In this document: one piece after another, positions 1 through 64,000 of the stretch
Position numbering within the stretch: the stretch's first letter is position 1
How the letters are laid out: every line of letters begins with the position of its first letter
From: an uncultured Planctomycetia bacterium
Lineage (GTDB): Bacteria > Omnitrophota > Gorgyraeia > Tantalellales > Tantalellaceae
Reading direction: 5' to 3'
DNA: 64,000 nucleotides
Assembly: GCA_964565425.1 (NCBI GenBank)
Contig: CAZMEZ010000004.1
Location: 24,907-88,906, forward strand
Notes under the pieces: generated by a model
What the model saw: only the letters and a program-made list of their open reading frames with translations
Database searches by the model: none
What the model was told of the DNA's origin: nothing
Translations under genes and position numbers: made by a program

Positions 1-709
1 GGCGGCTTCGTCCGGGAACGTGCAGACCATACACGATAACGCTCAGGCGGCCGATCCCGCGCTGAAAGAACACCTCAGTTATGACCGGTACGGGAGGTAC
101 GGCCTTATTGACCATTTCCTCGGACGCGGGACGGACATCAGGTCTTTTTCCGGGTGTTCTTACCGGGAAGCCGGCGATTTCGTGAACGCGAAATACGGGT
201 TCGAGATCAATAAAAAGAATAAAGGCGTATCCGTTAACATGAAGAGAGAAGGCAGGGTCGATTCGTCCCGCATCTATATCGAGAAAGAGATCACCCTGCC
301 CAAAAAAGGTTCTTATTTCAGCGTCGATTATCTTATCGCCAACAGGGAGAGCGGTTCCGTTGAACTCCTTTTCGCTCCGGAATTCAACGTTACTATGCCG
401 GACTGCGATTCCGACCAGTACACCCTTGTCGCGGGGGAGAAGACCGTTCTCGGCCACCTGAGTGACCTGGTCGAAGAAAAGAGGACAGGCGGGATTCGGA
501 TAAAGGACGGTAAGGGGTTCTTTTCCTGGCAGATGAGCTTCAGCGATGATTGCATCCTCTGGCATTTTCCGGTCAAGACCGTATCCCAGTCCGAAAAGGC
601 CTATGAGCTGAATTATCAAAGCTCGGCCATAGTACCCGTGTTCTGTTTCAGGCTGGGGCCGGGGGAGGAGAAGAAGATCGGTCTCCGTTTTGATCTTGAT
701 CTGGGCTAG
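1..709 (+). CDS. Partial CDS running in from upstream (3' part); glycogen/GH57-context protein of unknown domain
   Basis: Frame 2 is open from nt 2 with no upstream stop, so the GTG at 20 is only an internal candidate start. Stop at 707-709. Lies next to the DUF4912 and GH57 branching-enzyme genes. No catalytic motif is recognisable in this fragment. Confidence 0.4.
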   Translation, partial: AASSGNVQTIHDNAQAADPALKEHLSYDRYGRYGLIDHFLGRGTDIRSFSGCSYREAGDFVNAKYGFEINKKNKGVSVNMKREGRVDSSRIYIEKEITLPKKGSYFSVDYLIANRESGSVELLFAPEFNVTMPDCDSDQYTLVAGEKTVLGHLSDLVEEKRTGGIRIKDGKGFFSWQMSFSDDCILWHFPVKTVSQSEKAYELNYQSSAIVPVFCFRLGPGEEKKIGLRFDLDLG

Positions 710-808
710 ACCGTTACGAGGTACCCTGCGGGGCCGGCTTTGTAATAGAGACTAAAAAGAAAGCCTGGGCGGGGAGGCCGATAACTGGTTTATATAAAAA
801 GATTTCAG

Positions 809-838
809 TTGACATAAGCGAATGCGCGGCGTTAAAAT
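809..838 (+). promoter_or_regulatory. Candidate sigma70 promoter (TTGACA-17 bp-TTAAAA/TAAAAT) upstream of the DUF4912/GH57 genes
   Basis: TTGACA at 809-814, a 17-nt spacer, then ttaaaat at 832-838. Sits about 70 nt upstream of the ATG at 910 in an AT-rich intergenic region. Confidence 0.3.
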
Positions 839-909
839 TCTATTTGCGGGTAAACGATAATAACCCATAAGATATACACGAGTAAAAGTTATCATAACCG
901 GGAGTGGGG

Positions 910-1563
910 ATGGAAAACTCTTTTTCGCAAGCGGGTTCTTCGCCGCATGGACGGGACGCGGGGCCGGCTTCAAGCAAGACTTTTTTGGTGAAGGACGCGA
1001 CATTTTCGATACCTCAGGGATACGGCGACAGTAAGGCGGTCCTCATGGTAAGGGATCCCTGGACCATCTTCGCTTACTGGGAGATCAAAAAAGAGGCCGA
1101 AGACAGGGTAAGGGAAGAGATAAAAAGCAGGGGGCTTACGGTTTCAAAAAGTCTGCTGCGAGTTTATGACGTTACCGGTATCGACCATGACAGCTGTTCG
1201 AATATAGCGCACGACTTCGAGCTCATGGATTTCGCCGACAGCTGGTACGTTCACGGTAAACCCGCGAGGGAGTGGGTCGCCGACATCGGCATATTGTGCA
1301 CTAATGGGGAGTTTTTCCGTCTTGTCAGGACGAACGTTGTCAGGACGCCTTCCAACCGCATATCCGACATCATCGACGAAGAATGGATGTGCCCCGAAGA
1401 CCTTTATCACAAGATGTTCCAGGTCTCTAAAGGCGTAGGCAAGAGTTCGCTCGGCATAAAAGAGCTCATAGAACGTTACCTGCGTAAATGGTTGTTCTCC
1501 GGCGGCGTAAGCTCCGGGCAGTTTGGCAGCGCTAGCTTTTTTATGGGCAGGAAGAAGAAGTAG
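910..1563 (+). CDS. DUF4912 domain protein (partner of GH57 glycogen branching enzymes)
   Basis: The ORF track starts it at a GTG at 904. The ATG at 910 with a GGGAG ribosome-binding site 7 nt upstream is preferred. The W/Y-rich core (DPWTIFAYWEI..DFADSWYVHGKPAREW) is typical of DUF4912. Sits immediately upstream of GH57 with a 2-nt gap. Confidence 0.55.
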   Translation: MENSFSQAGSSPHGRDAGPASSKTFLVKDATFSIPQGYGDSKAVLMVRDPWTIFAYWEIKKEAEDRVREEIKSRGLTVSKSLLRVYDVTGIDHDSCSNIAHDFELMDFADSWYVHGKPAREWVADIGILCTNGEFFRLVRTNVVRTPSNRISDIIDEEWMCPEDLYHKMFQVSKGVGKSSLGIKELIERYLRKWLFSGGVSSGQFGSASFFMGRKKK

Positions 1564-1565
1564 TT

Positions 1566-3149
1566 ATGGCAAAAGGCTATTTAGCGCTGGTACTGCACGC
1601 ACACCTGCCTTTCATCAGGCATCCCGAACACGAGACCTTTCTCGAGGAAAACTGGCTGTTCGAGGCCATCACCGACACTTACATCCCGCTCATCAACGCC
1701 TTCGATAGGCTGGTCAATGACGGCGTAGATTTCCGCATAACCGTATCGCTCAGCCCCACTCTGATATGCATGATGAAGGACGAGCTTCTCGTGCAGAGGT
1801 ATCTCAATCATCTGGAAAAGATGATCAAGCTGGCCGATATGGAGGTCGAGAGAACGCGAGGCGATGAAAGGCTCCACCGGTTGGCCGTCATGTACAGCCA
1901 GCGGTTCAGGGACGCAAGGCAGGTCTTTACGGAAAAATACGGGTATGATCTTGTTTCCGCGTTCAAGAAGTTCCAGGACCTCGGAAAGGTAGAAGTAATA
2001 ACGTGCTGCGCTACCCATGGATATCTCCCGTTCATGGACCTCTACAAACCCGCGATACGGGCCCAGGTCAAGACCGCCGTAGATGTTTATAAGGAAACGT
2101 TCGGTACCGTGCCGAAGGGGATATGGCTTCCCGAATGCGCGTATCATCCGGGACATGACGATATCCTGGCCGAGTTCGGCATAAGGTATTTCTTCGTCGA
2201 GACCCACGGGGTCCTCTTCGCGACCCCCAGGCCCAAATACGGCGTCCACAGCCCCTGCCTTTGCAAGTCGGGTGTAGCCGTTTTCGGAAGGGATATGGAA
2301 AGTTCCAAGGCGGTATGGAGTTCGAAAGAAGGATACCCGGGGGATTATAATTACCGCGAATATTACCGTGATATAGGGTTCGATCTTGAATATGATTACG
2401 TAAAGCCCTTCATAAACGGCTGCGGGACGCGGGTGAACGTCGGGATAAAGTATCACAGGATAACCGGCGATACCGATCACAAGGATGTTTACGACAGGGA
2501 CGCCGCTCTCAGGACGGCTGCCGACCATGCCGGCAATTTCATGTTCAACAGGGAAAAGCAGGTCGAGCATCTCGGGGGAATAATGGACAGGTTGCCCATA
2601 ATAGTTTCGCCTTATGACGCCGAGCTTTTCGGGCACTGGTGGTTCGAAGGTCCCGAATGGCTTGAATACCTTTTCAGGAAGATGCATTATGACCAGGACA
2701 CCGTCAAGACCATAACCCCGGGCGAATACCTGAAGATATACGACAGGTACCAGGTCGTAACGCCCGCGATGTCAAGCTGGGGCTACAAAGGTTACGGCGA
2801 GGTATGGCTGGACGGGTGTAACGACTGGATATACAAGCATCTTCATAAGATAGCGGAACTCATGACAGCCGCTGTCAGGGATTATAACGCGCCCACGGAA
2901 CTAGAGGACAAGGTGCTGAAACAGATGGCAAGAGAACTGCTTCTGGCGCAATCGAGTGACTGGGCGTTCATAATGAAGACGGGCACGTTCACCGAGTACG
3001 CCGTCAAGAGGACGGTGAACCACGTAGGAAGGTTCCTTGCCCTGCACGAACAGCTCAGGAACGGTAAGATAGACATGGGACTGCTTACCGATGCGGAGAG
3101 CAAGGACAGTGTTTTCAGGAACATCGATTACAGCGTGTACGCTGGGTAA
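1566..3149 (+). CDS. Glycoside hydrolase family 57 1,4-alpha-glucan branching enzyme
   Basis: 527 aa. The N-terminus YLALVLHAHLPFIRHPE is the GH57 signature, with ECAYHPG and WWFEGPEWL motifs. The antisense ORF 1581-2687 is a high-GC shadow. Confidence 0.8.
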   Translation: MAKGYLALVLHAHLPFIRHPEHETFLEENWLFEAITDTYIPLINAFDRLVNDGVDFRITVSLSPTLICMMKDELLVQRYLNHLEKMIKLADMEVERTRGDERLHRLAVMYSQRFRDARQVFTEKYGYDLVSAFKKFQDLGKVEVITCCATHGYLPFMDLYKPAIRAQVKTAVDVYKETFGTVPKGIWLPECAYHPGHDDILAEFGIRYFFVETHGVLFATPRPKYGVHSPCLCKSGVAVFGRDMESSKAVWSSKEGYPGDYNYREYYRDIGFDLEYDYVKPFINGCGTRVNVGIKYHRITGDTDHKDVYDRDAALRTAADHAGNFMFNREKQVEHLGGIMDRLPIIVSPYDAELFGHWWFEGPEWLEYLFRKMHYDQDTVKTITPGEYLKIYDRYQVVTPAMSSWGYKGYGEVWLDGCNDWIYKHLHKIAELMTAAVRDYNAPTELEDKVLKQMARELLLAQSSDWAFIMKTGTFTEYAVKRTVNHVGRFLALHEQLRNGKIDMGLLTDAESKDSVFRNIDYSVYAG

Positions 3150-3176
3150 AAAAACAGATATGAAAGGAAGGGGAAA

Positions 3177-3449
3177 ATGATAAAGAAGATAGCGAAAAGA
3201 CTTGCGAACAGGTCTTCCGCCGGTTCCAGCAAGGGCACCTGCAAGAAAGCCGCCACGAGCATGACAAAATCTTCCTCCAAGGCCAAGAAATCGACCTCGA
3301 GGAGAAAGAAGGTCAGCTGGGAGGAGTGGAACACCCTGATAGCCCAGAAGGCTTACGAGATATTCGAAAAAAGGGGCTATTCTCACGGTAACGATCAGAC
3401 GGACTGGTACGAAGCCGAAAAGATGGTCAGCAAGACCTACAAAGTCTGA
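3177..3449 (+). CDS. DUF2934-like small protein with Lys/Ser-rich basic N-terminal tail
   Basis: 90 aa. The C-terminal segment HGNDQTDWYEAEKMV matches the conserved D-W-x-EAE core of DUF2934. The N-terminus is K/S/R-rich and histone-tail-like. GGAAGGGG ribosome-binding site upstream. Confidence 0.5.
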   Translation: MIKKIAKRLANRSSAGSSKGTCKKAATSMTKSSSKAKKSTSRRKKVSWEEWNTLIAQKAYEIFEKRGYSHGNDQTDWYEAEKMVSKTYKV

Positions 3450-3483
3450 CAAGATCCCGTAAAGTAGCTGTTTGAAGAGACTC

Positions 3484-3522
3484 GGGCAGAGGCCCCGCGG
3501 GCTTCTGCCCTGTCTGTTTTTT
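3484..3522 (+). terminator. Rho-independent terminator after the DUF2934 gene
   Basis: GC-rich hairpin gggcagaggcc..ggcttctgccc followed by tgtctgtttttt. Confidence 0.6.
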
Positions 3523-3542
3523 AACCGGAAAGGACGCATGTT

Positions 3543-4808
3543 ATGGCAATGCCGTCCAAAGAAGTGTTGTGCGTTATCCTCGGGGGAGGAAGAGGCTCCA
3601 GACTCTACCCCCTGACGAAGGAGAGATGCAAGCCCGCGGCGCCTCTCTTCGGGAAATACCGCCTTATAGACATACCCGTAAGTAATTGCCTTAATTCCGG
3701 GTTCAACCGGATATATATTCTCACCCAATTTCTGTCTGAATCCCTGAACAAGCATGTGAACAGGACCTACAAGATGGATCCCTTTTCGAGGGGGTTCATC
3801 GAAATAATCGCCGCAGAACAGTCGATGGAGGACACGGAATGGTTCCAGGGGACCGCCGACGCCGTGAGAAGGTGTCTTAAACACTTCAACGATCCGGCCA
3901 TAAAATACATCCTGGTTCTCTCGGGGGACCAGTTGTACAAAATGGACCTGAGGGAGATGTTCTATTATCATATTCAGAAAGAAGCCGAGGTCACGGTGGC
4001 CTGCAATCCCGTTTCAGCCGATGATGTCTCCCACTTCGGGATAATGGGGATAGGAGAGAACAATCGTATAAACAGGTTCATGGAAAAGCCCAAAGATCTG
4101 GAGCCCATAAAGGACCTGGAGATCAGAAAGGACGGAAAAAACTATTATCTCGGTTCCATGGGCATATATCTTTTCAACAAGACCACGCTTGTGGAGCTTC
4201 TCGAGAAAGACAAGAAGGTCGATTTCGGAAAAGAGATAATCCCGGAAGCGATAAAGACCAAATCGACGTCCGCGTTCCTTTTTGAGGGATACTGGCGCGA
4301 CATAGGCACGATCAAGTCTTTCTACGAAGAGAACCTCTCGCTCACGAAGGCCATACCCCCGCTCGACATGTTCGACGAGAGGTGGCTTATATTCACCAGG
4401 CCGAGATACCTTTGTCCCGCGAAATTCGAGGATAGCTGCATAGAGAGGAGTATAGTGGCGGAGGGCGCCATTATACTTTCAGCGAAGATATTACATTCCA
4501 TAATAGGCTTGAGGTTCCGAGTGAACAGCAGTTCCACCATAGAGGATACCATAGCGATGGGATCTGATTATTACGAGACGGTAGAGGAGATAGACGAAAG
4601 GGCGTCCAAAGGATTGCCCCCGCTCGGAGCGGGGAAAGACTGCCTCATAAGAAAGGCCATACTGGACAAGAACGTCAGGATAGGCGATAACGTCAGGATA
4701 ATAAACACCGAGAACAGGGAAAACTACGACGGACCGAACTATTTCATAAGGGATGGTATCGTAATAATCCCCAAGGGAGAGGTTATCCCTTCGGGGACGG
4801 TGATATAG
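3543..4808 (+). CDS. glgC: Glucose-1-phosphate adenylyltransferase
   Basis: 421 aa. Has the N-terminal LGGGRGSRLYPLT nucleotidyltransferase motif and a C-terminal left-handed beta-helix region. Sits in glycogen context with GH57. Confidence 0.85.
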   Translation: MAMPSKEVLCVILGGGRGSRLYPLTKERCKPAAPLFGKYRLIDIPVSNCLNSGFNRIYILTQFLSESLNKHVNRTYKMDPFSRGFIEIIAAEQSMEDTEWFQGTADAVRRCLKHFNDPAIKYILVLSGDQLYKMDLREMFYYHIQKEAEVTVACNPVSADDVSHFGIMGIGENNRINRFMEKPKDLEPIKDLEIRKDGKNYYLGSMGIYLFNKTTLVELLEKDKKVDFGKEIIPEAIKTKSTSAFLFEGYWRDIGTIKSFYEENLSLTKAIPPLDMFDERWLIFTRPRYLCPAKFEDSCIERSIVAEGAIILSAKILHSIIGLRFRVNSSSTIEDTIAMGSDYYETVEEIDERASKGLPPLGAGKDCLIRKAILDKNVRIGDNVRIINTENRENYDGPNYFIRDGIVIIPKGEVIPSGTVI

Positions 4809-4825
4809 CGCGATGTTGTGTGACG

Positions 4826-4922
4826 CTTTTGTCGTCCGTCGTCCGTCGTTCGAATTTCGGTACAGTTGGCACTTATCGCAGAGTGTAACACGGCATTCGG
4901 ATCCCGAACGACGAACGACGTA
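4826..4922. repeat. Heptamer-array stem-loop element (gtcgtcc x3 ... cgaacga x2, inverted)
   Basis: Left arm gtcgtccgtcgtccgtcgttcg at 4831-4852. Right arm cgaacgacgaacgacg at 4905-4920 is its reverse complement. A roughly 52-nt loop separates them. Same family as 8341-8425 and 62023-62052. Confidence 0.6.
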
Positions 4923-4936
4923 AATTAGAATAACTC

Positions 4937-5512
4937 ATGAAAATACTGGGAATTTGCGGAAGTCCGAGAAAGAACGGTAATACGGAGACGCTTCTGGACA
5001 AGGCTCTTGAAGGAGCGGCCGCGTCCGGCGCCGAGACCGAAAAGGTTACAATAAGCGATCTTGATATATCGCCCATACGCGACCGGGAGTATGAGGAAGT
5101 TAACAGTGAAGGGCTTTCCGTGGTGGAAGACGATCTGAATCTCCTGATCAAAAAGATCCAGGGAGCCGATGCCGTGATAATGGCTTCACCGGTGTTCTTC
5201 GGGAGTCTTTCAACGCAAGCCAAAATGATGATCGACCGTTTTCAGTGCGTCTGGCTCGCGAAGAACATCCTGAAAAAAGACATATTCCCGGCAAGAAAGA
5301 AGGGCGCCTTCATATGCGTGGAAGCGACGGACCGGGATGATTTTTTCCAGAACGCGAAGGCCATAATCCGGCATTTTTTCGCTACCGTGAACATCGAATA
5401 CGGAGAAGAACTTTTCTGCCCCGGGTGCGATAAAAAAGGGTCGGTGCTTAAGCGCGCCGAGTGTCTCGAAAAGGCTTCAGAGCTCGGGAAAACCCTGGCG
5501 CCCGCCGCGTAA
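4937..5512 (+). CDS. Flavodoxin-like fold NAD(P)H-dependent FMN reductase / iron-sulfur flavoprotein family
   Basis: The N-terminus MKILGICGSPRKNGNTE is typical of the NADPH-dependent FMN reductase / flavodoxin_2 family. The C-terminus has a CPGC pair. Confidence 0.6.
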   Translation: MKILGICGSPRKNGNTETLLDKALEGAAASGAETEKVTISDLDISPIRDREYEEVNSEGLSVVEDDLNLLIKKIQGADAVIMASPVFFGSLSTQAKMMIDRFQCVWLAKNILKKDIFPARKKGAFICVEATDRDDFFQNAKAIIRHFFATVNIEYGEELFCPGCDKKGSVLKRAECLEKASELGKTLAPAA

Positions 5513-5551
5513 CGACAAAAACGCTTATTTTTTAAAAACCCGAAAAGGAGC

Positions 5552-6610
5552 ATGGACCTAATAACGGGTATCATAAAAGAAGCGTATTTCCTCCTGAACA
5601 AGATGTCCCCGTACCTCTTGTTCGGTTATCTTTTTGCCGGGATACTTCACGCTTTTATAAACACGGAAACCGTCGGCCGGCATCTCGGCAGCCGTTCCTT
5701 TTTGTCCGTGATCAAAGCTTCCCTTTTCGGTATCCCGCTGCCGCTCTGTTCCTGCGGCGTATTGCCGGCAGCCGTATCCCTCAGGAAACAGGGGGCGAGC
5801 AAGGGGGCCATCCTTTCATTCCTCATATCCACGCCAACGACCGGAGTGGATTCGATATTCGCGACGTATTCACTGCTGGGCGGTTTTTTTACGGTGTACA
5901 GGGTCATTGCTTCATTTGTCGCCGGTGTCTTTTCGGGAATACTGGCCAACCTGTTCCTGGACGAGGATCCCGCCGAGGGGCGGGAGGAAGAGAAAAAATG
6001 CAAATTTTGCGGTGAATCGGCGCCGCACCATCATACCGCCGCCCACAGGATAAAAGGCATGTTCGGTTACGCTTTCGGCGAACTCCTCGAGGATTCGGGA
6101 AGCTGGATCATCATGGGCGTGTTGATAGGGGGGCTGATATCCTATTTTCTCCCGGAAGAGTTCATACATACTTATCTCGGGACGGGATGGAAGGCCATGG
6201 TCGTGATGCTCATAGTCGGCATCCCGATGTACGTGTGCGCCAGCGGATCCATACCGATCGCGGTGGCGCTCATGCTGAAAGGCATGAACCCCGGAGCGGC
6301 GTTCGTTTTTCTCCTCGCGGGCCCCGCGACTAACGCCGTGGGGATGACGGTCGTTTCAAAGCAGATGGGGAAGAGGGCCCTAGCGCTGTATCTTTCATCG
6401 ATAGTGATCTCGAGCCTGGTGCTGGGCGGCCTGCTTGACATGACCTGGAATATCTTCAATAAGGAAGGGTTGAAGCATATCATGGAACACCAGGAGTTCA
6501 TGCCGGACTGGATCGGCATAGCTTCTTCCGTTGTCCTGGCCTCGTTGATACTTTACAACATGTTCAAGGTAAGGCTGACGCGACGGAAGCGCGCGCATAT
6601 GCACAATTGA
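5552..6610 (+). CDS. Predicted permease (UPF0718/DUF318-like) with Cys/His-rich cytoplasmic loop
   Basis: Polytopic membrane protein. Has the GIPLPLCSCGVLP motif characteristic of the DUF318 permeases. The central loop CKFCGESAPHHH suggests metal binding. Confidence 0.5.
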   Translation: MDLITGIIKEAYFLLNKMSPYLLFGYLFAGILHAFINTETVGRHLGSRSFLSVIKASLFGIPLPLCSCGVLPAAVSLRKQGASKGAILSFLISTPTTGVDSIFATYSLLGGFFTVYRVIASFVAGVFSGILANLFLDEDPAEGREEEKKCKFCGESAPHHHTAAHRIKGMFGYAFGELLEDSGSWIIMGVLIGGLISYFLPEEFIHTYLGTGWKAMVVMLIVGIPMYVCASGSIPIAVALMLKGMNPGAAFVFLLAGPATNAVGMTVVSKQMGKRALALYLSSIVISSLVLGGLLDMTWNIFNKEGLKHIMEHQEFMPDWIGIASSVVLASLILYNMFKVRLTRRKRAHMHN

Positions 6611-6617
6611 ATGGGGG

Positions 6618-7139
6618 ATGGCGATGAAGGCGCTTATCGTGATGGACATGCTCAATGATTTTATCGATGAGAAGGGACCGTTGTATTGCGGCGAAGAGAG
6701 CAGGGAGATGGTCCCTTTTATCGGCAAAAAGATAGAAGAATACCGGCGTTCCGGAGATAAGGTCATCTATGTGTGCGACGCGCACGCCCCGGACGATAAG
6801 GAATTCCGTATGTTCGCCGGCCACGCCGTGAAAGGGACGAAAGGGGCGCAGGTCATTGAGGCCCTGAAGCCGGGGGCATCGGATGTGGTCATCGAGAAGA
6901 CCACGGTAAAACCTTTTTACGGGACCGGGCTGGAAAGTGCCCTTGAAGAAATAAAGCCCGAAGAGGTCGGCGTAGTGGGCGTATGCACGTCGATCTGCAT
7001 CATGGAAGTGGTGAGCGAGTTGAGGGTAAGGGGATATAAGACGGTCGTGTATCGCGAAGGCGTAGCCGATTTTGACAAAAAAGCCCATGAGTTCGCTCTC
7101 GCGCGCATGGAGAAGGTGTACGGGGCGATTGTTGAGTGA
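6618..7139 (+). CDS. Isochorismatase-family hydrolase, probable nicotinamidase
   Basis: Has the isochorismatase fold motifs: Asp in MDMLNDF, a Lys in EKTTVKPFYGT, and a Cys in VGVCTSICIME. Adjacency to a nicotinate phosphoribosyltransferase favours PncA-like function. Confidence 0.6.
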   Translation: MAMKALIVMDMLNDFIDEKGPLYCGEESREMVPFIGKKIEEYRRSGDKVIYVCDAHAPDDKEFRMFAGHAVKGTKGAQVIEALKPGASDVVIEKTTVKPFYGTGLESALEEIKPEEVGVVGVCTSICIMEVVSELRVRGYKTVVYREGVADFDKKAHEFALARMEKVYGAIVE

Positions 7140-7262
7140 TGGGTGATGAGTGATGGGCAAGGCGCTGGGCGCGAGGCGCTAGTGATAAGTGATATGTAAT
7201 ACGTGATACGTACTGGGGACTGGCAACTGGGGACTGGGGACTTTTCTTGTGACTTGCAACTA
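7140..7262. repeat. Intergenic heptamer-repeat module (gtgataN x5 then ggggact/ggcaact x4)
   Basis: gtgataagtgatatgtaatacgtgatacgtac at 7182-7213 followed by ggggactggcaactggggactggggac. The reverse complement of the ggggactggcaactgg module recurs at 59385-59415. Confidence 0.6.
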
Positions 7263-7272
7263 AAGGAACCGC

Positions 7273-8334
7273 ATGACAAAATGGCAATACGGGAAGAGAC
7301 TGAAGCCCTCGGTCTTTGATATACCCGTCAGGAAGATAAAGAGCGGGTGGTACAGCGACAAATATTTCGTCCGGACAAAAAAGATACTGGAAAAGGATAA
7401 TAATCACGCCCGGGCACTCATGCAGGTTTTCTGCAGGAAGGATGCCGTGGTATGCGGCCTTGACGAGGCCATAGCCGTACTTAAGCTTTGCGCCGGCAGG
7501 CCGAAAGAGCTCGTCATAAAGGCGCTGTACGACGGCGACAAGGTAAAGGCCGGCGATACGGTCATGACGATAGAGGGCGACTACGGCACTTTCGCGCATC
7601 TCGAAACGGTTTACCTGGGAGTAATAGCCAGACCGACCGCGGTCGCGACCGCTGTCAGAAAAGTGGTTAAGGCGGCAAAAGGGAAAAAAGTCCTGTTCTT
7701 CCCCGCCAGGTTCGATCACTACAGGGTGCAGACGACTGACGGGTATGCCGCTTTCATATCGGGCGCCCTGGGGGTGTCCACGGACGCGCAGGGCCTCTGG
7801 TGGGGGGAAAAGGGGCTGGGGACCGTGCCTCACGGGCTCATCGCGGCTTACGGCGGCGACACGGTAAAGGCCGCGGTCGCTTTCGACAAGTATATGCCGA
7901 AGGACATACAGAGGATAGTGCTCGTGGATTTCGAGAACGATTGCGTGGGGACATCGCTGGAGGTCGCCGAAGCTCTCGGCGACAGGTTGTGGGCGGTCCG
8001 GTTCGACACGGCCGAAGACGTCCGGGACGTGTCGGTCAAAGGCAAAGGAAAAGATTCGTACGGCGTGTGTCCCGAACTGGTTTTCCGGGCCAGAAAGGCC
8101 CTTGATGAACACGGTTATAAGAAAGTGAAGATAATAATCTCCAGCGGTTTTAACGAAGAAAAGATAAAAAGGTTCATAAGACTCAAGGTTCCCTTTGACG
8201 CGGTGGGCGTGGGGTCGGCCCTCATGCGCGAAAAGATAGATTTCACCGCCGACGTGGTCAAGGTCCACGGGAAGCCGCTCGCGAAGATAGGGAGGAAGTA
8301 TAATCCGAATCCGAGATTGAAGGTAGTGAGGTGA
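7273..8334 (+). CDS. Nicotinate phosphoribosyltransferase family protein (short, archaeal-type)
   Basis: 353 aa. N-terminal YSDKYF plus the NAPRTase-family barrel. The antisense ORF 7000-8268 is a shadow. Confidence 0.7.
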   Translation: MTKWQYGKRLKPSVFDIPVRKIKSGWYSDKYFVRTKKILEKDNNHARALMQVFCRKDAVVCGLDEAIAVLKLCAGRPKELVIKALYDGDKVKAGDTVMTIEGDYGTFAHLETVYLGVIARPTAVATAVRKVVKAAKGKKVLFFPARFDHYRVQTTDGYAAFISGALGVSTDAQGLWWGEKGLGTVPHGLIAAYGGDTVKAAVAFDKYMPKDIQRIVLVDFENDCVGTSLEVAEALGDRLWAVRFDTAEDVRDVSVKGKGKDSYGVCPELVFRARKALDEHGYKKVKIIISSGFNEEKIKRFIRLKVPFDAVGVGSALMREKIDFTADVVKVHGKPLAKIGRKYNPNPRLKVVR

Positions 8335-8340
8335 CGCGTG

Positions 8341-8425
8341 ACGGTTCCGTCGTTCGTCGTTCGAAATTCGGACACTAATTACAAAGCGTAATGCGATATT
8401 CGAACCCCGAACGACGGACGACTAG
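8341..8425. repeat. Heptamer-array stem-loop element (cgtcgtt x2 ... cgaacga, inverted), homologous to 4826-4922
   Basis: Arm ccgtcgttcgtcgttcg at 8347-8363 faces cgaacgacggacgac at 8408-8422. The internal motif gatattcgaaccccgaacgacg is shared with 62023-62048. Confidence 0.6.
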
Positions 8426-8433
8426 CTTGAACC

Positions 8434-9807
8434 GTGAACGAAAAAAACACGGAGCGCAACATGGAAAAAGAAAAAATAGTGCTACTGGTCGACGATGACG
8501 AGACGGTTTGCGGTCTTCTCGAGAAGATCGTGTCCCCGATGGTCGAAGAGAAGGTGGTCTGCGCTTTCACCGGCGCGGAAGCGAATAATATCATAAAGAA
8601 GAAGGAGCTCGCCCTCGCTATACTCGATTATAAGCTGCCCGATACGGACGGCATAGAACTGATGAAGAAGATAAAAGCCGTCGATAACGAAGTTCCCGTC
8701 GTAATAGTGACGGGCTTCGGCTCCATAGAGACGGGCGTCGAGGCGATCAAGCACGGCGCGTACGACTATCTTTTAAAACCTTTCCAGCCCGAGAAGATAC
8801 ACGCCCTTGTCAGGGGGCTCGTAAATTACAAGAAGCTCCGGGAGGAGAACCTTGCGCTCAGGGAAGAGCTTGGTTTGAGATACAGCATGGGGCGCCTGAT
8901 AGGTAAAAGCGAGAAGATACGCAAGATCTACGACCAGATCCCGAACCTCGTGAATACCGATTCGACGGTCCTCATACAGGGAGAAAGCGGAACGGGAAAA
9001 GAACTGCTCGCGAGGGCCATTCACTCTAATTCGCCGCGCAAGGACAAGCCTTTTGTCGTAGCCGACTGCACGGCGCTTGCCGAGAGTCTGCTGGAAAGCG
9101 AGCTCTTCGGGCACGAGAAAGGGTCGTTCACGGGGGCCATACGCCAGAAGATCGGGAGGTTCGAACAGGCGGATGGCGGGACGATATTCCTGGACGAGAT
9201 AGGCGATATCTCCGCGGCGGCGCAACTTAAGCTGCTCAGGGTACTCCAGGAGATGACCTTTGAAAGGGTCGGGGGCGAAGAGACCATAAAGGTCGACGTA
9301 CGCGTAATAGCCGCGACGAACAAAGACCTGGACAGGCTCATGCAGGAAGGCAAGTTCCGGGAAGACCTGTTCTACCGTCTCAGCGTTATACCCGTATACA
9401 TGCCGCCGCTTCGTGAACGAAAGGTGGATATACCGTCGCTTGCCAGGTGTTTCGTTGACCAGTTCGCGGTAAAGAACGCGAAAAAGATAGAGAACATTTC
9501 CGACGACGCGTTCAGGCTGCTTATGGATCATGACTGGCCGGGCAACATACGCGAGCTCGAGAACGCCATGGAGAGGGCGGTTGTCGTAGCCCGTGGGAAC
9601 ATTATCCAGGAAGAGGACCTTCCGCCGAAAATATACAAGCAGCCGACAGGTGCCCCGGCGAGCAGTAATTCCCTTAAGGAGAACGAGAAATTCCTGATAA
9701 GCAGGGTGCTTGCTGAATGCGGTAACAACATGCTCAAGGCCGCCAAAGAACTCGGCATTTCCCGATCCACGCTTTACGGTAAGATGAAGAAGCTGGGGAT
9801 AAGATAG
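8434..9807 (+). CDS. Sigma-54-dependent two-component response regulator (NtrC/Fis family)
   Basis: Receiver domain (LLVDDDE..D), AAA+ sigma-54 activator domain (GESGTGKE, GAFTGA) and a C-terminal Fis-type helix-turn-helix. Confidence 0.85.
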   Translation: MNEKNTERNMEKEKIVLLVDDDETVCGLLEKIVSPMVEEKVVCAFTGAEANNIIKKKELALAILDYKLPDTDGIELMKKIKAVDNEVPVVIVTGFGSIETGVEAIKHGAYDYLLKPFQPEKIHALVRGLVNYKKLREENLALREELGLRYSMGRLIGKSEKIRKIYDQIPNLVNTDSTVLIQGESGTGKELLARAIHSNSPRKDKPFVVADCTALAESLLESELFGHEKGSFTGAIRQKIGRFEQADGGTIFLDEIGDISAAAQLKLLRVLQEMTFERVGGEETIKVDVRVIAATNKDLDRLMQEGKFREDLFYRLSVIPVYMPPLRERKVDIPSLARCFVDQFAVKNAKKIENISDDAFRLLMDHDWPGNIRELENAMERAVVVARGNIIQEEDLPPKIYKQPTGAPASSNSLKENEKFLISRVLAECGNNMLKAAKELGISRSTLYGKMKKLGIR

Positions 9808-9825
9808 GCGTGAGTCGTAGGTCTT

Positions 9826-9890
9826 GAGTGTATTCGTATTGCGTCGTGCGTATTGCGTGATGCGTATTGCGAACGTAATTATTGATTAAT
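9826..9890. repeat. Heptamer tandem array (tattgcg-type, about 7 units)
   Basis: gtattcg tattgcg tcgtgcg tattgcg tgatgcg tattgcg aacgtaa, directly after the activator gene stop. Confidence 0.55.
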
Positions 9891-10251
9891 AGTTATTGGT
9901 TATGACAGATTGCCGCGTCGCTTCGCTCCTCGCAATGACAGAAGAGGGCGACCCCAACTATTTACCATTCACGCCCTCCCTGCTCAGGCCATCCAATCCT
10001 CCCAAAACTGTACGAAAATCATACAATACCCGCCATATAGCTGTATTTCGTAATATGTTTTAAATAAAGCACTTACGAATGCATAGTGATTCATTGTGTC
10101 CGAAATGCGCACATAGCACTTTATCAGACATTTTTCGTCGAATTTACCTTCAAAAGATCTCTTCCGTTACGGAATTCACGATTTAATCCATTTAGTTTAA
10201 ACCATTTATAACAATTAATAATGCGTGAGTTTTAGGCCGGTATCTTCACTT

Positions 10252-10267
10252 TGGCACGGTTGTTGCA
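10252..10267 (+). promoter_or_regulatory. Sigma-54 (-24/-12) promoter
   Basis: TGGCAC at 10252-10257, exactly 5 nt, then TTGCA at 10263-10267. Lies about 55 nt upstream of the ATG at 10322. Located in a 514-bp AT-rich non-coding region between the sigma-54 activator gene and the transglutaminase-like gene, with rpoN next downstream. Confidence 0.7.
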
Positions 10268-10321
10268 ACTTTATATAAGTTGAAGCAATGGAACGGTCTT
10301 TAAAAGGAAAGAGGTGACAAG

Positions 10322-10822
10322 ATGAAGATAACGGTTTACAAAATATTAATATTCACGGTGATCGCGATGGTCATGTTGAACGTAACGGCCGACGATATCC
10401 ACTCACAGGGCATCGGTTCCGCGCCTTATGCAGTCACAACGCCGAATGAACTCGCCGAATGGATGGAAAAAGATTTCAGGTATTGCCTGACTTTTCCCGA
10501 CAGGTGGCAAACCCCTGAAGAGACCATGGAGGCAGGATCAGGCGACTGCGAGGATTTTGCCACTCTCGCTTCATATGTTCTTGACCATATCGGCGTGTCC
10601 AACGAAATACTGATCGTAAAGTTCAAGGGAACGGACGCGGGGCACGTGATATGCATATGGAGAGAAACAGACGGAAGTTTCAGCTATATTTCGAACCGGA
10701 AATTGTACCGCACCGGTGAAACGGATATTAAAAAAGCGATAGAAAGGTATTACCCGGAATGGGAAAGCGCTATCCTGACGGACGGGGAAGGGATAAAACT
10801 GGGAATGATGGCCCGAGAATAA
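10322..10822 (+). CDS. Secreted transglutaminase-like cysteine peptidase superfamily protein
   Basis: N-terminal signal/anchor (KILIFTVIAMVML). Catalytic-triad-like spacing with Cys in GDCEDFA, His in AGHVICIW and a downstream Asp. AAGGAAAGAGG ribosome-binding site. Confidence 0.55.
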   Translation: MKITVYKILIFTVIAMVMLNVTADDIHSQGIGSAPYAVTTPNELAEWMEKDFRYCLTFPDRWQTPEETMEAGSGDCEDFATLASYVLDHIGVSNEILIVKFKGTDAGHVICIWRETDGSFSYISNRKLYRTGETDIKKAIERYYPEWESAILTDGEGIKLGMMARE

Positions 10823-10850
10823 AAGAACACGGAAAGTCCATCGGCAGTAA

Positions 10851-10883
10851 AAAAGCCGGGCATGGCAGTGTCCGGCTTTTTTG
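10851..10883 (+). terminator. Rho-independent terminator after the transglutaminase-like gene
   Basis: Hairpin gccgggcatggcagtgtccggc followed by tttttt. Confidence 0.65.
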
Positions 10884-10971
10884 TATTGACGGCCCGAAAC
10901 GGATTTTGACATAATGATTCCAGGACGGGAGAAATTTCCGGTCCGGAACCTTTGCAAAAGGAGCCGATCTT

Positions 10972-12336
10972 ATGCCGGCGGATTACGGTATGGAAAGAAG
11001 CATGAGGCAGGTCCAGTATCTGTCCCAGCAGGCCCGGATAACGGTGCATATACTTCAGCTGCCCCTTCTTGAGCTGAGAGAGTACCTCGCGCGGGAACTG
11101 ACGGAAAATCCCATGCTCGAAGGAGACGAAGGGGAGCGGGACAGGGAGAACGTGGAGGATATCGAAAGCGCCAAAGAATACGACTTCATAACGAGAAGGT
11201 CGGGTGTTTACGACGAAGAAAGAGAAGAGAAGCGCAGGTACAGGGAAGCGCAGATAACCAAAGAAGAGACCCTCGAAGATCACCTCTTGTGGCAGCTGGA
11301 CATGTCCACCGAAGAAATAGATCACGGGATAGGGGAAGAGATTATAGGGGATCTTGACCGTAACGGATATCTCAGGTCCGATACCCGACGGATCGCCGAG
11401 AAGTTCTATGTTCCGCTCGAAAAGGTGGAGGAAATTTTGTTCCTGATCCAGGGGCTCCACCCGGCAGGGGTAGGGGCCAGGGACCTTAGGGAATGCCTTC
11501 TCGCGCAGCTGAGATCACAGGGCAAGGAAGATACCCTCGGTTACCGGATAGTGGAAACATGCCTTAAGGACCTTGAAAAAGGGGACGATGCGAGTCTCGC
11601 AAAAAAGCTTCGCGTAAAACAGGAAGATGTCGTGAAGGCCAGACAACTGATAAATTCGCTGGAACCCAAACCGGGAAGGATGTTCGCGCCCGGAGAAAGC
11701 GTTTGGGCCGTTCCGGATATAATTATCGAAAGGAAAGACGACAGGTTCAGCGTCAGCCTGAACGAACGGTTCCTGCCGAAACTGCGCCTGAGCTCTTATT
11801 ACTTAAAACTTCTGAAGGGCAAGAACGCGGATGATGATGTAAAGGGTTTTCTGGAAGAGAGGAAGACCAGGGCCCAGTGGGTGATAGAGGCGATCCTGCA
11901 AAGACGGGATACGATAAAGAAGGTCGCGGAATACATAGTGAATGTGCAGAAGGATTTTCTTGATGATCCGTGGGGCAGCGTCAAACCGCTTAAAATGGAA
12001 GAGATCGCCGAGGACCTGGGTGTAAGCAAATCGACAGTGAGCAGGGCGGTCGCGAAAAAATATGTCCAAACGGAATACGGGCTCCTGCCGCTCAAGCGTT
12101 TTTTCAGCACGGCATTGGCCGGGGAGAAGGGAGAAGATCTTTCGGCCGATCTTGTGAAGAAGAAGATCGGCGAAATGATCGCCGATGAAGACAAGCGAAC
12201 GCCGTTAAGCGATGCGGATATAGCCGGGCGGTTGGAAAAGGACGGGATAAACATAGCCCGCAGGACCGTGGCTAAATACCGCGAAGGATTGGGGATAGCC
12301 GCTCGTGGCCGAAGACGGAAAAAGCGGAAGGGCTGA
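10972..12336 (+). CDS. rpoN: RNA polymerase sigma-54 factor
   Basis: N-terminal Q/L-rich region I (LSQQARITVHILQLPLLEL). C-terminal RpoN box ARRTVAKYRE and a helix-turn-helix. The true start may be a downstream Met (MERSMRQ). Confidence 0.85.
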   Translation: MPADYGMERSMRQVQYLSQQARITVHILQLPLLELREYLARELTENPMLEGDEGERDRENVEDIESAKEYDFITRRSGVYDEEREEKRRYREAQITKEETLEDHLLWQLDMSTEEIDHGIGEEIIGDLDRNGYLRSDTRRIAEKFYVPLEKVEEILFLIQGLHPAGVGARDLRECLLAQLRSQGKEDTLGYRIVETCLKDLEKGDDASLAKKLRVKQEDVVKARQLINSLEPKPGRMFAPGESVWAVPDIIIERKDDRFSVSLNERFLPKLRLSSYYLKLLKGKNADDDVKGFLEERKTRAQWVIEAILQRRDTIKKVAEYIVNVQKDFLDDPWGSVKPLKMEEIAEDLGVSKSTVSRAVAKKYVQTEYGLLPLKRFFSTALAGEKGEDLSADLVKKKIGEMIADEDKRTPLSDADIAGRLEKDGINIARRTVAKYREGLGIAARGRRRKKRKG

Positions 12337-12423
12337 TACGGCCGTTGTATCTCTTTCGCTCTTGTGTTAAAATAATCACCTGCCATTCGGCCATTTCACG
12401 AAGAACATACACGGAGGCATAAT

Positions 12424-13926
12424 ATGAGCGGTATTTTCGGCGTCGTTTCCAGGGGTGATTGTTCCGAAGCTCTTCTCTACGGGACGGACTACCATTCGCA
12501 TCTGGGGACCGAGTACGGCGGCATCGCCGTGCTTGGCGATGGTTTCCAGAGACAGATACACAATATAAACAACAGCCAGTTCAAATCCAAGTTTTATGAA
12601 GACTCAAAGCGCATGAAAGGCAACAAGGGCATAGGCGTCATCAGCGACAGCAATGAACAGCCGATGTACCTTAGTTCGAAGTTCGGGCCGTTCTGCATAG
12701 TAACGAGCGGTCTCATAGAGAATTCCGAAGAGCTCATGCGGAACCTCCTCAAAAAAGGCCTTTCCTTCAGCGAGATAGCCGGCGGCAGGGTGAACGTGAC
12801 GGAGCTCATAGCCAAACTTATCAGCCAGGGTGACGACCTGATAGACGGGATAGAAAGGATGTTCGATTGTATAGACGGGTCCTGTTCGCTTCTTATCCTT
12901 AACGAGGACGGGGTATATGCCGTGAGGGACCGGTGGGGCTATACCCCGCTTATTATCGGCAGGCGCGATGACGCGTGCCCTGTTAGAGGCGATGGATCTG
13001 GCGGGGATAGCGCCTCTAACTGGGCGTGGGCCGTTACATCCGAAACCAGCGCTTTTCCCAATAACCGTTTTGAGGCCGTCAAGGAACTGGAGCCCGGGGA
13101 AATAGCCCTTTTGCGCGAAAAAGGGATCGAGACCCTGAGGCCCGGGAACGGGAAAAAGCAGATATGCACTTTCCTGTGGATATACACGGGTTTCCCGGCG
13201 TCGAGCTATGAAGGCATCAATACCGAGACCGTGAGGGAAAGATGCGGCAGAGCGTTGGCCCGCAAAGATAAGGATATCGAAGTGGACCTTGTTTCCGGGA
13301 TACCGGATTCGGGTGTCGCGCACGCGCTGGGATACTCCATGGAGTCCGGCAAACCCCTCCGCCGGCCGCTCGTGAAGTACACTCCGGGATACGGCCGCAG
13401 CTATACACCGCCTTCCCAGGAGACCAGGGACCTTATCGCGACAATGAAGCTCATACCGATAAAGGATATCATCGAAGGGAACAGGATAGTCGTATGCGAA
13501 GACTCGATCGTCAGGGGCACCCAGCTCAAGAACTATACGGTGAAAAAACTCTGGGACTGCGGCGCTAAAGAGGTGCACGCAAGACCGGCATGCCCGCCTT
13601 TGATGTACCCCTGCAAGTTCTGCCTTTCCACCCGCAGCATCCACGAGCTTGCCGCGCGCAAGGCGATAAAGAGCATCGAAGGCCATGATGTCGACGATGT
13701 CCCGGAATATATCGACCATACCACGGATAAGTACCGGGAAATGGTCGAATGGATAAGGAAGGACCTTGATGTTACGACCCTGAGGTACCAGACCCTGGAC
13801 GACATGATCGACGCGGTCGGCCTGCCGAGGGAGAAGCTGTGCACCTATTGCTGGACGGGGGAATGTCCTTTGACGAAAACGCCGGAAGAGCCGCAGAAAA
13901 GACATACGGCCAAAGCCGTCGGCTAA
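12424..13926 (+). CDS. Amidophosphoribosyltransferase (PurF)-like protein with Ser in place of the N-terminal nucleophile Cys
   Basis: Begins MSGIFGV, where PurF has MCGIVG. Has the class-II glutamine-amidotransferase fold and a C-terminal PRTase motif VVCEDSIVRGTQ. The C-terminal CxxC cluster resembles the PurF Fe-S ligands. GGAGG ribosome-binding site. Confidence 0.65.
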   Translation: MSGIFGVVSRGDCSEALLYGTDYHSHLGTEYGGIAVLGDGFQRQIHNINNSQFKSKFYEDSKRMKGNKGIGVISDSNEQPMYLSSKFGPFCIVTSGLIENSEELMRNLLKKGLSFSEIAGGRVNVTELIAKLISQGDDLIDGIERMFDCIDGSCSLLILNEDGVYAVRDRWGYTPLIIGRRDDACPVRGDGSGGDSASNWAWAVTSETSAFPNNRFEAVKELEPGEIALLREKGIETLRPGNGKKQICTFLWIYTGFPASSYEGINTETVRERCGRALARKDKDIEVDLVSGIPDSGVAHALGYSMESGKPLRRPLVKYTPGYGRSYTPPSQETRDLIATMKLIPIKDIIEGNRIVVCEDSIVRGTQLKNYTVKKLWDCGAKEVHARPACPPLMYPCKFCLSTRSIHELAARKAIKSIEGHDVDDVPEYIDHTTDKYREMVEWIRKDLDVTTLRYQTLDDMIDAVGLPREKLCTYCWTGECPLTKTPEEPQKRHTAKAVG

Positions 13927-13961
13927 GGATATAGGCCGTTTTGGCGGTCATGAAGCATTAA

Positions 13962-13997
13962 AGAGGGGCACACGGTATTTCAGGCGCCCCTCTTTTG
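13962..13997 (+). terminator. Probable rho-independent terminator
   Basis: agaggggc..gcccctct hairpin followed by ttt(g). The T-run is short. Confidence 0.45.
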
Positions 13998-14032
13998 ACA
14001 TTTGACGTTGAATAACAGGATCCGGAGAACGC

Positions 14033-14956
14033 ATGGCGAGAAAGAAGCTTTTATCGGGCATTGTCCTCACGGCGTGCATTCTGGGTTTGATCCTTATGAA
14101 TGAGGCGTTCACCATGTCATCCCGCGCGAAATTCATCAATAGTGATTCCCTGATAAAGAGCAGGGACAACTCCGTTTACGACATCGATATCGGCCCCGAT
14201 GGCAGGATATACGTGCCTGATTTCCGTAACGATAATGTGCTGGTCCTTGACAGGAACCTCAACGAGATCAGGCGCATAAAGGTCCCGACGCCGCATGCTC
14301 TGGCGGTGGCGGCGGACGGGTCCCTTTACGTGGCGACGTATAAGAGCGGAAGGGTCCACAAATTCGACCCGTCGCTTAAGGAACTCAAGGGCTGGGACAG
14401 GTCGCTGGTAAGAGGTAAAAAGATAGGGCTGCCTCTTGGGGTCGATACTGATAAGGAAGGGAACCTGCTGATAGCCGATTACGCGCTGAAAACCATTATA
14501 AAAGCCGACGGCGAAGGCCGGTATATCGGGGAATTCGATACCGGGAAAATGGCCGGAGGATCGGATTTTCTGCCCCATTCCGTAATGACGGACGGGGAGA
14601 AGTTCGTTTACGCGGCGGACAGGGGAAAACAAAAGGATATTCGGGTATTCAGGATCGATGGAGGGTATGTAGGGGCATGGGGTTGCCCCGCGGTAAAATT
14701 CGACCCCCTTACCGTGCGTTTTTTGGACCATGGACTCTTATTGGTCCCGAACTACAAAGACAGCAAGTTACACCTTTTTGACCTTTCCGGAAAGTGGCTT
14801 ACCGATATCGGTTCATACGGCGATAAGCCGGGTGAATTCCTGCGTGTTACTAATCTTGTTTCCGATGGGAACGGGCATATTTACGTGGTCGAAGAGGGTG
14901 GGAACCGTATCCAGGAGATAGACATGAGCGGGCTTATCGAAACCTACCGGGATTAA
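14033..14956 (+). CDS. NHL-repeat (six-bladed beta-propeller) protein, exported or membrane-anchored
   Basis: N-terminal hydrophobic anchor. Repeated motifs of the form PxGvavDxdGniYVaD, characteristic of NHL repeats. Confidence 0.6.
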   Translation: MARKKLLSGIVLTACILGLILMNEAFTMSSRAKFINSDSLIKSRDNSVYDIDIGPDGRIYVPDFRNDNVLVLDRNLNEIRRIKVPTPHALAVAADGSLYVATYKSGRVHKFDPSLKELKGWDRSLVRGKKIGLPLGVDTDKEGNLLIADYALKTIIKADGEGRYIGEFDTGKMAGGSDFLPHSVMTDGEKFVYAADRGKQKDIRVFRIDGGYVGAWGCPAVKFDPLTVRFLDHGLLLVPNYKDSKLHLFDLSGKWLTDIGSYGDKPGEFLRVTNLVSDGNGHIYVVEEGGNRIQEIDMSGLIETYRD

Positions 14957-15075
14957 AAGACCCCCATCCTGATTGGCCATGACCCTACCCTAATGTATCC
15001 TTACTGGGCGACCAATATTCCTCCTTTTGATTATTTAACAAAAAGCGCTTCCAAAAACCCTATCCAAAAAACAAA

Positions 15076-15104
15076 TTGACAGTATCTTATGTATTTACTA
15101 TAAT
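15076..15104 (+). promoter_or_regulatory. Sigma70 promoter (TTGACA-17-TATAAT) that should give a leaderless mRNA for the MarR-like gene
   Basis: TTGACA at 15076-15081, a 17-nt spacer, TATAAT at 15099-15104. The ATG at 15113 is only 8 nt downstream and has no Shine-Dalgarno sequence. Confidence 0.6.
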
Positions 15105-15112
15105 ACTGTTCA

Positions 15113-15478
15113 ATGAATGAACACCCCTTAAAAGAGGATATATTTAAGATCCTTCGCCTGTTATCCAACCAGGAGGACATGTCCCAGCGGGACCTGTCCG
15201 GTCATCTCGACATGTCACTGGGCAAGACCAATTATCTTTTGAAATCGATGGTCCAGCGCGGTCTCATAATGGTGAAGAACTTCACTGTCAGGGACCAGAA
15301 GATGAAAAAGGTCAAATACATACTGACTACGAACGGCCTGGACGAGAAGGTCCGGTTGGCATATTACTATCTCAAAAAGAAGGAAGCGGAGTATCTGGAG
15401 CTCAAGAACGAGCTGGAGAACGGTTCGGCGGCCGTAGAGGCGGACGTGAAGCCTTTGCCCGAAAAATCAGAGGTATGA
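15113..15478 (+). CDS. EPS-associated MarR-family winged-helix transcriptional regulator
   Basis: 121 aa. LSNQEDMSQRDLSGHLDMSLGKTNYLLKSMVQRGLI matches the short MarR subfamily found beside exopolysaccharide loci. Confidence 0.6.
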   Translation: MNEHPLKEDIFKILRLLSNQEDMSQRDLSGHLDMSLGKTNYLLKSMVQRGLIMVKNFTVRDQKMKKVKYILTTNGLDEKVRLAYYYLKKKEAEYLELKNELENGSAAVEADVKPLPEKSEV

Positions 15479-16380
15479 ACATGAAGGTATTTATTTCAAC
15501 GACGACTTTCGCGGAATACAGCAAAGAACCGCTTGAGCTCCTGCGTAAAAAGGGCATGGATTTCCGCATGAACCCGCACGGGAGAAAGCTCAACGAAGCG
15601 GAAATAGGCGATATCCTCGCCCGGCATGGATATGACGGCCTGATCGCCGGCACGGAGCCTTTGACCCGGAAAGTATTGGAAGGGGCCGGATCGCTTAAGG
15701 TCATATCCCGGGTCGGGGTGGGAACGGATAATGTGGATCTGGAAACGGCCGGGGAACTCGGGATAAAGGTCCTCAATACCCCTTCCGTCCTGGTCGATTC
15801 CGTGGCTGAACTCACCATAGGCATGATCATGTGCTGTCTGCGCAGGATCGTATCGGCGGACAGGAACGTGCGGAATAAAGCATGGAAGAAGGAGATGGGC
15901 GTGCTTTTCCGCGGCAAGACACTGGGGATCATAGGTCTGGGGAAGATAGGGAAAAGGGTCGCCCAGCTCGCGAAGGCGTTCGGGGCGAATGTTATCTTCT
16001 ATGACATCAAAAAGCTAAAAACAAGCCGGTACCGGCAGGTCAGCATGGAAAGGCTTCTGGCGGAGTCCGATATCATATCGGTCAACTCGTCCTCAAAGGA
16101 CGTCCTGATAACGGAAAAGGAAATATCAAGGATGAAAGACGGCGTGATCATCACGAACACTTCAAGGGGGTCGGCCGTTGACGAGGAAGGCCTCTATGAG
16201 GCCTTAAAAACAGGTAAGATATCGATGGCCGCGCTGGATGTTTTCAATGACGAGCCGTATCACGGCAAACTCGCCGAACTGGATAACGTGGTCATGACGC
16301 CGCACGTGGGTTCGTACGCCAGGGAGGCGCGGGTCATGATGGAGCTCGAAGCCGTGGAGAACCTGATAAGGGAATTATGA
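15475..16380 (+). CDS. D-isomer-specific 2-hydroxyacid dehydrogenase (phosphoglycerate-dehydrogenase-like)
   Basis: NAD-binding GIIGLGKIGKRVA motif and a catalytic His in MTPHVGS. Shares a 4-nt overlap with both neighbouring genes. Confidence 0.75.
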   Translation: MNMKVFISTTTFAEYSKEPLELLRKKGMDFRMNPHGRKLNEAEIGDILARHGYDGLIAGTEPLTRKVLEGAGSLKVISRVGVGTDNVDLETAGELGIKVLNTPSVLVDSVAELTIGMIMCCLRRIVSADRNVRNKAWKKEMGVLFRGKTLGIIGLGKIGKRVAQLAKAFGANVIFYDIKKLKTSRYRQVSMERLLAESDIISVNSSSKDVLITEKEISRMKDGVIITNTSRGSAVDEEGLYEALKTGKISMAALDVFNDEPYHGKLAELDNVVMTPHVGSYAREARVMMELEAVENLIREL

Positions 16381-17054
16381 AGAAGGACGACGGGATGAAA
16401 ACGAATAGCGGAAAGGTCTGTTTCCTTTCTCACGTGATGAGCGAGGGCACATCGCTTTACGGAGGCGATAGATCTATCAGCCTGAGGCGGGAAAGGTCCA
16501 TCCCGCGGGGGGACCATTGCAATACGATGCGCTGGTCTTTCCCCAACCATTCCGGGACCCACGTTGACGCGCCGCTGCATTTCATGGAAACGGGGGCTGC
16601 CGTTCCCGATTTCGGGCCCGGGGACTGGGTGTTCGTCAAAGTTTTCCTGGCCGAGGTATCCGACGCGGAACCCGGCCGGATGATCGGGCGGGAAGACCTC
16701 AAAGCGCTTGCGGATTGCGAGATACTGCTCATAAGGACGGGATTTGAAAAATACCGTTCAGGGAATATTTACTGGCAGGAATCTCCGGGGCTGCGTCCGG
16801 ATCTGGCCGGGCATCTCAAACGGAGCTGTCCGTCTATAAGGGCCGTGGGAATGGATTTTATATCCGTATCAAGCCTTAAGGACCGGGAGACGGGAAGACG
16901 CGCCCACAGGTCTTTCCTGGAGAACGGCATACTGCTTATAGAGGACATGAAGCTTTCGCCGCTTGTCAAAGCGCCGAAAAAGATAGTGGTAGCGCCTCTT
17001 CTGGTCGAAGGCGCGGACGGATCTCCCTGCACGGTGTTCGCTATGGAGGAGTGA
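16377..17054 (+). CDS. Cyclase-family protein (kynurenine-formamidase-like metal hydrolase)
   Basis: HSGTHVDAPLH motif of the cyclase / arylformamidase family. Confidence 0.65.
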   Translation: MKKDDGMKTNSGKVCFLSHVMSEGTSLYGGDRSISLRRERSIPRGDHCNTMRWSFPNHSGTHVDAPLHFMETGAAVPDFGPGDWVFVKVFLAEVSDAEPGRMIGREDLKALADCEILLIRTGFEKYRSGNIYWQESPGLRPDLAGHLKRSCPSIRAVGMDFISVSSLKDRETGRRAHRSFLENGILLIEDMKLSPLVKAPKKIVVAPLLVEGADGSPCTVFAMEE

Positions 17055-17060
17055 AGGGGA

Positions 17061-17714
17061 ATGATGCCAAACACGGATAAATATCGTTATTTCTTTTTCG
17101 ACTTCGACGGGGTCATCGTGGACAGCCTCGGCATAAAAGCGGAGGCGTTCGGCAGCCTTTTCGAGGAGTACGGGCGGGAGGTGGTCGATAAGGTGATCGA
17201 TTACCACCTGACGAACGGCGGCGTATCGCGATACGAAAAGTTCAAATATTATTATACAAACCTGATACACGAGGAGATAACCCCTGAAATAATGGGTGAA
17301 CTGGACAGGCTCTATTCCTCGAAGGTAGTGGAAAAGGTCGTCGCGGCCGCCGAGATAGACGGTGTTGTGGATTTCATACGGCGGCGGAACGACGAAGGGA
17401 AACTGTGTTTCGTGGTTTCAGCCACGCCCCAGGAAGAGATAAGGAGGATAACCCGGCTAAAGGGCATAGACCGGATCTTCAAGGAGGTCGTCGGATCGCC
17501 GAGGAAGAAAAGCGAGAATCTGGGATATATATTGGAGAAGTATTCGATAGAGCGGGGCGAAGCCGTTTTTTTCGGCGACGCGAAGAGTGACTATGAAGCG
17601 GCGCTTGAGAACGGCGTGGATTTTATCGGTGTAGTTGACGAAAAGAACAGGGAATTGGCGCTGATCGACGGAATAACCAGGATAAGGGATTTCCGGCACT
17701 TCGGGGCGCAATAG
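17061..17714 (+). CDS. HAD-superfamily hydrolase (phosphatase)
   Basis: DFDGVIVDS motif I at the N-terminus and GDAKSDYEAA motif IV. Confidence 0.7.
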   Translation: MMPNTDKYRYFFFDFDGVIVDSLGIKAEAFGSLFEEYGREVVDKVIDYHLTNGGVSRYEKFKYYYTNLIHEEITPEIMGELDRLYSSKVVEKVVAAAEIDGVVDFIRRRNDEGKLCFVVSATPQEEIRRITRLKGIDRIFKEVVGSPRKKSENLGYILEKYSIERGEAVFFGDAKSDYEAALENGVDFIGVVDEKNRELALIDGITRIRDFRHFGAQ

Positions 17715-17742
17715 GGATAAAGCATTTAAGGAGGAACACGAG

Positions 17743-18723
17743 ATGCTAAACGGCAGCACAGTACTTGTCACGGGAGGAACGGGTTCTTTCGGCAGGAAAT
17801 TCACGGAGATGGTCTTCGAAAGATACAAGCCGAAAAAACTCATCATATTCAGCAGGGACGAGTTCAAGCAGCACGAGATGTCCAAGACGTTCCCTCCCCA
17901 CGAATACCCCGTACGGTATTTTCTGGGGGATATCCGCGATAAGACCAGGCTTTACAGGGCTTTCGAAGGGGTAGATTACGTAATTCACGCCGCGGCGCTG
18001 AAACAGGTGCCGGCGCTCGAATATAACCCTATCGAAGCGGTAAGGACGAACGTCGCCGGCGCGGACAATATAGTGGACGCGGCCATCGATGTCGGCGTCA
18101 AAAAGGTCGTGGCGCTTTCCACCGATAAGGCCGTGAGCCCCATAAACCTGTACGGGGCGACAAAGCTCGTGGCGGAGAAGATATTCGTCGCGGCCAACGC
18201 TTACGGAGGGGAAAAAACCAAGTTTTCCGTAGTCAGGTACGGGAACGTGGTAGGTTCAAGAGGAAGCGTGATACCTTTTTATCTCGATCTCAAAAAGAAA
18301 GGCATAAATGAATTTCCGGTCACCGATAAAAAGATGACCCGTTTCTGGATAACGCTGGAGGAAGGCGTCGATCTGGTGCTAAAGGCGCTTGAAGAATCCG
18401 TCGGGGGCGAGGTCTTTATCCCGAAGATACCTTCGATGAAGATCGTTGACCTCGCCAGGGCGATAGACCCGGAGTGCGGGATAAAGGTAATAGGCATAAG
18501 ACCCGGGGAAAAGATGCACGAAACGCTTGTATCCGAGGACGAAGCCAGGAACGTCAGGGTATTCGACGGGTTATACGTAATGCTCCCGCAGTTCTTCGAA
18601 AAGGCGGAAGCCCATGAAAAGTACGATTCTTGTCCGCTGGTGCCGGAAGGATTTGTTTACAGGAGCGATAAGAACGACCGGTGGCTTCACGTGGACCAGC
18701 TCCATGAAATGATAAGGATGTGA
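17743..18723 (+). CDS. pseB: UDP-N-acetylglucosamine 4,6-dehydratase (inverting), PseB/CapD-type
   Basis: VLVTGGTGSFG Rossmann motif. The YGATK active site is typical of PseB/FlaA1. Heads a Pse-type operon. Confidence 0.8.
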   Translation: MLNGSTVLVTGGTGSFGRKFTEMVFERYKPKKLIIFSRDEFKQHEMSKTFPPHEYPVRYFLGDIRDKTRLYRAFEGVDYVIHAAALKQVPALEYNPIEAVRTNVAGADNIVDAAIDVGVKKVVALSTDKAVSPINLYGATKLVAEKIFVAANAYGGEKTKFSVVRYGNVVGSRGSVIPFYLDLKKKGINEFPVTDKKMTRFWITLEEGVDLVLKALEESVGGEVFIPKIPSMKIVDLARAIDPECGIKVIGIRPGEKMHETLVSEDEARNVRVFDGLYVMLPQFFEKAEAHEKYDSCPLVPEGFVYRSDKNDRWLHVDQLHEMIRM

Positions 18724-18727
18724 CGTT

Positions 18728-19873
18728 ATGAGGCTTATACCGTACGGCCGGCAGCATATCGACGCGAGCGACATAAAAGAAGTGGCAAGCGCGCTCGGAT
18801 CGGACTGGATAACCCAGGGACCGAGGATAAAAGAGTTCGAGGACGCGCTTTGCGGGTATACCGGGGCCCTGTACGCGGTAGCGGTATCCAACGGGACCGC
18901 GGCGCTGCATATAGCGTGCCTTGCTGCGGGCATAACAAAGGACGACGAGGCAATAACCTCTCCCATGACCTTTGTCGCTTCGGCGAACTGCGTTCTTTAT
19001 TGCGGAGGAAAACCGGTATTTGCCGACGTAAAGGAAAACACGGCGAATATCGATCCGGACCAGATAAAGAAAAAGATCACCGGTAGAACAAAAGCGATCA
19101 TACCGGTGCATTTTGCCGGACATCCCTGTGACATTGAGGAGATAAAAGGGATCGCCGACAAGCACGGTCTCATGATAATAGAGGACGCGGCGCACGCGTT
19201 AGGCGCGGAATACGGTGGCGGCAAAGTGGGATCATGCGAGCATTCCGACATGGCGATATTCAGTTTCCATCCGGTTAAGTCGATAACCACGGGCGAAGGA
19301 GGGGCGGTCCTTACCAACCGGAAGGACCTTTATGAAAAGCTTTTGATGCTGAGAGCCCACGGGATAACAAAGGATAACGGGCGGATGTCCTCCGGCGAGG
19401 GGGCCTGGTATTACGAGCAGCAGCAGCTGGGGTTCAACTACCGTATAACGGATTTCCAGTGCGTGCTCGGCCTGAACCAGCTTAAGAAACTCGAAGAGTT
19501 CGTATCCCGCAGAAGGGAGATAGCCGGCATCTATGCCCGCGGGCTGTCACGGGAAAGCGCTCTCATGCTGCCCGGCGAGGAAGGGCCCGTAAGATCGGCG
19601 TGGCATATTTACTGCGTACGCGTTAAGGACGCCGCAAAAAGAAAGCCCTTGTTCGATCATTTGAGGAAAGCGGGCATAATTCCCCAGGTCCATTATATCC
19701 CGGTGTATTTTCATCCATATTACAAAGGGCTCGGTTACGAAAAAGGCATCTGTCCTAGGGCCGAGGATTTTTACGCGCGGGAAATAAGCATACCCCTTTA
19801 CCCGGCGATGACGGATGAAGACGCGGCATATGTAATAAAGATGATCTCCAAATTCTGCGGGGAGGGAAGATGA
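18728..19873 (+). CDS. pseC: UDP-4-amino-4,6-dideoxy-N-acetyl-beta-L-altrosamine transaminase (DegT family)
   Basis: N-terminal IPYGRQHIDASDI is typical of PseC. Has a PLP lysine region (SFHPVKSITTGEGG). Confidence 0.8.
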   Translation: MRLIPYGRQHIDASDIKEVASALGSDWITQGPRIKEFEDALCGYTGALYAVAVSNGTAALHIACLAAGITKDDEAITSPMTFVASANCVLYCGGKPVFADVKENTANIDPDQIKKKITGRTKAIIPVHFAGHPCDIEEIKGIADKHGLMIIEDAAHALGAEYGGGKVGSCEHSDMAIFSFHPVKSITTGEGGAVLTNRKDLYEKLLMLRAHGITKDNGRMSSGEGAWYYEQQQLGFNYRITDFQCVLGLNQLKKLEEFVSRRREIAGIYARGLSRESALMLPGEEGPVRSAWHIYCVRVKDAAKRKPLFDHLRKAGIIPQVHYIPVYFHPYYKGLGYEKGICPRAEDFYAREISIPLYPAMTDEDAAYVIKMISKFCGEGR

Positions 19874-20613
19874 AGGTCGGGGCGATAATACAGGCGAGAA
19901 CGACTTCGACCAGGCTTCCTCGAAAGGTGCTGAAGGAGTTGCCGCGCGGCAGCGGTATCACGGTCCTGGAACAGGTGATAAGAAGGCTAAAGAGGGCAAA
20001 GAAGCTGGATGCGATAGTAGTCGCCACCACTACGGACCGGGAAGACGACCCCATCGTCGCGATCGCGGAAAAAGAAAAAGTGGACGTTTTCCGCGGCAGC
20101 AGGGACGACGTCCTGTCCCGGTATTATCTGGCGGCGAAGGAGAACGGCCTGGACGCGGTGGTGAGAGTGACGAGCGATTGTCCGTGCATCGATCCGGCCG
20201 TATTGGATATCGTGACCGAAGCGCACGTCAGGCACGGGGTGGATTACACCTCGAACACCTTGACGAGGACATATCCGCGCGGTCTTGACGTGGAAGCGAT
20301 AAGTTTCAGCGCTCTTGAGACGGCGCACGAGAAGGCGGAGCTGAAATCGGACAGGGAACACGTTACCTCTTACATATACAGGACGCGTCCGGATTTTTTC
20401 AGCAAGAGACAGATAACGGCGCCGGAAGGGGATGACGCCTCCGCTATCAGGGCGACTTTGGACACGGAGGAAGATTACGGGCTCCTCTCCGCCGTGTTCG
20501 ATCACCTGTATCCCGAAAATGAATTTTTCGGAGTCAATGAGCTCGTGCGCTTTTTCGATAACAATCCGTGGGCAAAAAAGATAAACGAAAAAATAAACCA
20601 AAAGAAGATATGA
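19870..20613 (+). CDS. CTP_transf_3-family cytidylyltransferase (SpsF/PseF-like)
   Basis: AIIQARTTSTRLPRKVL motif of the acylneuraminate-cytidylyltransferase / SpsF family. A second member of this family is at 28814. Confidence 0.65.
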   Translation: MKVGAIIQARTTSTRLPRKVLKELPRGSGITVLEQVIRRLKRAKKLDAIVVATTTDREDDPIVAIAEKEKVDVFRGSRDDVLSRYYLAAKENGLDAVVRVTSDCPCIDPAVLDIVTEAHVRHGVDYTSNTLTRTYPRGLDVEAISFSALETAHEKAELKSDREHVTSYIYRTRPDFFSKRQITAPEGDDASAIRATLDTEEDYGLLSAVFDHLYPENEFFGVNELVRFFDNNPWAKKINEKINQKKI

Positions 20614-20629
20614 CGGGCAAGGGCGTATC

Positions 20630-21253
20630 GTGAATAAGAGGGTCTCTATAATAGATTACGGGATGGGAAACCTGAAGTCCATAGCGAACGCGCTTACCGC
20701 CGTCGGGGCGGACGTAAAGGTGGCGGTATCCCCGAATGATCTTGGAGCGGCAGCCCGCATCGTGCTTCCGGGAGTTGGGGCTTTCGGCGACGGGATGAGC
20801 AGCCTTAAAGAACGCGGTTGGATGGAGGCACTGAACGAAGAGGTCATGATAAAGAAAAAAACTTTTCTCGGCGTTTGTCTCGGGATGCAGCTCCTGGCGT
20901 CGGCAAGTACGGAGCACGGGGAGCATGAAGGATTCGGGTGGATATCCGGCAGGGTGGACAAGATAAGTTCGGCCGGCGTACGAGTTCCCCATATAGGGTG
21001 GAATGACGTCAGGCTGGTCAAGAGAGAAGGGCTTTACTCGGGGATAGACGATCCACAGGCATTCTATTTCGTTCATAGTTATGTGTTCCGTCCGGATGAT
21101 CCCTCCGTTGTCAGCGGGGTATGTTCCTACGGAACGGATTTTGCGGCCAGCATAGAAAAAGAGAACATATATGCCACGCAGTTTCACCCGGAAAAAAGCC
21201 ATAAGAAGGGGCTGGCGGTATTGAAGAACTTCCTGGAGGCGCGGGGATGCTGA
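20630..21253 (+). CDS. Imidazole glycerol phosphate synthase HisH-like glutamine amidotransferase (polysaccharide-type, WbuY-like)
   Basis: Class-I glutamine-amidotransferase triad (GVCLGMQ ... H/E). Paired with a HisF-like gene inside a sugar locus. Confidence 0.8.
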   Translation: MNKRVSIIDYGMGNLKSIANALTAVGADVKVAVSPNDLGAAARIVLPGVGAFGDGMSSLKERGWMEALNEEVMIKKKTFLGVCLGMQLLASASTEHGEHEGFGWISGRVDKISSAGVRVPHIGWNDVRLVKREGLYSGIDDPQAFYFVHSYVFRPDDPSVVSGVCSYGTDFAASIEKENIYATQFHPEKSHKKGLAVLKNFLEARGC

Positions 21254-22035
21254 AGAAAAGACTTATACCGGTATTGCTCCTGCAGAACGGCCTGTTGGTA
21301 AGGAGCGAGCTTTTCAAGATACACCAGATAATCGGGAACCCGATACACGAGGTGCAGAGGTTCAACGAATGGAACGTGGATGAACTGGTATATCTGGATA
21401 TCACTAAAGACGACAACTATGATCTAAGGAGAAGCGACGGCAAGGTGAAAGGCCTGGGCGACCCTTTAAGCATTCTCGACGCGGTGAGCGATACCTGTTT
21501 TATGCCGCTCACGTGGGGAGGGCGCATCCGCAGGGTCGAGGACATGAGAACGTTCATCAGCCACGGCGCGGATAAAGTGACGATCAATACGGCGGCCGTG
21601 AAGACCCCCGGTCTTATCACGCGGGGAGCCAGGACTTTCGGCAGCCAGGCGATAGTCGTCAGTATAGATGTCCTGCGTCATGCTGGCGGCAAAACGGAGG
21701 TATTCATAGAAGGCGGACGGACTCCAACGGGCAAGAGACCCGAGGGATGGGCCAAGGAAGCGGAAGACCGTGGCGCGGGAGAGATACTCCTGCAGTCGAT
21801 CGACCGTGACGGCACGGGAGAAGGTTATGATCTCGAGCTTATCGAGGCGGTATCTTCGGCCGTTACCATACCCGTGATCGCGTGTAGCGGGGTCGGGGTT
21901 TACGAACATTACCCGCAGGCCGTCAAGGCGGGAGCGTCAGCCGTAGCGGCCGCGAACATATGGCATTTTAAGGAATTGTCCGATAAGGGGGGCAAACGCG
22001 CCCTGGCGCGCGCCCAGGTCGAAATACGCACTTAA
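21247..22035 (+). CDS. HisF-like cyclase subunit (WbuZ-like)
   Basis: TIM-barrel HisA/HisF family. Has the LIPVLLLQNG N-terminus typical of polysaccharide-type HisF paralogues. Confidence 0.8.
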   Translation: MLKKRLIPVLLLQNGLLVRSELFKIHQIIGNPIHEVQRFNEWNVDELVYLDITKDDNYDLRRSDGKVKGLGDPLSILDAVSDTCFMPLTWGGRIRRVEDMRTFISHGADKVTINTAAVKTPGLITRGARTFGSQAIVVSIDVLRHAGGKTEVFIEGGRTPTGKRPEGWAKEAEDRGAGEILLQSIDRDGTGEGYDLELIEAVSSAVTIPVIACSGVGVYEHYPQAVKAGASAVAAANIWHFKELSDKGGKRALARAQVEIRT

Positions 22036-22049
22036 CATAGGAGAAGTAT

Positions 22050-23249
22050 ATGTCGGTCCGGTATTGCAGCAAATGTGTCTATCCGGCTATAGCGGCTACG
22101 CCGCTCACTTTCGACGACGACGGCGTGTGTTCCGGATGCCGGGTTTCCGGTCAAAAGGACACCATCGACTGGGAAAAAAGAGGCAGGATGCTGAAGGATC
22201 TGGCGGACGGGTACAAGACGGGAAGTAACTATGATATCGTCATACCCGTCAGCGGCGGCAAGGACAGTTATTTCCAGGCCCATTATGCGGTGAAAGAACT
22301 GGGCCTTAAACCTCTTCTCGTGACCTATCACGGGAACAATTATCTCCCGGAAGGAGAGTACAACCTTTTCAGGATGAGGGAGGTCTTTGACTGTGACCAC
22401 ATAATTGTGAGGCCGAGTGTTGAAACGCTGGTCAAGATGAACCGCATAGGGTTCAAGCTCCAGGGCGACATGAACTGGCACGCGCATTGTGGCATATTCA
22501 CCGTGCCTATACAGATCGCCGTTAGATACAAAGTGCCGCTGATGATGTGGGGGGAGCACGGGTTCATGGACCTGGGGGGGATGTATTCGCACAATGATTT
22601 CGTGGAGTTCACGGCGAAATTCCGGCTTGAACACGCGCTGAGAGGATACGACTGGTACGATTTTACGGACGAAGGCCTTGAAAAACTGGGCAGGCCCGAG
22701 ATCAAGGAGGGGCTGACCGCGCGGGACCTTTTGTGGGCGCGGTACCCGGGCGACGACGAGATAGACGAGGTAGGGGTGCGCGGTATATACCTCGGTAACT
22801 ACGCGCATTGGGACGCGAACCGCCATTCCCGCATGGTAATGGAAAAATACGGTTGGAAACCGGCACAGAGAGAGTTCGAACGCACCTACAGGAAGATATC
22901 CAACCTTGACGACATGCACGAGAACGGTATCCACGATTATCTCAAATTCGTGAAATTCGGGTATGGCCGGGGCACCGACCATTCGTGCAAGGATATCCGC
23001 GCGGGCATAATGACGCGCGGGCAGGCCGTAGAAATGGTCAGGAAATACGATCACGTCAAGCCCAGGTTCGATCTGGACAGGTGGCTGAAATATGTGGACA
23101 TGACCGAAGAGGAATTCGACCATATCTGCGACACTTTCAGGGACGGACGTGTGTGGCGACAGGAAAAGGGACAATGGGTAAAAGATAACGTCTGGGGGGA
23201 ACCGTCCGCGTACGGACCGGTACACGCGACGGGTTCTTTGGTGAAATGA
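22050..23249 (+). CDS. N-acetyl sugar amidotransferase (WbpG/PseA-like PP-loop ATPase)
   Basis: N-terminal zinc ribbon CSKC..CSGC and PP-loop SGGKDS. This family converts N-acetyl groups to acetamidino groups together with the HisH/HisF paralogues. The antisense ORF 22032-23225 is a shadow. Confidence 0.75.
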   Translation: MSVRYCSKCVYPAIAATPLTFDDDGVCSGCRVSGQKDTIDWEKRGRMLKDLADGYKTGSNYDIVIPVSGGKDSYFQAHYAVKELGLKPLLVTYHGNNYLPEGEYNLFRMREVFDCDHIIVRPSVETLVKMNRIGFKLQGDMNWHAHCGIFTVPIQIAVRYKVPLMMWGEHGFMDLGGMYSHNDFVEFTAKFRLEHALRGYDWYDFTDEGLEKLGRPEIKEGLTARDLLWARYPGDDEIDEVGVRGIYLGNYAHWDANRHSRMVMEKYGWKPAQREFERTYRKISNLDDMHENGIHDYLKFVKFGYGRGTDHSCKDIRAGIMTRGQAVEMVRKYDHVKPRFDLDRWLKYVDMTEEEFDHICDTFRDGRVWRQEKGQWVKDNVWGEPSAYGPVHATGSLVK

Positions 23250-23273
23250 CCATATTAATAAAGGCCGAAAAGT

Positions 23274-24431
23274 ATGGATAAAACACGCAAGTTGTACGAG
23301 AAGGCCAGGAAATTGATGCCGGAGAGAAACAGGTTCCTTTCCGAAGAACCGGAGCTGCGTTTCCCGGACATCTGGCCCGTTTATTACAAAGGGGCCAGGG
23401 GGTGCGAGATAAGGGATCTCGACGACAGGCGATATGTCGATATGAGCTGCATGAACACGGGTTCATGTATCCTGGGGTACTCGGACGAGGATGTCGACGG
23501 CGCCGTGAAGGCCGTTATAGAAAAGGGATCGATGTCGACGCTTAATTGCCCCGAAGAAGTGGAGCTTGCCGAGCTTTTGTGTGGAATACATCCATGGGCC
23601 GACAGGGTCGTTTTCACCGGCGTCGAGAAAGAAGCCGCGCGCATGGCGGCCGACGCGGCAAGGGTAAAGACTGGCAGGGACACCGTCCTTTTCTGCGGTC
23701 GCCGGGACAAAGGTCCCTCCTTCGCGTATAACGATATCGAAGGTTTTCTTGAGGCGGCCGACAAGAACAAAGACAGGATAGCCGCGGTGGTGATGGAACC
23801 CGCGCGGGACCGCATGCCCGTAAAGAATTTCCTCGAGATCATAAGGGAAAGAACGCAGAAAGAGGGTACGGTCCTTATTTTCGACGAGACAGTGTCCGGG
23901 TGGCGTCTTAACCTGGGCGGGGCCCACATGGGGTTCGGCGTAAAACCCGACATGGCGATATTCTCAAAAAGCACGGGTAACGGTTATTCTGTTTCGGCGG
24001 TAATAGGAACCACGGAAGCGATGGACGGTTTTGGGGGAGCCGCTTGTCCGCCGGAAAGGATAGGGGCCGCGGCCGCGATAACGGCCATAAGAAAGATGCG
24101 AAAACATAACGTCGCGGCGCACCTGGTGGAAGCCGGAAAAACGGTCAGGGAGGGATGGAGGAAGGCGGCGGAGAGACAGGGGCTGAAAATAGAGGTAAGG
24201 GGTATTCCGCCTTTAAGCTGGTTTTCATTCTGCTATGACGGCCCCCTTGCGCCGGAATCTCTTTTTGCCCAGTTCATGCTTAAAGAGGGGTTTCTGGCCG
24301 TTAACATGTTCTGCGCTTCGTACGCGCACAAGAAAGAGGACGTGGAAAAGTATTTAAAGGCTTCGGAAGGGTCTTTCGGGGCCATAGCGAGGGCAATAGA
24401 GGAAGGGAACCCGGCTAAATACATGAAGTAG
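23274..24431 (+). CDS. Class-III aminotransferase (glutamate-1-semialdehyde aminomutase-like)
   Basis: PLP-dependent fold type I. GSA-aminomutase-like length with a lysine region (FSKSTGNGYS). Confidence 0.65.
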   Translation: MDKTRKLYEKARKLMPERNRFLSEEPELRFPDIWPVYYKGARGCEIRDLDDRRYVDMSCMNTGSCILGYSDEDVDGAVKAVIEKGSMSTLNCPEEVELAELLCGIHPWADRVVFTGVEKEAARMAADAARVKTGRDTVLFCGRRDKGPSFAYNDIEGFLEAADKNKDRIAAVVMEPARDRMPVKNFLEIIRERTQKEGTVLIFDETVSGWRLNLGGAHMGFGVKPDMAIFSKSTGNGYSVSAVIGTTEAMDGFGGAACPPERIGAAAAITAIRKMRKHNVAAHLVEAGKTVREGWRKAAERQGLKIEVRGIPPLSWFSFCYDGPLAPESLFAQFMLKEGFLAVNMFCASYAHKKEDVEKYLKASEGSFGAIARAIEEGNPAKYMK

Positions 24432-24484
24432 GCGGGGTCCACTGCAGGACAAGGGAGCCGCTGAAGCCGCGGGAAAGAGGCGAT

Positions 24485-25243
24485 ATGCGCGCAGTGAAAA
24501 TAATTTTTCTTGGGACCAACGGATGGTACACGACTGAGACGGGGAATACCACGTGTGTTTTCATGGAAACGAAGGATAACTATATAGTCCTCGACGCGGG
24601 GAACGGCATTTACCGGCTTGACGAGTATGTGAAGAGCGTCGATAAACCGATCTACGTTTTCCTGAGCCATTTCCACCTGGACCATATAAGCGGGCTTCAC
24701 ATCCTGGCCAAGTTCAGATTTCCCCAGGGCATGACCATATGCGGGCACAGGGGAACAAGGGAGATCCTTGATGGTATCATGCGGCAACCGTTCACGGTCC
24801 CGCTCGAAGATATTCCTTTCAAGATCGAGGTAAAGGAAATCGAAGAAGGGGTCGCCTCGGCCTTTCCGTTCCACGTTGAGGCGCGAGAGGTCCCGCATTC
24901 CTCGATGTGCCTGGCCTACAGGTTCGAAGTAGAGGGCAGGATAGTGACGTATTGCACCGACGCGGGGTATTGCCGGGCGGCGGTAGAGTTGGCCCGGGAC
25001 TCGAACGTGCTCATAGCCGAGTGCACGTTGAAGCCCGGCGAGAAGAACGAGAAATGGCCGCATCTTAATCCCGCGGACTCCGCGAGGATCGCGCAAGAAG
25101 CGGGAGCGGAGAAACTCGTGCTCATGCATTTTGACGCCGACAATTACCGGAGCATTTATGACAGGGAAAAAGCCCAGGCCGTGGCGGAGAAGGTTTTTAA
25201 GAACACAACGGCTGCCAGGGACGGAATGGTGGTGGAGCTGTAG
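24485..25243 (+). CDS. MBL-fold metallo-hydrolase
   Basis: HFHLDHISGLH metal-binding motif. Confidence 0.65.
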   Translation: MRAVKIIFLGTNGWYTTETGNTTCVFMETKDNYIVLDAGNGIYRLDEYVKSVDKPIYVFLSHFHLDHISGLHILAKFRFPQGMTICGHRGTREILDGIMRQPFTVPLEDIPFKIEVKEIEEGVASAFPFHVEAREVPHSSMCLAYRFEVEGRIVTYCTDAGYCRAAVELARDSNVLIAECTLKPGEKNEKWPHLNPADSARIAQEAGAEKLVLMHFDADNYRSIYDREKAQAVAEKVFKNTTAARDGMVVEL

Positions 25244-25586
25244 AGAGATCGCATAGCGCAAAGCGCATAGCGGTTCGCGATGTGCGGTTAGCGGGTCGAG
25301 AAAGTAAATAATAAGTGATACGTGATACGCAGGCTAGAGGCACGAGGCTAGAGGCACGAGGCTAGAGGCAAGAGGCAAGAGGCAAGAGGCGAAAGAAAGG
25401 CGTTGATTACGAAGATTAAGACGCAGACGATGATCTTAGATTACGAAGATCTGATCCCCGTAATCTATTTAAATCTTCGTAATCAAATTATATAGTACGC
25501 GTTATCTGTGATCATCTGTTTTAAATCTGTGCTCATCCGTGTTTTAAGGAAAAACGAACGACGAACGGCGAACAACGGACGACGAT
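25244..25586. repeat. Composite intergenic heptamer-repeat element (343 bp)
   Basis: In order: agcgcat-type heptamers; gtgatacgtgatacg; nine ggcNNga heptamers (ggctaga/ggcacga/ggcaaga) at 25332-25394; an inverted pair gattacgaagat ... atcttcgtaatc at 25405-25483; and gtgatcatctgttttaa plus cgaacga heptamers at 25507-25586. Homologous to 47702-47868, 59384-59700 and 61343-61700. Confidence 0.7.
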
Positions 25587-27050
25587 ATGAAAAATAACAT
25601 GCGGGTTTATATAGTTACCGAAGGGGGCGAGGGTATCGGTTACGGACACGTAACGAGGTGCCTCTCGCTTTGCCAGGCTTTTGAAGGGGAGGGCATCTCT
25701 CCGATATTCATAATAAACGGGGATAAAAGCATTAAGAATATCATCGGCGGAAGGGACTGCGTGACGTTCAACTGGCTTAAAGAGGGGGAAAAGCTGCTGA
25801 AGATCATCGATGGTTCGGATATAACGATAATAGATTCCTATAAAGCGAGCCGCGCCATCTACGCGAAAATATCGGAACTGGCGCTTTTACCGGTCTTTCT
25901 GGACGATTACAAGAGAATAGACTATCCGGAAGGGGTCGTGCTGAACGGAGGCATCCACGCCGAAAGCCTTGCGTACCCCAGGAAAAGGGGGAAGACATAT
26001 CTTCTCGGCGCGAAATACGCTCTTTTGAGAAAAGACTACTGGAAGACCTCCGGCAAGAAGATCAGGAAGAGCGTTGAAAAGATACTCGTTACGTTCGGGG
26101 GGAGCGATACGGATAACTTTACCGCCGAGGTTCTTAAAGCGCTGGACGAGGCGTATCCGGAGATATCAAGAACGGCGGTTATAGGAAAGGCGTCCGGTAC
26201 GTCGCCCGTGGCAGGAAGGGCCGCGGGAGGCGGTACGCGGTTCGTTTTTGACGCGGATGCCGCGGAGATGAAGAAGGTCATGATGGAGGCCGATATCGCT
26301 GTCGCCGCCGCCGGACAAACCACATATGAACTTGCGGCGGTAGGTGTGCCCACGGTCGCGGTCTGCGTTGCCCCGAACCAGAAAATGAACCTTGTGAACT
26401 GGATGGAAAAAGGGTTTCGCGGCTGCGCGCTTGCCGGTCGCAGGATCCCGAAGGAGAAGGTCCTCGAAGGCGTGGAGTATTTTCTGCCTTACAAGAATAG
26501 AAGCGAATTTTATAAGAGCACCAGAGATCTTGTTTCCGCCGACGGGGCGCGCAACGCCGTAAAAGAACTGCTTGGCGCGTACGGTTCCGTTAAATTGAGA
26601 GGGGTCAAAAGGGACGATTGCCGTGATCTCTGGATATGGCGAAACCATCCCAGGGCGAGAAAATGGAGTTTTTGCCATGACGCGATAAGTTATCCCGACC
26701 ACGAAAAGTGGTTCGCCAAAAAGCTCGGGGATAGAAGGGCGCGGATATATATCGCTGAAGACATCCGCGGCCGAAAGATCGGGCAGGCGCGTTTTGAGGT
26801 GTTTCCCTCGAGCGCGATGATCAGCGTGAACCTGAACCCCATGTTCTACGGCAGGGGGTTCGGTTCAAAGGTAATAGAGGGCGCGACCCGGACCTTTCTC
26901 GAAGAAAGGCCGCAGGTAAAAGAGATAACGGCCGAGGTAAACGCGGCGAACATAGCGTCGATCAAGGCCTTTAAAAGAGCCGGATACGAGTTCTCGTCAA
27001 AGGAGCGGAAAGCCGGCGAGAACGCCGATATCTTCAAGTACAGGACCTAA
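25587..27050 (+). CDS. Bifunctional PseG-like UDP-2,4-diacetamido-2,4,6-trideoxy-beta-L-altropyranose hydrolase / GNAT N-acetyltransferase (PseH-like) fusion
   Basis: N-terminal GT-B-like PseG domain (GEGIGYGHVTRCLSL). C-terminal GNAT fold (about 26600-27050). Confidence 0.7.
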   Translation: MKNNMRVYIVTEGGEGIGYGHVTRCLSLCQAFEGEGISPIFIINGDKSIKNIIGGRDCVTFNWLKEGEKLLKIIDGSDITIIDSYKASRAIYAKISELALLPVFLDDYKRIDYPEGVVLNGGIHAESLAYPRKRGKTYLLGAKYALLRKDYWKTSGKKIRKSVEKILVTFGGSDTDNFTAEVLKALDEAYPEISRTAVIGKASGTSPVAGRAAGGGTRFVFDADAAEMKKVMMEADIAVAAAGQTTYELAAVGVPTVAVCVAPNQKMNLVNWMEKGFRGCALAGRRIPKEKVLEGVEYFLPYKNRSEFYKSTRDLVSADGARNAVKELLGAYGSVKLRGVKRDDCRDLWIWRNHPRARKWSFCHDAISYPDHEKWFAKKLGDRRARIYIAEDIRGRKIGQARFEVFPSSAMISVNLNPMFYGRGFGSKVIEGATRTFLEERPQVKEITAEVNAANIASIKAFKRAGYEFSSKERKAGENADIFKYRT

Positions 27051-27051
27051 A

Positions 27052-28077
27052 ATGGCGAAGAAGAAAAGATCCAACAGGTGTTTGATGGTAGCGGAGGTGT
27101 CAGCCAACCACGGCCGGAACTTAAGGCAGGCTGTGGCCATGATAAGGAAGGCGAAGGAATGCGGCGCCGACGCGGTAAAGTTCCAGACGTACACTCCGGA
27201 TACGCTTACGATCGATTCGGACAGGAGTTTCTTCAGGGTCAAACACCCCAAATGGAAGGGGCAGACGCTTTACCAGCTTTACGGGAAGGCATATACGCCC
27301 TGGGAATGGTTCGCGAAACTCAAAAAAACGGCGGATTCCGAAGGTATCATGTTCTTCTCGACCGCTTTTGACAGGACGTCGGTCGATCTTCTCGAGAAGC
27401 TCAATGTGCCCGTTCATAAAATAGCTTCGTTCGAGCTTGTCGACCTGCCGCTCATCGAGTACGCGGCAAAGACCGGTAAACCCCTGATCATGTCCACGGG
27501 CATGGCGACGAAGGCGGAGATAAAAGAAGCCGTGGATGTCGCGAGAAAGGCCGGGGCTAAGGATATAACGCTTTTAAAATGCGTGTCGAGTTATCCGGCG
27601 GAACCGCGCGAAATGAATCTCCTGACCCTGCGGGATATGAAGGAGAGTTTCGGCTGCCCGGTCGGCCTTTCGGACCACAGCATGGGGATAGGCGCATCGA
27701 TAGCCGCGGTTGCCCTGGGGGCGACCGTGATAGAGAAGCATTTTACCTTATCAAGGAAGATAAGGACGCCGGACAGCTTCTTCTCGATCGAGCCGGATGA
27801 GCTGGAAAGGCTCATCGTGAACGCGAGAATAGCGGAGAAGGCCGTGGGGAAGGTCCGTTACGGCCTTACCGGGGACGAAAAGAAGAGCAAGGCGTTCAGG
27901 CGGTCGCTTTTCGCGGTCAAGGATATAAAGAAAGGAGAAGTTCTCAACGCCGAGAACGTGAGGTCCGTGAGGCCCGCGAACGGCCTGAGCCCCAAATACG
28001 CGGACGCGGTTTACGGCAAAAAGGCGAAAAAAGGCATCAAAAAAGGCACCCCGCTGGGGTGGGAGCATATATCGTGA
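27052..28077 (+). CDS. pseI: Pseudaminic acid synthase (NeuB family)
   Basis: NeuB TIM-barrel (VIAEVSANHG, KFQTY) with a C-terminal antifreeze-like domain. Confidence 0.8.
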   Translation: MAKKKRSNRCLMVAEVSANHGRNLRQAVAMIRKAKECGADAVKFQTYTPDTLTIDSDRSFFRVKHPKWKGQTLYQLYGKAYTPWEWFAKLKKTADSEGIMFFSTAFDRTSVDLLEKLNVPVHKIASFELVDLPLIEYAAKTGKPLIMSTGMATKAEIKEAVDVARKAGAKDITLLKCVSSYPAEPREMNLLTLRDMKESFGCPVGLSDHSMGIGASIAAVALGATVIEKHFTLSRKIRTPDSFFSIEPDELERLIVNARIAEKAVGKVRYGLTGDEKKSKAFRRSLFAVKDIKKGEVLNAENVRSVRPANGLSPKYADAVYGKKAKKGIKKGTPLGWEHIS

Positions 28078-28817
28078 AGGAACTCATCAGAAATTGCCAG
28101 CATTACGGGTCCCATCATACCTTTCTTTTGAGGGGGCGGGACGGTAACGTGGTCGGGGTCGAGAAAAAGACCTTCAGCGAGACCGGGATCCGGGACCTGG
28201 ACCGTGAGGCGGAAGGACTGGAATGGTACTGCCGCCTGATCGGCAGGGACGCGTCCGAGATGATCGGTTCTTTCGAAAAGGCCGCCGGGTACGGACGGCT
28301 GGAAATAAAATACCACGACGGCGCGGTTATAACGACGCCCGCCAGTCCCGATCTTGTCAAAGGAAAGCTGAGGGCGGCGGTCGAGCATTATCTCGAGGTA
28401 TTCGGCAGGGACTCTTTCAGGTTCTCGCACGGTGATTATTTTCTCGGGAACATAGTCTACACGGGCGACAGGGTCGCCTGGGTGATAGATTGGGAACACT
28501 TCAACGACAAGCTTCCCGCGGGATATGACGCGCTGAATTGCGTAACCCAGGTATTTCTTTCCGCGCACGGGAAGAAAAGGCGGTATTCGAGGGAAAGCGT
28601 TGAATCGGCCCGCGCTCTTATCGCGAAAATATCCGAAAGAGCGGCTTTGCCGGAAGAGGCGATCTCCTCCCCGGCGCTCTGGTGCAGGAACACGGCTGCC
28701 GAACGCAGTGATGTCTGGGGAGGCCAGCACGGCAAACTTCCTCATCTTGATTATCCGCGCGAGACCTGCGCGGAGGTGGACAGGATAATAGGGGTCATGA
28801 ACGGAGGCGGGATATGA
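28059..28817 (+). CDS. APH/choline-kinase-family phosphotransferase
   Basis: Brenner motif HGDYFLGNI and VIDWEH. Overlaps pseI by 19 nt and the next gene by 4 nt. Confidence 0.55.
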   Translation: MGAYIVKELIRNCQHYGSHHTFLLRGRDGNVVGVEKKTFSETGIRDLDREAEGLEWYCRLIGRDASEMIGSFEKAAGYGRLEIKYHDGAVITTPASPDLVKGKLRAAVEHYLEVFGRDSFRFSHGDYFLGNIVYTGDRVAWVIDWEHFNDKLPAGYDALNCVTQVFLSAHGKKRRYSRESVESARALIAKISERAALPEEAISSPALWCRNTAAERSDVWGGQHGKLPHLDYPRETCAEVDRIIGVMNGGGI

Positions 28818-29500
28818 AAAAAGAGATAGTAGCGCTCATACCGGTCAAGGGTTCGTCGGAACGGGTGAAAGCCAAGAACACGAGACCCTTCCACGACACC
28901 AGCCTGTATGAACTGAAGCTCAGGCATATGAAGGAAGTCGGGGGATTCGCGAACGTCATAGTGTCTTCCGAGAGCAAGGATATACTCAGGGCGGCGAAAA
29001 AGACGGGATTTGACACCCACCTCCGTGATCCTAAATATTCCACGAGCACGGTCCCCATGAGCGACGTCTATTCATATATCGCCTCCGAGATAAAGGGGGA
29101 GCATATCGCGTGGGTCAACGTTACTAACCCGCTGGCGGGGCCGGAAGTATATGAAAAAGCCATAGAAAAATATAATTCCATGGGCCCCGGGCATGACTGT
29201 CTTTTGAGCGTTTCGGAGATGAAAGAATACCTTTTCCATGACGGCAGGCCTGTCAATTTCCGTCCCAACCCGTGGCCGAGATCCCAGGACCTCCAGGACG
29301 TGTATGCCATGTCCTTCATAATAAACATCCTCAGGAGAGAGGACATGGTCAGGTGGGGTTCGTGCGTCGGCGAGAAGCCGTATTTCTTCTGCCTGGACAG
29401 GGTTACCTCGAAGGACGTGGATTTTCAGGAGGATTTCGATTTTTGCGAGACGATCTATAAGAAGCGCTGTGAAGCCGTGAAACAGGAGAGTTGCAGGTGA
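28814..29500 (+). CDS. pseF: Acylneuraminate cytidylyltransferase family (CMP-pseudaminic acid synthetase-like)
   Basis: ALIPVKGSSERVKAKN motif of NeuA/PseF (CTP_transf_3). Confidence 0.7.
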   Translation: MKKEIVALIPVKGSSERVKAKNTRPFHDTSLYELKLRHMKEVGGFANVIVSSESKDILRAAKKTGFDTHLRDPKYSTSTVPMSDVYSYIASEIKGEHIAWVNVTNPLAGPEVYEKAIEKYNSMGPGHDCLLSVSEMKEYLFHDGRPVNFRPNPWPRSQDLQDVYAMSFIINILRREDMVRWGSCVGEKPYFFCLDRVTSKDVDFQEDFDFCETIYKKRCEAVKQESCR

Positions 29501-30996
29501 CGGAAATTTTGAATTTCTCACATGACCGTAACGCGCCCTTCGAGCGGTCCGCTGCCGAGCTGAGGGACACTATAGACGCCTTCGCCGTCCGTCCGGAGTT
29601 GAACGGGTTGTATGACCATTTCGAACGTGATTATTCGTTGCCGCGCGACGTGGTGAGGCAGCAGATAAGGAAATATCTTGAAAAGGCGTATGATTATAAG
29701 ACATGCCGGTTTTCGGAGGATCTCTCCACGCGAAAGATCGCCTATATGGCGCTTAGACACATAGCATATCTACTGTACGTGGTTTTCACGTCGAGAAAAT
29801 ATGGAAAGCCCCCCAAGCGGTACGAACTGATATGCGAATGGGTCCTCGAGGGCGAAGAGATCGACCGGCTTTCCAGGCTCATCGGCCTTTTCGGGCGGGA
29901 GAATGTTTTGATCACTACCCCGTGCCCGGTGAATAAGCCGGGCTATAATATCGAATATCGTCCCTCCCCCTCCGCGACCCAAACCCAAAAGCAAAGTTTT
30001 TATGTCCCCAGGCTTTATGACCGGGAAGAGACGCTCAGGGCCTTTTCCCGGGAGATGCGCGAACTTAAGGTTTACGCGGACCTCTCGCGCAGGACAGGAG
30101 TGAACCTTCTGCCGGTCGCGGGCCATATAGTTAACCAGTACCTGTATTATACCTCTATATTCAAGCATAACCGGGCTAAATACTGTATACAGGAACGCCA
30201 TTACCAGACAAGCGCCATAAAGAACTTCCTGTTCCGTAAATACGGGGGCAAGTGTTCCGCGGCCACGCAGAAGAATATCCACCAGATCTCCAACTGCGGG
30301 TTTTATTATGACGCCGATGCTTTTTTCTCCCTGGGCAACAGGACCGCGGAAAGGGCTCTTGATTACGGCGCCAGGATCGGGCAGGTCGTGCCCGTAGGTT
30401 CGCTCTTCATGGAGCACGCCTGGTTCAATGGCGCGAAAGACAAGGGCCGTCCGGATAAGAGATACGATATCGTCTACCTGGGGATAAATTTCGCGAGGGC
30501 CAAAGACAACCTGGACAGCTATGCCTCTTTCGTCGACGACTATTACGAGACCTTCAGGTGGCTGGCCAGACTTTCCAGGGAAAACCCGGCCCTCAAGATA
30601 GGTATCAAGCATCACGGGAGCAACCATATCGACGAAAAAGAGACGGATATCATAAAGGGCAGCAATATCGAAACAATAGACCAGAAATTGAATTCTTACG
30701 ATATTGGTTTCAGCTCAAGATGCGCCGTGACCTATTGTTCGACGATGGGATATGAGCTTATTGCCCACGGTCTGCCGGTCCTTTTCCTGGACCCGGACAG
30801 GAGGAACGTCACGTGGTTCTCCGAGAAAAGCCTGGTGGACAATTGCCGTGTCACCACTTATAGCCAGTTTGACAGGGCGATAAAGGACCTGCTCGGGGGC
30901 AAGAACGCGCGCATGGAGACCGATGATATCTGCCTTAACAGCGCGGACGTTTCGGGAAGGATATACGAATATTTCAGGAAAGAGGTGAAGATATAA
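29491..30996 (+). CDS. Hypothetical protein, possible TagF/KpsS-like CDP-alcohol phosphotransferase or nonulosonic-acid transferase
   Basis: 501 aa and soluble. The C-terminal half (IKHHGSNH ... YDIGFSSRCAVTYCSTMGYELIAHGLPVLFLDPD) resembles the KxHP and D-x-S-S motifs of CDP-glycerol glycerophosphotransferases. Weak recognition only. Confidence 0.3.
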   Translation: MQVTEILNFSHDRNAPFERSAAELRDTIDAFAVRPELNGLYDHFERDYSLPRDVVRQQIRKYLEKAYDYKTCRFSEDLSTRKIAYMALRHIAYLLYVVFTSRKYGKPPKRYELICEWVLEGEEIDRLSRLIGLFGRENVLITTPCPVNKPGYNIEYRPSPSATQTQKQSFYVPRLYDREETLRAFSREMRELKVYADLSRRTGVNLLPVAGHIVNQYLYYTSIFKHNRAKYCIQERHYQTSAIKNFLFRKYGGKCSAATQKNIHQISNCGFYYDADAFFSLGNRTAERALDYGARIGQVVPVGSLFMEHAWFNGAKDKGRPDKRYDIVYLGINFARAKDNLDSYASFVDDYYETFRWLARLSRENPALKIGIKHHGSNHIDEKETDIIKGSNIETIDQKLNSYDIGFSSRCAVTYCSTMGYELIAHGLPVLFLDPDRRNVTWFSEKSLVDNCRVTTYSQFDRAIKDLLGGKNARMETDDICLNSADVSGRIYEYFRKEVKI

Positions 30997-31943
30997 TGGC
31001 GATCGAAAAGATAACAAGCGGCAATATCTCCGAACTGAACGAACGCTTCGAGCGCTCGCTGGACTGTTATTTCGCGAACGGCGAATTGAAGCCCGAATTC
31101 ATAGAGCATGTCAAATGCCCGAACTGCGGTAAGGGGGAAGGGAGATCCTTCAGGCAGAAAAGGTTCAATTATGTCCGGTGCGATAGCTGCGGAATGGTCT
31201 ATGCCTCTCCGAGGTTCACGGAAAAGATAAACGAGGAGATCCATTCTCAGGACAAGTACGTCGAACACTTCAAGTGCAAGGTCATACCGTCCATCGATTA
31301 CAGGAGAAACGTTCTCGCCGGGAACAAATACCGGCAGCTCGCGGAGTTCTTTGACGGCCCCGGCAAGGTCCTGGATATAGGGTGCGGCCTGGGCGACGTG
31401 CTGAGCGTTTTCAAGGAACACGGGTGGGATTGCACGGGCATAGATTTCAACGATTTTGCCGTAAAATACGCCGACGAGCATTTCGGGGTAAAGATAATCA
31501 AGGAGAATATCTTCAATATCAGCACGGAAGAGCGGTATGACCTCATCATGCTGTGGGGCGTGCTCGAGCACGTCTACGCGCCGCATGAACTTTTGAAGAA
31601 GGCCAATTCGTTGCTGAAAAAAGGGGGGCTTCTTCTGGTCGAGGTCCCGTCGGCGGATTCCCTGCTGGTCAGGTACTGTGAGCAAACGGGAGCGGAGGCC
31701 CACAGGACGTTCGAGTCGGCGAGGCATATAATGCTTTTTTCGCGTAAGGCGCTCCTGGACATGTGCGGAAAAAACGGGTTTACATGCGAGAAATTGGTAA
31801 GTAACGGCCTGGATATAGCGACGCTCTCCAGGATGGACGGCCTTGGGATCCCCGAGGAGGAGACGGGGAAATTGCAGAAACTGCTCGACGACTCGCTGCA
31901 GGGTGATCTGCTCCGGGGGTTTTTCAGGAAAAAGCGCAAATAA
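30996..31943 (+). CDS. Class I SAM-dependent methyltransferase with N-terminal zinc ribbon
   Basis: CPNCG..CDSCG ribbon, then VLDIGCGLGD motif I. Confidence 0.7.
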   Translation: MAIEKITSGNISELNERFERSLDCYFANGELKPEFIEHVKCPNCGKGEGRSFRQKRFNYVRCDSCGMVYASPRFTEKINEEIHSQDKYVEHFKCKVIPSIDYRRNVLAGNKYRQLAEFFDGPGKVLDIGCGLGDVLSVFKEHGWDCTGIDFNDFAVKYADEHFGVKIIKENIFNISTEERYDLIMLWGVLEHVYAPHELLKKANSLLKKGGLLLVEVPSADSLLVRYCEQTGAEAHRTFESARHIMLFSRKALLDMCGKNGFTCEKLVSNGLDIATLSRMDGLGIPEEETGKLQKLLDDSLQGDLLRGFFRKKRK

Positions 31944-31960
31944 AGGGGTATATCCGGGAC

Positions 31961-33394
31961 ATGGCGAAAATATTGCTTATACATCCGCCTTTCGGCACCG
32001 GGGACGATAAACGTCCGCCGGACATCTTTGATCCGCATTTCCCCTGGGGCCTTGGCTATATAAGCGGGACGCTTAAGAAAGAAGGATACGATATCAAGGT
32101 CTTTGACATATACGTCCACCAGTGGGACAAGGCCGAGACCCTCGAAAAACTGAAGCTCGAGGAATACGACCTCGCGCTGATAACGGCCATGGCGACGCAA
32201 TATTTATACGTGAAATGGCTGGCCGGGGAGCTCAAAAAGAACCAAAAAGTGTGTAAGGTGATCCTCGGCGGCCAGCTTGCCACGTTCAGCCATGAAGTCG
32301 TCCTCAGGAATACGGCGGTCGATATCTGCGTCATAGGGGAAGGCGACGTAACGATAGTGGATCTTGTAAAGAACATCGATACTCCTCGCAGTGTTAAAGG
32401 GATAGCGCTCGGGGATGGAGATAAAGTGCTTAAGACCGGCCCCAGGGAGCTCATCAAGGACATCGACAGCATCCCGAACCCCGCGTACGAGCTTTTCAGG
32501 ATGGATATTTACAGGACGAACAAGCTTTATATACACCATAAATCGGCGGTCCTGTACAGCGAGCGGAAAAGGCCGCACGTGATGGCGATGATCACCGGGA
32601 GGGGGTGTCCCTTCGGTTGTAATTTTTGCAGCAGGACCTTCAGGAATATAAGGATAAGGTCCGTCGAATCGATCGTGAGGGAGATAGATTTTTTCATCAA
32701 GGAATACGGCGTAGGCGGCATAAACTTCGTGGACGAACTGCTGTTCCTAAAACAGGACACGATAGACCGCCTGGCGGAAGAACTCGGGAAGAGGGGGATC
32801 CTGTGGAACGGGCAGGCGAGGGTGGATACCATAAATCTTGAACGCCTGGAATTTTACAAGAAGAACGGCCTGGTCTCCATAGGGTTCGGAGTGGAATCGG
32901 GAAGCGACCTCATGCTCGAGAAGATGAATAAGGGCATCACCAGAGAGAAGATAGAAAGGGCGATACGGAAGACGCTGGAAGCGGGCCTGCATCTCAAGAT
33001 GACGCTGATCTTCGGGTATCCGGGAGAAACCCGCGAGACCCTGGAAGAGACGGTCGACATGTTCAGGCGCCTCAGGCATCCCGGCAGGAGGTTCTGTATT
33101 TTAACTCCTTTGCCCGGGTCGAAAGTCTATGAGTCGGCGAAGGAAGAGGGATTGATCTCCGATGAGGACGAATACCTTTCCAGCATATGCGAAGGGTATT
33201 GGAGAAGGGCCGTGAACATGACGGGGTTCGGGGATGACGAATTCGAGAAGGTCCGCTCGGAGACCGAAAGGAAGATGAGGGAGAATTATAAAGAATATCT
33301 TTCATCGCTGCCTCAGGACGAGGCGCGAGAACAATATTTACTGTGTGAAGAGGATTTCGAAAAGGATTTTATCAACAGACCGAAAGTGCAGTAG
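31961..33394 (+). CDS. B12-binding radical SAM enzyme (class B)
   Basis: N-terminal cobalamin-binding Rossmann-like domain, then CPFGCNFC (the CxxxCxxC radical-SAM motif). Confidence 0.8.
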   Translation: MAKILLIHPPFGTGDDKRPPDIFDPHFPWGLGYISGTLKKEGYDIKVFDIYVHQWDKAETLEKLKLEEYDLALITAMATQYLYVKWLAGELKKNQKVCKVILGGQLATFSHEVVLRNTAVDICVIGEGDVTIVDLVKNIDTPRSVKGIALGDGDKVLKTGPRELIKDIDSIPNPAYELFRMDIYRTNKLYIHHKSAVLYSERKRPHVMAMITGRGCPFGCNFCSRTFRNIRIRSVESIVREIDFFIKEYGVGGINFVDELLFLKQDTIDRLAEELGKRGILWNGQARVDTINLERLEFYKKNGLVSIGFGVESGSDLMLEKMNKGITREKIERAIRKTLEAGLHLKMTLIFGYPGETRETLEETVDMFRRLRHPGRRFCILTPLPGSKVYESAKEEGLISDEDEYLSSICEGYWRRAVNMTGFGDDEFEKVRSETERKMRENYKEYLSSLPQDEAREQYLLCEEDFEKDFINRPKVQ

Positions 33395-33412
33395 GGCCGG
33401 ATATCAAGGAGG

Positions 33413-34351
33413 ATGGATATGAATAACGGGAAAAACGCAAAAAAGGGCCTGAATATAATGGTGACGGGCGGGTCGGGCTTCCTCGGAAGCCATATAGCGG
33501 ACGCCTTGACGGGCGCCGGGCACAAGGTGACCATATTCGACATCAAGGAGTCGCCGCATCTCAGGGCCGGGCAGCAAATGGCCCGGGGGGATATTCTTGA
33601 CGCGGAAGAACTTGTCCGCCGGATGAAGGGCATGGACGTCGTGTTCCACCTCGCGGCGCTGGCCGACCTCGACGCGGCCTACGACAAACCCCACGAGACG
33701 ATGAAGATCAACGTCCTGGGGACGGCCAACGTGCTGGAGGCCGCCCGTATCAACAACGTGGGCCGGGTGGTGTTCGCCAGCACCATATACGTGAACAGCC
33801 GCACGGGATCGTTCTACCGGGTGAGCAAGCATTCCTGCGAGCTGCTGTTCGAGGGGTACCACGAGAGGTACGGCCTGGATTACACGATCCTCCGGTTCGG
33901 AACGCTCTACGGCCCTCGCGCCAGCGACAATAACAGCGTTTTCAGGTACCTGAAAGAGGCGCTGGATACCGGGAAAATAAAGTACAAGGGGACGGGCGAA
34001 GAGGTAAGGGAATATATTCACGTCCGCGACGCGGCCAGGATATGCGCGAAGATCCTGGACGGCGATTTCAGGGGCAAGACGCTGATCCTGACCGGCCACC
34101 ACCGCATGAGGTTGGAAGAACTCCTGAACATGGTGAAGGAAATACTCGACAGCAGGGACAGGAAGATAGAGATAACCTGCAACCCGAAGGAATCGGAATC
34201 GCATTACGTCCAGACCCCGTATTCCTACATACCCCGCGTAGGCGAAAAGATAATAACCAATACCTACTGCGATCTCGGGCAGAGCCTTGTCGAGATACTG
34301 GACGAGATCGGGTCGAAAAGGTCCCATAAAGAGATAGAGATAAAGATCTGA
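33413..34351 (+). CDS. NAD-dependent epimerase/dehydratase (SDR family)
   Basis: VTGGSGFLGSH motif and YRVSKHS (YxxxK). The antisense ORF 33404-34648 is a shadow. Confidence 0.75.
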   Translation: MDMNNGKNAKKGLNIMVTGGSGFLGSHIADALTGAGHKVTIFDIKESPHLRAGQQMARGDILDAEELVRRMKGMDVVFHLAALADLDAAYDKPHETMKINVLGTANVLEAARINNVGRVVFASTIYVNSRTGSFYRVSKHSCELLFEGYHERYGLDYTILRFGTLYGPRASDNNSVFRYLKEALDTGKIKYKGTGEEVREYIHVRDAARICAKILDGDFRGKTLILTGHHRMRLEELLNMVKEILDSRDRKIEITCNPKESESHYVQTPYSYIPRVGEKIITNTYCDLGQSLVEILDEIGSKRSHKEIEIKI

Positions 34352-34361
34352 AGGCAAAAAG

Positions 34362-36185
34362 ATGAAGAATAATAAGTTCGAGACGATTAAGAACCTGGGA
34401 TATCTGATAAAACGGAGGCCGGGAGCGCTTGCCTGGTTCACCGGTGTAATAACCCTCGCCGGTGTCCTGGAGGCCTTCGGCATAGGTCTGTTGTATCCCA
34501 TCATGAGCGTGCTGGAGGACCACGCGAAAAGAGCGGGATACGTGACGCGGGTCAATGACCTGCTGGGGACCAGCCTGACGGAAAGCGTATTCATAACCGC
34601 GCTTCTCTCGACGGCTCTTTTGCTTTTCATCCTTCGTGGCCTGTCCATAATAGGTTCGTATTACGGGCAATACCGGCTGACCGAGGGGCTGCGAATAGAT
34701 TTCCAGTCGACCATATTCACGAATGATCTGGACCAGGAATACGAATATTTCGTGAAACACAGGACAGGGGACCTGGTGCAGAAACAAATGATACACACCG
34801 AAATGGCCGGGGACGCGGTCCTGTACTCCTGCCAGATAGCCCGCAACCTTTTTACCGCCGCGTGTCTTTACGTGACGCTTTGTATCGTTTCGCTGAAAGG
34901 GGCGCTAATGCTCACGGGGATAATGGCCGTGCTGACAGTGGTAGCGCTTATAGTTTCCAAAGTGAAGATATACGCGGCTTCACAGGAACATGCCGACCTG
35001 CAGAAGAGGGCGTATTCCATCGCGGTCGAGACGATGACGGGCATAAGGCAGGTAAAGGCTTTCCTGGCCGAGCAATTCTTCTCGAAAAAATTCGGAGAAA
35101 CGATTACAAGGAAAGCCGCTATCTACAGGAAGAACGCCACCATAGGCCAGATGCCCACGCCTGTCATGCAGACGAGCGTCCTGGTGGGGGTCGTAGCGGT
35201 GCTTTTTCTCGCGTTCAGGTATAAAGGCAGCGTGAGCGGACTCCTTCCCCTGGTGGTCGTTTTCGGGGGAGGCGCTTACAGGATAATCTCTTCCGTGGCG
35301 GGACTCAACAGCAGCTTCATGCAGATAGCGCACCTCTTGCCTTCGGTGAACATAGTCGCGGACCTCTTGAAGTGGAAGCCCGTTCATGAAAACCTTGCCG
35401 GGGCGGGCCGTTTTGAAAAGGATATAGTCTTCGAGGAAGTGGAATTCTCGTACCCGAGGGAAGGGTTCAAGCTTTCCGGCATCGACCTCGAGTTCGAGAA
35501 AGGGAAATTTTACGGTATCGTGGGGTCTTCCGGCAGCGGGAAATCCACTCTGGTGGACCTTATCATAAAGTTCTATCACCCCGGGAGGGGCAGGATACTG
35601 GTCGACGGGAAGGACCTTAAGGGGATGGACGCGCGCTCCTGGCGCAAGCAGATCGGCCTCATAAGCCAGGAGACGTTCATATTTAACGGGACAATAGAGG
35701 AGAACATATCTTTCGCGGTGGACGAGGCGGAAAAGGATACAGGCAGGATAGAGGCAGCCGCGAGGACCGCCGACCTGCACGACTTTATTAAAAGCCTGCC
35801 GGAAGGTTACGGGACGATTGTGGGAGAAAGAGGCCTCACGCTCTCCGGGGGGCAGAGGCAGCGGCTCGCGATCGCGAGGGCCGTTTACAGGGATCCCGAG
35901 ATATACATATTCGACGAGGCGACGAGTTCCCTGGACACGCATTCGGAGAAAAGGATACAAGGGGCCATAGAAGAACTGAGCCGGTCAAAGACCGTCATAG
36001 CGGTGGCCCACAGGTTGTCCACGGTGGTCCATGCCGACGAGATCATCGCGATGAAGGACGGCAGGATAATGGAAAAAGGCCCTCATTCGGATCTGATGGA
36101 AAGGGAAGGTTTCTACGCCGGGCTATACACGCACCAATACTCCGCGGAACGGAGACAGAAGGAAGGGGACGCGGTAAGCTCTTAA
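34362..36185 (+). CDS. ABC transporter, fused permease/ATPase (MsbA-like exporter)
   Basis: Six-transmembrane-helix domain plus Walker A GSSGSGKST, LSGGQRQR signature and Walker B IFDEATS. Confidence 0.8.
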   Translation: MKNNKFETIKNLGYLIKRRPGALAWFTGVITLAGVLEAFGIGLLYPIMSVLEDHAKRAGYVTRVNDLLGTSLTESVFITALLSTALLLFILRGLSIIGSYYGQYRLTEGLRIDFQSTIFTNDLDQEYEYFVKHRTGDLVQKQMIHTEMAGDAVLYSCQIARNLFTAACLYVTLCIVSLKGALMLTGIMAVLTVVALIVSKVKIYAASQEHADLQKRAYSIAVETMTGIRQVKAFLAEQFFSKKFGETITRKAAIYRKNATIGQMPTPVMQTSVLVGVVAVLFLAFRYKGSVSGLLPLVVVFGGGAYRIISSVAGLNSSFMQIAHLLPSVNIVADLLKWKPVHENLAGAGRFEKDIVFEEVEFSYPREGFKLSGIDLEFEKGKFYGIVGSSGSGKSTLVDLIIKFYHPGRGRILVDGKDLKGMDARSWRKQIGLISQETFIFNGTIEENISFAVDEAEKDTGRIEAAARTADLHDFIKSLPEGYGTIVGERGLTLSGGQRQRLAIARAVYRDPEIYIFDEATSSLDTHSEKRIQGAIEELSRSKTVIAVAHRLSTVVHADEIIAMKDGRIMEKGPHSDLMEREGFYAGLYTHQYSAERRQKEGDAVSS

Positions 36186-36199
36186 GGCGGGTAAAGATC

Positions 36200-37942
36200 A
36201 TGGAACGATCGGGTAAAGAACTGATAATACTTGTGGATAAGGCCGGGCTGGCGGCCGCAGGCCGTTCGCTCCTGGAAAGGTGCGATCGTGTTGCCATGAC
36301 CCCGGACGCGATACTCGCCTTAGAGGAAGAAGGTCTGTCCTTTTCCACGTTCGACGATATTTACGGGTACAGGCAGTTTCGCGAGGACAACCTAAGGATG
36401 ATGGATGAGACGGAAGACCTGTTCAGGGATCTGGACAGGAAATACAGCGCGTCTTTGGAGTATCCCCGCGCTTTTACGGGCAATATACTGTGGTTCCTGG
36501 TGTTCTTTGCCAACGCCCTTTATCTTTCGAAAGTGTGCCGGTGGGCTAAGAACAACTATACTAAGGTCCATTTGGCCGGTAGCGCTAAGTACGACAGGCC
36601 GCTCAGGATAGACCTGGATTTCTCCGAAAGGGGGCTCGCGTTCTGCGATTTTAACCGGGAACTGGCCAGCAAGGTCAGCATGCTGAGGGATGTTTTATCC
36701 CCGGATTGTTACTGGAGCGCCAATGCCCCCCAAAGGGGCGCCGGACGGCCCGTCGGTAGACAACAGCTGTTATTTTCCGCGAGGCAGACGGTCAAAAAGC
36801 CTTTAGTCAGAGCGAGAGCGTTTTTTGAAGAACATTCAGGTAAAGATAAGGATGTCATATTCGTAGTGCGGGACAGCAATGAAGTGAATTTCGTAAAAAG
36901 ACACATGGGGGATGTTGCTCTCAAGAAACCGCTCAAGAGAATGCTCGAGGACGCGTTCGAAGGGCGTTTGGAGAAGCAGGATATCGAATGCTCTTTCGAA
37001 ACAGAGATCCGGAGTTTCGCGTTGAAATGGTTCCCGGAATTCGAAAAGCGCGTCCTGGAAGCGTTCGAGGCCTATTTTGAAAAAGCGGTTCGCTGTCTCC
37101 GGGCATTTATGGACAAAGTAGAGGAAGCGTTCAAAGCGGACTCCCCGAAGGCGGTGTTCTATTCGTTTTCCCCCAACAGGGTATACGAGGACGTGCTCGC
37201 TTACGCGGCGAACGAGAGGAACATACCCGTGTTCGCTTTCTGGCATGTCGGTTCTCATGAAAAAGACAAGGATATTTACGCGAAGTACCTGGAGAGCAAT
37301 GAAAACGTGAAAATGGATGTCCTGGAGGTAAGCAAATTCTACAACCTGCATCTGGACCGGAAGAGCGGCAGGGGCAAAGGTATTTTATACTTCCCCGGGA
37401 TCTTTAATTCATACAACTACAAGGATCTCATGGTCAACGTTCCCGATAGAGCGCTTTTTGAGGTTACCAGGGACATAGTGGAGGTTGTCGGCGAGTTCGG
37501 CGCGGAGATGGATATAAAGATACACCCTAATGACGAAGAATACAATTATACGTATTTCAGCAACCTGCTGAAGGCAAAGGGGGCCGGGAACATCGGCATA
37601 CTCAGGGGATTCCCGGCGGAAAAGATAATGAAGCATTACAGTCTCTTTATATTCGATTACGCCGGGACCAGCTTGATACCGGCTGCCGGGGTTTTCGACA
37701 CGCCGGCTATATTGTATATAACCGACGATAGTGTTTTGAGGGAGAAAGCGATCCCGGACCTGGAGAGAAAGTTCCATATGGCTCGGCACAGATCCGATCT
37801 TGTGAAGCACATTAGCCTTTATGTGCAGGGAAAACTGGAAACAAAAATAACGGGTGAGCACGCTTTCCCGGCAGGGGAAGAAGCCCCTTGCGTTAAGATG
37901 GCAGGGTATGTGAAGAGCGTGATCGATACCGTAAAAACCTGA
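36200..37942 (+). CDS. Hypothetical protein, TagF/KpsS-like putative phospho(no)transferase
   Basis: 580 aa. The C-terminal segment IKIHPNDEE ... IFDYAGTSLIPAAGVFDTPAILYITDD resembles the Glyphos_transf KxHP and D-x-S motifs. Paralogous in outline to 29491-30996. Sits immediately upstream of the PEP mutase gene. Confidence 0.35.
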   Translation: MERSGKELIILVDKAGLAAAGRSLLERCDRVAMTPDAILALEEEGLSFSTFDDIYGYRQFREDNLRMMDETEDLFRDLDRKYSASLEYPRAFTGNILWFLVFFANALYLSKVCRWAKNNYTKVHLAGSAKYDRPLRIDLDFSERGLAFCDFNRELASKVSMLRDVLSPDCYWSANAPQRGAGRPVGRQQLLFSARQTVKKPLVRARAFFEEHSGKDKDVIFVVRDSNEVNFVKRHMGDVALKKPLKRMLEDAFEGRLEKQDIECSFETEIRSFALKWFPEFEKRVLEAFEAYFEKAVRCLRAFMDKVEEAFKADSPKAVFYSFSPNRVYEDVLAYAANERNIPVFAFWHVGSHEKDKDIYAKYLESNENVKMDVLEVSKFYNLHLDRKSGRGKGILYFPGIFNSYNYKDLMVNVPDRALFEVTRDIVEVVGEFGAEMDIKIHPNDEEYNYTYFSNLLKAKGAGNIGILRGFPAEKIMKHYSLFIFDYAGTSLIPAAGVFDTPAILYITDDSVLREKAIPDLERKFHMARHRSDLVKHISLYVQGKLETKITGEHAFPAGEEAPCVKMAGYVKSVIDTVKT

Positions 37943-39649
37943 ATGGAGCGGCCTAAAATGGAAAAAATAAGAGATATACGCGAAGCTTTTGAAAGACCGG
38001 GATTGGCCCGGATAGTCGGGGCGCACGACGGGCTTACGGCGAAGCTTGTGGAGAAGAACGATTTTGACGGGGTGTGGGCGAGCGGCCTCGAGATATCCGC
38101 TTCCTACGCTATCCCCGACGCCAGCATTCTCACGATGTCGCAATACCTGGAAAGGGCCTGTGAAATGAAAGACGCGGTATCGATCCCCGTCGTCGCGGAC
38201 TGCGATACCGGATACGGCAATTCAAACAACGTGATACACATGATCAAGAAGTATGAAGCGGCGGGGATCTCCGGAGTATGCATAGAGGATAAGAGGTTCC
38301 CCAAAGTGAACAGCCTTCTCGCGGAAGGAAGGCAGGAGCTCGCTCCGATAGCCGAATTCGTGGGCAAGATAATGGCCGCGAAGAACGCCCAATGCTCGGA
38401 AAGGTTCATGGTAATAGCGAGGGTGGAAGCCCTTATAGCCGGGTGGGGGGAGCAGGAAGCCCTTCTCAGGGCCGAAAAATACGCCGAGGCCGGGGCGGAT
38501 GCCATCCTGATACATTCCAAGGCGAATACCGCCGATGAAGTCATAAGTTTCGCCCGAAAGTGGGACAGGAGGCTGCCTTTGGTCATAGTGCCTACCAATT
38601 ATCCGTCGGTCATGATGGATCTTGGTGAGAAGGAGCTGCTTGATCTGGGCATAAAAATGGTGATCTTCGCGAATCAGGGATTAAGAAGCGCTATCAGGGC
38701 CATAAACGACACTTTCGCCGAGATAAAACAGGCGGGAGGCATACATACGGTGGATGGGAAGATCGTCAGTCTTGATGAAGTTTTCCACCTGCAGGGCATG
38801 ACCGATTTCAAGAAGCAGGAGAAGGAATACCTGAAGTCGGAGAATGAAGATGTTGCCGTTATCATGCCCGCTGCCGGGAAACCGGCCCACCAGGATTCCA
38901 TCGTGCCGCTGCTCACGGACAGGCCGCTTTGCATGATAGATATCAACGGGAAGACCCTGCTTGAAAGGAATCTGAACACCCTGAAGGAATTGCGTATCAA
39001 GAACGTGAATATGGTTGTCGGCTACAAGAAAGAGAGCATCCTCAAGGGGCTCGACCTGGACGGCATAAATCTCATCACGAACGACGATTACAGGACCAAA
39101 CACCTGCTCCATTCCATCATGCTTGCCGAGCGGGAGATGAAAGACAGGACGCTTATAGTCTACGCCGACATACTGTTCGATAAGAATCTCGTCAGCAGGA
39201 TCCTGGGTCTCAAGGAGGACATAGTCCTGGTGGGGGATAACACCTACAAGAAGTATGGGAAACGCAACAAGAAACTCGAGCTGATCAAAACATCCGAACC
39301 CATGACCACCGGCAAACGGGAGATCGCCAACGACGAACTTTTTAGCGTGGAGAGGATCGGCAGGGAAGTGGACGAGGCACCCTCGAATTTTGAATTCGCG
39401 GGCATAGCTTATTTGTCAAGGAAAGGGACGCAGTCGCTGAAAAGACTTTATTGCGAAAGGAAAAAAGAATTGGAAGGCGGGGACGAAAGGTTCCATGAAG
39501 CCGGGGGTTTCGACCAGGCGTCATTTACGGATATAATACAGGAAGCGATCGACAGCGGGATTTCGGTAAAGGTGTTGCCCGTGAATTCCGGTTGGATGGA
39601 GATACATGAATTCGAGGATTACAGGTTCGCCTGTGAAAAGATAAAGTAA
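37943..39649 (+). CDS. ppm: Phosphoenolpyruvate mutase fused to a C-terminal nucleotidyltransferase (cytidylyltransferase-like) domain
   Basis: The N-terminal approximately 290 aa belong to the ICL/PEPM family and carry the PEP-mutase-specific EDKRFPKVNS motif (rather than KKCGH). The C-terminal approximately 250 aa form a GlmU/MobA-type NTP-transferase fold (VAVIMPAAGKPAHQDSIVPLL). Confidence 0.8.
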   Translation: MERPKMEKIRDIREAFERPGLARIVGAHDGLTAKLVEKNDFDGVWASGLEISASYAIPDASILTMSQYLERACEMKDAVSIPVVADCDTGYGNSNNVIHMIKKYEAAGISGVCIEDKRFPKVNSLLAEGRQELAPIAEFVGKIMAAKNAQCSERFMVIARVEALIAGWGEQEALLRAEKYAEAGADAILIHSKANTADEVISFARKWDRRLPLVIVPTNYPSVMMDLGEKELLDLGIKMVIFANQGLRSAIRAINDTFAEIKQAGGIHTVDGKIVSLDEVFHLQGMTDFKKQEKEYLKSENEDVAVIMPAAGKPAHQDSIVPLLTDRPLCMIDINGKTLLERNLNTLKELRIKNVNMVVGYKKESILKGLDLDGINLITNDDYRTKHLLHSIMLAEREMKDRTLIVYADILFDKNLVSRILGLKEDIVLVGDNTYKKYGKRNKKLELIKTSEPMTTGKREIANDELFSVERIGREVDEAPSNFEFAGIAYLSRKGTQSLKRLYCERKKELEGGDERFHEAGGFDQASFTDIIQEAIDSGISVKVLPVNSGWMEIHEFEDYRFACEKIK

Positions 39650-39662
39650 GGGGAAAAAGGAT

Positions 39663-41213
39663 ATGGCCAGGAAAGGAAAGATTTTGATCATGTCCCCGAA
39701 CCTCAAAGGGGTGAAAGGCGGCGTCAACCGTATCCAGCCGAGCCTCGGCGTGGGGTATCTGGCGGCGGTCCTCGAGAGAGAGGGGCATGAGGTCCACATA
39801 CGCGACACGGCGCTCGAAGGGCACGGCAATGAAGTGCTTCTGGAGGACGGGAAGACGATCATGAGGGGGGAATCGGACGCCGAGATCGCGAAATACGTCT
39901 CATCCCTCGGTCCGGATATCGTGGGGATCTCGGTCCTTTTTTCCAATCTCGCGGAACATGCCCATAAGATCGCGAAGATCGTAAAGGAAACGGATCCGGA
40001 TATCAAAGTCGTCATGGGCGGCAATCACATAACCAATTCCGCCCGGGACTATATCTATGCCCTTACGCCGGGAAACGAAGATTCGAATCTCGGCAGGATC
40101 TTTTCCGATATGGAAGACCGTAATATCGATTACGCCATGGCCGGCGAATGTGATTTCCAGTTCGCGGAACTGGTGGACGCTTTATTGAACAAAAAGGACC
40201 CGAAAAACATCGCCGGACTTGTTTACAGGAAGCCCGGGTGCGGGACGCCGGACGCGAACGTTACGGTCAATCCCAATTTCTCGGACAGGCCGGATATAAG
40301 GAGATTGCCGCATCCCGCGCGGCATCTCATGAACATGGAAGGATATTTCAAAATAGATCTTTTTCATTCGACCAAATCGCATTCGGAAAGGGTCCTCAAC
40401 GTCATGGCGGCGCGGGGTTGCCCGGAAAAGTGCGCTTTTTGCACCACTCCTTCTACGTGGGGCAACAGGATCAGGTGGAGGGATCCCCTGGATATTTACG
40501 AGGAGATCGTCTCATGCGTCGAAAGATACGGCATCGGAGAGATCCAGTTTGAGGACGATACGTTAACAAGCAGCAAAGCGCACATAATGGACCTGTGCGA
40601 ACTCATGGAACCCCTGGGCATCCCGTGGTGTACCCCGAACGGGACGAAGGTCAATTATTACATGGAACACCAGCTCGAGATGTTCAGGAGAATGGCGAAG
40701 GCCGGATGCTACCAGGTAACGTTCGGGTGTGAAAGCGGAGTGCAACGGGTACTTGACCGGATAGTCCGCAAGAATCTGCGTATCGAACAGATACCGCGCG
40801 CCATAGATAACGCTAAAAAAGCCGGCCTTTTGGTGCATACCTTCTGGATCGTCGGGTTCCCGGGCGAGACCAGGCGGGAGATGGAAGAGACCGTGGAATT
40901 CGCCGCACGGGCCGGAGCTGACAGTTATTCTATATCCACTTTCTCGCCTTTGCCCGGCACGCCCATTTACAGGCAGGTCGTAAAGGAGAATCTCTGGTGG
41001 GACCCTGAAGTCAGGACGAAAGACATGCTTTTCAGGAATTCCCTTATCAGGGTCGACGAGTTCAGCGGTCCGGAGGAATTCCAGGCGTGGGTGGACGAGA
41101 AGAACGCCCATCTTAACGGTCTACTTGAAGAAAAGGACCCGGAGCGGGCGAAATGGGTGCGCGAGAGCAATGCGAGACGCCTCAGGCACGAGGCGAAGTT
41201 CAAATATACCTGA
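39663..41213 (+). CDS. B12-binding radical SAM enzyme (class B)
   Basis: B12-binding N-terminal domain and CPEKCAFC radical-SAM motif. Confidence 0.8.
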   Translation: MARKGKILIMSPNLKGVKGGVNRIQPSLGVGYLAAVLEREGHEVHIRDTALEGHGNEVLLEDGKTIMRGESDAEIAKYVSSLGPDIVGISVLFSNLAEHAHKIAKIVKETDPDIKVVMGGNHITNSARDYIYALTPGNEDSNLGRIFSDMEDRNIDYAMAGECDFQFAELVDALLNKKDPKNIAGLVYRKPGCGTPDANVTVNPNFSDRPDIRRLPHPARHLMNMEGYFKIDLFHSTKSHSERVLNVMAARGCPEKCAFCTTPSTWGNRIRWRDPLDIYEEIVSCVERYGIGEIQFEDDTLTSSKAHIMDLCELMEPLGIPWCTPNGTKVNYYMEHQLEMFRRMAKAGCYQVTFGCESGVQRVLDRIVRKNLRIEQIPRAIDNAKKAGLLVHTFWIVGFPGETRREMEETVEFAARAGADSYSISTFSPLPGTPIYRQVVKENLWWDPEVRTKDMLFRNSLIRVDEFSGPEEFQAWVDEKNAHLNGLLEEKDPERAKWVRESNARRLRHEAKFKYT

Positions 41214-41234
41214 TCTTACAAAGGATGATCGAAG

Positions 41235-42392
41235 ATGATAGATTGTTCGGATTTTTTTGAAGCGCTTAAAAACAGGAACCTGGCCTTTTTCACGGGCGTT
41301 CCGGATTCTTTGCTCAAGGATATCTGCGCCTGTATTTCCGATAATACGGGACCGGGAAACAACATCATCGCGGCGAATGAAGGGAACGCCGTCGCTTTGG
41401 CTGCCGGTTATCACCTGGCTACAGGAGAGATAGGCACCGTATACATGCAGAATTCAGGGCAAGGGAACGCGGTCAACCCCTTGACCTCCCTGGCGGACCC
41501 CGACGTTTACGGGATACCCATGCTGATGATCATCGCCTGGAGGGGTGAACCCGGAGGGAAGGACGAACCGCAGCATCTTAAACAGGGAAAGATCACATTG
41601 GAGATGCTCGACACCCTTAATATTCCTTATTCTGTTTTGCCGGAGGACACGATGGGATCCGGGAAGGTCCTGGATAGAGCTGTTGGATATATGGGGGACA
41701 AAAAGGCTCCGTACGCGTTGATCGTCAGGAAGGGCATTTTTGGGCCATATGTTACGCGGGACGTTGATATGCCGACCGGCGGACTTATGAAAGAAGAAGC
41801 GCTTAAACTCGTGGTCGGGAGTGTAGGGGAGCGGGACGTGATCGTCTCCACGACGGGAACGACCTCGAGAGAACTCTTCGAGCACAGGAAAGAGATCAAA
41901 GAAGGCCAGGGGAGGGATTTCTTGACAGTCGGTTCCATGGGGCATGCTTCCTCCATTGCTTTGGGGATAGCGCTCAGGAAGAAGGAACGGGATATTTATT
42001 GTCTGGACGGCGACGGGGCGGCCATCATGCACATGGGAGCGCTCGCCGTTATAGGCGACCAGTGCCCCCAGAACTTCAGACACATCATTTTTAATAACGG
42101 GGCCCATGATTCCGTGGGAGGGCAACCGACTGCCGGGTTCAGGATCGATTTTCCGGCTATCGCCATGGCTTGCGGGTACAAGGCGGCATTCAAGGCGGAA
42201 AACGCGGAGGAGATAGTGGAAAAGATGTCTTTATTGCGGGAGATTGACGGCCCGGCCCTGTTGGAAATAAGGGTAAGGAAAGGCTCGAGAAAGGACCTGG
42301 GACGTCCTTCGGTATCGCCGGTAGAAGGGAAAAAAGCTTTTATGGATTTTTTGTTCGAAAAGGATAAAGATCGCCAATCTCCGGAGGGATAG
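41235..42392 (+). CDS. ppd: Phosphonopyruvate decarboxylase (TPP-dependent)
   Basis: The N-terminus FFEALKNRNLAFFTGVPDSLLKD is diagnostic of Ppd/AepY-type (sulfopyruvate-decarboxylase-family) enzymes. Has a TPP-binding GDG..N region. Confidence 0.8.
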   Translation: MIDCSDFFEALKNRNLAFFTGVPDSLLKDICACISDNTGPGNNIIAANEGNAVALAAGYHLATGEIGTVYMQNSGQGNAVNPLTSLADPDVYGIPMLMIIAWRGEPGGKDEPQHLKQGKITLEMLDTLNIPYSVLPEDTMGSGKVLDRAVGYMGDKKAPYALIVRKGIFGPYVTRDVDMPTGGLMKEEALKLVVGSVGERDVIVSTTGTTSRELFEHRKEIKEGQGRDFLTVGSMGHASSIALGIALRKKERDIYCLDGDGAAIMHMGALAVIGDQCPQNFRHIIFNNGAHDSVGGQPTAGFRIDFPAIAMACGYKAAFKAENAEEIVEKMSLLREIDGPALLEIRVRKGSRKDLGRPSVSPVEGKKAFMDFLFEKDKDRQSPEG

Positions 42393-43513
42393 TGTTGAAT
42401 TATCGCATGCCGACGAACATAAATTTTGGTAAAGATTGCCTGGCCGGTCTGGCCGATGTTATCGCGCCTGGCCCGGCGGGGAAAGTCCTTGTTTTCACGG
42501 GAACAGGATCGGCTAAAATTTCAGGCGCTCTTGACCGTATAACCGGGATATTGTCCGGGTGCAACCCGGTCTTTTTTGAAGGTATAGAGCCCGATCCCGC
42601 CTTAGAGAGCCTGGAAAGAGGCATAGAAGTGTGCAGGCGGGAGGTCCCGGACCTCATCATAGCGGTCGGCGGAGGCAGCGTTATCGATTACGCGAAAGCG
42701 GTTTCCGTCCTGGCGGGGGAAGAAGGGGAAGTGTCGGATTTCTTCAGGGGCGGACGGAAACTAAAAGGCGGCAGGGCCGCGTTTATCGCGGTCCCGACCA
42801 CTTTCGGCACTTCGAGCGAGATAACCCCTTACGCGGTGATGACCGATACGGTAAACGGTATCAAGATCACCCTGGAAGACGCGAGCATATTCCCGGACCG
42901 GGCGTTCATTGACCCGAAATTTACCTTGACGATGCCGGAAGAGCTCGTGGCCGCCTCCTGCGCGGATCTCCTGTCCCACGCTGTCGAGGCGTACTGGAAC
43001 GTGAACGCCACGGAACTCACGGATATTTTCGCGTTGCAGGCCATAAGAACTTTCATGGGATCCTACAAGCGGACGTTCGAATCCCCCGCCGATACGGCAG
43101 CCAGGGGAAGGATAGTCCTGGCGGGCATATGCGCCGGATTGGCTTTTTCGAACACCAGGACAACGGCGTGCCACTCCATCTCATATCCGATGACCGCTGT
43201 CTTCGGCGTGCCTCACGGCATGGCATGCGTTTTAACGCTGGGCGAGATGCTGGAGTTCAATTCGACGGCTAGCGGGGAAAAGCTCCTGGCGTTGTGCGGC
43301 GCCATGGATTGCGGTGATGTGCGGGAAGCGAAACAGAAAATAGGATCTATCCTGAAAGATCTGCGCATTAAAACAAGATTAAGGGATTACGGCCTGAAAA
43401 AGGGCGATCTTGCCCTTATCCTGGACAAGGGGTTCACCCCGGAGAGGATGGCGAACAATCCCGGTAAGGTCACCAGGGACGACCTGGAAAAAATGCTGGA
43501 GAGGATATATTGA
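42392..43513 (+). CDS. Iron-containing alcohol dehydrogenase (phosphonoacetaldehyde reductase-like)
   Basis: Fe-ADH family (GGGSVIDYAKA). The position after ppd matches FomC/PhpC. A GTG start at 42392 overlaps the ppd stop. An ATG at 42407 is an alternative start. Confidence 0.7.
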   Translation: MLNYRMPTNINFGKDCLAGLADVIAPGPAGKVLVFTGTGSAKISGALDRITGILSGCNPVFFEGIEPDPALESLERGIEVCRREVPDLIIAVGGGSVIDYAKAVSVLAGEEGEVSDFFRGGRKLKGGRAAFIAVPTTFGTSSEITPYAVMTDTVNGIKITLEDASIFPDRAFIDPKFTLTMPEELVAASCADLLSHAVEAYWNVNATELTDIFALQAIRTFMGSYKRTFESPADTAARGRIVLAGICAGLAFSNTRTTACHSISYPMTAVFGVPHGMACVLTLGEMLEFNSTASGEKLLALCGAMDCGDVREAKQKIGSILKDLRIKTRLRDYGLKKGDLALILDKGFTPERMANNPGKVTRDDLEKMLERIY

Positions 43514-45000
43514 TGAAGAGACCCGAACAATTCAAGGTGCTGCTGGTCCTGGCTAACGGCTACATGGACTCACTGATACCGCCGAACATCTCGCTCTTGT
43601 CGGCCTACCTGAAGAGAGAAGCTTTCCAGGTAAGGCTTTTCGACACCGTTTTTTATAAAACAAAGGAAAAAACAGGCGACGATGTCCGGTATGAAACGCT
43701 GCAGGTCAAATCGGCTAACGTGGCCGAGTATGGCGTTACGCGCAAAGACGGTGACCTGATCGGGGATTTCAGAAAAGCCGTACTGGAATACGAACCTGAC
43801 CTCGTAGCGCTGTCGACGATAGAGGCTACGCATCCCCTGGGCATGTCGCTCCTGCGGAGCATAAGCGATATCGAGGTTGAAAAAATAGTAGGGGGGATAT
43901 ATACCACTATCAGCCCGGATGAAGTGATAAATGAAGATTGCGTCGATATCATCTGTATCGCTGAAGGGGACAACGCGCTGATCGAGCTGTGTCACAGGAT
44001 GAGGAAGGGAGAGGATTATTCCGATATCCGGAACCTGTGGGTAAAAAAGAACGGTTCGGTGTCCCGGAATGAACTGGCCACCCCCGTAGATATAAATAAA
44101 ATGCCCTTCCAGGACTGGTCGATATTCGACAAAAAACGTCTGTACAAGTCCATGGGGGGAAGGGTCAATATCACGGGATGCATCGAGCTGAACAGGGGAT
44201 GTCCTTATAACTGTACTTACTGCTGCAACGCGAAATTGCATGAACTGTACGAGAACAGGTTCTACCGGGAGCGGGATGTGAAGAACTTCGTGGCGGAAGT
44301 TGTGGAAAAAAAGGAAAAATACGACCTGGGTTATGTCTATGTAGCCGCCGAATCTTTCTTGACGACAAGAGAAGAAAGGTTCGAAGAATTCATCAAGCTG
44401 TACGGGGACGTGAAGATCCCGTTCTGGGTGCAGTCAAGGCCCGAGGCGATCCGGGAAGAAAGGATAGTCAAACTGGGATCCGTCGGCTGCGAGGGTTTGA
44501 GCGTAGGGGTCGAGAGCGGTAACGAGGAATACAGGAGGGACGTGTTGAACAGGAGGATGAGCAACGATGATATCGTCAGGGCGTTCAAGGTCCTGAGCAG
44601 GCATCCGGAGATCAGGAATTGCGCGAACAGCGTGATCGGGTTCCCCGACGAGACCAGGGGGCATATCTTTGAGACCATAGAATTGATCAAGAGGGTGCAG
44701 CCGAGGAACGTGATGGTCCACATATTCAACCCCTACAGGGGCACCAAACTGCACGATATATGCGTGGAAAAAAATTACCTGTCGAAGGACAGTCTGTGCG
44801 GGGACTACAGGATGGACGTGGCCATTGAGAATCCCAACCTGACCAAAGAAGAGATCAGGGGATTGCAGAGGACGTTCGCGTTATACGTGAGGTTCCCGGA
44901 GAACCGTTATAAGGAAATAGAACGCGCCGAGAAATTCGACAAAGAGGGTAATGAGTTGTTCGGGAAATTAAGCGTGGAATTCAAAAGCAAGTATTTATGA
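43510..45000 (+). CDS. B12-binding radical SAM enzyme (class B; Fom3-like methyltransferase candidate)
   Basis: B12-binding domain and CPYNCTYC motif. Sits directly after the ppd-adh pair. Confidence 0.8.
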   Translation: MMKRPEQFKVLLVLANGYMDSLIPPNISLLSAYLKREAFQVRLFDTVFYKTKEKTGDDVRYETLQVKSANVAEYGVTRKDGDLIGDFRKAVLEYEPDLVALSTIEATHPLGMSLLRSISDIEVEKIVGGIYTTISPDEVINEDCVDIICIAEGDNALIELCHRMRKGEDYSDIRNLWVKKNGSVSRNELATPVDINKMPFQDWSIFDKKRLYKSMGGRVNITGCIELNRGCPYNCTYCCNAKLHELYENRFYRERDVKNFVAEVVEKKEKYDLGYVYVAAESFLTTREERFEEFIKLYGDVKIPFWVQSRPEAIREERIVKLGSVGCEGLSVGVESGNEEYRRDVLNRRMSNDDIVRAFKVLSRHPEIRNCANSVIGFPDETRGHIFETIELIKRVQPRNVMVHIFNPYRGTKLHDICVEKNYLSKDSLCGDYRMDVAIENPNLTKEEIRGLQRTFALYVRFPENRYKEIERAEKFDKEGNELFGKLSVEFKSKYL

Positions 45001-45019
45001 TACCGCGAAGGATCTATCG

Positions 45020-45739
45020 ATGAAAGCAGTTATAGTAGCGGCAGGAAGATCGAGCAGGTTGTATCCATTGACCCTGGACACGCCGAAACCTCTCCTGGAG
45101 GTCAACGGCAGGTCCATCATCGAGCGTTCCATTTCCAATCTTCGCCGGAACGGCATAGACGAGATCGGGGTAGTGGTCGGCTATCTGCGGGAACGGTTCC
45201 TTGAAGCGCTGAAGGACGGGGTGACGTTCATCGATAACCCGCGTTACGCGACCACGAACAACATGGCTTCCCTCTGGTATGCCAGGGATTTCGTGGGGGG
45301 TGACGAGTTCGTGTATCTGCACGGGGACGTAGTGTACCACCCGGACATACTTGAAGATTGCCTGAGGTGCGACGGTGATATCACCCTGATGGTCGACAAA
45401 AAGAAGTGCGACGAAGAGGACATGAAGGTAAGGGTTGCGGGTGACCGCTTCCTGGGATCCAGCAAGGACATACCGGTGAATGAGTCCTACGGGGAGTGGA
45501 TAGGGATCGCTAAATTTTCCGCCAAGGGCGGGAGCCTGGTATTCAGCGAAATAGACAAGGTGCTGGACGACGGGAAGAACAACGCTTATGACACCTATGC
45601 TTTTACGGGACTGGCCATGCGGGATCACCCGATAGATATCTGCCATACGCGGGGCTTGTCCTGGGTCGAAATAGATTTTCCGGAAGAACTGGAAAGAGCA
45701 AAGAAGATATGCCTGGCCATGGAGAAAGAGGGGGAATGA
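45020..45739 (+). CDS. Nucleotidyltransferase (LicC-like small NTP-transferase)
   Basis: AVIVAAGRSSRLYPLTLDTPKPLL motif. 239 aa, catalytic domain only. Confidence 0.7.
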   Translation: MKAVIVAAGRSSRLYPLTLDTPKPLLEVNGRSIIERSISNLRRNGIDEIGVVVGYLRERFLEALKDGVTFIDNPRYATTNNMASLWYARDFVGGDEFVYLHGDVVYHPDILEDCLRCDGDITLMVDKKKCDEEDMKVRVAGDRFLGSSKDIPVNESYGEWIGIAKFSAKGGSLVFSEIDKVLDDGKNNAYDTYAFTGLAMRDHPIDICHTRGLSWVEIDFPEELERAKKICLAMEKEGE

Positions 45740-46653
45740 TGAGGTCCTTGAAGGATATCAGGAAAATGCAGTACGAGTATCATTACGAACATGAGATGTG
45801 CCAGTTCTTCAGGGATTGGAAGAAGGCCCCGTACTCGTATTTCAGGGGTATCATGTGGATGGAGATGAGCTCGTTCGTCGTTTATATCCTGCAGAGAACG
45901 AAGGTCACGCCCAATGCCCTCTCGGTCGCTTATTGCCTGTCCGGATTGGCCGGCGGGGTCCTGCTGGCTATCCCGATGAAGGCGACCATCCTTGCCGCTG
46001 TCTTTGTGTTCTTTTTTAAGGCGATATTCGACTGGTGCGACGGCTTGCTCGCGCGCGTAACGCGCAAATTCTCTCTTGTAGGGGATATACTGGATTGCTA
46101 CGGTGCCATTTTGGGAGCCATGGGGCTTGAGATAGGACTGGGATTCTATGTAGCCCACAGATCCGGCATGGCCCTGTATTACTATCTTATACCTCTTATT
46201 CCCTTATTTTTCTTTGGTAAGCTGCACTCGTTCGTGTTTCACATATTTTACAAGAACTATATTACGACCCCGAGATTGAAGGAACTTTTCGGCAAACAGG
46301 CGCGGGATCACGCGGCACAGGCCGCCGGCAGCGGTCCGGAAAAGGTCCTTAGCGGGGGGTTCGAAAAAATAAGGAATTTCATCAACAATTTTCTGGATCA
46401 TCGTTCCAGGACCATAGATCTTATATGCCTGTTGCTTTTGGTGGAGCAGTTCACGCCCGTTTTCGTCACATGGATAGTGTTCCTGGGGTTTGTGATCAAG
46501 GAATTTCTGTTGTTCTCGGCTTCGTTCTATGTCGTAGCGAGGCGCGGGTGGGCGGAAAAAGAGATGGAAAAGAAACTTGCAGAGATATCGGGATCTTTCC
46601 CGCGGGGGGCGGAAAAGAGCGGCGCCGAAGTTCCGGTATCGCCGGAGGAGTGA
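45736..46653 (+). CDS. CDP-alcohol phosphatidyltransferase-family membrane transferase
   Basis: DWCDGLLAR-x8-G-x3-D signature within a polytopic membrane protein. Start set at the ATG overlapping the upstream stop (ATGA). Confidence 0.65.
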   Translation: MMRSLKDIRKMQYEYHYEHEMCQFFRDWKKAPYSYFRGIMWMEMSSFVVYILQRTKVTPNALSVAYCLSGLAGGVLLAIPMKATILAAVFVFFFKAIFDWCDGLLARVTRKFSLVGDILDCYGAILGAMGLEIGLGFYVAHRSGMALYYYLIPLIPLFFFGKLHSFVFHIFYKNYITTPRLKELFGKQARDHAAQAAGSGPEKVLSGGFEKIRNFINNFLDHRSRTIDLICLLLLVEQFTPVFVTWIVFLGFVIKEFLLFSASFYVVARRGWAEKEMEKKLAEISGSFPRGAEKSGAEVPVSPEE

Positions 46654-46660
46654 TCAATCC

Positions 46661-47701
46661 ATGAACATAGAAAATCTGATAGACAGCCCGTTGAAAAAGG
46701 AAGGGGATATATGGTACGGCCCCGAGGGCGGGTACTGGTCCAACCTGGAGAGGTCCAAGAGTGAGATCTATCTGAAGGACCTGGAGGCCCTGGGTTCGAT
46801 GGAGACCATGAAAAAATATTTTCCGCAGCACGGGGACGTCATTTCCCTGAAAAGGATGGGCGGGGCCGCGACACTTGACCTTGCCCCGGGCGAAAAGGTG
46901 CTTGACGCGGGTTGCATGTGGGGAGCGCTCGCGGTGCCGCTTGCCAGGACACGGGCGGAGGTCATTGCGGTCGACCAGACCAGGGAAAGCATGCTGTTCC
47001 TGGCCAAAAGAAAGGAAGAAGAGGCCCTGGAGAACCTGCACCTGGTGTGCGGCGACCTGAAGGAAATAAAATTCAGGGAGAAGATTTTCGATAAAGTGAT
47101 CGTGAACGGCGTGCTGGAATGGGTCCCCGAAACGCAAACGGTCGAGGTGGGGAATTTTATCAGGCGGAAAAATCCTTTCCTCGAGAACCTGAAACTCCTC
47201 TTCTCGAAGCGGGAGAGAAAGGATTCCCCGAGGGAAAAACAGCGTCGTTTCCTGGGTAAGATACAAAGGGCGCTCAAGGATGACGGCACCCTTTACCTGG
47301 CGATAGAGAACAGGTACGATGTTTTTTATTTCTTCGGTATTCCCGAACCGCATTGCGGGATCAGGTTCATTTCGCTCTTGCCGCGGTGGGCGCAGGACAT
47401 CCTGTCGCTGCTCCTCAGGGGGAGGAGGTTCAGGTTGTGGACTTATTCGAAAAAGGAACTGGAGGACCTGTTGCGCGCGTCCGGGTTCTCGAAAATAAAG
47501 TTCCATTACGCTTTTCCGGATTATAAGGAACCGGAGCAGGTCTTGACGGATGAAGGGATGGAACTCTTCAGGTATTGCAAATCCGCGGGAGATAAGCCGT
47601 TCTATAAAAAGGCCGTCCTGCGGTTTATCGAGGAAGTCGTGTTCAAAAGGATGAAACTGACGTTCTTCGCGCCGAGCTTTATCGTGCACGCGGAGAAGTG
47701 A
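46661..47701 (+). CDS. Class I SAM-dependent methyltransferase
   Basis: VLDAGCMWGALA motif I. Start trimmed to the ATG after the upstream stop. The antisense ORF 46496-47689 is a shadow. Confidence 0.65.
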   Translation: MNIENLIDSPLKKEGDIWYGPEGGYWSNLERSKSEIYLKDLEALGSMETMKKYFPQHGDVISLKRMGGAATLDLAPGEKVLDAGCMWGALAVPLARTRAEVIAVDQTRESMLFLAKRKEEEALENLHLVCGDLKEIKFREKIFDKVIVNGVLEWVPETQTVEVGNFIRRKNPFLENLKLLFSKRERKDSPREKQRRFLGKIQRALKDDGTLYLAIENRYDVFYFFGIPEPHCGIRFISLLPRWAQDILSLLLRGRRFRLWTYSKKELEDLLRASGFSKIKFHYAFPDYKEPEQVLTDEGMELFRYCKSAGDKPFYKKAVLRFIEEVVFKRMKLTFFAPSFIVHAEK

Positions 47702-47868
47702 TAAGCAATAAGTGATAGGTGATAGGTAATACGTGGGCGAAAGGCTAGAGGCGAAATTGATTACGAAGATTTTGAAGTAGACGATAATCTTAGATTACGA
47801 AGATGTAATCTCCGCGATCTCATTTAAATCTCGTAATCAACGAAAAACGAATAACGCAATACGAATTT
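47702..47868. repeat. Composite intergenic heptamer-repeat element
   Basis: taagcaa/taagtga/taggtga heptamers, ggc-aga heptamers, then gaaattgattacgaagattttgaagtagacgataatcttagattacgaagatgtaatctccgcgatctcatttaaatctcgtaatcaac. Near-identical to 61585-61680. Confidence 0.7.
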
Positions 47869-47918
47869 AGCCGGGATCTTAAAGTTTACGGCTTACAGCT
47901 GACAAAGAAAGGTATGAT

Positions 47919-48803
47919 ATGAATATATTCGTGACGGGAGCGGCGGGCATGCTGGCCGAGGATGTAGCGAAGGTCTTTCGGAAAGAAGGACACCGGCTTA
48001 TTTTGACGGACATCAACAAGAGGCTCCCCGATATTGAAGCGCTGGATGTCGCCAATGACGCGGAAGTGCTTCGCCGGATAGAAGAGGCCCGCCCGGATTA
48101 CGTGTTCCACCTGGCGGCGGAAACGAACGTTGACCTCTGCGAGGAAGACCCGGAGCACGCTTACAGGGTGAACGTCAAAGGCACCGGCAACATCGCGCGC
48201 GCTTGCGGCCAGACCGGCGCGGCCATGCTCTATATCTCCAGCGGCGCCATTTTCGACGGGAAAAAAGACGCGCCGTACACGGAGGACGACAAGCCCGCCC
48301 CCGTGAGCGTGTACGGCCGCACCAAGCTTGAGGGGGAATACGAGGTAAAGGGTCTTTTGGAAAAATATTTCATTGTCCGTGCCGGATGGATGATAGGCGG
48401 ATGGGAACTCGATAAGAAGTTCGTGTACAAGATCGTCCGGCAGCTTAAAGAAGGCAGAAAGGAACTCAGGGTCGTGTCCGATAAGTTCGGAAGCCCCACT
48501 TTTACATGGGATTTCGCCGCGAACCTGATGGACCTGGTGAAAAGCGGCAAATTCGGGCTCTATCACATGGCGAATAAAGGCACCTGTTCGCGTTACGATA
48601 TCGCCGTAAAGATCGTGGAATTCATGGGGCTTAAGGGTAAGGTAAAAGTGACCCCGATAAGTTCGGACGAGTTCCCTCTGCCGGCGCCGCGGGCGCGTTC
48701 AGAGATGATAGAGAACCGGAACCTTGAAAAGCTCGGGATAAATAATATGCCGCGCTGGGAGGGATCACTGGCAAGGTATATCAGGGAGAATAAAGACAAG
48801 TAA
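47919..48803 (+). CDS. dTDP-4-dehydrorhamnose reductase-like NAD(P)-dependent sugar nucleotide reductase
   Basis: RmlD-family motifs (IFVTGAAGMLA, SDKFGSPTF). Confidence 0.7.
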   Translation: MNIFVTGAAGMLAEDVAKVFRKEGHRLILTDINKRLPDIEALDVANDAEVLRRIEEARPDYVFHLAAETNVDLCEEDPEHAYRVNVKGTGNIARACGQTGAAMLYISSGAIFDGKKDAPYTEDDKPAPVSVYGRTKLEGEYEVKGLLEKYFIVRAGWMIGGWELDKKFVYKIVRQLKEGRKELRVVSDKFGSPTFTWDFAANLMDLVKSGKFGLYHMANKGTCSRYDIAVKIVEFMGLKGKVKVTPISSDEFPLPAPRARSEMIENRNLEKLGINNMPRWEGSLARYIRENKDK

Positions 48804-48823
48804 GGAGACATTGTTACCGGAAC

Positions 48824-49759
48824 ATGAAGTTTTCGATCACCATACCTTTATTTAACGGCGCGAAATTCATAGCGAATACGCTTGATTCGGTCCTGGCGCA
48901 GACATACAAGGATTATGAAGTGATCCTGGTCAACGACGGTTCACCGGATAACATCGGTGAAGTGGTCCGCGAATACATGGGCGCGCACCCCGAAACGCGT
49001 TTTATTTACGTGGAGCAGGAGAACCGCGGGTTGGGAGGGGCGAGGAACACCGCCATAAAGCACGCTTCCGGCGATATCATAGCGATCCTGGACCAGGATG
49101 ACATCTGGTACCCGGAAAAGCTGGAGAGGGTGGCGTATATATACCGGCAGTCCCCCGAAGTCGACGTTGTATGCCACGGCCAGATAGTGCGCCGGGACGG
49201 GAAGGTGGTGCGCATTTTCGATCCCGGTCCGGACAACAATATTCACCGGAGGCTGCTCTTTGTCGATAACATGCTTTCCACCTCGGCTACGACCTTCAGG
49301 AAAGCCATTATAGATGAAATAGGGGGTTTTTCGGAGGACAGGGAGAACTTTCATTTCGCCGAGGACTATGACCTTTGGCTGAGGATGGCGGATAAAGGAT
49401 ACAAGTTCCGTTTCACCGGCGAGATCCTCGGCGAATACAGCGAACATGATTCTAATTTTTCACATAATCTGGAAGTGATGCTGGATAGCGAGATAAACGT
49501 TTTATTGAAACATTATAAGTCCTTTAAAAGCAAGAACTTAAAGGATATTTACCTGATGAGGAGGAACCTCGCGGTGGTATATTTCCGCATCTCGAGAAAA
49601 TATTTCCGGCAGAAACGCGCTCTTTACGGTCTCGGATACCTGACAAGGGCTTTCCTGCAGGACCCGTTTTTTATCGTGACATACACACCGCATTACATCG
49701 AGAAGTTAATGCGCAAAAGGGATCCGGAGATCTCGCTCGGAGAAGAATTCCGATCATGA
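48824..49759 (+). CDS. Glycosyltransferase family 2
   Basis: GT-A fold with VNDGSPD and DQDD (DxD) motifs. Confidence 0.8.
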   Translation: MKFSITIPLFNGAKFIANTLDSVLAQTYKDYEVILVNDGSPDNIGEVVREYMGAHPETRFIYVEQENRGLGGARNTAIKHASGDIIAILDQDDIWYPEKLERVAYIYRQSPEVDVVCHGQIVRRDGKVVRIFDPGPDNNIHRRLLFVDNMLSTSATTFRKAIIDEIGGFSEDRENFHFAEDYDLWLRMADKGYKFRFTGEILGEYSEHDSNFSHNLEVMLDSEINVLLKHYKSFKSKNLKDIYLMRRNLAVVYFRISRKYFRQKRALYGLGYLTRAFLQDPFFIVTYTPHYIEKLMRKRDPEISLGEEFRS

Positions 49760-51228
49760 AAATATTGTTCGTTTATCCGGGATATATCGTTAGAGAAGTG
49801 CCGCTTAACGTGATGTACGTGAGCGCGGCTATTGAAAAAGCCGGGCACCAGAGTCGTCTCTTTCACTTCAGTCCTTACCGCAGGCTTACCTGGACCAAGG
49901 ATGTCGCGGAAAGGATCGAAGAAGGTTTTCTGGAGATGATGAACGATTTCAAGCCGGATCTCGTGGCCTTCTCGGTAATGGTCCAGGATTATAACATAAC
50001 GAAATGGCTCTCCTGGCTTGCGCGTGATCGTTACAAATTACCGGTGGTATGGGGAGGCATACAGCCTATCCTTGAGCCCGACCGGAGCATAAGCGAACCC
50101 GAAGTGGATTACATATGCACGGGCGAGGGAGAGAGGGTATTCCCGGAATTCCTTGACCGGCTCCAGAGGGGCAGAGGATCGATGGAAGTGCCGGGTATCT
50201 GGGGCAAAGACGCCTCGGGAACGGTTTACCGCAACGGCCGGCCGGACTTGATCGAGGACCTGGATGAATTGCCGTTCCCGAACAGGGATCTTTTTGAGCC
50301 CGGGTATTACCGCGCGGAATTGACCGGGGCTAATATCCTCACGGCGCGCGGATGTCCTTTTCCCTGCAGCTTCTGCCAGAACAAGGCGCTGATAGAGACT
50401 TACAGGGGTAAAGGGAAGTTCATACGCTACAGGAGTTTTGATAACGTGTTCCGTGAGATGGAAGAGGTCATTGAAAAATACCAGGCGCCGTCATTCTATT
50501 TTTCCGACGAAATGTTCACGCTTAATAAGCAACGGGCGCTGGATTTCTGCCGGGAATACAAAAACCGCATCAATAAACCTTTTATGGTGCAGACCCGCGC
50601 TGATTACGTGGACGAAGAACTGGCGCGCGCTTTGAGCGGAGCCGGATGCGCAATGGTTAACATGGCCATCGAAAGCGGAAACGAACATATACGGAACAAT
50701 GTCCTCAAAAAGAGCATACCGACGGAAAAGATAATGCGCGCTTATAAGCTTATGGACGATTACGGCATGATGTCCAGCAGTTTTAACATGATAGGCGTGC
50801 CGGGGGAGACTTTAGATACCATCTGGGATACCATCGAGATAAACAAAAAGCTTAAACCGGACCGTATATTGTGCTCCATATTCATGCCCCTGCCGGGCAC
50901 CGAACTCGGTGATTACTGCAAAAAGACCAGGCTGATAACGGAGGATGTGGCGGAGACTACGAATTATTATTCACAGGTCACTATCAGGAATCCCAACCTG
51001 TCGGCGCGGACGCTTATCGGTTACCAGGGGTTTTTCGACTGGTTCGTGCTTCTCCCGACCAAATTCCACGGGCTGGTGCATGTTCTGAGGATGATCTATC
51101 AGGGGCTTGTTACGCCGAAAATACCCAAAAACCCGATAAAAAGGAAACTGAGGGAAATGATCGTTGAGGCGGTGTACCAGATGAAAGCTTATCTGCCTCA
51201 AAAGAAATTTCACGCTAAAACGCGTTAG
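49756..51228 (+). CDS. B12-binding radical SAM enzyme (class B)
   Basis: B12-binding domain and CPFPCSFC motif. Confidence 0.8.
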   Translation: MKILFVYPGYIVREVPLNVMYVSAAIEKAGHQSRLFHFSPYRRLTWTKDVAERIEEGFLEMMNDFKPDLVAFSVMVQDYNITKWLSWLARDRYKLPVVWGGIQPILEPDRSISEPEVDYICTGEGERVFPEFLDRLQRGRGSMEVPGIWGKDASGTVYRNGRPDLIEDLDELPFPNRDLFEPGYYRAELTGANILTARGCPFPCSFCQNKALIETYRGKGKFIRYRSFDNVFREMEEVIEKYQAPSFYFSDEMFTLNKQRALDFCREYKNRINKPFMVQTRADYVDEELARALSGAGCAMVNMAIESGNEHIRNNVLKKSIPTEKIMRAYKLMDDYGMMSSSFNMIGVPGETLDTIWDTIEINKKLKPDRILCSIFMPLPGTELGDYCKKTRLITEDVAETTNYYSQVTIRNPNLSARTLIGYQGFFDWFVLLPTKFHGLVHVLRMIYQGLVTPKIPKNPIKRKLREMIVEAVYQMKAYLPQKKFHAKTR

Positions 51229-51244
51229 TGAGCAGGGATATCTT

Positions 51245-52591
51245 ATGGCAAAAGTACTTTTAATATCACCGCCGTTCTACAGGCTGATGAGGAGCCATTA
51301 TAACGGCCTGGACCTGGGGCTTTCTTACATAGCTTCTTTTCTCAGGCGCGGCGGCCATGAGGTCGTCATATATAACGCCGATTTTTACGACGACGACCAT
51401 TACCTGGACCAGAGGCGGCTTTTCGCCAATTTCGATCATTTCAAGATCGCCCTGGATAACCTGGAACATCCGATCTGGAGAGAAGTCCGGTTCGCGATAG
51501 GGGATATCGCTCCCGACTTCATCGGCATACAGGTCTATACCGGGACCTTCATCAGCGCCGGGAATGTAGCCGCTATAGCCAGGGAGGTGGACCCCGTCGT
51601 GAAGATAATAGCGGGCGGGACCCATCCGACGCTTGACCCCGCGGGCACCATCAAGTCAGGGGTATATGATTACGTGGTCAGGGGTGAAGGCGAGCAGGTC
51701 ATGCTGGATATAGCCAACAACGCGGATCCCCGCGGGATCAAAAGCCTGACGTTCATAGACAGTGACGGGAAGGTCGTGAACAACGATCACAACGGGTTCA
51801 TCGAAGACCTCGATTCGCTCCCATTCCCTATGAGGGACGGGTTTTATCCCGCGAAGGGTAAGGTGGACGTGGGCGCCGTCATCACGTCCCGTGGCTGTCC
51901 TTTTGAATGCACTTATTGCGCTTCACCGCGGATATGGGAGAGGAAAGTGCGGTACAGGAGCGTCGATAACGTGCTGGCGGAGCTGGAATACATGGTCAAG
52001 GCCCGCGGCGTTGAGCTGGTCAGGTTCCAGGATGACACCTTCACCCTCAATAAGGCAAGGACCATGGAAATACTGGACAAGATGATGACAAAAGGGCTTA
52101 ACGTCAAGTGGCTCTGCGATACCAGGATAGACGTTCTGGACGCAGAGATGCTCAGGATGATGAAACGGTCGGGGTGCGTCAGGCTTAAGACCGGCGTGGA
52201 ATCCGGAAGCGATAAGATACTTAAGAAGATAAAAAAAGGCATCTCGGTCGACCAGGTCAAAAAAACCGTAAAACTTATAAAGAACACGGGCATACCCCTG
52301 ACGGCATATTTCATGATAGGTTTTCCCGGAGAGACGGACGAAGACATTAGAAAGACGATAGGGCTCGCCGACGAGATCAACGCTGATTACAACAGCTTGA
52401 GCATCGTCGCGCCATATTTCGGCACGCAGGTTTACAAAGACCTCATTGATTCGGGGTTCGATTTTACGAAGCCGCACTGGGAATATTTTTACCACCAGAG
52501 CAAGGAGATGATACTCAACGCGAATATTTCCAAGCATCTTATAGACGAATTTTTCAGTCTTAACGAAAAAAGCAGGGAAGGAAGAATATGA
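51245..52591 (+). CDS. B12-binding radical SAM enzyme (class B)
   Basis: B12-binding domain and CPFECTYC motif. Confidence 0.8.
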   Translation: MAKVLLISPPFYRLMRSHYNGLDLGLSYIASFLRRGGHEVVIYNADFYDDDHYLDQRRLFANFDHFKIALDNLEHPIWREVRFAIGDIAPDFIGIQVYTGTFISAGNVAAIAREVDPVVKIIAGGTHPTLDPAGTIKSGVYDYVVRGEGEQVMLDIANNADPRGIKSLTFIDSDGKVVNNDHNGFIEDLDSLPFPMRDGFYPAKGKVDVGAVITSRGCPFECTYCASPRIWERKVRYRSVDNVLAELEYMVKARGVELVRFQDDTFTLNKARTMEILDKMMTKGLNVKWLCDTRIDVLDAEMLRMMKRSGCVRLKTGVESGSDKILKKIKKGISVDQVKKTVKLIKNTGIPLTAYFMIGFPGETDEDIRKTIGLADEINADYNSLSIVAPYFGTQVYKDLIDSGFDFTKPHWEYFYHQSKEMILNANISKHLIDEFFSLNEKSREGRI

Positions 52592-53748
52592 AGATGGAGA
52601 TACCGTTACTGAGACTTCAGTACGATGAAGACGACATAAGCTATATAAGGAAAGAGATCGAGAAGGTCCTGAAGAGCGGATACCTCACCATGGGTTCCAG
52701 GGTAAGGGAATTCGAGGAAAGGTTCGCCGATTTTTGCGGGGTAAAGTACGCTGTCGCCACCAATTCCGGGACCAGTTCCATCGAGATAATACTGCGGGCG
52801 ATAGGGGTAGAGGGCTCCACCGTCATAGTCCCGTCCAACACCTACATGGCCACGCCCATCGCGGTGGTGAAAGCGGGCGGGAGAGTGATCTTCGCCGAAT
52901 GCCGCAGGGACGATTTTCAGCTGGACCCGGACGATATCGAAGGGAAGATACAGTCCGATACGAAAGGGGTGATCATAGTGCACATAGGCGGCATCATTTC
53001 TCCGCATTTCGACAGGATAAAAGAGATATGCGAGAAAAGAGGCCTCTTTCTGATCGAGGACGCCGCGCACGCCCATGGAGCGACGATAGACGGCAGGATG
53101 GCGGGATCTTTGGCGTTTGCCGGATCCTTTTCGTTCTACCCCACGAAGGTCCTTACTACCGCTGAAGGCGGCATGATGACCACGGATAGCGGGGAACTTT
53201 ACAAAAAAGCGCTTATTCTCAGGGAGCACGGTAAGGCCGACCATGATTTTAACGTCCATACGGAGTTCGGGGACAACTGGAGGTTCAGCGAGATACACGC
53301 CGTTCTGGGGATAAGACAGATGGAAAAAGCCGGATGGATCCTTGACGAAAGACGGAAGATAGCGAGATTCTATGATGAGAGATTGGCGGGAGCTGAAGGG
53401 ATCAGGCTCCTCGGCATCCCTTCCAACATAGAACCCTCTTATTACAAGTATATCGTCTATCTGGATGACAGGCTTAAGAGGGACGAGTTGAAAACGCTCA
53501 TGAAGGAAAGATACGGAGTTTCGCTCACAGGGGAAGTGTATTCAGACCCGTGTCACAGTCAGCCGGTATTCAGGAAATACCCGGATAAAATAGCGAACCG
53601 GGAAGATGACAGATTCCCCGAAACGGAGTACGTGTGCAGGCAGCATATATGCCTGCCGTTGTATCCCGGCCTTTCGGAGAAGGAAGCGGAATATGTGGTA
53701 TCGTCCCTTAAGGAGGCAGTGAATGAATGTCTTGATAACAGGCGGTAG
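52588..53748 (+). CDS. DegT/DnrJ/EryC1/StrS-family sugar aminotransferase
   Basis: PLP-dependent. AATNSGTSSIE region and lysine motif SFYPTKVLT. Confidence 0.8.
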   Translation: MKMEIPLLRLQYDEDDISYIRKEIEKVLKSGYLTMGSRVREFEERFADFCGVKYAVATNSGTSSIEIILRAIGVEGSTVIVPSNTYMATPIAVVKAGGRVIFAECRRDDFQLDPDDIEGKIQSDTKGVIIVHIGGIISPHFDRIKEICEKRGLFLIEDAAHAHGATIDGRMAGSLAFAGSFSFYPTKVLTTAEGGMMTTDSGELYKKALILREHGKADHDFNVHTEFGDNWRFSEIHAVLGIRQMEKAGWILDERRKIARFYDERLAGAEGIRLLGIPSNIEPSYYKYIVYLDDRLKRDELKTLMKERYGVSLTGEVYSDPCHSQPVFRKYPDKIANREDDRFPETEYVCRQHICLPLYPGLSEKEAEYVVSSLKEAVNECLDNRR

Positions 53749-54592
53749 CGGTTTTATAGGCAGCCATGTGGTGGATAAACTCATGGAAGCGGGGTATAAA
53801 GTGCGCGTGCTTGACGTCAAAGCGCCTTATCGCGATGACGTGGAGTTCATGAAGGGAGATGTCCTTTCGAGGCCGGTCCTGGCCAAAGCCCTGAACGGCA
53901 TGGAGGTCGTCTATCATTTAGCGGGTTTTTCCGATATAAACCTCGTGAAAGGCGATCCGGTCCGGACGATAGAATCCAATATTCTGGGCACGGCCTATCT
54001 TCTCGAAGAATGCCGTAAAGCGGGGGTGAAACGTTTTCTTTTCGCGAGCAGCGTTTACGCGCACAGCCGGAAAGGTCACCTCTATACGACCTCAAAACTT
54101 TCCTCGGAGATGCTTTGCGGGGATTACAACACCCTTTACTCCCTCCCGTATACCGTTCTGCGGTATGGCACCGCTTACGGGCCCCGGAGCCGCGAAGCCG
54201 ACGTCATATCGATCTTCGTTGAAAGGGCGCTCAAGGATCAGGATCTGGTCATCCATGGTTCCGGCGGCCAGAAAAGGAATTTTATATATGTCGAGGACAT
54301 GGCATCGGGAAGCGTAGCGGCATTAAAAAAGGGGGGCGAGAATAAAACGTATGTTTTCGCGGGCACCGAGACCGTTTCTATCCGGAGCCTGGCTGAGATC
54401 GTGAAGGGCGAAATAAATGACCGGGTGAAGATACTGTTGGATGTTTCCGGGGAAAGGGAGGACGATTACCAGGGCGAGCTCGATGGCCTGGAAAAGACCA
54501 TCGCCGAGTTGGACTGGACGCCGGCGACTTCCCTGCCGGAGGGTATACGGAAGTACGGCGAGTGGTACAGCAGCAAGTATTCGTTGAAATGA
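53723..54592 (+). CDS. NAD-dependent epimerase/dehydratase (SDR)
   Basis: ITGGSGFIGSH and YTTSK catalytic motif. Confidence 0.75.
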   Translation: MNVLITGGSGFIGSHVVDKLMEAGYKVRVLDVKAPYRDDVEFMKGDVLSRPVLAKALNGMEVVYHLAGFSDINLVKGDPVRTIESNILGTAYLLEECRKAGVKRFLFASSVYAHSRKGHLYTTSKLSSEMLCGDYNTLYSLPYTVLRYGTAYGPRSREADVISIFVERALKDQDLVIHGSGGQKRNFIYVEDMASGSVAALKKGGENKTYVFAGTETVSIRSLAEIVKGEINDRVKILLDVSGEREDDYQGELDGLEKTIAELDWTPATSLPEGIRKYGEWYSSKYSLK

Positions 54593-54614
54593 AAAACGCA
54601 GAGGCTCCTGAAAA

Positions 54615-55760
54615 ATGAAGATATGTTACTTGTCGAGCGTTCTTACCGTGCATGACAGGAGATTCCTCGTCGGATTGTCAAAGAGGAACACGGAGGTATG
54701 TCTCGTCACTTATTATGAAAACGACCTGCCCGCGGGCATGACCGCTATACCGGGGGTGAGGATAATACATCGCAGACCCAGGTATTTCCGCGATTTTCAG
54801 AAATATCTGTTCGCCGCCAAGGCGAGCGATTTTCGCGGCGTCCTCAGGGAGGAAAGGCCCGATATTATCCATGGAGGATACGCGTGGAAAGACGGGCTTC
54901 TGGCGGCGCTTTCGGGTTTTCACCCTTATCTCCTGATGCCGTGGGGATCGGATATACTGCAGGAACCCGGGAAGTCAAGGATATGCCGCTGGATGGTGAG
55001 TTACGCGATCGGCAAGGCGGATGCTATTGCCTGCGACTGCCGGGCCGTCAAAGAAAGGATCATGGAATTGGCGGATTATCCCGGGGAAAAGATAAAGATC
55101 TTTCCCTGGGGTATCGATCTAAGCCTTTTCAAACCCGCCGCCGGCATATCCGGGGTCAGGAAGAAATTGGGATGGGAAGATAGCAAGGTCATCATCTCGA
55201 CCCGTTCGTTCTATCCGGGATACGCCGTTGATACTCTCATCGCGGCCTTGCCCGGAGTTCTTTCGGCGGAACCTTCCGCTAAGATGCTGCTGGTGGGCGC
55301 GGGGCCGGAAGAGGGCAGATTGCGTAAAATGGTAGAGGAAAAAGGACTGGACGACGCGGTCCACTTCGCGGGAAAGATCTCGAACCCGGATATGCCGGAC
55401 TATCTGAAAGCCGCTGATATTTATGTTTCAAGTTCCGCGACCGACGGCACTTCGATAAGCCTGCAGGAGGCTATTGCCTGCGGCCTGCCGGTCGTGGTTA
55501 ACGACGTGCCGGCCAACCTTGAATGGGTAGAGGACGGGGTGAACGGCCTTGTCGCCAGGATAGGAGACAGCGGGGAACTTGCCGACAGGATGATCCGGCT
55601 TCTGAAGGATCAGGTGATGCGGGGATCCATGAGCGAGAATAATCTTCGCCTCGCGAGGGAAAGGGCTGATTGGGAAAAAAACTTTGACGAATTGCAAAAG
55701 GTTTACGCGGGACTCGTCGAGTCTTTCGCGAAAAAGAAAGAGGCCGCCCGGGCGCGCTGA
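54615..55760 (+). CDS. Glycosyltransferase family 4
   Basis: GT-B fold with the C-terminal E-x7-E region (LQEAIACGLPVV). Confidence 0.75.
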   Translation: MKICYLSSVLTVHDRRFLVGLSKRNTEVCLVTYYENDLPAGMTAIPGVRIIHRRPRYFRDFQKYLFAAKASDFRGVLREERPDIIHGGYAWKDGLLAALSGFHPYLLMPWGSDILQEPGKSRICRWMVSYAIGKADAIACDCRAVKERIMELADYPGEKIKIFPWGIDLSLFKPAAGISGVRKKLGWEDSKVIISTRSFYPGYAVDTLIAALPGVLSAEPSAKMLLVGAGPEEGRLRKMVEEKGLDDAVHFAGKISNPDMPDYLKAADIYVSSSATDGTSISLQEAIACGLPVVVNDVPANLEWVEDGVNGLVARIGDSGELADRMIRLLKDQVMRGSMSENNLRLARERADWEKNFDELQKVYAGLVESFAKKKEAARAR

Positions 55761-55811
55761 AATTTCGAAGCTGTTATATATTACGGGGGGAATTATTTTT
55801 GGCGGAGGGCC

Positions 55812-55840
55812 TTTAACTTTTTAAAATTAACGGTATAATA
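55812..55840 (+). promoter_or_regulatory. Possible AT-rich sigma70-type promoter upstream of the oxidoreductase gene
   Basis: TATAAT at 55835-55840 with a weak -35 (tttaac) 17 nt upstream. Lies in the only sizable non-repeat intergenic gap of the 3' half of the glycan locus. Confidence 0.3.
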
Positions 55841-55872
55841 AAACATCAAAAAAAAAGAAAAAGGAGAGTGGC

Positions 55873-56859
55873 GTGACGAAGATAGGCGTAATAGGCGCCG
55901 GTTACTGGGGGAAGAACCTGGTGAGGAACTTTTATCAGCTCGGGGCGCTTTCCGCGGTGTGCGATACGCGTGAGGAAGCCCTGGAAAAGCTGAAGAAAGA
56001 TTATGCCGATGTCAGGCTGGCGCAATGCAAGGATGACCTGTTGGATGACGGGGATATAGACGGTGTCGTCATCGCGTCTCCCGCCGCGCTCCATTACGGG
56101 CTCGCGAAAGAGGCGCTCGAGAAGGGGAAACACGTGTTCGTGGAGAAACCGCTCGCCTTGAACATACAAGAGGGCGAGGAGTTGGTGCGGTTGTCCGGGA
56201 AAAAGAAAAAAACGCTTATGGTCGGGCACATACTCCAGTATCATAATGCCGTTATAAAGCTGAAAGAGCTGGTGGACGGCGGCGAACTGGGAAAGCTCCG
56301 TTATATTTATTCCAACAGGCTGAATATAGGAAAGATACGGACGGAAGAGAACATACTTTGGAGTTTCGCGCCGCATGACATATCGGTAATACTGATGCTG
56401 CTCGGGGAATCTCCCGAATCGCTGTTCACCACGGGCGGCACTTATCTGCAACACAACGTAGCGGACGTTACCATGACGAACATGAGTTTTTCCGACGGCG
56501 TCAGGGCGCACATATTCGTTTCATGGCTGCATCCTTTTAAAGAGCAGAAGCTGGTTGTGGTAGGGGACAGGAAAATGGCCGTCTTTGACGATATGACGGA
56601 GGAGAAACTTTTTTTGTATCCCCATAAAGTGGAATGGAAGAACAGCGTGCCGGTGGCCTCGAAGGCCGGGAAAGAAGCGGTTCCTTTCGATATGGTCGAG
56701 CCGCTCAGGGCCGAATGCCGGCATTTTATCGATTGCATGGAAAAAGGCGGGACGCCAAGAACGGACGGCAAGGAGGGCCTCAGGGTCCTCGGGGTCCTTC
56801 AGGCCTCGCAGGAATCGCTGGATAATTCAGGGAAGCTTATCCGTTTTTCAAGAGCCTGA
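55873..56859 (+). CDS. Gfo/Idh/MocA-family sugar-nucleotide oxidoreductase (WbpB-like)
   Basis: N-terminal IGVIGAGYWGKN Rossmann motif and family length. Confidence 0.75.
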   Translation: MTKIGVIGAGYWGKNLVRNFYQLGALSAVCDTREEALEKLKKDYADVRLAQCKDDLLDDGDIDGVVIASPAALHYGLAKEALEKGKHVFVEKPLALNIQEGEELVRLSGKKKKTLMVGHILQYHNAVIKLKELVDGGELGKLRYIYSNRLNIGKIRTEENILWSFAPHDISVILMLLGESPESLFTTGGTYLQHNVADVTMTNMSFSDGVRAHIFVSWLHPFKEQKLVVVGDRKMAVFDDMTEEKLFLYPHKVEWKNSVPVASKAGKEAVPFDMVEPLRAECRHFIDCMEKGGTPRTDGKEGLRVLGVLQASQESLDNSGKLIRFSRA

Positions 56860-56871
56860 CAGGGGGATTAA

Positions 56872-57444
56872 ATGGATCATTTTGTTCACGGATCTTCTTA
56901 CGTTGACGAAGGCGTAGAAATAGGAAAAGGCACGAAGATATGGCATTTTTGCCACATCATAAAGGGGTCCAGGATAGGCAAGGACTGCAAGATAGGGCAG
57001 AACGTGGTAATAGGCCCCGACGCGACAGTGGGGAACAACTGTAAGATACAGAATAACGTTTCGGTCTACACGGGCGTTACGCTTGAAGACGACGTCTTTT
57101 GCGGGCCTTCCATGGTATTCACGAACGTTTATAACCCCAGGAGCGCGGTTCCCCGCATGCGCGAGTTGAAAGAAACTCTAGTGAAAAAAGGCGCGACCAT
57201 CGGAGCGAATTCCACGATAGTGTGCGGGAACACCATAGGCCGGCATGCCTTTATAGGCGCCGGGGCGGTAGTGATAAAAGACGTTGCCGATCACGCCCTC
57301 GTGGTCGGCAATCCGGCGCGACAGGTCGGATGGATGTGCGAATGCGGCGTAAAGCTCGAATTCGCCGGCGAGAAGAGCGCGTGTCCGGCATGCGGTGTGA
57401 AATACGAAAAGAAGGAAGGCGCCGTAAAAAAGGAAGGAAAATGA
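56872..57444 (+). CDS. Hexapeptide-repeat N-acetyltransferase (WbpD-like left-handed beta-helix)
   Basis: Tandem hexapeptide repeats ([29 protein letters not shown]). Confidence 0.7.
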
Positions 57445-58184
57445 GCGTAGACAGGATCACATTACTGGGGTGCCCTATCGATAACCTGTCTATCGGGGAG
57501 ATGACTTCCGTTGTCGACGGCTTCATTAAAAGCAGAAAGCCCCACCAGTACGTGGCCATAAACGCCGACAAGATCGTCAAGATGCGCAAGGATCCCGAAT
57601 TCAGGGATATTATAATGCAGAGCGACCTCAATATAGTCGATGGCCAGCCGCTGGTGTGGGTTTCGAAGTTGTTCGGCAGGCCGGTAAAACAAAGATACGG
57701 GGGGCTCGATATAATGGACGCCCTGATACCCAGGGGTTACGGGGTCTATTTCCTGGGCGCCGAAGAAGATGTTATAAAAGAAGTCGTCGATAAGTACCGG
57801 AACTTGTATCCGGATATGAAGCTTGCCGGCTGGCGGAACGGCTATTGGTCGGAAGACGAGGAGAAGGGCGTGGTGGAGGGGATAAAGAGGTCGTCCCCCG
57901 ATATCCTTTTTTTCGCCATGAGCTCGCCGAAAAAAGAAAAATTCCTGAAAAAATATTTGAAAGAAATGAAAGTGCCTTTTGTCGCCGGTGTAGGAGGGGC
58001 GTTCGACATAGTAGCCGGCAAGACGAAACGCGCTCCGAAATGGATGCAGGACACCGGGCTTGAATGGCTGTTCCGCGTCATGCAGGAACCGAGGCGCCTG
58101 TGGAAAAGATATCTGGTAGGGAATGCCGGGTTCATATGGATAGTCCTGAAGGATTTCATCGGAATAGAAAGGCCACGGGTATGA
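57441..58184 (+). CDS. WecB/TagA/CpsF-family glycosyltransferase (GT26)
   Basis: Start taken at the internal ATG ([14 protein letters not shown]), because the longer ORF from 57222 overlaps the acetyltransferase out of frame. LLGCPID and PDGQP-like motifs are typical of GT26. Confidence 0.7.
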
Positions 58185-59383
58185 CAGGAAACGCGCTCGT
58201 CGCGCTGAAGAAAAGAGTAATGCCCGAAGAGGCGCCTTACAGATATTTTATTATCTCCGGTATATTTTTTTTCGTGTTCCTTTGCGGGCTCCATTTCGCG
58301 TCGGGACGTTCCCTGTGGCTGGACGAAAGGTCCATACTTGAGAACATCACGATGCTCCAGCCGCATGAACTTCTGGGTCCATTGAGGCATTCCCAGGCAT
58401 TTCCGCATCTTTACCTCTTTGCCGTGCAGAGCGTCTCAAGAGTCTTTGATTACAGCGTTTACAGTCTTCGGGTGATACCCTTTATATTGATGTTATGCGC
58501 ATTCTATACCTGGCTGCGCCTTTTTAAAAAGGAAGAAGGCGCGGGCCTGAACTATACGCTTTTTATCCTTGCCTGGTGCGGTTCACACCTAATGTCGTAT
58601 TACGCGGCTGAACTGAAACAGTATTCAGGGGACGTCCTCATCGCGGCGCTTTTCTCCATTTTTATACTGGATCAAAGAGAACAGCTGAGAGATCAGGAGA
58701 TACGTCCTTTATCGGCGCTTAAATATCTCGCGATGCCCGCGCTGGTGCTTTTGTCCTACACGGCGAATTTTTTCGTCCTGATCCCTTTGTATAATCTCAT
58801 TTTAAGTATAAAGGGTAACCGGAAGAACGTCCTGTATGCCTGTATCTATTTCGTATCCACGGCCGCGTTCATGAGCGTGTCCTATTTTTATGACGCCAGG
58901 CACGCCCGGGTGGTGGAAGATTTCCCCGTTTACTGGAATGATTATTTTATATTAACCGGTTCCTTCCCCGAATTCATACAGTCTTTCAGCGAGGGGTTCA
59001 GGAACGTTTTCGTAAGGTGGTTCGTAGAGACAAGCCTGGTTCGGCGCGTAATGACGATATTCCTCCCTTTCGCGGTCTATTTTCTGGCGGTACCGGGGTA
59101 CAGGCGCTTCAGGGAGGATAAGTTCAGGTTGTTGTCATTAAGGACCATTATCCCCGCCGTTCTTATCGGCATGATGATCGCGGGAGTCCTCAAATATTAT
59201 CCCTTTACGGGGACAAGAGTTACGCTTTTCATAGCCCCGTTTATCTTCTATTCCATAATAAAGGGGATGGAGACCGTCAAGCCAAGATTCCCTCTGGCCT
59301 ATAAAGGGCTGGTATCCGTGTACGTTCTTACCCTGATCTCCACGTCGGTGTACGTGACGCTCAGGTATCTTGCGTTATATTAG
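58181..59383 (+). CDS. Polytopic membrane protein, possible GT-C-fold glycosyltransferase
   Basis: Start at the ATG overlapping the upstream stop. Ten or more predicted transmembrane segments. The WLDE motif in the first loop is reminiscent of ArnT/PMT-type lipid-linked-sugar transferases. Confidence 0.4.
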   Translation: MTGNALVALKKRVMPEEAPYRYFIISGIFFFVFLCGLHFASGRSLWLDERSILENITMLQPHELLGPLRHSQAFPHLYLFAVQSVSRVFDYSVYSLRVIPFILMLCAFYTWLRLFKKEEGAGLNYTLFILAWCGSHLMSYYAAELKQYSGDVLIAALFSIFILDQREQLRDQEIRPLSALKYLAMPALVLLSYTANFFVLIPLYNLILSIKGNRKNVLYACIYFVSTAAFMSVSYFYDARHARVVEDFPVYWNDYFILTGSFPEFIQSFSEGFRNVFVRWFVETSLVRRVMTIFLPFAVYFLAVPGYRRFREDKFRLLSLRTIIPAVLIGMMIAGVLKYYPFTGTRVTLFIAPFIFYSIIKGMETVKPRFPLAYKGLVSVYVLTLISTSVYVTLRYLALY

Positions 59384-59800
59384 TCCCTGGTTTCCAGTTG
59401 CCAGTCCCCGGTAAAATTCACAAGATACCAGATACTAGATACAAACTTCATTCCCGCTACTCATCACCTATCGCGTATTATGTATTACTTACTTTGTACG
59501 TCCCTTTAGCCCCTCGCCTTTAGCCTCGTTACTCGTCGTTCGTTTTTCGTCGTTCGTCGTTCGTTGTTCGTTAAAACACGGATGATCACTGATATTGCGT
59601 ATTACGTGAGTTGATCGCGGAGATTTAAATGGGATTACGGAGATTACATCTTCGTAATCTAAAAGAGGGTGTCAAACTGCAAATCTTCGTAATCAACGCC
59701 TTTCTTCCGCCTTTATCCTTTAACCTTTATCCTTTAACCTTTATCCTTTAACCTTTATCCTTTAACCTTCATCCTTGCCTCATTGCCCTGCGCCAAGCCC
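59384..59800. repeat. Composite heptamer-repeat element containing the left arm of a roughly 165-bp inverted repeat (59503-59666) and a 14-nt x4 tandem array (59710-59765)
   Basis: 59385-59415 is the reverse complement of the ggggactggcaactgg module at 7215-7241. 59503-59666 is the near-exact reverse complement of 61418-61590. cctttatcctttaa repeated four times lies at 59710-59765. Confidence 0.75.
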
Positions 59801-59929
59801 CATGCTCCATACCTGTCCGCTGGACGCCGGACGCTGCCCGCTGAACTAAACCGTTGCATCAAATCCCCATTAGCGATAAACTATTATAATATTGCTTATG
59901 GCACAAACATATGTAAACGGCAGGAAGAG

Positions 59930-61342
59930 ATGATAAAACCGACAAAAAAGATATATCCCGTATATTTCCTCGTGGATATCGCCATAATAAGCCTGTGCTT
60001 CATCGCATCTTACCTGGTGAGGTACAATTCTCCCGATGAGATATTCCGCGAGGCCTATTTTCCGAACCTCGAAGGCTATTCTTTTGTCTTTCTGCTTTGG
60101 ACAACGTTCATAGTCATTTCCTTCAAGAGGCGGAATCTTTACATGACGGACAGAAGCCTGAACATACCGCGGGAGATGTTCAGGGTGATAATAAGCGTTT
60201 TTTATACCGGGATCCTGATAGGCGCGGTGATATTCTTCGCCCAGTACAAGTTCTTTTCGCGCCAGGTATACCTGACGAGTTTTGTTTCATTGGCGGTTTT
60301 CCTGAGCCTCTGGCGTATCATAAAGAGGCTTATCCTTAGGAAACTTATAGCCGAGGGTTATCATAACGTCAACGTGCTTGTGGTCGGCATCGGCCGGGTA
60401 GGAAAGATAATCCTGGAAGAGATAAAAAAGACGCCCTGGGTCGGTCTCAGGGCAGCAGGTGTCCTGGACGATTTCGTAGAGGGCAAGATCGAAGGGGTGC
60501 CTGTCCTGGGCAGGCTTGATGATTTCCCCGTGGTGGCTAAAAAGTATTTTATCGACGAAGTCATAGTTACTATACCATCGGAGAAAATAGCGGTTTCCGG
60601 GATAATACGCCAGGCGAAACAGATGCGGCTCGGCGTGAAGGTCGTCCCCGAGAACTTCGAGGAACCGCTCCCGGTCTTAAACATAAATTATCTGGGGGTC
60701 ATACCGCTTCTGACCTACAAGGAGAGGCGACATCACCCGGCGGAATTCGCGATGAAACGCTTCGTCGATTTTATTTTATCTTTCCTGCTCCTGGCGGTAA
60801 CGGCTCCCGTGTTCGCGGTCATAGCCGTCCTGATAAAGATCGATTCCAAAGGCCCCGTGTTCTATGTCCAGAAGAGAGTGGGGTTCAAGGGGAAGAAATT
60901 CAGTTTCTACAAGTTCCGTTCGATGGCCGCGGGCGCCGACAAAATGAGGGTGGAGCTTTCGGAAAAGAACGAGGTCAAGGACGGCGTTATATTCAAGATC
61001 AGGGAAGATCCCCGCGTCACGCGCGTCGGTAAGGTTCTGAGAAGATACAGTCTGGACGAACTCCCGCAGCTCATCAATGTCCTGCGCGGCGATATGAGCC
61101 TCGTGGGGCCGAGACCGCCGCTCGCCGACGAGGTCGAAAAATACAGCCCCGCGCACATGCAGAGGCTTTCCATAAGGCCCGGCATGACCGGCCTCTCCCA
61201 GATAAGGGGAAGAAGCGAACTCACCTTCCAAAGATGGGTAAAATGGGACCTCTGGTACATAAACAACTGGTCCATAGGCCTGGACCTCCAGATAATCCTG
61301 AGGACGATACCGGCGGTGCTAAGGGGCGAGGGAGCGTATTGA
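59930..61342 (+). CDS. Polyprenyl glycosylphosphotransferase (WbaP/bacterial sugar transferase family), initiating enzyme
   Basis: Start taken at ATG 59930 (MIKPTKK). N-terminal transmembrane segments, a central Rossmann-like domain and a C-terminal sugar-transferase domain with SLVGPRPP. Confidence 0.8.
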
Positions 61343-61700
61343 GGGTATCGCATAGCGCTAAGCGCATAGCGGGTTAAGTGATGCGTGATACGCAGGCTAA
61401 AGGCAAGAGGCGAAATTGATTACGAAGATGTAATCTCCGTAATCCCATTTAAATCTCCGCGATCAACTCACGTAATACGCAATATCAGTGATCATCTGTG
61501 TTTTAACGAACAACGAACGACGAACGACGAACGACGAAAAACGAACGACGAGTAACGAGGCGAAAGGCTAAAGGCGAGGGGCTAGAGGCGAAATTGATTA
61601 CGAAGATTTTGAAGTAGACGATAATCTTAGATCGCGAAGATCCGATCTCCGTAATCCCATTTAAATCTCCGCGATCAACATAATGAACCCAAGACCCAAG
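61343..61700. repeat. Composite heptamer-repeat element containing the right arm of the inverted repeat (61418-61590) and a second gattacgaagat module (61590-61680)
   Basis: Begins atcgcatagcgctaagcgcatagcgg, as does 25245. 61418-61590 mirrors 59503-59666 with one extra acgacga unit. 61590-61680 is near-identical to 47750-47845. Confidence 0.75.
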
Positions 61701-61704
61701 ACTA

Positions 61705-61962
61705 ATGAATAAATACTGCGTTTATATCGTGAAATGCAGGGACAACACATTCTATGCCGGGTGTACGAATAACCTGGAAAAGCGTATCAAGGCACATAAC
61801 GAAGGAAAGGGCGCGAAGTATACCAGGGGCAGGATCCCGGTAAAACTGGCATATGTTCTGGAATGCAGGGGCCATAAAGACGCGTTGCGCGCGGAGAGGG
61901 ACATCAAAAAGCTTACCCGGAAACAGAAAGAGAAGCTTGTAAGGGAGTTAAGTGATAGGTGA
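61705..61962 (+). CDS. Stand-alone GIY-YIG nuclease-domain protein
   Basis: 85 aa. CVYIVKCRDNTFYAGCTNNLEKRIKAHN matches the GIY-YIG core with its conserved Arg and Glu. Embedded between repeat elements. Confidence 0.7.
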   Translation: MNKYCVYIVKCRDNTFYAGCTNNLEKRIKAHNEGKGAKYTRGRIPVKLAYVLECRGHKDALRAERDIKKLTRKQKEKLVRELSDR

Positions 61963-62094
61963 TGAGGCGAAGGTTAAAGGTTAAAGGTTAAAGGGCCCGA
62001 TAAACCGGGCAACTACGGTTTACGATATTCGAACCCCGAACGACGAACGATGGATTACGACTCACGATTCACGACTTACGATTCACGATCATAA
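61963..62094. repeat. Heptamer/nonamer repeat element (ggttaaagg x3, cgaacga units, ttcacga x5)
   Basis: ggttaaaggttaaaggttaaagg at 61970-61993 is the complement-orientation relative of the ccttta[t/a] array at 59710. cgatattcgaaccccgaacgacgaacga is shared with 8392-8420. attacgactcacgattcacgacttacgattcacgatc lies at 62054-62090. Confidence 0.65.
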
Positions 62095-62835
62095 ATGAGC
62101 AAAATATCCCTCTTTATTCCCATCTTTAACGCCTCAAGACTCATCAGGGATGACCTTAGAAAATGTTATGACGCTTTGCTGCGGCTGGGCGACGATTTTG
62201 AGATCGTTCTCGTCGACGATAATTCGACTGATGAGTCGTACAGGTTCCGGCGCGTGATCGAGAGGGCAAGACAGGCGACGGGCAGGGAGATAAAGTATCT
62301 TTCGTATGATAAGGGGCCCTCGCGCAGGGAGAACCTTGCCAGGTCTTTCTATGCCGCCAGGTACGATATCATCGCTTTCATGGATGCCGACCTTTCCTGT
62401 GATGTCTCTTTTCTCATTAAAGCGATAGACCTCTTGAAAAAAGAGTCAGCCGACATCGTGACGGGCAGCCGCTACGTCAGGGGCGCCAGGGTCCGGCGCC
62501 GGCCCCTCAGGAGGATCTTCAGTTTTTTCTATAACTCCTCGCTCAGGATGCTTTTCAACTCGCGGATAAAGGACCACCAGTGCGGGCTTAAGATTTTCCG
62601 CAAAGATAAGGTAATGCCCCTCATCGATGAAATGGGGTATGATGAAAAATTCGTCAGAGGCTGGTTTTGGGATGCCGAACTTCTGATACGTTCACAGAAG
62701 GCGCGTCTCAAAGTGGTCGAGATGCCCGTTGAATGGCATTACGCGGATACGAGCACTTTTGATTTCAGAAGAGAAGTGAGGTGTCTCCGGTCCATAGTCA
62801 GGCTCAGAAAGGAACTCGGCCGTATTCGTCAGTAA
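62095..62835 (+). CDS. Glycosyltransferase family 2, polyprenol-phosphate sugar synthase-like (DPM1/ArnC-like)
   Basis: IFIPIFNAS ... VLVDDNSTDES ... DADLS (DxD) motifs of polyprenyl-phosphate glycosyltransferases. 246 aa. Confidence 0.7.
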   Translation: MSKISLFIPIFNASRLIRDDLRKCYDALLRLGDDFEIVLVDDNSTDESYRFRRVIERARQATGREIKYLSYDKGPSRRENLARSFYAARYDIIAFMDADLSCDVSFLIKAIDLLKKESADIVTGSRYVRGARVRRRPLRRIFSFFYNSSLRMLFNSRIKDHQCGLKIFRKDKVMPLIDEMGYDEKFVRGWFWDAELLIRSQKARLKVVEMPVEWHYADTSTFDFRREVRCLRSIVRLRKELGRIRQ

Positions 62836-62839
62836 TAAT

Positions 62840-64000
62840 ATGAATATCTTATCTGTGTTGAGGAGTTTTACCGGTAGAGACGGCAGATCGCTCGTTGTTC
62901 TGTTCTTTGTTCTTTATTTCTTTCTGGGGTTGGCGGTCTTTGACGACTACGGTGTCTCCTGGGACGAGGATTTTTCGAGATCCAACGGAGAAGTTTCCGT
63001 CAAATACGCCCTTTACGGGGATGAACGGCTCTTCGCGCACTGGGAGAAATATCACGGACCGGTTTTTGAGATGTTCCTGTATCTTATGGAAAAGGCCCCG
63101 GGGATAACCGAAAACCCCAGAGCAGCTTATCTCATGAGGCACCTGGCCACTTTCCTGCTCTTTTATGCCGGGATGTGGTTCTTTTATCTTTTGTGCAAGC
63201 GCAGGTTCAGGAGCCGGAAGGTCGCTCTTTTGGGGTGCGTGTTTCTCTTGATAAGCCCCCGTATTTTCGCTCATTCTTTCTATAATTCAAAGGACATAGC
63301 TTTTCTATCCCTTTTTATTATAAGCATTTACACGCTTTTGCGGTATCTGGACAAAAAGACATTTTTCAGGGCATCGATCCATGCGCTGGTCTCGGCCCTC
63401 TTGATCGATGTCCGGATAATGGGCCTTATCATTCCGGTCTTTACCCTGGTCTTTGCCGCTTCCGATCTATGCATGAAAGGAGTAACGCGGAAGAGACGAC
63501 AAGCCGGCAGCCTGTTCTTGTACGCGGTTTTCCTGCCGTCCTTAGTCGTGCTATTCTGGCCCACGTTGTGGTCCGATCCTCTGGGGAATTTCATACAAGC
63601 CATCAAACAGATGAAGAGTTTTCCCTGGGAGGCGCCCGTTTTATATTTGGGAGAATATGTGAGAGCCACTAACCTGCCGTGGCATTATATTCCCGTGTGG
63701 CTTGTCATAACGACACCGGTCCTGTACACGTTATTTTTCCTTGCGGGCTGTTCCGTCGAGATAAGGTCCATGCTGAAAGGGTGGGGCGGCTTCTACCGCG
63801 AGAGAAGGGAAGACCTTATATATCTCTTGTGGTTCTTCCTGCCCCTGGTTACCGTAATAGGCGCCGGCACGGTCCTTTACGATTCATGGAGGCACATGTT
63901 CTTTATCTATCCCGCGTTCTTGATATTATCTCTCGTGGGGATGGTATCGATGTACGATTACGTCAGGCGCGTGTTGAGCGGTCGGAATTTTCAATCGTTC
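62840..64000 (+). CDS. GT-C-fold membrane glycosyltransferase (ArnT/PMT/GT39-like), partial: 3' end beyond the window
   Basis: My own translation found an open frame from the ATG at 62840 to the window end with no stop in 387 codons. The ORF track did not report this frame, and I could not recheck the translation by computation. The first-loop motif DDYGVSWDED (the GT-C DE motif) is followed by many transmembrane segments. Paired with the upstream ArnC-like GT2. Confidence 0.45.
   Translation, partial: MNILSVLRSFTGRDGRSLVVLFFVLYFFLGLAVFDDYGVSWDEDFSRSNGEVSVKYALYGDERLFAHWEKYHGPVFEMFLYLMEKAPGITENPRAAYLMRHLATFLLFYAGMWFFYLLCKRRFRSRKVALLGCVFLLISPRIFAHSFYNSKDIAFLSLFIISIYTLLRYLDKKTFFRASIHALVSALLIDVRIMGLIIPVFTLVFAASDLCMKGVTRKRRQAGSLFLYAVFLPSLVVLFWPTLWSDPLGNFIQAIKQMKSFPWEAPVLYLGEYVRATNLPWHYIPVWLVITTPVLYTLFFLAGCSVEIRSMLKGWGGFYRERREDLIYLLWFFLPLVTVIGAGTVLYDSWRHMFFIYPAFLILSLVGMVSMYDYVRRVLSGRNFQSF

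Follow-up and report, generated by a model that had tools for sequence, protein, structure and literature searches.

A decorated cell-surface glycan locus of about 46 kb, with all genes on one strand, holds five B12-type radical SAM genes in a Candidatus Omnitrophota genome. These genes, RS1 to RS5, are spread over three cassettes: a phosphonate cassette (RS2 and RS3), an NDP-aminosugar cassette (RS4 and RS5) and a cassette adjacent to pseudaminic acid genes (RS1). The explanation to which we give an even chance is that RS2 and RS3 would alkylate a phosphonate, that RS4 and RS5 would serve an NDP-aminosugar module, and that RS1 would tailor pseudaminic acid or its side chain. The window, meaning the whole 64-kb stretch of DNA that was analysed, contains no cobalamin genes and no riboswitch. 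Comparable loci with several such radical SAM enzymes occur elsewhere, with up to six genes per 21 kb.

A sequence-only reading of this DNA had placed the radical SAM genes in a surface-glycan setting, interleaved with glycosyltransferases, SDR epimerases, aminotransferases and two SAM methyltransferases. Annotation bears this out: glycosyltransferases, sugar-nucleotide enzymes and a phosphoglycosyl transferase are present, and Pfam recovers GT2 and GT4 proteins, SDR epimerases/dehydratases, DegT aminotransferases and both methyltransferases. Intergenic gaps in the locus are mostly 28 bp or less, or overlaps, with exceptions of 53, 112, 217 and 343 bp.

15113..57444, +: surface-glycan locus, co-oriented and tightly packed, 39 ORFs (gap analysis and Pfam annotation)
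59783..61342, +: initiating phosphoglycosyl transferase (Bac_transf; Pfam annotation)
31961..33394, +: RS1, B12-binding radical SAM, orphan subfamily, 477 aa (PF04055, PF02310)
39663..41213, +: RS2, B12-binding radical SAM, PepM-linked family, 516 aa (PF04055, PF02310; NF038361)
43510..45000, +: RS3, B12-binding radical SAM, in the Fom3 position of its cassette, 496 aa (PF04055; PF02310 borderline)
49756..51228, +: RS4, B12-binding radical SAM, 490 aa, nearest to RS3 (30% identity; PF04055, PF02310)
51245..52591, +: RS5, B12-binding radical SAM, 448 aa, opening an RS5-DegT-SDR-GT4 module (PF04055, PF02310)

Five radical SAM subfamilies and their possible chemistry

The five ORFs are all intact, with the class-B architecture and CxxxCxxC motifs that had been read from the sequence: CPFGCNFC at residue 216 of RS1, CPEKCAFC at 253 of RS2, CPYNCTYC at 231 of RS3, CPFPCSFC at 200 of RS4 and CPFECTYC at 218 of RS5. 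Each matches Radical_SAM (PF04055; E = 2e-17 to 3e-32) and has an N-terminal B12-binding domain (PF02310), which scores above the gathering threshold in four of the five, most strongly in RS5 (64.5 bits). The exception is RS3, where the score is borderline (31.7 against a cut-off of 32.1); in structural alignment its AlphaFold model (pLDDT 92.8) matches the cobalamin enzymes TsrM, OxsB, MgmA and CysS from end to end. RS3 starts with a TTG codon, and the database copy has 495 rather than 496 residues. The five proteins had also been called paralogues, a description that does not hold. Their mutual identity is only 22–30%, so by sequence they are five distinct subfamilies rather than recent paralogues, and for RS2, RS3 and RS5 separate orthologues exist in other phyla. 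Copies in related populations, where pseudogenes had been suggested as a check, are intact: RS2–RS5 in L007, L008 and L010, RS2–RS4 in L009 and L091, and RS3–RS5 in L005.

Evidence on function came from curated models and structures. None of the five proteins reaches the cut-off of a curated, characterised class-B family. The top model is the generic BchE for RS1 and RS3 and HpnJ for RS4 and RS5, all far below threshold. AprD4, the radical SAM 1,2-diol dehydratase of apramycin biosynthesis, is the first PDB sequence match for RS2–RS5 and the second for RS1. It has the same overall two-domain fold as RS2–RS5, but it binds no cobalamin and its substrate is an aminoglycoside diol. In both sequence and fold matches this non-cobalamin dehydratase ranks level with the methylases TsrM, MgmA, TokK and CysS; methylation and cobalamin binding are therefore only inferred. 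The earlier expectation of heavily C-methylated sugars is not supported: no protein reaches a methylase cut-off, and the nearest structures include AprD4 as well as methylases.

These matches could mean that some or all of the five carry out non-methylating radical chemistry (dehydration, deamination or rearrangement), as do AprD4, DesII, HpnJ, OxsB and BchE. AprD4 and ArsL fall in the same similarity network and bind no cobalamin (PMC12931638). However, the AprD4 matches mainly cover the radical SAM core, a recognisable PF02310 domain is kept in all five proteins, and the BchE, HpnJ and AprD4 model scores are all 3–8-fold under cut-off (64–126 against 500 for the AprD4 model, NF033070). We consider non-methylating chemistry rather unlikely, even with the RS5 neighbourhood described below.

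Pseudaminic acid and aminosugar cassettes

Family-level matches indicate that a bona fide pseudaminic acid pathway lies upstream of RS1.

17743..18723, +: PseB, UDP-GlcNAc 4,6-dehydratase (inverting; TIGR03589 496.6 bits, above the cut-off of 407.75)
18728..19873, +: DegT/PseC-like aminotransferase (PF01041 E = 1e-123)
19870..20613, +: CMP-sugar cytidylyltransferase (CTP_transf_3; Pfam)
20630..23249, +: HisH-like and HisF-like pair with WbuX N-acetyl sugar amidotransferase, an acetamidino-forming trio (TIGR03573 317.7, above 203.2)
27052..28077, +: PseI, pseudaminic acid synthase (TIGR03586 466 bits, above 340.25)
28814..29500, +: second CTP_transf_3 cytidylyltransferase (Pfam)
29491..30996, +: U501, soluble, 501 aa, no known family (Pfam/NCBIfam, TM check)
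30996..31943, +: SAM methyltransferase (Methyltransf_23; Pfam)
33413..34351, +: SDR epimerase/dehydratase (Pfam)
34362..36185, +: ABC exporter, transmembrane and ATPase domains (Pfam, TM check)

RS1 lies with the methyltransferase, CMP-transferase and SDR behind this pathway, and probably tailors the nonulosonic acid or its side chain. A single representative matches RS1 at 58% identity, the others following at no more than 43%, and in the sister contig L091 a different B12-type radical SAM gene fills its slot. In L084, L088 and L089, homologues of the neighbouring SDR stand immediately before RS3-like genes.

RS4 and RS5 lie in an NDP-aminosugar module with the following genes.

47919..48803, +: RmlD, dTDP-4-dehydrorhamnose reductase (TIGR01214 253.6, above 224.05)
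48824..49759, +: GT2 glycosyltransferase (Pfam)
52588..53748, +: DegT-family sugar aminotransferase (best matches PseC, LegC and DesI, all below cut-offs)
53723..54592, +: short SDR, 4,6-dehydratase- or epimerase-like (Pfam, NCBIfam matches)
54615..55760, +: GT4 glycosyltransferase (Pfam)

The module runs in the order RmlD, GT2, RS4, RS5, DegT, SDR and GT4. Its substrate would be a sugar of the 4-amino-dideoxyhexose type, altered by C-methylation or a different radical reaction, and the RS5-DegT-SDR(-GT4) portion is conserved in three phyla at 50–69% identity. By function, RS4 and RS5 may best be compared with the sugar C-methylases GenK, GenD1 and MoeK5 and the sugar C4 deoxygenation pair DesI/DesII, in which radical SAM enzymes likewise act on amino or deoxy sugars beside aminotransferases. 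These systems belong to antibiotic pathways, whereas the genes here are in a surface-glycan locus, and the comparison is one of function, not sequence. The conserved gene order, a DegT protein resembling C4 aminotransferases of the DesI, PseC and LegC type and an SDR resembling 4,6-dehydratases all favour non-methylating chemistry for RS5, which with its two partners could presumably form a deoxygenation set in the style of DesI/DesII.

The phosphonate cassette and its relatives

The segment from 37.9 to 47.7 kb, with RS2 and RS3 inside it, is on family matches a genuine phosphonate cassette, comprising a PepM-nucleotidyltransferase fusion, Ppd, an Fe-ADH, a second nucleotidyltransferase and a CDP-alcohol phosphotransferase.

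36200..37942, +: U580, soluble, 580 aa, no known family (Pfam/NCBIfam, TM check); conserved upstream of PepM or the CDP-alcohol transferase in relatives
37943..39649, +: PEP mutase (PepM, residues 1–300) fused to a C-terminal NTP_transf_3 nucleotidyltransferase of PntC type (PF13714 E = 3e-53; PF12804)
41235..42392, +: phosphonopyruvate decarboxylase, Ppd (TIGR03297 476.4 bits, above 312.5)
42392..43513, +: Fe-dependent alcohol dehydrogenase, candidate phosphonoacetaldehyde reductase of PhpC/FomC type (PF00465/PF25137)
45020..45739, +: stand-alone nucleotidyl (cytidylyl) transferase (PF12804/PF00483); top NCBIfam match the cytidylyltransferase part of IPCT/DIPPS
45736..46653, +: membrane CDP-alcohol phosphotransferase (PF01066; 4 TM-like segments); likely start 45736, ORF opening at 45709; 303-aa homologues in L005 and L007
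46661..47701, +: SAM methyltransferase (Pfam; 346-aa homologues); likely start 46661, ORF opening at 46577

PepM carries EDKRFPKVNS at residue 115, matching EDKxxxxxNS, and scores slightly below the TIGR02320 equivalog cut-off (303.4 against 319.55). The top NCBIfam match of the Fe-ADH is TIGR03405 (Phn_Fe-ADH), at 252.5 well below its cut-off of 423.7. The phosphonate genes around the two radical SAM genes (PepM, Ppd, Fe-ADH, nucleotidyltransferases and CDP-alcohol phosphotransferase) are absent from the sequence-only account.

The cassette recurs in relatives. A PepM-Ppd-ADH-RS3-NTP block is conserved at 72% identity in another Omnitrophota genome (L001). The PepM-to-GT4 block with RS2–RS5 is complete in L007 and L008, the same order holds in L009, L010 and L091 as far as the contigs extend, and L005 has RS3–RS5. 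For the RS2 family, defined as relatives at ≥50% identity, PepM accompanies the gene in 20 of 30 loci that are ≥12 kb long and in 8 of 9 that are ≥20 kb, and the closest PepM or Ppd gene is a median 1.7 kb away; the metagenome loci are mostly marine. Recurrent partners are cytidylyltransferases, AEP-transaminase-like proteins, and TagF-like and CDP-alcohol transferases. In Ca. Nitrohelix the order is AEPT, CDP-alcohol transferase, methyltransferase and RS2, with a second methyltransferase and Ppd next on the opposite strand. Members of the family accompany ADH-type as well as aminotransferase-type cassettes, so 2-HEP need not be the RS2 substrate. An RS2-like gene sits immediately next to an RS3-like one in L014, L015, L018, L019, L023, L092, L103, L149, L152 and L157. 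The reading's alternative of a phosphonate repertoire is thereby its best-supported part.

Among 50 RS3-family loci that are ≥12 kb long, 15 (in DPANN archaea, Omnitrophota, Brocadiales and Rhodospirillales) have a phosphonate core gene no more than 10 kb away and 35 have none at that distance. Of the 50, 23 carry an AP_endonuc_2, RS3, LPG_synthase_TM core; the family may therefore act on another, perhaps lipid, substrate. In a third context (L084–L089) the partners of the RS3-like genes are an rSAM-SPASM protein, CTP_transf_3 and an SDR. That RS3 enzymes act on a membrane lipid or other non-phosphonate substrate, the position in the PepM cassette being incidental, is nevertheless improbable in our view. 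The Brocadiales and Rhodospirillales core is directly preceded by Ppd-AEPT-NTP-CDP-OH or PepM-Ppd (L028, L029, L036, L047, L066), the gene lies inside the cassette in Omnitrophota and DPANN archaea, and a phosphonate link in 24–30% of 20-kb neighbourhoods is a strong enrichment because PepM is present in only ~5% of genomes (PMC8942020).

The same neighbourhoods bear on whether all five proteins are cobalamin-dependent sugar C-methyltransferases like GenK, GenD1 and MoeK5, making a heavily C-methylated glycan with the phosphonate genes as independent neighbours. The shared class-B architecture, the abundance of sugar-nucleotide enzymes, the tie of RS5 to an aminotransferase and SDR in three phyla with no PepM near, and the standing of C-methylases as the best-represented characterised group of the superfamily (PMC12931638) are consistent with this. 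Yet RS2 and RS3 are embedded among PepM, Ppd, ADH and nucleotidyltransferase with gaps of ≤21 bp or overlaps, their families follow phosphonate genes across unrelated lineages, and the curated methylase cut-offs are reached by none, which makes five sugar C-methylases a distinctly unlikely set.

Comparison with known phosphonate pathways

Gene content suggests that the cassette resembles the early steps of fosfomycin biosynthesis. In Streptomyces, Fom1, Fom2, FomC and Fom3 supply the same enzyme set (PEP mutase-nucleotidyltransferase fusion, Ppd, Fe-ADH and B12-type radical SAM), and the radical SAM enzyme methylates C2 of CMP-2-hydroxyethylphosphonate (PMC8158854, PMC8992657, PMC6697681), a substrate made by the Fom1 cytidylyltransferase (PMC8158854, PMC8992657). 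RS3 is likened to Fom3 by gene content and cassette position, not by sequence. The domain order of Fom1 is reversed here, with PepM coming first, and the fused transferase belongs to PF12804 rather than PF01467; a PF12804 fusion occurs in 33% of PEP mutases (PMC6697681). Two radical SAM genes stand where the fosfomycin pathway has one. Neither a Fom4 epoxidase nor a FomD hydrolase was detected in the locus, and the CDP-alcohol phosphotransferase and glycan genes stand in their place; it is therefore proposed that the product stays on CMP and is transferred to the cell surface. PntC-type phosphonoglycan and phosphonolipid pathways (Rice et al. 2019; Li and Horsman 2022) likewise combine a Ppm-PF12804 fusion with Ppd and nucleotidyl activation, and CDP-alcohol, LicD or TagF-like transferases carry the product to the cell surface. 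As described, they make AEP or HEP head groups and involve no radical SAM tailoring, unlike this locus; in the literature examined on cell-surface-type Ppm neighbourhoods, a radical SAM enzyme is mentioned only once, without further specification, in Campylobacter GCF 385.

A further parallel is with PhpK and SD_1168 (Sden_1168), class-B radical SAM enzymes of PepM clusters. The top curated model for RS2 is the Sden_1168 P-methyltransferase family NF038361, matched over nearly its whole length and by a wide margin (236 bits; next-best model 146), which could point to RS2 as a P-methyltransferase giving a C-P-C phosphinate head group. We regard this as highly improbable, since 236 bits is far under the cut-off of 575 (PhpK scores 119.5 against 600) and the H-phosphinate route is absent here, with no HEPD/PhpD-type dioxygenase or other H-phosphinate-making enzyme among the Pfam/NCBIfam matches of the locus.

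For phosphonate alkylation, analogy with Fom1, Fom2, FomC and Fom3 suggests a route from PEP through phosphonopyruvate, phosphonoacetaldehyde and 2-hydroxyethylphosphonate to CMP-2-hydroxyethylphosphonate. RS3, in the Fom3 position, and RS2, as an accessory enzyme, would then alkylate the CMP-activated phosphonate by radical chemistry, probably with methylcobalamin, and the resulting head group would be of the 2-hydroxypropylphosphonate type or methylated further. Transfer of the phosphonyl group to a hydroxyl of a lipid-linked glycan or lipid would fall to the CDP-alcohol phosphotransferase. By this analogy, RS2 and RS3 most likely alkylate a CMP-activated 2-hydroxyethylphosphonate head group ahead of its transfer to a glycan or lipid.

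Five radical SAM subfamilies in one locus

A sequence-only reading had described five class-B (B12-binding) radical SAM paralogues in this region. All five open reading frames (ORFs) are present on the + strand, starting at 31961 (RS1), 39663 (RS2), 43510 (RS3), 49756 (RS4) and 51245 (RS5) and encoding 477, 516, 496, 490 and 448 residues, and each protein contains its CxxxCxxC motif (CPFGCNFC, CPEKCAFC, CPYNCTYC, CPFPCSFC and CPFECTYC, respectively) within residues 200-253. Pfam detects the Radical_SAM domain (PF04055) in all five, with E values from 2e-17 to 3e-32, preceded in every case by an N-terminal B12-binding domain (PF02310). This Rossmann-type domain scores 46.8-64.5 bits in RS1, RS2, RS4 and RS5 against a Pfam gathering score of 32.1; RS3 is borderline, at 31.7 bits. 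The AlphaFold model of RS3 (mean pLDDT 92.8) has a beta-alpha N-terminal domain and aligns over its full length (>500 columns) to the cobalamin enzymes TsrM, OxsB, MgmA/QCMT and CysS. Domain annotation also confirms the adjoining genes for glycosyltransferases, SDRs and aminotransferases and the pair of methyltransferases, and the clustering of the five genes is far beyond chance.

The term "paralogues" does not survive comparison of the proteins. Pairwise identity is just 22-30%, with RS4 nearest to RS3 (30%), and RS2, RS3 and RS5 each have separate orthologues in other phyla, at 45-70% identity. For RS1, one representative is 58% identical and the next best is at most 43%. A recent duplication of the five genes is ruled out by their low mutual identity; five subfamilies have been brought together in one locus, with no paralogous expansion.

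None of the five proteins reached a cut-off in an NCBIfam profile search. RS2 scores best against the Sden_1168 P-methyltransferase family, at 236 bits versus a cut-off of 575 (next model, 146), and none of the five proteins reaches the cut-off of PhpK or Sden_1168 (TIGR04479, NF038361), the best PhpK score among them being at most 142.6 versus 600. For RS1 and RS3 the best model is BchE (171 and 113 bits; TIGR02026, cut-off 481), and for RS4 and RS5 it is HpnJ (130 and 196 bits; TIGR03471, cut-off 578). With top scores of 170.6 and 195.8, no protein reaches either threshold, and the "BchE" names carried by RS homologues in JGI data are generic. Scores against the AprD4 diol dehydratase model (NF033070) are also low, at 63.6-126 bits versus 500. 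A PDB sequence search gives AprD4 and MgmA/QCMT (9CCB) as the nearest solved structures; AprD4 is a non-cobalamin diol dehydratase, and its match spans mainly the radical SAM core. By fold, the high-confidence models of RS3 and RS2 are equally near to AprD4, TsrM, MgmA, TokK, CysS and OxsB, so that a fold search against the PDB does not separate methylases from AprD4 or OxsB.

A review of the superfamily places C-methylases at dispersed positions in its similarity network, and places AprD4 and ArsL, which do not bind cobalamin, in the same network; the domain can thus occur without cobalamin (PMC12931638). Given this scatter, and these cobalamin-free members, methylation and B12 use by RS1-RS5 are best read as predictions. 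An Rfam scan found no cobalamin riboswitch in the 64 kb window.

A phosphonate cassette within the glycan locus

The window belongs to a 95,915-bp metagenome-assembled contig of Candidatus Omnitrophota. The locus comprises 39 ORFs on a single strand between 15.1 and 57.4 kb, mostly overlapping or at most 28 bp apart, with larger gaps of 53, 112, 217 and 343 bp. Its upstream third encodes a pseudaminic acid pathway, in which PseB (496.6 versus a cut-off of 407.75) and PseI (466 versus 340.25) exceed curated cut-offs and which also includes a PseC-like aminotransferase, two CMP-transferases and a GNAT protein. Within this block, WbuX (above its cut-off) and HisH-like and HisF-like proteins form an amidotransferase trio (20630-23249), which points to a nonulosonic acid bearing an acetamidino group. 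RS1 has a methyltransferase gene upstream and genes for an SDR and an ABC exporter downstream. After the phosphonate cassette come RmlD (above its cut-off), a GT2, RS4, RS5, a DegT aminotransferase, a short SDR, a GT4, an oxidoreductase and an acetyltransferase, and further on a membrane protein and an initiating phosphoglycosyl transferase.

At the head of the locus (15475-17714) are genes for a D-2-hydroxyacid dehydrogenase, a cyclase-family protein and a HAD phosphatase, whose products may provide a hydroxyacyl substituent, such as a glyceroyl group; in L001, a homologous locus in a second Omnitrophota genome, the 2-Hacid_dh homologue lies after a methyltransferase. Just upstream of the locus, 8434-12336 encodes a sigma-54 activator (response regulator) and a sigma-54 factor. 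The + strand is purine-rich throughout 1-57000, with positive GC and AT skew and nearly all genes on that strand, and the skew breaks at ~58-59 kb and 62-64 kb. A glycogen-type set unrelated to the finding occupies 20-4808: an amylase/glucanotransferase C-terminal domain, a DUF4912 protein, a GH57 branching enzyme and GlgC.

The earlier reading, which had proposed heavy C-methylation or other radical tailoring of sugars or phosphonates, overlooked that the genes flanking RS2 and RS3 have predicted products of a phosphonate pathway.

Phosphonate-cassette genes flanking RS2 and RS3
37943-39649, + strand: PepM (PEP mutase), PF13714 E = 3e-53, with a C-terminal NTP_transf_3 fusion
41235-42392, + strand: Ppd (phosphonopyruvate decarboxylase), TIGR03297 476.4 bits, above the cut-off of 312.5
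42392-43513, + strand: Fe-ADH (Fe-alcohol dehydrogenase), best curated match a phosphonate-cluster Fe-ADH
45020-45739, + strand: nucleotidyltransferase, by domain annotation
45736-46653, + strand: membrane CDP-alcohol phosphotransferase, by domain annotation
46661-47701, + strand: methyltransferase, by domain annotation

The motif EDKxxxxxNS has been used as the criterion for PEP mutases (PMC6697681), and PepM carries EDKRFPKVNS at residue 115. Its TIGR02320 score of 303.4 bits is slightly under the cut-off of 319.55 and above that for phosphonopyruvate hydrolase (295.1). All genomic partners of a Fom3-type enzyme are present, namely PepM, Ppd, Fe-ADH and a phosphonate cytidylyltransferase, and the comparison with the Fom3 system covers these partners. 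The ORFs from 15 to 61 kb contain no domains of FomD (CMP hydrolase) or Fom4 (HppE epoxidase).

Two soluble proteins of the locus, U580 (580 aa; 36200-37942) and U501 (501 aa; 29491-30996), have no Pfam or NCBIfam match. U580 has homologues in L091 (40% identity) and L096 (36%), located directly upstream of PepM or the CDP-alcohol transferase, and an unannotated gene occupies its position in L001 and L007. U580 may be a transferase of a new type. Neither U580 nor U501 matches HMMs built from the TagF-like phosphotransferases of marine clusters, and that assignment was rejected.

The arrangement is conserved in close relatives. L001 keeps the order ABC, unknown gene, PepM, Ppd, ADH, RS3 (72% identical) and NTP, and lacks RS2. 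L007 and L008, where RS3 is >90% identical, retain the entire stretch between PepM and GT4, and RS2-RS5 are all intact there. Two shorter contigs have the identical order within their span, with intact RS2-RS4 in L009 and RS2 and RS3 in L010. L005, a ZINK19 scaffold, starts inside the block and has intact RS3-RS5; its Ppd is split at 1508-2650 into ORFs of 122 and 257 aa, by either a frameshift or an assembly error. L091, with RS2 86% identical, has the same block up to RS4, and its RS1 slot is filled by another B12-type radical SAM gene. Intact genes across the relatives, together with this replacement, indicate a set that is maintained and modular, with no decay. A count of five is not unique: within about 21 kb, L055 (Woesearchaeota) has six B12-type radical SAM genes, L018 (Omnitrophota) five and L091 four, and such dense clusters recur in glycan or phosphonate loci of DPANN archaea and Omnitrophota.

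Genomic contexts of the RS2-RS5 families

A metagenome scan with the RS2 family alignment as query returned 80 loci at ≥50% identity (L091-L170), the majority in marine assemblies such as Tara Oceans. Among loci of ≥12 kb, PepM shares the locus with the RS2 homologue in 20 of 30, and among those of ≥20 kb in eight of nine; the median distance from the RS2 homologue to the closest PepM or Ppd gene is 1.7 kb. Recurrent partners are an APS-kinase-like protein (21 loci), a PhyH dioxygenase (18), the DUF6580 membrane protein (17), a PF01467 cytidylyltransferase (15), Fe-ADH (15), an AEP-transaminase-like protein (14; AEP, 2-aminoethylphosphonate), TagF-like transferases (11 plus 5) and NeuB, PseB or PseC (20). 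The PhyH dioxygenase (18 marine loci, L119 and L126 among them) scores best against the curated model for methylphosphonate hydroxylase, with 143 bits versus a cut-off of 500, and nine further loci have a TauD-family dioxygenase. DUF6580 is a small membrane protein adjoining RS2 homologues in L109, L143 and 15 other marine loci of L091-L170; it has no solved or curated relative, and the idea of a vitamin transporter is without support.

The complete genome of Ca. Nitrohelix vancouverensis encodes an RS2 homologue (65% identical) after two LPG_synthase_TM genes, AEPT, a CDP-OH transferase and a TylF-type methyltransferase; a second methyltransferase and Ppd come next on the opposite strand. The absence of RS2 from L001, and its presence with both ADH-type and transaminase-type cassettes, suggest that RS2 catalyzes an accessory tailoring step independent of the C2 substituent.

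For RS3, the scan used one genome per GTDB species with 10 kb flanks (Brocadiales cassettes run past the flank ends) and returned 80 loci at 41-94% identity, in three contexts. In DPANN archaea and Omnitrophota, RS3 homologues lie inside PepM-NTP, Ppd, ADH or AEPT cassettes, and in many cases an RS2-like gene is the immediate neighbour. The second context, found in Brocadiales, Scalindua, Rhodospirillales and Gammaproteobacteria, has a core of AP_endonuc_2, RS3 and LPG_synthase_TM (L022-L056 in Scalindua and Brocadiales; L048 and L066-L077 in Proteobacteria). Just upstream of this core, L028, L029, L036 and L047 have Ppd, AEPT, nucleotidyltransferase and CDP-OH transferase genes as a cassette, complete solely in L028, and L066 has PepM-Ppd upstream. 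This set may be a phosphonolipid module. Genes for a molybdopterin oxidoreductase and Iso_dh are often found 5' of the core. In the third context (Omnitrophota, CPR and delta-proteobacterial), the neighbours of an RS3-like gene encode an rSAM-SPASM protein, CTP_transf_3 and an SDR. Of 50 long loci, 15 have a phosphonate core gene no more than 10 kb from the RS3 homologue; since PepM occurs in only ~5% of genomes (PMC8942020), phosphonate genes are strongly, though not universally, enriched near RS3. Magnetospirillum sp. XM-1 also encodes an RS3-family orthologue, 46% identical.

RS4 and RS5 occur together in L005, L007, L008 and L096, and RS4 also in L009 and L091. RS5 homologues from Chloroflexota, Deltaproteobacteria and a JGI contig are 50, 58 and 65% identical, and all three loci have the order RS5, DegT, SDR. 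A GT4 directly follows the SDR in two of them; the deltaproteobacterial locus has a GT2 and another B12-type radical SAM gene in between. This module, present at 51245-55760 in the window and, with partners 50-69% identical to the window proteins, in L171, L172 and L173, is conserved across Omnitrophota, Deltaproteobacteria and Chloroflexota. No PepM is present at these three loci. The logic of the module is reminiscent of sugar deoxygenation by DesI/DesII.

A candidate pathway for branched surface phosphonates

The identities of PepM, Ppd, an Fe-ADH family protein, two nucleotidyltransferases and a CDP-alcohol phosphotransferase are established, as are the tight linkage of RS2 and RS3 to phosphonate genes and its recurrence in other lineages. 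In fosfomycin biosynthesis, the cytidylyltransferase domain of Fom1 forms CMP-2-HEP (HEP, 2-hydroxyethylphosphonate), Fom3 methylates C2, and FomD strips CMP (PMC8158854, PMC8992657, PMC6697681). The early steps encoded here would likewise lead to CMP-2-HEP, which RS3 and/or RS2 would alkylate. The fosfomycin pathway has FomD and Fom4; the locus lacks both but has a CDP-alcohol phosphotransferase, and for this reason the CMP-activated product would serve as donor for phosphonylation of a glycan or lipid. The adjoining nucleotidyltransferase and CDP-alcohol transferase genes resemble the IPCT/DIPPS arrangement. As a whole, we put forward only tentatively, and with more doubt than belief, the proposal that RS2 and RS3 represent two widespread uncharacterised families that alkylate CMP-activated 2-hydroxyethyl- or 2-aminoethyl-phosphonate prior to attachment on cell-surface glycans or lipids.

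Class-B radical SAM enzymes are already known from phosphonate pathways (Fom3, PhpK, SD_1168), as are PntC-type surface phosphonate pathways; the accessible literature yielded no report of conserved class-B families within surface-type PepM cassettes. To our knowledge, the repertoire of phosphonate head groups is small (AEP, HEP, methylphosphonate and hydroxylated or N-methylated forms of these), and we know of phosphonate tailoring by radical SAM enzymes solely from the biosynthesis of antibiotics and herbicides (Fom3, PhpK). A pair of conserved class-B families in surface-type PepM cassettes, one of them frequent in Tara Oceans contigs, would bring new chemistry to phosphonoglycans and phosphonolipids, and they offer two concrete enzyme targets with CMP-HEP or CMP-AEP as candidate substrate.

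The surface-glycan regions of Omnitrophota, DPANN archaea and CPR bacteria repeatedly contain loci in which three to six B12-type radical SAM genes are grouped. The genomes of these organisms are small, and cobalamin demand on such a scale would be notable in them. Roughly half of the phosphonate pathways in microbes are believed to serve in decorating the cell surface (PMC8942020). If the proposal is true, branched phosphonates would be a common surface decoration in Omnitrophota, DPANN archaea, anammox bacteria and abundant marine bacteria, one example being 2-hydroxypropylphosphonate, the fosfomycin precursor. Phosphonate production would then be tied to vitamin B12 availability, and the natural phosphonate pool would have an unrecognised B12-dependent share.

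What the first reader, a model, noticed from the sequence alone, without database searches (positions are those of the whole stretch)
36200..47701. Fosfomycin-early-pathway-like phosphonate module wired to transferases inside a surface-glycan locus
Nine co-directional genes run contiguously, several with 4-nt overlaps. In order they are: a TagF-like transferase (36200), a PEP mutase carrying the EDKxFPKxNS signature and fused to a nucleotidyltransferase (37943), a B12-radical-SAM enzyme (39663), phosphonopyruvate decarboxylase (41235), an Fe-alcohol dehydrogenase (42392), a second B12-radical-SAM enzyme (43510), a LicC-like nucleotidyltransferase (45020), a CDP-alcohol phosphotransferase (45736) and a SAM methyltransferase (46661). 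It is established that Ppm, Ppd and an ADH together make 2-hydroxyethylphosphonate. In fosfomycin biosynthesis the Fom1 cytidylyltransferase domain makes CMP-2-HEP, and the B12-radical-SAM enzyme Fom3 C-methylates it to CMP-2-hydroxypropylphosphonate. Here there is no HppE epoxidase or FomD hydrolase. The pathway enzymes sit next to CDP-alcohol and TagF-type transferases and an MsbA-like exporter. My inference is that a cytidylylated, C-methylated (possibly doubly methylated) hydroxyalkylphosphonate is installed on a glycan or lipid as a cell-surface phosphono-decoration, not released as an antibiotic. I do not know of an exact precedent for this combination, with two B12-radical-SAM enzymes, a methyltransferase and TagF/CDP-alcohol transferases.
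Basis: partly seen in the sequence, partly recalled or inferred. Interest (0 to 1): 0.85.

Follow-up and report, generated by a model that had tools for sequence, protein, structure and literature searches.

The report
Phosphonate surface-decoration cassette, two B12 enzymes
A Candidatus Omnitrophota surface-polysaccharide locus carries a gene cassette that makes 2-hydroxyethylphosphonate, probably activates it with CMP, alters it with two vitamin-B12-dependent radical enzymes and attaches it to the cell envelope; related cassettes occur in many uncultured microbes, including ocean SAR11, so an uncharacterised class of modified phosphonates may be widespread.

Summary
The nine co-directional genes are real.

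The "TagF-like" gene has no sequence match to TagF. It is a GT-B-fold protein of an unannotated family whose relatives sit among nonulosonic-acid genes. It is more likely a CMP-sugar transferase.

A close relative's locus keeps GT-B, CDP-OH transferase and methyltransferase adjacent but has no ppm/ppd/ADH within the 22 kb read. The six genes 37943-45739 therefore behave as a cassette.

The radical-SAM gene at 39663 belongs to a large family. Of 23 loci with full flanks, 15 have ppm or ppd within 10 kb, and 18 of the 60 loci are SAR11 genomes. Its nearest curated family is the Sden_1168 "P-methyltransferase", below cut-off. The second radical-SAM recurs with Ppm fusions in aminoethylphosphonate versions of the cassette.

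Fom3-like C-methylation is a reasonable analogy, but I could not test it because no Fom3 sequence was obtainable. There is no HppE or FomD, so this is not an antibiotic cluster.

Verdict: a new variant of cell-surface phosphonate tailoring. Interest 0.6.

The parts
34362..36185 (+). MsbA-type ABC exporter (fused TMD-NBD). Context gene, conserved immediately upstream of the module in relatives.
   Evidence: Pfam ABC_membrane + ABC_tran. Homologues lie upstream of the GT-B or Ppm genes in L003, L066, L069 and L078.
36200..37942 (+). GT-B-fold protein of an unannotated ~600-aa family. Invariant residues D79, H349 and K440, plus a K-x-H-P motif. Probably a CMP-donor (nonulosonate) transferase, not demonstrably TagF.
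37943..39649 (+). PEP phosphomutase (residues ~1-300) fused to a C-terminal LicC/PntC-type nucleotidyltransferase domain (~305-560).
   Evidence: PF13714 181 bits; PF12804 29 bits; TIGR02320 303 bits. PDB 5unc 320 bits against methylisocitrate lyase ~82 bits. EDKRFPKVNS aligned to known Ppm proteins, while PPH has Thr in place of Asn.
39663..41213 (+). Cobalamin-dependent radical SAM enzyme 'rSAM1', Sden_1168-like clade. Its family is predominantly linked to ppm/ppd.
   Evidence: PF02310 + PF04055; NF038361 236 bits (cut-off 575); PhpK family 119 bits. 858 homologues. 60 genome loci. ppm or ppd within 10 kb in 15 of 23 loci with full flanks.
41235..42392 (+). Phosphonopyruvate decarboxylase (Ppd).
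   Evidence: TIGR03297 476 bits, above the 312.5 cut-off.
42392..43513 (+). Iron-containing alcohol dehydrogenase, PhpC/FomC-like phosphonoacetaldehyde reductase (inferred).
   Evidence: PF00465 + PF25137. The best NCBIfam model is TIGR03405 Phn_Fe-ADH at 252 bits, below its 423.7 cut-off.
43513..45000 (+). Cobalamin-dependent radical SAM enzyme 'rSAM2'. The ORF opens at TTG 43510; the likely start is ATG 43513.
   Evidence: PF04055 64 bits; PF02310 31.7 bits. The database copy is 495 aa. Orthologues at 50-72% identity sit next to Ppm fusions in L066, L080 and L081. Homologues at 47-48% identity in anammox bacteria have no phosphonate genes nearby.
45020..45739 (+). Stand-alone LicC/PntC-type nucleotidyl (cytidylyl) transferase.
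   Evidence: PF12804 and PF00483. PDB LicC 1jyk 66 bits; PntC 6pd1 52 bits over the full length. 24% identical to the Ppm-fused domain.
45736..46653 (+). Integral-membrane CDP-alcohol-phosphotransferase-like protein of a subfamily that lacks the fourth signature Asp.
   Evidence: PF01066 39.6 bits. Motif DWCDGLLAR-x8-GDILD-CYG-A; hydrophobic segments. The same loss is seen in homologues from L003, L006, L001, L019, L055, L032 and L081.
46661..47701 (+). Class-I SAM-dependent methyltransferase (346 aa), conserved partner of the CDP-OH transferase.
   Evidence: Methyltransf_11/25/31. No specific PDB relative. It follows the CDP-OH gene in L003, L078 and L081.

Best explanation
The run is a composite of three parts.

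1. The phosphonate cassette (37943-45739). These six genes make 2-hydroxyethylphosphonate: Ppm converts PEP to phosphonopyruvate, Ppd gives phosphonoacetaldehyde, and the Fe-ADH gives 2-HEP. One or both LicC/PntC-type nucleotidyltransferases activate it as a CMP conjugate. The two cobalamin-dependent radical SAM enzymes then remodel its carbon skeleton. The most likely chemistry is methylation of unactivated carbon(s), as Fom3 does on CMP-2-HEP.

2. The transfer pair (45736-47701). The divergent CDP-alcohol-phosphotransferase-like membrane protein transfers the phosphonyl group from CMP to an acceptor hydroxyl at the membrane. My preferred acceptor is a lipid-linked glycan intermediate; a diacylglycerol-type lipid is the alternative. 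The methyltransferase adds a further methyl.

3. The upstream GT-B protein (36200-37942). It belongs to the surrounding pseudaminic-acid glycan pathway, probably as a CMP-nonulosonate transferase.

The product leaves through the adjacent MsbA-type exporter as an envelope decoration.

Shown here: the gene families, the Ppm signature, the conserved synteny, and the linkage of both radical-SAM families to ppm. Inferred: CMP activation, the chemistry of both radical-SAM enzymes and the methyltransferase, the acceptor, and the export route.
For: The Ppm signature is present and the Ppm/PPH discrimination is met. Ppd scores above its curated cut-off, and the best ADH model is the phosphonate-pathway Fe-ADH. 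The nucleotidyltransferase is closest to LicC and to the AEP cytidylyltransferase PntC. Ppm-PF12804 fusions and cytidylyl activation are the norm in cell-surface phosphonate pathways (PMC6697681). Fom3 acts on 2-HEP-CMP (PMC8992657).

The rSAM1 family has ppm or ppd within 10 kb in 15 of 23 loci with full flanks. rSAM2 orthologues at 50-72% identity lie inside Ppm-NT/Ppd clusters in three further lineages. Two of these have an AEP transaminase in place of the ADH, and both also carry a Sden_1168-like radical-SAM enzyme; L081 in addition has the same CDP-OH subfamily followed by a methyltransferase.

The relative L078 keeps GT-B, CDP-OH and MT adjacent, with no ppm, ppd or ADH in the 22 kb read.

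The locus context is pseudaminic-acid genes, GT2, GT4, WecG, a WbaP-like transferase, a multi-TM ORF and an ABC exporter. There is no HppE or FomD.
Against: There is no biochemical evidence at all. Orthology to Fom3 could not be tested.

rSAM1's nearest curated family is named a P-methyltransferase. Eight of the 23 full-flank rSAM1 loci lack ppm and ppd nearby. L078 has rSAM1 with no ppm in 22 kb.

rSAM2 relatives in anammox bacteria, and a 32% rSAM1 relative in Eleftheria terrae, sit in loci with no phosphonate genes. The window holds three more B12-radical-SAM genes that presumably act on sugars.

The CDP-OH protein lacks the fourth Asp of the family signature. From my own knowledge this residue is the proposed catalytic base, so its activity is uncertain. 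The Ppm and ADH scores are below their NCBIfam equivalog cut-offs.
Confidence: 0.6

Rival explanations
1. The product is a phosphonolipid, not a glycan decoration. The CDP-alcohol-phosphotransferase-like protein transfers the (modified) hydroxyethylphosphonyl group from CMP to diacylglycerol or a similar lipid, and the lipid is flipped outward by the ABC exporter.
For: As far as I know, nearly all characterised CDP-alcohol phosphotransferases make lipid head-group phosphodiesters. The best NCBIfam hits are PIP, archaetidylinositol-phosphate and cardiolipin synthases. Relatives of the cassette carry LPG_synthase_TM (MprF flippase-like) genes: L001, L080, and the anammox loci L067 and L068. The exporter is MsbA-like.
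Against: The cassette is embedded in, and apparently inserted into, a glycan locus. Phosphonate cassettes with rSAM1 recur next to NeuB/PseB/PseC genes in SAR11 and archaeal loci. No acyltransferase or lipid-synthesis gene is present in the window.
Confidence: 0.3
2. One or both radical-SAM enzymes of the module do not touch the phosphonate. They modify a sugar of the glycan, for example by C-methylation or epimerisation, like the three other B12-radical-SAM genes of the locus. The decoration is then plain 2-HEP.
For: There are five B12-radical-SAM genes in the locus. The closest in-window paralogue of rSAM2 is rSAM3, at 30% identity. B12-radical-SAM relatives occur in glycan or lipid loci without phosphonate genes. 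L078 has rSAM1 without ppm in 22 kb.
Against: Both genes are interleaved with ppm, ppd and the ADH gene. The rSAM1 family is ppm/ppd-linked in 15 of 23 loci. rSAM2 orthologues sit beside Ppd, ADH or AEPT in L066, L080 and L081, across different glycan contexts.
Confidence: 0.15
3. The radical-SAM enzymes act on the phosphonate but are not C-methyltransferases. They could be oxygen-independent counterparts of phosphonate oxygenases (hydroxylation, rearrangement or C-C cleavage), or rSAM1 could be a P-methyltransferase that makes a phosphinate.
For: rSAM1's best curated match is the Sden_1168 P-methyltransferase family, followed by HpnJ and PhpK. B12-radical-SAM enzymes also catalyse ring contractions and rearrangements (PMC8992657 abstract). 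From my own knowledge, Omnitrophota are largely anaerobes.
Against: From my own knowledge, P-methylation needs a P-H phosphinate. None of the gene families I scanned in the window resembles the enzymes that make one, such as HEPD or CPEP mutase. All rSAM1 scores are far below the cut-offs. Aerobic SAR11 carries the same family next to a PhyH-type dioxygenase.
Confidence: 0.15
4. This is a fosfomycin-like or other diffusible phosphonate natural-product cluster.
For: It shares Ppm, Ppd, ADH, a cytidylyltransferase and a B12-radical-SAM enzyme with the fom cluster. The Roseibium relative L051 has an ATP-grasp ligase, which is typical of phosphonopeptides.
Against: No HppE, FomD, resistance kinases, ATP-grasp or NRPS genes were found. 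The module is flanked on both sides by glycan-assembly genes and includes a membrane transferase.
Confidence: 0.03

Closest known systems
Early fosfomycin pathway of Streptomyces (Fom1 CyTase-Ppm, Fom2 Ppd, FomC ADH, Fom3 B12-radical-SAM C-methyltransferase)
   Same: The enzyme logic is the same: PEP to PnPy to PnAA to 2-HEP, cytidylylation, and a cobalamin radical-SAM step (PMC6697681 and PMC8992657). The families are all present in the window.
   Different: The nucleotidyltransferase is a C-terminal PF12804 domain, not an N-terminal PF01467 domain. There are two radical-SAM enzymes. HppE, FomD and FomA/B are absent. A membrane CDP-OH-type transferase and a methyltransferase are added. The setting is a glycan locus. 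Orthology of either radical-SAM enzyme to Fom3 was not testable.
Phosphonyl-tailoring (Pnt) cell-surface pathways with PntC cytidylyltransferases (Rice et al. 2019, PMC6697681)
   Same: A Ppm fused to a PF12804 nucleotidyltransferase, a second nucleotidyltransferase nearby, a predicted CMP-phosphonate donor and a glycan context.
   Different: The characterised Pnt systems make AEP and are proposed to use LicD-like transferases. This system uses the HEP branch, two B12-radical-SAM enzymes and a CDP-OH-like transferase.
HEP-decorated exopolysaccharides (Stackebrandtia nassauensis, cited in PMC8942020) and the unassigned Campylobacter family 'ppm-ppd flanked by radical SAM and adenylylsulfate kinase' (GCF 385, same paper)
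   Same: 2-HEP as a glycan substituent. A radical-SAM gene next to ppm-ppd is noted but unexplained in that paper. APS-kinase-containing relatives were seen here in L005 and L066.
   Different: No radical-SAM tailoring of a surface phosphonate has been characterised. The window has no APS kinase.
SD_1168 (Sden_1168) and PhpK cobalamin radical-SAM P-methyltransferases
   Same: This is the best curated family match for rSAM1, aligned nearly end to end. Sden_1168-like enzymes sit in Ppm/Ppd clusters in L051, L080 and L081.
   Different: Scores are 236-364 bits against a cut-off of 575. No phosphinate-forming genes are present, so P-methylation has no obvious substrate.
IPCT/DIPPS (inositol-1-phosphate cytidylyltransferase plus CDP-inositol phosphotransferase)
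   Same: A nucleotidyltransferase immediately followed by, and overlapping, a CDP-alcohol phosphotransferase. The best NCBIfam hit of the nucleotidyltransferase is this bifunctional enzyme, at 78 bits.
   Different: Here they are separate genes. Scores are far below the cut-off of 580. The fourth Asp of the transferase signature is missing.
Tannerella forsythia pseudaminic/legionaminic-acid transferases (TagB-like GT-B with the sialyltransferase HP motif; PMC5420450)
   Same: For gene 36200: a GT-B fold, a K-x-H-P motif in the C-terminal domain, and a location beside CMP-nonulosonate biosynthesis genes.
   Different: No detectable sequence similarity was tested or found. The protein is ~600 aa rather than ~445 aa and belongs to an unannotated family.

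Membership tests
PEP phosphomutase (Ppm) | EDKxxxxxNS active-site motif, with Asn rather than the Thr of phosphonopyruvate hydrolase | tested here: met
   CIEDKRFPKVNS aligns with 5unc TIEDKRFPKVNS and Mytilus CLEDKLFPKTNS. PPH has EDKTFPKDTS.
PEP phosphomutase (Ppm) | Scores better against Ppm than against methylisocitrate lyase or oxaloacetase, and reaches the curated equivalog cut-off | tested here: inconclusive
   PDB Ppm 320 bits against methylisocitrate lyase ~82 and oxaloacetate hydrolase 60. TIGR02320 scores 303.4 bits, just below its 319.55 cut-off.
Phosphonopyruvate decarboxylase (Ppd) | TIGR03297 equivalog score above the cut-off | tested here: met
   476.4 bits against 312.5.
Phosphonoacetaldehyde reductase (PhpC/FomC-type Fe-ADH) | Fe-ADH fold, and the phosphonate-pathway equivalog model above its cut-off | tested here: inconclusive
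   PF00465 and PF25137 score strongly. TIGR03405 is the best model but scores 252.5 bits against a 423.7 cut-off.
Fom1-type bifunctional enzyme | N-terminal PF01467 cytidylyltransferase domain fused to Ppm | tested here: not met
   The fusion partner is a C-terminal PF12804 domain. The Fom1 architecture is described in PMC6697681. The SAR11 and Roseibium relatives do have the Fom1 architecture.
Fom3 (CMP-2-HEP C-methyltransferase) | Class-B architecture: N-terminal cobalamin-binding domain plus a radical-SAM CxxxCxxC core | tested here: met
   PF02310 + PF04055 in both enzymes. Motifs are at C253 (rSAM1) and C231 (rSAM2).
Fom3 (CMP-2-HEP C-methyltransferase) | Orthology or closest similarity to Fom3 | not testable with these tools
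   No Fom3 chain appeared among the PDB hits at E <= 0.01, and no NCBIfam model named for Fom3 appeared among the hits shown. The papers' supplements lack the sequence or are not held.
Sden_1168 / PhpK radical-SAM P-methyltransferases | Curated score cut-off (575 / 600 bits) | tested here: not met
   rSAM1 scores 236 and 119.5 bits; rSAM2 scores 37 and 71.5 bits.
CDP-alcohol phosphotransferase | Pfam PF01066 above its gathering score; multi-pass membrane protein | tested here: met
   39.6 bits against 22. Two clusters of overlapping hydrophobic windows, at residues 61-104 and 226-269.
CDP-alcohol phosphotransferase | Full signature D-x2-D-G-x2-A-R-x7-12-G-x3-D-x3-D | tested here: not met
   DWCDGLLAR-x8-GDILD-CYG-A: the fourth Asp is Ala. 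It is Gly, Ala, Ser or Thr in all 8 subfamily members examined. An unrelated CDP-OH gene in L080 keeps it.
TagF / CDP-glycerol glycerophosphotransferase | Sequence membership (Pfam Glyphos_transf) | tested here: not met
   No Pfam hit for the protein or for 40 family members at E <= 0.01. The family profile finds no PDB sequence.
TagF / CDP-glycerol glycerophosphotransferase | GT-B fold resembling TagF/TarL | tested here: inconclusive
LicC/PntC phosphonyl-tailoring cytidylyltransferase | Similarity to LicC and PntC over the catalytic domain | tested here: met
   1jyk 66 bits; 6pd1 52 bits over residues 2-229. Nucleotide and substrate specificity are not testable here.
Fosfomycin biosynthetic cluster | HppE epoxidase and FomD CMP hydrolase present | tested here: not met
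   No cupin or FomD-like domains were found among the annotated + strand genes I scanned between 15 and 62 kb.

The most novel reading that the evidence does not exclude
Two families of cobalamin-dependent radical SAM enzymes form a widespread, uncharacterised tailoring step of cell-surface phosphonate biosynthesis. They would C-methylate CMP-activated C2 phosphonates (2-HEP or 2-AEP) to give C3/C4 phosphonate head groups on glycans or lipids of Omnitrophota, DPANN archaea, candidate-phyla-radiation bacteria, Nitrospinota and, notably, SAR11.

If so, SAR11 would be a source of propyl-type phosphonates in marine dissolved organic matter. From memory, Repeta et al. 2016 reported propylene as well as methane and ethylene from C-P lyase action on marine polysaccharide phosphonate esters. 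I could not verify this with the library.
Probability: 0.3. Interest if true: 0.8.

Novelty: new variant of a known kind. Interest (0 to 1): 0.6.

Why it matters
Most bacterial phosphonate capacity goes into cell-surface decoration, yet the steps after Ppm, Ppd and AEPT or ADH are largely unknown (PMC6697681, PMC8942020).

This locus and its relatives define a recurrent cassette with the following components:
- a Ppm-nucleotidyltransferase fusion and Ppd;
- either an ADH or an AEP transaminase;
- a stand-alone nucleotidyltransferase;
- two B12-radical-SAM enzymes;
- an atypical CDP-alcohol transferase;
- a methyltransferase.

The cassette predicts surface phosphonates that have not been chemically described. 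It also gives concrete candidate enzymes for anaerobic-style C-H functionalisation of phosphonates.

The rSAM1 family is present in 18 SAR11 genomes of the 60 loci found. This would connect the chemistry to the marine phosphorus and methane/alkene cycle, and would imply a cobalamin-dependent enzyme in a lineage usually regarded as B12-independent.

For Omnitrophota it points to an unusual, hydrolysis-resistant envelope decoration.

Tried and rejected
- Fom3 comparison. There is no Fom3 structure among the PDB hits. The supplement of PMC8158854 holds other genes only. PMC6103835 and PMC6554712 are not held. The Fom3 membership question stays open.
- Exact-sequence look-ups of the window's Ppm, P0001 and P0232 found nothing.
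- The afdb50 fold library was unavailable.
- Rfam found no RNA family, so no cobalamin riboswitch in the window.
- Promoter- and terminator-like sites are at chance level.
- Composition shows no anomaly over the cassette, so insertion is inferred from synteny only.
- Literature searches for propylene or hydroxypropylphosphonate in marine DOM found nothing usable. Searches for SAR11 or Omnitrophota phosphonate radical-SAM enzymes also found nothing.
- Rejected: a flagellin-glycosylation island. None of the ORFs I scanned is a flagellin or Maf-type gene, and a WbaP-type initiating transferase and WecG are present.
- Rejected: phosphonopyruvate hydrolase or methylisocitrate lyase identity for the mutase domain.
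- Rejected: DhpI-like identity for the methyltransferase. There is no specific PDB match.

Full report
**1. Observation**

ORF listing confirms nine co-directional + strand ORFs from 36200 to 47701.

Junction inspection shows the following:
- TGA|ATG abutting at 37942/37943.
- 1-nt overlaps at 42392 and 43513.
- One true ATGA overlap at 45736.
- Gaps of 7-21 nt at the other junctions.
- A 14-nt gap to the upstream ABC gene and a 217-nt gap after 47701.

That contig (L003, and its IMG twin L070) has the same gene order. The eight cassette and transfer proteins are 69-89% identical and the GT-B protein is 41% identical. These are therefore conserved genes, not chance ORFs.

A protein at least 90% identical to the second radical-SAM enzyme is deposited as Candidatus Omnitrophota. 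The best genome relatives are also Omnitrophota. The source is therefore very likely an Omnitrophota MAG.

**2. Families**

The Pfam, NCBIfam and PDB searches give the following:

- 37943-39649 is a PEP mutase. It matches PDB 5unc at 320 bits, against about 82 bits for methylisocitrate lyase. It carries CIEDKRFPKVNS. The Asn distinguishes it from phosphonopyruvate hydrolase, which has Thr at that position in the alignment. The C-terminal ~265 residues are a PF12804 (LicC/MobA-type) nucleotidyltransferase.
- 41235-42392 is phosphonopyruvate decarboxylase (476 bits, cut-off 312.5).
- 42392-43513 is an Fe-ADH. Its best model is the phosphonate-pathway ADH, though below its cut-off.
- 39663-41213 (rSAM1) and 43513-45000 (rSAM2) both have a B12-binding domain and a CxxxCxxC radical-SAM core.
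- 45020-45739 is closest to LicC and to the AEP cytidylyltransferase PntC. It is only 24% identical to the Ppm-fused domain.
- 45736-46653 passes the Pfam threshold for CDP-OH_P_transf.
- 46661-47701 is a generic class-I methyltransferase.

**3. The "TagF-like" gene**

Gene 36200-37942 has no Pfam, NCBIfam or PDB sequence match.

The word-indexed search found only eight relatives. A profile search of 1.84 billion representatives found 280, mostly about 600 aa. None of 40 sampled members hits Glyphos_transf. One weakly hits polysialyltransferase.

The family has invariant D79, H349 and K440, and a mostly conserved K-x-H-P. This resembles the HP motif of CMP-dependent GT-B transferases. The Tannerella Pse/Leg transferases are described as TagB-like GT-B proteins with that motif (PMC5420450).

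Relatives of the gene lie among nonulosonic-acid genes with no phosphonate genes. L072 sits between two NeuB pathways, and L071 and L077 are adjacent to NeuB.

I therefore read this gene as a probable CMP-nonulosonate transferase of the surrounding glycan pathway, not as the phosphonyl transferase. This is an inference.

**4. Context**

The whole window is one + strand glycan locus. It contains:
- A pseudaminic-acid-like pathway at 17743-28077: PseB-like, PseC-like, CMP-sugar synthetase, a HisH/HisF-like pair and NeuB.
- A third B12-radical-SAM gene (31961), an epimerase and an MsbA-type exporter (34362).
- Downstream of the module: RmlD, GT2, two more B12-radical-SAM genes (49756, 51245), DegT, GT4, an acetyltransferase and WecG/TagA.
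- A multi-TM ORF (58064) and a WbaP-like initiating transferase (59783).

No cupin/HppE, FomD, kinase-resistance, ATP-grasp or NRPS genes were seen.

**5. The module is a composite**

An Omnitrophota relative (L078, the same contig as L006) is syntenic with the window. Its order runs ...rSAM0, epimerase..., ABC, PIG-L, GT-B, CDP-OH, MT, APH-like, RmlD, GT2, rSAM3, rSAM4, rSAM1, DegT. It lacks the Ppm-NT, Ppd, ADH, rSAM2 and NT genes in the 22 kb read.

In the window those genes, together with rSAM1, lie exactly between the GT-B and CDP-OH genes. The six genes 37943-45739 therefore behave as a cassette.

A second Omnitrophota locus (L066) has ABC, an unknown gene, then a Ppm with a C-terminal extension 61% identical to the window's nucleotidyltransferase domain, Ppd, ADH, rSAM2 (72% identity), NT and APS kinase, without rSAM1.

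Base composition gives no sign of recent transfer.

**6. The radical-SAM families**

*rSAM1.* This enzyme has 858 homologues at E < 1e-10. A scan of species-representative genomes returned 60 loci. They include Omnitrophota, Nitrospinota, Nano- and Woesearchaeota, Methanosarcinales and candidate-phyla-radiation bacteria, plus 18 Pelagibacteraceae (SAR11) genomes at 48-54% identity.

Of the 23 loci that have at least 42% identity and at least 8 kb on both sides, 15 have ppm or ppd within 10 kb. In several of the remaining eight, a LicC-type nucleotidyltransferase or NeuB genes are adjacent.

The SAR11 version (L005) reads as follows: a Fom1-like CyTase-Ppm fusion, Ppd, an AEPT-like gene, a small CyTase, APS kinase, rSAM1, PhyH. 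It is flanked by NeuB, PseB and PseC genes. This matches the unassigned Campylobacter family "ppm-ppd flanked by radical SAM and adenylylsulfate kinase" noted by Li and Horsman (PMC8942020).

The best curated model for rSAM1 is the Sden_1168 "P-methyltransferase" family (236 bits, cut-off 575), ahead of HpnJ and PhpK. More distant Sden_1168-like enzymes (299-364 bits) also sit in Ppm/Ppd clusters in Roseibium, L080 and L081.

*rSAM2.* This enzyme has 815 homologues. At 47-48% identity in anammox bacteria it sits in an AP_endonuc_2 / radical-SAM / LPG_synthase_TM trio with no phosphonate genes.

At 50-51% identity it lies inside two further phosphonate clusters:
- L080: CDP-OH, a B12-radical-SAM gene, Ppm-NT, AEPT, NT, rSAM2, a Sden_1168-like radical-SAM gene, ..., LPG_synthase_TM.
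- L081: a B12-radical-SAM gene, Ppm-NT, a split Ppd, rSAM2, AEPT, NT, CDP-OH (45% identity, the same subfamily), MT, a Sden_1168-like radical-SAM gene, GT2.

The architecture [quoted passage not shown] therefore recurs in full in the window, L003 and L081. L080 shares it in part: no Ppd was seen, its CDP-OH belongs to a different subfamily that keeps the fourth Asp, and no methyltransferase was seen. The recurrence holds whether the phosphonate carries OH or NH2 at C2.

This is the main argument that both radical-SAM enzymes, the CDP-OH protein and the methyltransferase act on the phosphonate unit.

Counter-evidence:
- Eight of the 23 rSAM1 loci lack ppm nearby.
- L078 lacks ppm in the region read.
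- An Eleftheria terrae plasmid has a 32% rSAM1 relative in a plain glycan cluster.
- The window has three more B12-radical-SAM genes, only 22-30% identical to one another.

**7. The transferase**

The CDP-OH-like protein has DWCDGLLAR-x8-GDILD-CYG-A. The first three Asp residues of the family signature are present, but the fourth is Ala. The same loss (Gly, Ala, Ser or Thr) is found in all homologues from Omnitrophota, Nitrohelix, SAR11 and L081. An unrelated CDP-OH gene in L080 keeps the full motif.

From my own knowledge, the fourth Asp is the proposed catalytic base. This is therefore a distinct subfamily whose activity should not be assumed.

**8. Mechanism proposed**

Shown: the families needed to make 2-HEP are present and conserved, and the Ppm signature is intact.

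Inferred by analogy:
- Cytidylylation. PntC and Fom1 are the precedents (PMC6697681).
- Radical-SAM action on the CMP conjugate. Fom3 converts 2-HEP-CMP to (S)-2-HPP-CMP (PMC8992657).
- Phosphonyl transfer from CMP to an acceptor by the membrane protein.
- A further methylation.
- Export by the ABC transporter.

P-methylation is unlikely because nothing in the window could make a P-H phosphinate.

Whether the acceptor is a lipid-linked glycan or a lipid is open. The glycan setting, and the repeated co-location of such cassettes with nonulosonic-acid genes, favour glycan. The enzymology of the CDP-OH family, and the LPG_synthase_TM genes in relatives, favour lipid.

**9. Comparison with the known, and novelty**

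Already known (PMC6697681, PMC8942020):
- Ppm fusions to PF12804 domains.
- Nucleotidyl activation of phosphonates.
- HEP on exopolysaccharides.

I found no description of any of the following:
- B12-radical-SAM tailoring in a surface-phosphonate pathway.
- This CDP-OH subfamily.
- The recurrent cassette.

I rate it a new variant of a known kind, with interest 0.6.

The most novel reading that remains open is that these enzymes make C-methylated surface phosphonates across many uncultured lineages, including SAR11. That might explain the propylene-yielding phosphonates of marine DOM. This link rests on my memory of Repeta et al. 2016, and the library could not confirm it.

Noticed in passing
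window 31961-33394, 39663-41213, 43510-45000, 49756-51228, 51245-52591: Five cobalamin-binding radical SAM genes lie in one ~20-kb glycan locus. They are only 22-30% identical pairwise. Three are outside the phosphonate cassette and presumably modify sugars. No cobalamin riboswitch or B12 uptake gene is in the window.
   Followed up: partly
L016-L022, L030-L032, L035, L036, L038, L041-L043, L045, L055 (Pelagibacteraceae genomes): Eighteen SAR11 single-cell or MAG genomes encode a B12-binding radical SAM enzyme 48-54% identical to rSAM1, mostly beside CyTase-Ppm, Ppd, APS kinase and PhyH genes and nonulosonic-acid genes. From my own knowledge SAR11 is usually regarded as lacking B12-dependent enzymes, so this is unexpected.
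   Followed up: partly
window 45736-46653; L001 8316-9170; L081 11285-12118; L019, L032, L055: This is a subfamily of CDP-alcohol-phosphotransferase-like membrane proteins in which the fourth Asp of the family signature is always replaced by Gly, Ala, Ser or Thr. Most examples lie in loci with ppm and/or ppd genes, and all lie beside a Sden_1168-like radical SAM gene.
   Followed up: partly
L067 9110-12829 and L068 8923-12714 (Scalindua / Brocadiales-type genomes): In anammox planctomycetes there is a conserved trio: an AP_endonuc_2 (xylose-isomerase-like TIM barrel) gene, a B12-radical-SAM gene 47-48% identical to rSAM2, and an LPG_synthase_TM gene. No phosphonate genes are present. AP_endonuc_2 and LPG_synthase_TM genes also appear at the edges of phosphonate cassettes L081, L080 and L001.
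   Followed up: no
L080 11018-13904: In a Ppm cluster, a CTP_transf_like domain is fused to a citrate-synthase/citryl-CoA-lyase-like domain. It is followed by a second citryl-CoA-lyase-like gene and an HD-domain gene. This suggests a different, carboxylate-extending phosphonate branch in the same cluster.
   Followed up: no
window 20630-22035: A HisH-like glutamine amidotransferase and a HisF-like cyclase pair lie inside the pseudaminic-acid-like gene set. The same pair occurs in L072. It may amidinate or otherwise modify the nonulosonic acid.
   Followed up: no
window 22050-23249 and 29491-30996 (also L078 448-1938): These are conserved ORFs of 399 aa and 501 aa with no Pfam family. The second is syntenic with an unannotated 496-aa ORF next to the Methyltransf_23 and B12-radical-SAM genes in the Omnitrophota relative.
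   Followed up: no
window 47702-47918: This is the only sizeable intergenic gap in the locus (217 nt). It contains short direct repeats (AAGTGATA... twice, GATTACGAAGAT twice) and an imperfect inverted repeat. Promoter and terminator scans were at chance level.
   Followed up: partly
L081 6962-8004: Phosphonopyruvate decarboxylase is split into separate N-terminal and C-terminal TPP-domain genes, like the two-subunit sulfopyruvate decarboxylases.
   Followed up: no
window 8434-12336: A sigma-54-dependent response regulator and rpoN lie a few kb upstream of the glycan locus, on the same strand. Any regulatory link to the locus was not examined.
   Followed up: no

Follow-up and report, generated by a model that had tools for sequence, protein, structure and literature searches.

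The reaction catalysed by PEP mutase (Ppm, AepX) is thermodynamically unfavourable and needs coupling to phosphonopyruvate decarboxylase (Ppd) (PMC12619172). An EDKXXXXXNS motif separates Ppm from other enzymes of the isocitrate lyase family, and the commonest Ppm architecture, accounting for about 33% of non-redundant Ppm, is a fusion with a PF12804 domain (Rice et al. 2019, PMC6697681). This Ppm–PF12804 class has been described by Rice et al. 2019 and, as the ‘Burkholderiales_CDP-OH’ group, by Li & Horsman 2022; a PF12804 domain at the C-terminus of a PEP mutase is already catalogued and is not new. Clusters in which a fused transferase occurs alongside a separate one have also been noted in the literature. 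A different fusion is found in Fom1 of the fosfomycin pathway, where the cytidylyltransferase domain, a member of PF01467, is N-terminal, as a preliminary description of the present locus had correctly stated, and is experimentally active on 2-hydroxyethylphosphonate (2-HEP) (Rice et al. 2019, PMC6697681). In the cytidylyltransferase Tde-PntC, the substitutions R15A and K25A each leave less than 10% of the activity, and the equivalent Lys-to-Ala change abolishes the activity of FrbH and YgbP (Rice et al. 2019, PMC6697681). A partial survey of the literature, covering Rice et al. 2019 with supplements, Li & Horsman 2022 and a 2025 AepX cascade paper, yielded no account of the activity or the motif of the fused PF12804 domain.

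The window, the whole 64,000-nucleotide stretch of DNA analysed here, encodes a protein of this class within a phosphonate gene cluster (Table 1). The open reading frame contains no internal stop codons. A GGAG sequence lies 9 nt 5′ of the second ATG (37958). Translation probably starts at that ATG and yields a protein of 563 aa, which is also the length of the closest homologues, P0001 and P0002. The Pfam model PF13714 (PEP_mutase) matches aa 19–261 (E 2.9e-53; 181.3 bits against a gathering score of 31.5) and PF12804 (NTP_transf_3) matches aa 331–423 (E 1.1e-6; 29.4 bits against 27), the latter match spanning 93 of 160 profile positions, which is borderline for the ≥60% HMM-coverage filter of Rice et al. 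2019. Both models thus score above their gathering scores in one polypeptide carrying the Ppm motif, as in the Ppm–PF12804 fusion class. In an NCBIfam search, the Arch_glmU nucleotidyltransferase model extends over aa 310–554. The preliminary description of a single 568-aa frame with an N-terminal PEP mutase and a C-terminal domain of NTP-transferase fold was confirmed by the reading frame itself, Pfam, PDB searches and AlphaFold.

Table 1. Features of the fusion gene and its neighbours (window coordinates)
Feature	Position	Strand	Residues	Evidence or remarks
Whole open reading frame, including stop codon	37943..39649	+		568 aa when counted from the first ATG
PEP mutase (Ppm/AepX) TIM-barrel domain	37943..38833	+	1–297	PF13714, 5unc
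Ppm-specific motif EDKRFPKVNS	38285..38314	+	115–124	EDKXXXXXNS pattern
Inter-domain linker KSENED	38834..38851	+	298–303	
LicC/PntC-fold nucleotidyltransferase-like domain	38852..39646	+	304–568	PF12804, AlphaFold, Foldseek, hhalign
Degenerate signature loop AAGKPAHQDSIVPLLTDRPL	38870..38929	+	310–329	replaces GXG(T/S)RX4-8PK
IVYADILFD	39155..39181	+		retained invariant Asp, D409 = D103 of canonical relatives
Clade-specific basic motif RNKKL	39263..39277	+	441–445	
GWMEIHE	39590..39610	+	550–556	canonical W-x-E-I-D; E553 kept, Asp replaced by H555
B12-binding radical SAM enzyme	39663..41213	+		directly 3′ of the fusion gene
Phosphonopyruvate decarboxylase (Ppd/AepY)	41235..42392	+		TIGR03297, 476 bits against cutoff 312.5; both TPP domains
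Fe-dependent alcohol dehydrogenase	42392..43513	+		PF00465, PF25137
B12-binding radical SAM enzyme	43510..45000	+		conserved beside PepM, Ppd, ADH and NTase genes in relatives
Stand-alone canonical nucleotidyltransferase	45020..45739	+		PF12804, PF00483; AAGRSSRL...TPK and WVEIDF
CDP-alcohol phosphatidyltransferase-family membrane protein	45709..46653	+		PF01066; hydrophobic segments

The N-terminal barrel is, judged by its sequence, a complete PEP mutase with all catalytic residues present. A PDB search aligns aa 11–317 with PEP mutase 5unc (E 1.8e-94), and Foldseek matches the full-length model to the same structure (E 1e-30, 53% identity). Residues D59, D86, D88, E115, K121, N123, S124, R160 and H191 are invariant across 49 homologues. 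In an alignment to 1m1b they correspond, with the numbering raised by one, to D58, D85, D87, E114, K120, N122, S123, R159 and H190 of the Mytilus enzyme, which we take to be its catalytic and metal-binding residues. The top-scoring NCBIfam model is TIGR02320 (PEP_mutase), although its 303.4 bits fall narrowly below the cutoff of 319.55, and TIGR02321, the model for phosphonopyruvate hydrolase, comes close to it with 295 bits. These two scores are what could be said for the barrel being a phosphonopyruvate hydrolase or another enzyme of the isocitrate lyase family. The hydrolase model, however, misses its own cutoff (374 bits) by far more, the EDKXXXXXNS motif is present, and the neighbouring genes are biosynthetic, with those for Ppd and the Fe-dependent alcohol dehydrogenase among them; the motif and this context rule out the hydrolase. 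An artefactual fusion or a mis-called reading frame fares no better. The best 120 database homologues are 536–584 aa long, with a query coverage of 97–100% in nearly all of them, both domains lie in a single reading frame in all 80 genome loci fetched, and more than 200 full-length relatives come from numerous phyla of bacteria and archaea. The joining of two genes through a sequencing frameshift, an eventuality raised in the preliminary description, is thereby ruled out, and this whole group of explanations is effectively refuted.

Searched against the PDB, the full-length model returned PEP-mutase-family structures only, and the C-terminal domain was therefore predicted and searched separately. 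The AlphaFold model of aa 298–568 has a pLDDT of 91.3 and a pTM of 0.90; its best Foldseek matches are LicC 1jyk (E 1.3e-16, TM 0.80 on the target), IPCT 4jd0 and the PntC-AEPT structure 6pd2 (TM 0.73 on the query). In a PDB search, aa 319–418 resemble LicC 1jyk (E 1.3e-7), and hhalign aligns the domain with canonical stand-alone relatives at a probability of 100% (E 5.8e-70). On the predicted structure, the domain has a LicC/PntC-type nucleotidyltransferase fold. A Pfam search of the query gave no match to PF01467, which together with the LicC-like fold rules out homology of the Fom1 type. Prediction of the linker structure, which the preliminary description had proposed, was carried out on the full-length protein; the pLDDT falls to 55–62 around aa 280–300 and, at a pTM of 0.54, the model leaves undefined how the two domains are oriented to each other.

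The catalytic signature of this family is lost in the fused domain. The loop that replaces it contains an insertion of three residues and lacks the second Gly of the P-loop-like turn; the invariant Arg, Lys and Asp (R13, K23 and D219 of canonical relatives) correspond to S319, L329 and H555, a placement on which the HMMER alignment to LicC, MAFFT and the above profile–profile alignment agree. The G-x-G-x-R-L/K motif, the absence of which the preliminary description had named as evidence against its own proposal, is indeed missing. The nucleotide-binding half of the fold is kept (AAG, G-Y, N380, S391, D409 and, in GWxEI, E553). Of the three acidic positions considered, the Asp after beta-5 (D409) and the Glu of W-x-E-I-D (E553) are kept and are likely to be metal ligands, and the third, the otherwise invariant Asp of W-x-E-I-D, is H555. 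The pattern GXG[TS]RX4-8PK occurs in none of 217 fusions with N-terminal PepM and C-terminal NTase, and a relaxed form, GxxxR..PK, in one of them; 41 of the 44 stand-alone transferases encoded in the same loci carry the relaxed signature. Similarly, among 150 representatives no protein with the EDK.....NS motif has the signature, and most full-length stand-alone relatives (250–270 aa) show it or its relaxed form at about position 9–16. What has gone is an Asp of the metal site together with the Arg and Lys that hold the triphosphate and stabilise the transition state, for which reason the domain is read here as probably non-catalytic; it probably does not itself activate the phosphonate.

The domain is nevertheless not a decaying relic. 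It is under purifying selection, with a dN/dS of about 0.10 against an 83%-identical relative, and 20 of its columns are invariant in 49 homologues. In addition, RNKK (aa 441–444) is nearly invariant in the clade of the query, where its gain co-occurs with the replacement of the Asp by His and the disappearance of the PK lysine; RNKKL was found neither in canonical relatives nor in the fused clade that retains the PK lysine. The motif could be a compensation that keeps the fused domain catalytic. This leads to the main alternative, that of a genuinely bifunctional enzyme, possible though doubtful, in which R441, K443, K444 and perhaps H316 or H555 would stand in for the missing Arg and Lys. 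The fused domain would then activate a phosphonate of the pathway, for example 2-HEP, for the B12-radical-SAM enzymes, and the stand-alone transferase would act on a different, later substrate. The strong conservation fits such an enzyme, as does the retention of D409 and E553, and the correlated changes in the clade resemble the rebuilding of an active site rather than its decay. Fom1 also provides a precedent, as a Ppm-fused active cytidylyltransferase that feeds a B12-radical-SAM methyltransferase, and the present cluster has five B12-binding radical SAM genes. Yet all three hallmark residues and the second Gly are missing and the loop is longer, when a single Ala at the Arg or Lys position is enough to cripple characterised homologues. 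Moreover, not one of the fusions has kept a signature that neighbouring stand-alone enzymes retain, and the operon itself supplies a canonical enzyme.

This canonical enzyme, encoded four genes downstream of the fusion gene, is the probable true phosphonate cytidylyltransferase; its best NCBIfam match is a model of the IPCT/DIPPS type. Its gene is overlapped by that of the CDP-alcohol transferase, a pairing that resembles IPCT/DIPPS and is syntenic in loci L082–L084. Among 43 fully flanked related loci, 28 have a second transferase within 10 kb, and about 13 have no other recognisable transferase within that distance; in these, activity of the fused domain may be required, which is a further point for bifunctionality. 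The Ppd gene, two genes downstream of the fusion gene, encodes a protein that exceeds its equivalog cutoff. The adjoining dehydrogenase has the phosphonate-cluster Fe-ADH model TIGR03405 as its best NCBIfam match (252 bits, below cutoff) and is likely to be a phosphonoacetaldehyde reductase giving 2-HEP. The radical SAM enzyme next to the fusion gene best matches the Sden_1168-family P-methyltransferase model, although its 236 bits are below the cutoff of 575. The radical SAM enzyme encoded next to the stand-alone transferase has counterparts with a tblastn identity of 71% in the related locus L001 and 45–54% in the archaeal loci L027, L031, L035 and L042. Identity of the radical SAM enzymes with Fom3 found no support, the PDB search giving only AprD4 and generic matches and the NCBIfam matches being all below cutoff.

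The reading preferred here, to which we give about an even chance, is that of an active mutase joined to a remodelled, probably non-catalytic module that binds a nucleotide or a CMP-phosphonate and has a regulatory or scaffolding role, with the separate canonical transferase activating the phosphonate. The fusion protein would be the first enzyme of a pathway to a cell-surface phosphonate, on a glycan or a lipid. Its barrel would convert PEP into phosphonopyruvate and the adjacent Ppd would pull this unfavourable reaction forward; the Fe-dependent alcohol dehydrogenase would then give 2-hydroxyethylphosphonate, which would probably be modified by the B12-radical-SAM enzymes. The stand-alone transferase and its partner CDP-alcohol transferase would most likely activate the phosphonate with a nucleotide and pass it to the acceptor, and the fused domain would regulate or scaffold the committed step. 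The architecture, the missing motif, the conservation of the domain under purifying selection and the gene context are observed; the catalytic inactivity of the fused domain, its part in regulation or scaffolding and the sequence of the pathway steps are inferred. The channelling from C–P bond formation into nucleotide activation that the preliminary description had proposed is weakened by the lack of the signature in the query and in all of the fusions and by the presence of a separate transferase.

It is also conceivable, but improbable, that the fused domain is purely structural and has no ligand, controlling the oligomerisation of the mutase or docking Ppd for the quick removal of phosphonopyruvate. 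The need to couple the unfavourable mutase reaction to Ppd (PMC12619172) would suit such a part, as would the loss of the catalytic signature and a fusion point that follows the C-terminal helices of the barrel. A mere scaffold, on the other hand, would not need the conserved nucleotide-binding half of the fold. For a non-catalytic binding module there is a precedent in inactive nucleotidyltransferase paralogues such as GMPPA, which senses the product of GMPPB. Extended to the large share of PEP mutases that carry it, a proposal that we put forward only tentatively, the C-terminal fused domain would be a nucleotide-binding pseudo-enzyme that senses CTP or the CMP-phosphonate produced by the separate canonical transferase and feeds back on the C–P step, or that assembles the complex of mutase and decarboxylase.

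The signature is thus absent from the query and from all 217 relatives examined, from Omnitrophota to Methanosarcinales, in a domain that is still strongly conserved. This raises the question of whether the fused domain activates phosphonates, as is generally assumed, or regulates or scaffolds the first committed step; the answer bears on the interpretation of phosphonate gene clusters and on the choice of PEP mutase for engineered pathways. If the pseudo-enzyme reading is true, there are fewer catalytic fusions than the published count, with nucleotidyl activation fused to about 60% of Ppm, would suggest, and phosphonate biosynthesis has a widespread allosteric control point.

Fom1 of Streptomyces wedmorensis resembles the query in being a PEP mutase fused to a domain of the nucleotidyltransferase type. 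In the fosfomycin cluster, Ppd is named Fom2, the Fe-dependent alcohol dehydrogenase FomC and the B12-radical-SAM enzyme Fom3, and all three kinds of enzyme are shared with the query cluster. The query, however, has its extra domain at the C-terminus, and this is a PF12804 domain without the catalytic signature. The two fusions are independent, since their extra domains come from different families; the independent origin suggested in the preliminary description is thus better supported by PF01467 against PF12804 and the LicC fold than by domain order alone.

With the PntC and LicC enzymes (Tde-PntC 6pd1/6pd2 and Spn-LicC 1jyk) the fused domain shares its fold (Foldseek E 1e-16 to 4e-13, TM 0.68–0.80), a detectable sequence homology and a link to phosphonate clusters. 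It differs from them in the missing signature (Arg15 and Lys25 being S319 and L329), in the His replacing the Asp of W-x-E-I-D, in the three-residue loop insertion and in the additional RNKK motif. The closest canonical relatives are the stand-alone transferases of 250–270 aa, such as P0198, P0216, P0261 and the one in the query cluster (E about 1e-25 to 1e-20). These share with the fused domain a helical insert of the form F-x-x-A-...-TD-x-x-Q-E-L-I-D-x-G; unlike the query they keep R13, K23 and D219 and are not fused to a mutase.

The order of PEP mutase followed by NTP_transf_3 is also present in PGAP-annotated aepX of Mycetohabitans, Burkholderia and Cupriavidus. The Ppm–PF12804 aepX product of Mycetohabitans rhizoxinica (WP_338861733, 564 aa) aligns by tblastn with query aa 27–565 without a break at 34% identity. 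Clusters of the Burkholderiales type likewise have genes for Ppd, a CDP-alcohol transferase and a cytidylyltransferase separate from the fusion, and their fused domain also deviates from the canonical signature, with AASRGRGL in the loop and HWRGVND in place of W-x-E-I-D. The Burkholderiales proteins keep the PK lysine, are without RNKK and belong to AEP (aminotransferase) pathways, whereas the query has lost the PK lysine, carries RNKK and E-I-H, and is part of a 2-HEP-type cluster with the Fe-dependent alcohol dehydrogenase and many B12-radical-SAM genes. Finally, P0213 (562 aa) combines the same two Pfam families as the query in one polypeptide, but in the reverse order; its transferase domain stands at the N-terminus, with the Arg and Lys intact (AAGGDDRL...VPK). 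Both orders therefore exist for PF12804–Ppm fusions, and the signature is lost only in the C-terminal version.

The fusion gene is an ORF without internal stop codons, with an N-terminal PEP mutase (Ppm/AepX) and a C-terminal domain of the LicC/PntC fold. In Pfam, PF13714 (PEP_mutase) spans aa 19–261 (E = 2.9e-53) and PF12804 (MobA-like NTP_transf_3) spans aa 331–423 with 29.4 bits, slightly above the gathering score of 27. In NCBIfam, TIGR02320 (PEP mutase equivalog) scores best, with 303.4 bits, slightly below the cutoff of 319.55, and aa 310–554 are matched by nucleotidyltransferase models. Among solved structures, PEP mutase 5unc matches aa 11–317 (E = 1.8e-94) and the CTP:phosphocholine cytidylyltransferase LicC (1jyk) matches aa 319–418 (E = 1.3e-7). 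The two-domain architecture proposed in the preliminary description was confirmed. Residues are numbered from the first ATG; the true start is probably the second, at 37958, since it has a GGAG 9 nt upstream and the two closest homologues, 96% and 83% identical, have 563 aa.

The mutase half carries the Ppm-specific EDKXXXXXNS motif as EDKRFPKVNS (aa 115–124). Residues D59, D86, D88, E115, K121, N123, S124, R160 and H191 do not vary among 49 homologues; in an alignment to Mytilus PEP mutase, with the query numbering offset by +1, they correspond to the catalytic and metal-binding residues of that enzyme. The phosphonopyruvate decarboxylase (Ppd) encoded two genes downstream passes its equivalog cutoff (476 vs 312.5 bits) and is followed by an iron-dependent alcohol dehydrogenase (Fe-ADH), the top match of which is the phosphonate-cluster Fe-ADH model.

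When modelled alone with 48 homologues, aa 298–568 gave a pLDDT of 91.3 and a pTM of 0.90. The nearest structures are LicC (E = 1.3e-16, TM 0.80 on target), inositol-1-phosphate cytidylyltransferase and the PntC–AEPT fusion 6pd1/6pd2, and the predicted structure is clearly that of a LicC/PntC fold member. The catalytic signature of such enzymes is defined as GXG(T/S)RX4-8PK, where Arg15 and the turn backbone hold the pyrophosphate and Lys25 stabilises the pentacoordinate transition state; the R15A, K25A and K153A variants of Tde-PntC have less than 10% of the activity left, and the equivalent Lys-to-Ala change abolishes activity in FrbH and YgbP (Rice et al. 2019, PMC6697681). This signature is absent from the fused domain, where the stretch reads AAGKPAHQDSIVPLLTDRPL. 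Three alignments (HMMER to LicC, MAFFT with canonical relatives, and a profile–profile alignment between 25 fused domains and 26 canonical stand-alone relatives, with a probability of 100% and E = 5.8e-70) agree that the canonical invariant R13 is replaced by S319, K23 by L329 and D219 of the W-x-E-I-D motif by H555. The signature loop also has a three-residue insertion, and its second Gly is changed to Pro; the AAG turn, D409, W551 and E553, all canonical invariants, are kept.

None of 217 proteins with an N-terminal mutase and a C-terminal transferase-like domain (120 homologues, 80 loci and 17 representatives) contains GXG[TS]RX4-8PK, and one contains the relaxed form GxxxR...PK; the relaxed form was found in 41 of 44 stand-alone transferases that flank the fusion in these loci. 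Searching exhaustively with the C-terminal domain found no representative that combines the signature with an upstream EDK.....NS motif, and most full-length relatives of 250–270 aa that start at the transferase carry the signature, or its relaxed form, at about position 9–16. For aa 298–568, dN/dS is 0.10 relative to the 83%-identical relative, and 20 columns of the domain are invariant among 49 homologues. The fused domain is under selection and is not decaying.

The query belongs to the clade in which the PK lysine is missing, G-W-x-E-I-H is present and R-N-K-K-L at aa 441–445 is almost invariant. In a deeper Nitrospira/Binatia clade, the PK lysine and G-W-x-E-V/I-D are retained and there is no RNKK; GxGxR is absent in both. 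These correlated changes would be consistent with an active site rebuilt in compensation or with a changed function. The main rival reading, that the domain is truly active with RNKK standing in for the lost Arg and Lys, corresponds to the earlier proposal of channelling between C–P bond formation and nucleotide activation. It draws on loci without another visible transferase: of 43 related loci flanked by 5 kb or more on each side, about 13 show no second transferase within 10 kb, and 28 have one. The absence of the catalytic motif, which the preliminary description had itself named as a refuting sign, speaks against this rival and makes it the less likely reading; the interpretation in the preliminary description is partly supported. 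The best-supported reading is an apparently active PEP mutase joined to a conserved, remodelled nucleotidyltransferase-fold domain, for which canonical nucleotidyl transfer seems unlikely. Since the nucleotide-binding half of the fold is kept, we infer, at roughly even chances, that the domain is a ligand sensor or scaffold at the committed step. A precedent is GMPPA, an inactive transferase paralogue that senses the pathway product, with GMPPB.

The gene lies within a long plus-strand operon inside a glycan locus. Its order is methyltransferase, B12-radical-SAM, epimerase, ABC exporter, a 580-aa protein lacking family matches, fusion, B12-radical-SAM, Ppd, Fe-ADH, B12-radical-SAM, canonical transferase, CDP-alcohol phosphatidyltransferase-family membrane protein, methyltransferase, RmlD-like reductase, GT2, two B12-radical-SAM, DegT aminotransferase, epimerase and GT1. 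Three contigs bearing an 83%-identical protein show synteny over the whole arrangement. The putative pathway would lead from PEP through phosphonopyruvate and phosphonoacetaldehyde to 2-hydroxyethylphosphonate (2-HEP), with radical-SAM tailoring; activation and transfer would fall to the separate canonical transferase and the CDP-alcohol transferase. The top NCBIfam match of the former is an IPCT/DIPPS-type model, which fits this pairing.

Features of the fusion locus (window coordinates)
Feature	Coordinates	Strand	Remarks
Nonulosonic-acid-type module	18728..28077	+	upstream
ORF without Pfam match	29491..30996	+	501 aa
B12-binding radical SAM	31961..33394	+	
ORF without Pfam match	36200..37942	+	580 aa
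Fusion	37943..39649	+	
B12-binding radical SAM	39663..41213	+	directly 3' of fusion
Ppd	41235..42392	+	
Fe-ADH	42392..43513	+	
B12-binding radical SAM	43510..45000	+	
Canonical stand-alone transferase	45020..45739	+	AAGRSSRL...TPK and WVEIDF
CDP-alcohol phosphatidyltransferase-family membrane protein	45709..46653	+	31-nt overlap with transferase gene
B12-binding radical SAM	49756..51228	+	
B12-binding radical SAM	51245..52591	+	

The overlapping transferase pair resembles the bifunctional IPCT/DIPPS enzyme and is kept in loci L082–L084. None of the five radical SAM genes reaches an NCBIfam cutoff, and only the one following Fe-ADH is widely conserved together with the PepM, Ppd, ADH and transferase genes (71% identity in locus L001, 45–54% in archaeal loci). 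The one adjoining the fusion has as its top NCBIfam match the ‘Sden_1168 family B12-binding radical SAM P-methyltransferase’ (236 bits, cutoff 575), followed by the PhpK family (119 bits), and the fused domain weakly matches the neighbouring ‘Sden_1164 family’ model; P-methylation, yielding a phosphinate, may therefore occur. In a Nitrospinota locus (L015), the fusion is adjoined by a 57%-identical orthologue of this radical SAM gene. The upstream module encodes a DegT aminotransferase, a CMP-sugar cytidylyltransferase (PF02348), HisH-/HisF-like amidotransferase/cyclase paralogues, a class-III aminotransferase, a metallo-beta-lactamase-fold protein, a GNAT fusion and NeuB, so the phosphonate may decorate a sialic-acid-like sugar. 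The two large ORFs without Pfam matches have no strongly hydrophobic segments, and the 580-aa ORF has no NCBIfam match; at the same positions, the locus of the 83%-identical relative (L082) carries two ORFs, of 623 and 489 aa, likewise without Pfam matches.

Between the fusion and its counterpart in that locus (10001..11692), the mutase halves show a proportion of synonymous differences of 0.80 (saturated) at 81% protein identity, and the transferase-like halves one of 0.48 at 86%; a recombination breakpoint or different constraints are possible causes of the synonymous split. In Mycetohabitans rhizoxinica aepX (L081, 6905..8599), the C-terminal domain has AASRGRGL for AAGxGxRL and HWRGVND for W-x-E-I-D and keeps the PK lysine; a canonical ‘phosphocholine cytidylyltransferase family protein’ gene lies directly upstream. 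Among representative proteins related to this transferase domain, P0129 joins APS-kinase, PEP mutase and a degenerate transferase. In the non-mutase fusions, all of which keep the signature in canonical or relaxed form, the transferase is followed by APS-kinase (P0220) or HTH (P0184), preceded by Fe-ADH (P0231, a canonical transferase) or GT2 (P0182), or combined with domains of type I phosphodiesterase or sulfatase (P0190, P0218).

At least 2210 database proteins are related to the query at E < 1e-10 (8000 candidates scored), the best 120 of which have 536–584 aa and nearly all span 97–100% of it. A scan of one genome per species gave 580 relatives; the best 80 span essentially the whole protein, have both domains in a single ORF (80/80) and come from Omnitrophota, Chloroflexota, Desulfobacterota, Planctomycetota, Nitrospirota, Binatia, Methanosarcinales, Undinarchaeota, Woesearchaeota and others. 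The full-length proteins and single ORFs rule out an artefactual fusion. In cultured Mycetohabitans, the PGAP-annotated ‘aepX, phosphoenolpyruvate mutase’ matches aa 27–565 in one piece, and unannotated Burkholderia and Cupriavidus replicon stretches match aa 27–563 and 4–565, each unbroken, so the domain order there is the same. A specialist might think an experiment worthwhile only for the degenerate signature, which is consistent across phyla.

PEP mutase with a C-terminal PF12804 domain is the commonest form of the enzyme; it is known and not novel. Fusion is found in 59.5% of the Ppm enzymes, 33% to PF12804 and 23.6% to PF01467, and some clusters hold a Ppm-fused and a separate transferase together (Rice et al. 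2019, PMC6697681); a large Burkholderiales group has two PntCs, one of them Ppm-fused (Li & Horsman 2022). The opposite order is also known for PF12804 (representative P0213, transferase aa 3–124, mutase aa 266–516). Fom1, the PF01467-type example, carries at its N-terminus a cytidylyltransferase that acts on 2-HEP (Rice et al. 2019, PMC6697681); the preliminary description had correctly placed this domain at the N-terminus. Its cytidylyltransferase belongs to a different family from the C-terminal PF12804 domain described here, and Pfam finds no PF01467 in the query; the two fusions are therefore independent, as had been suggested.
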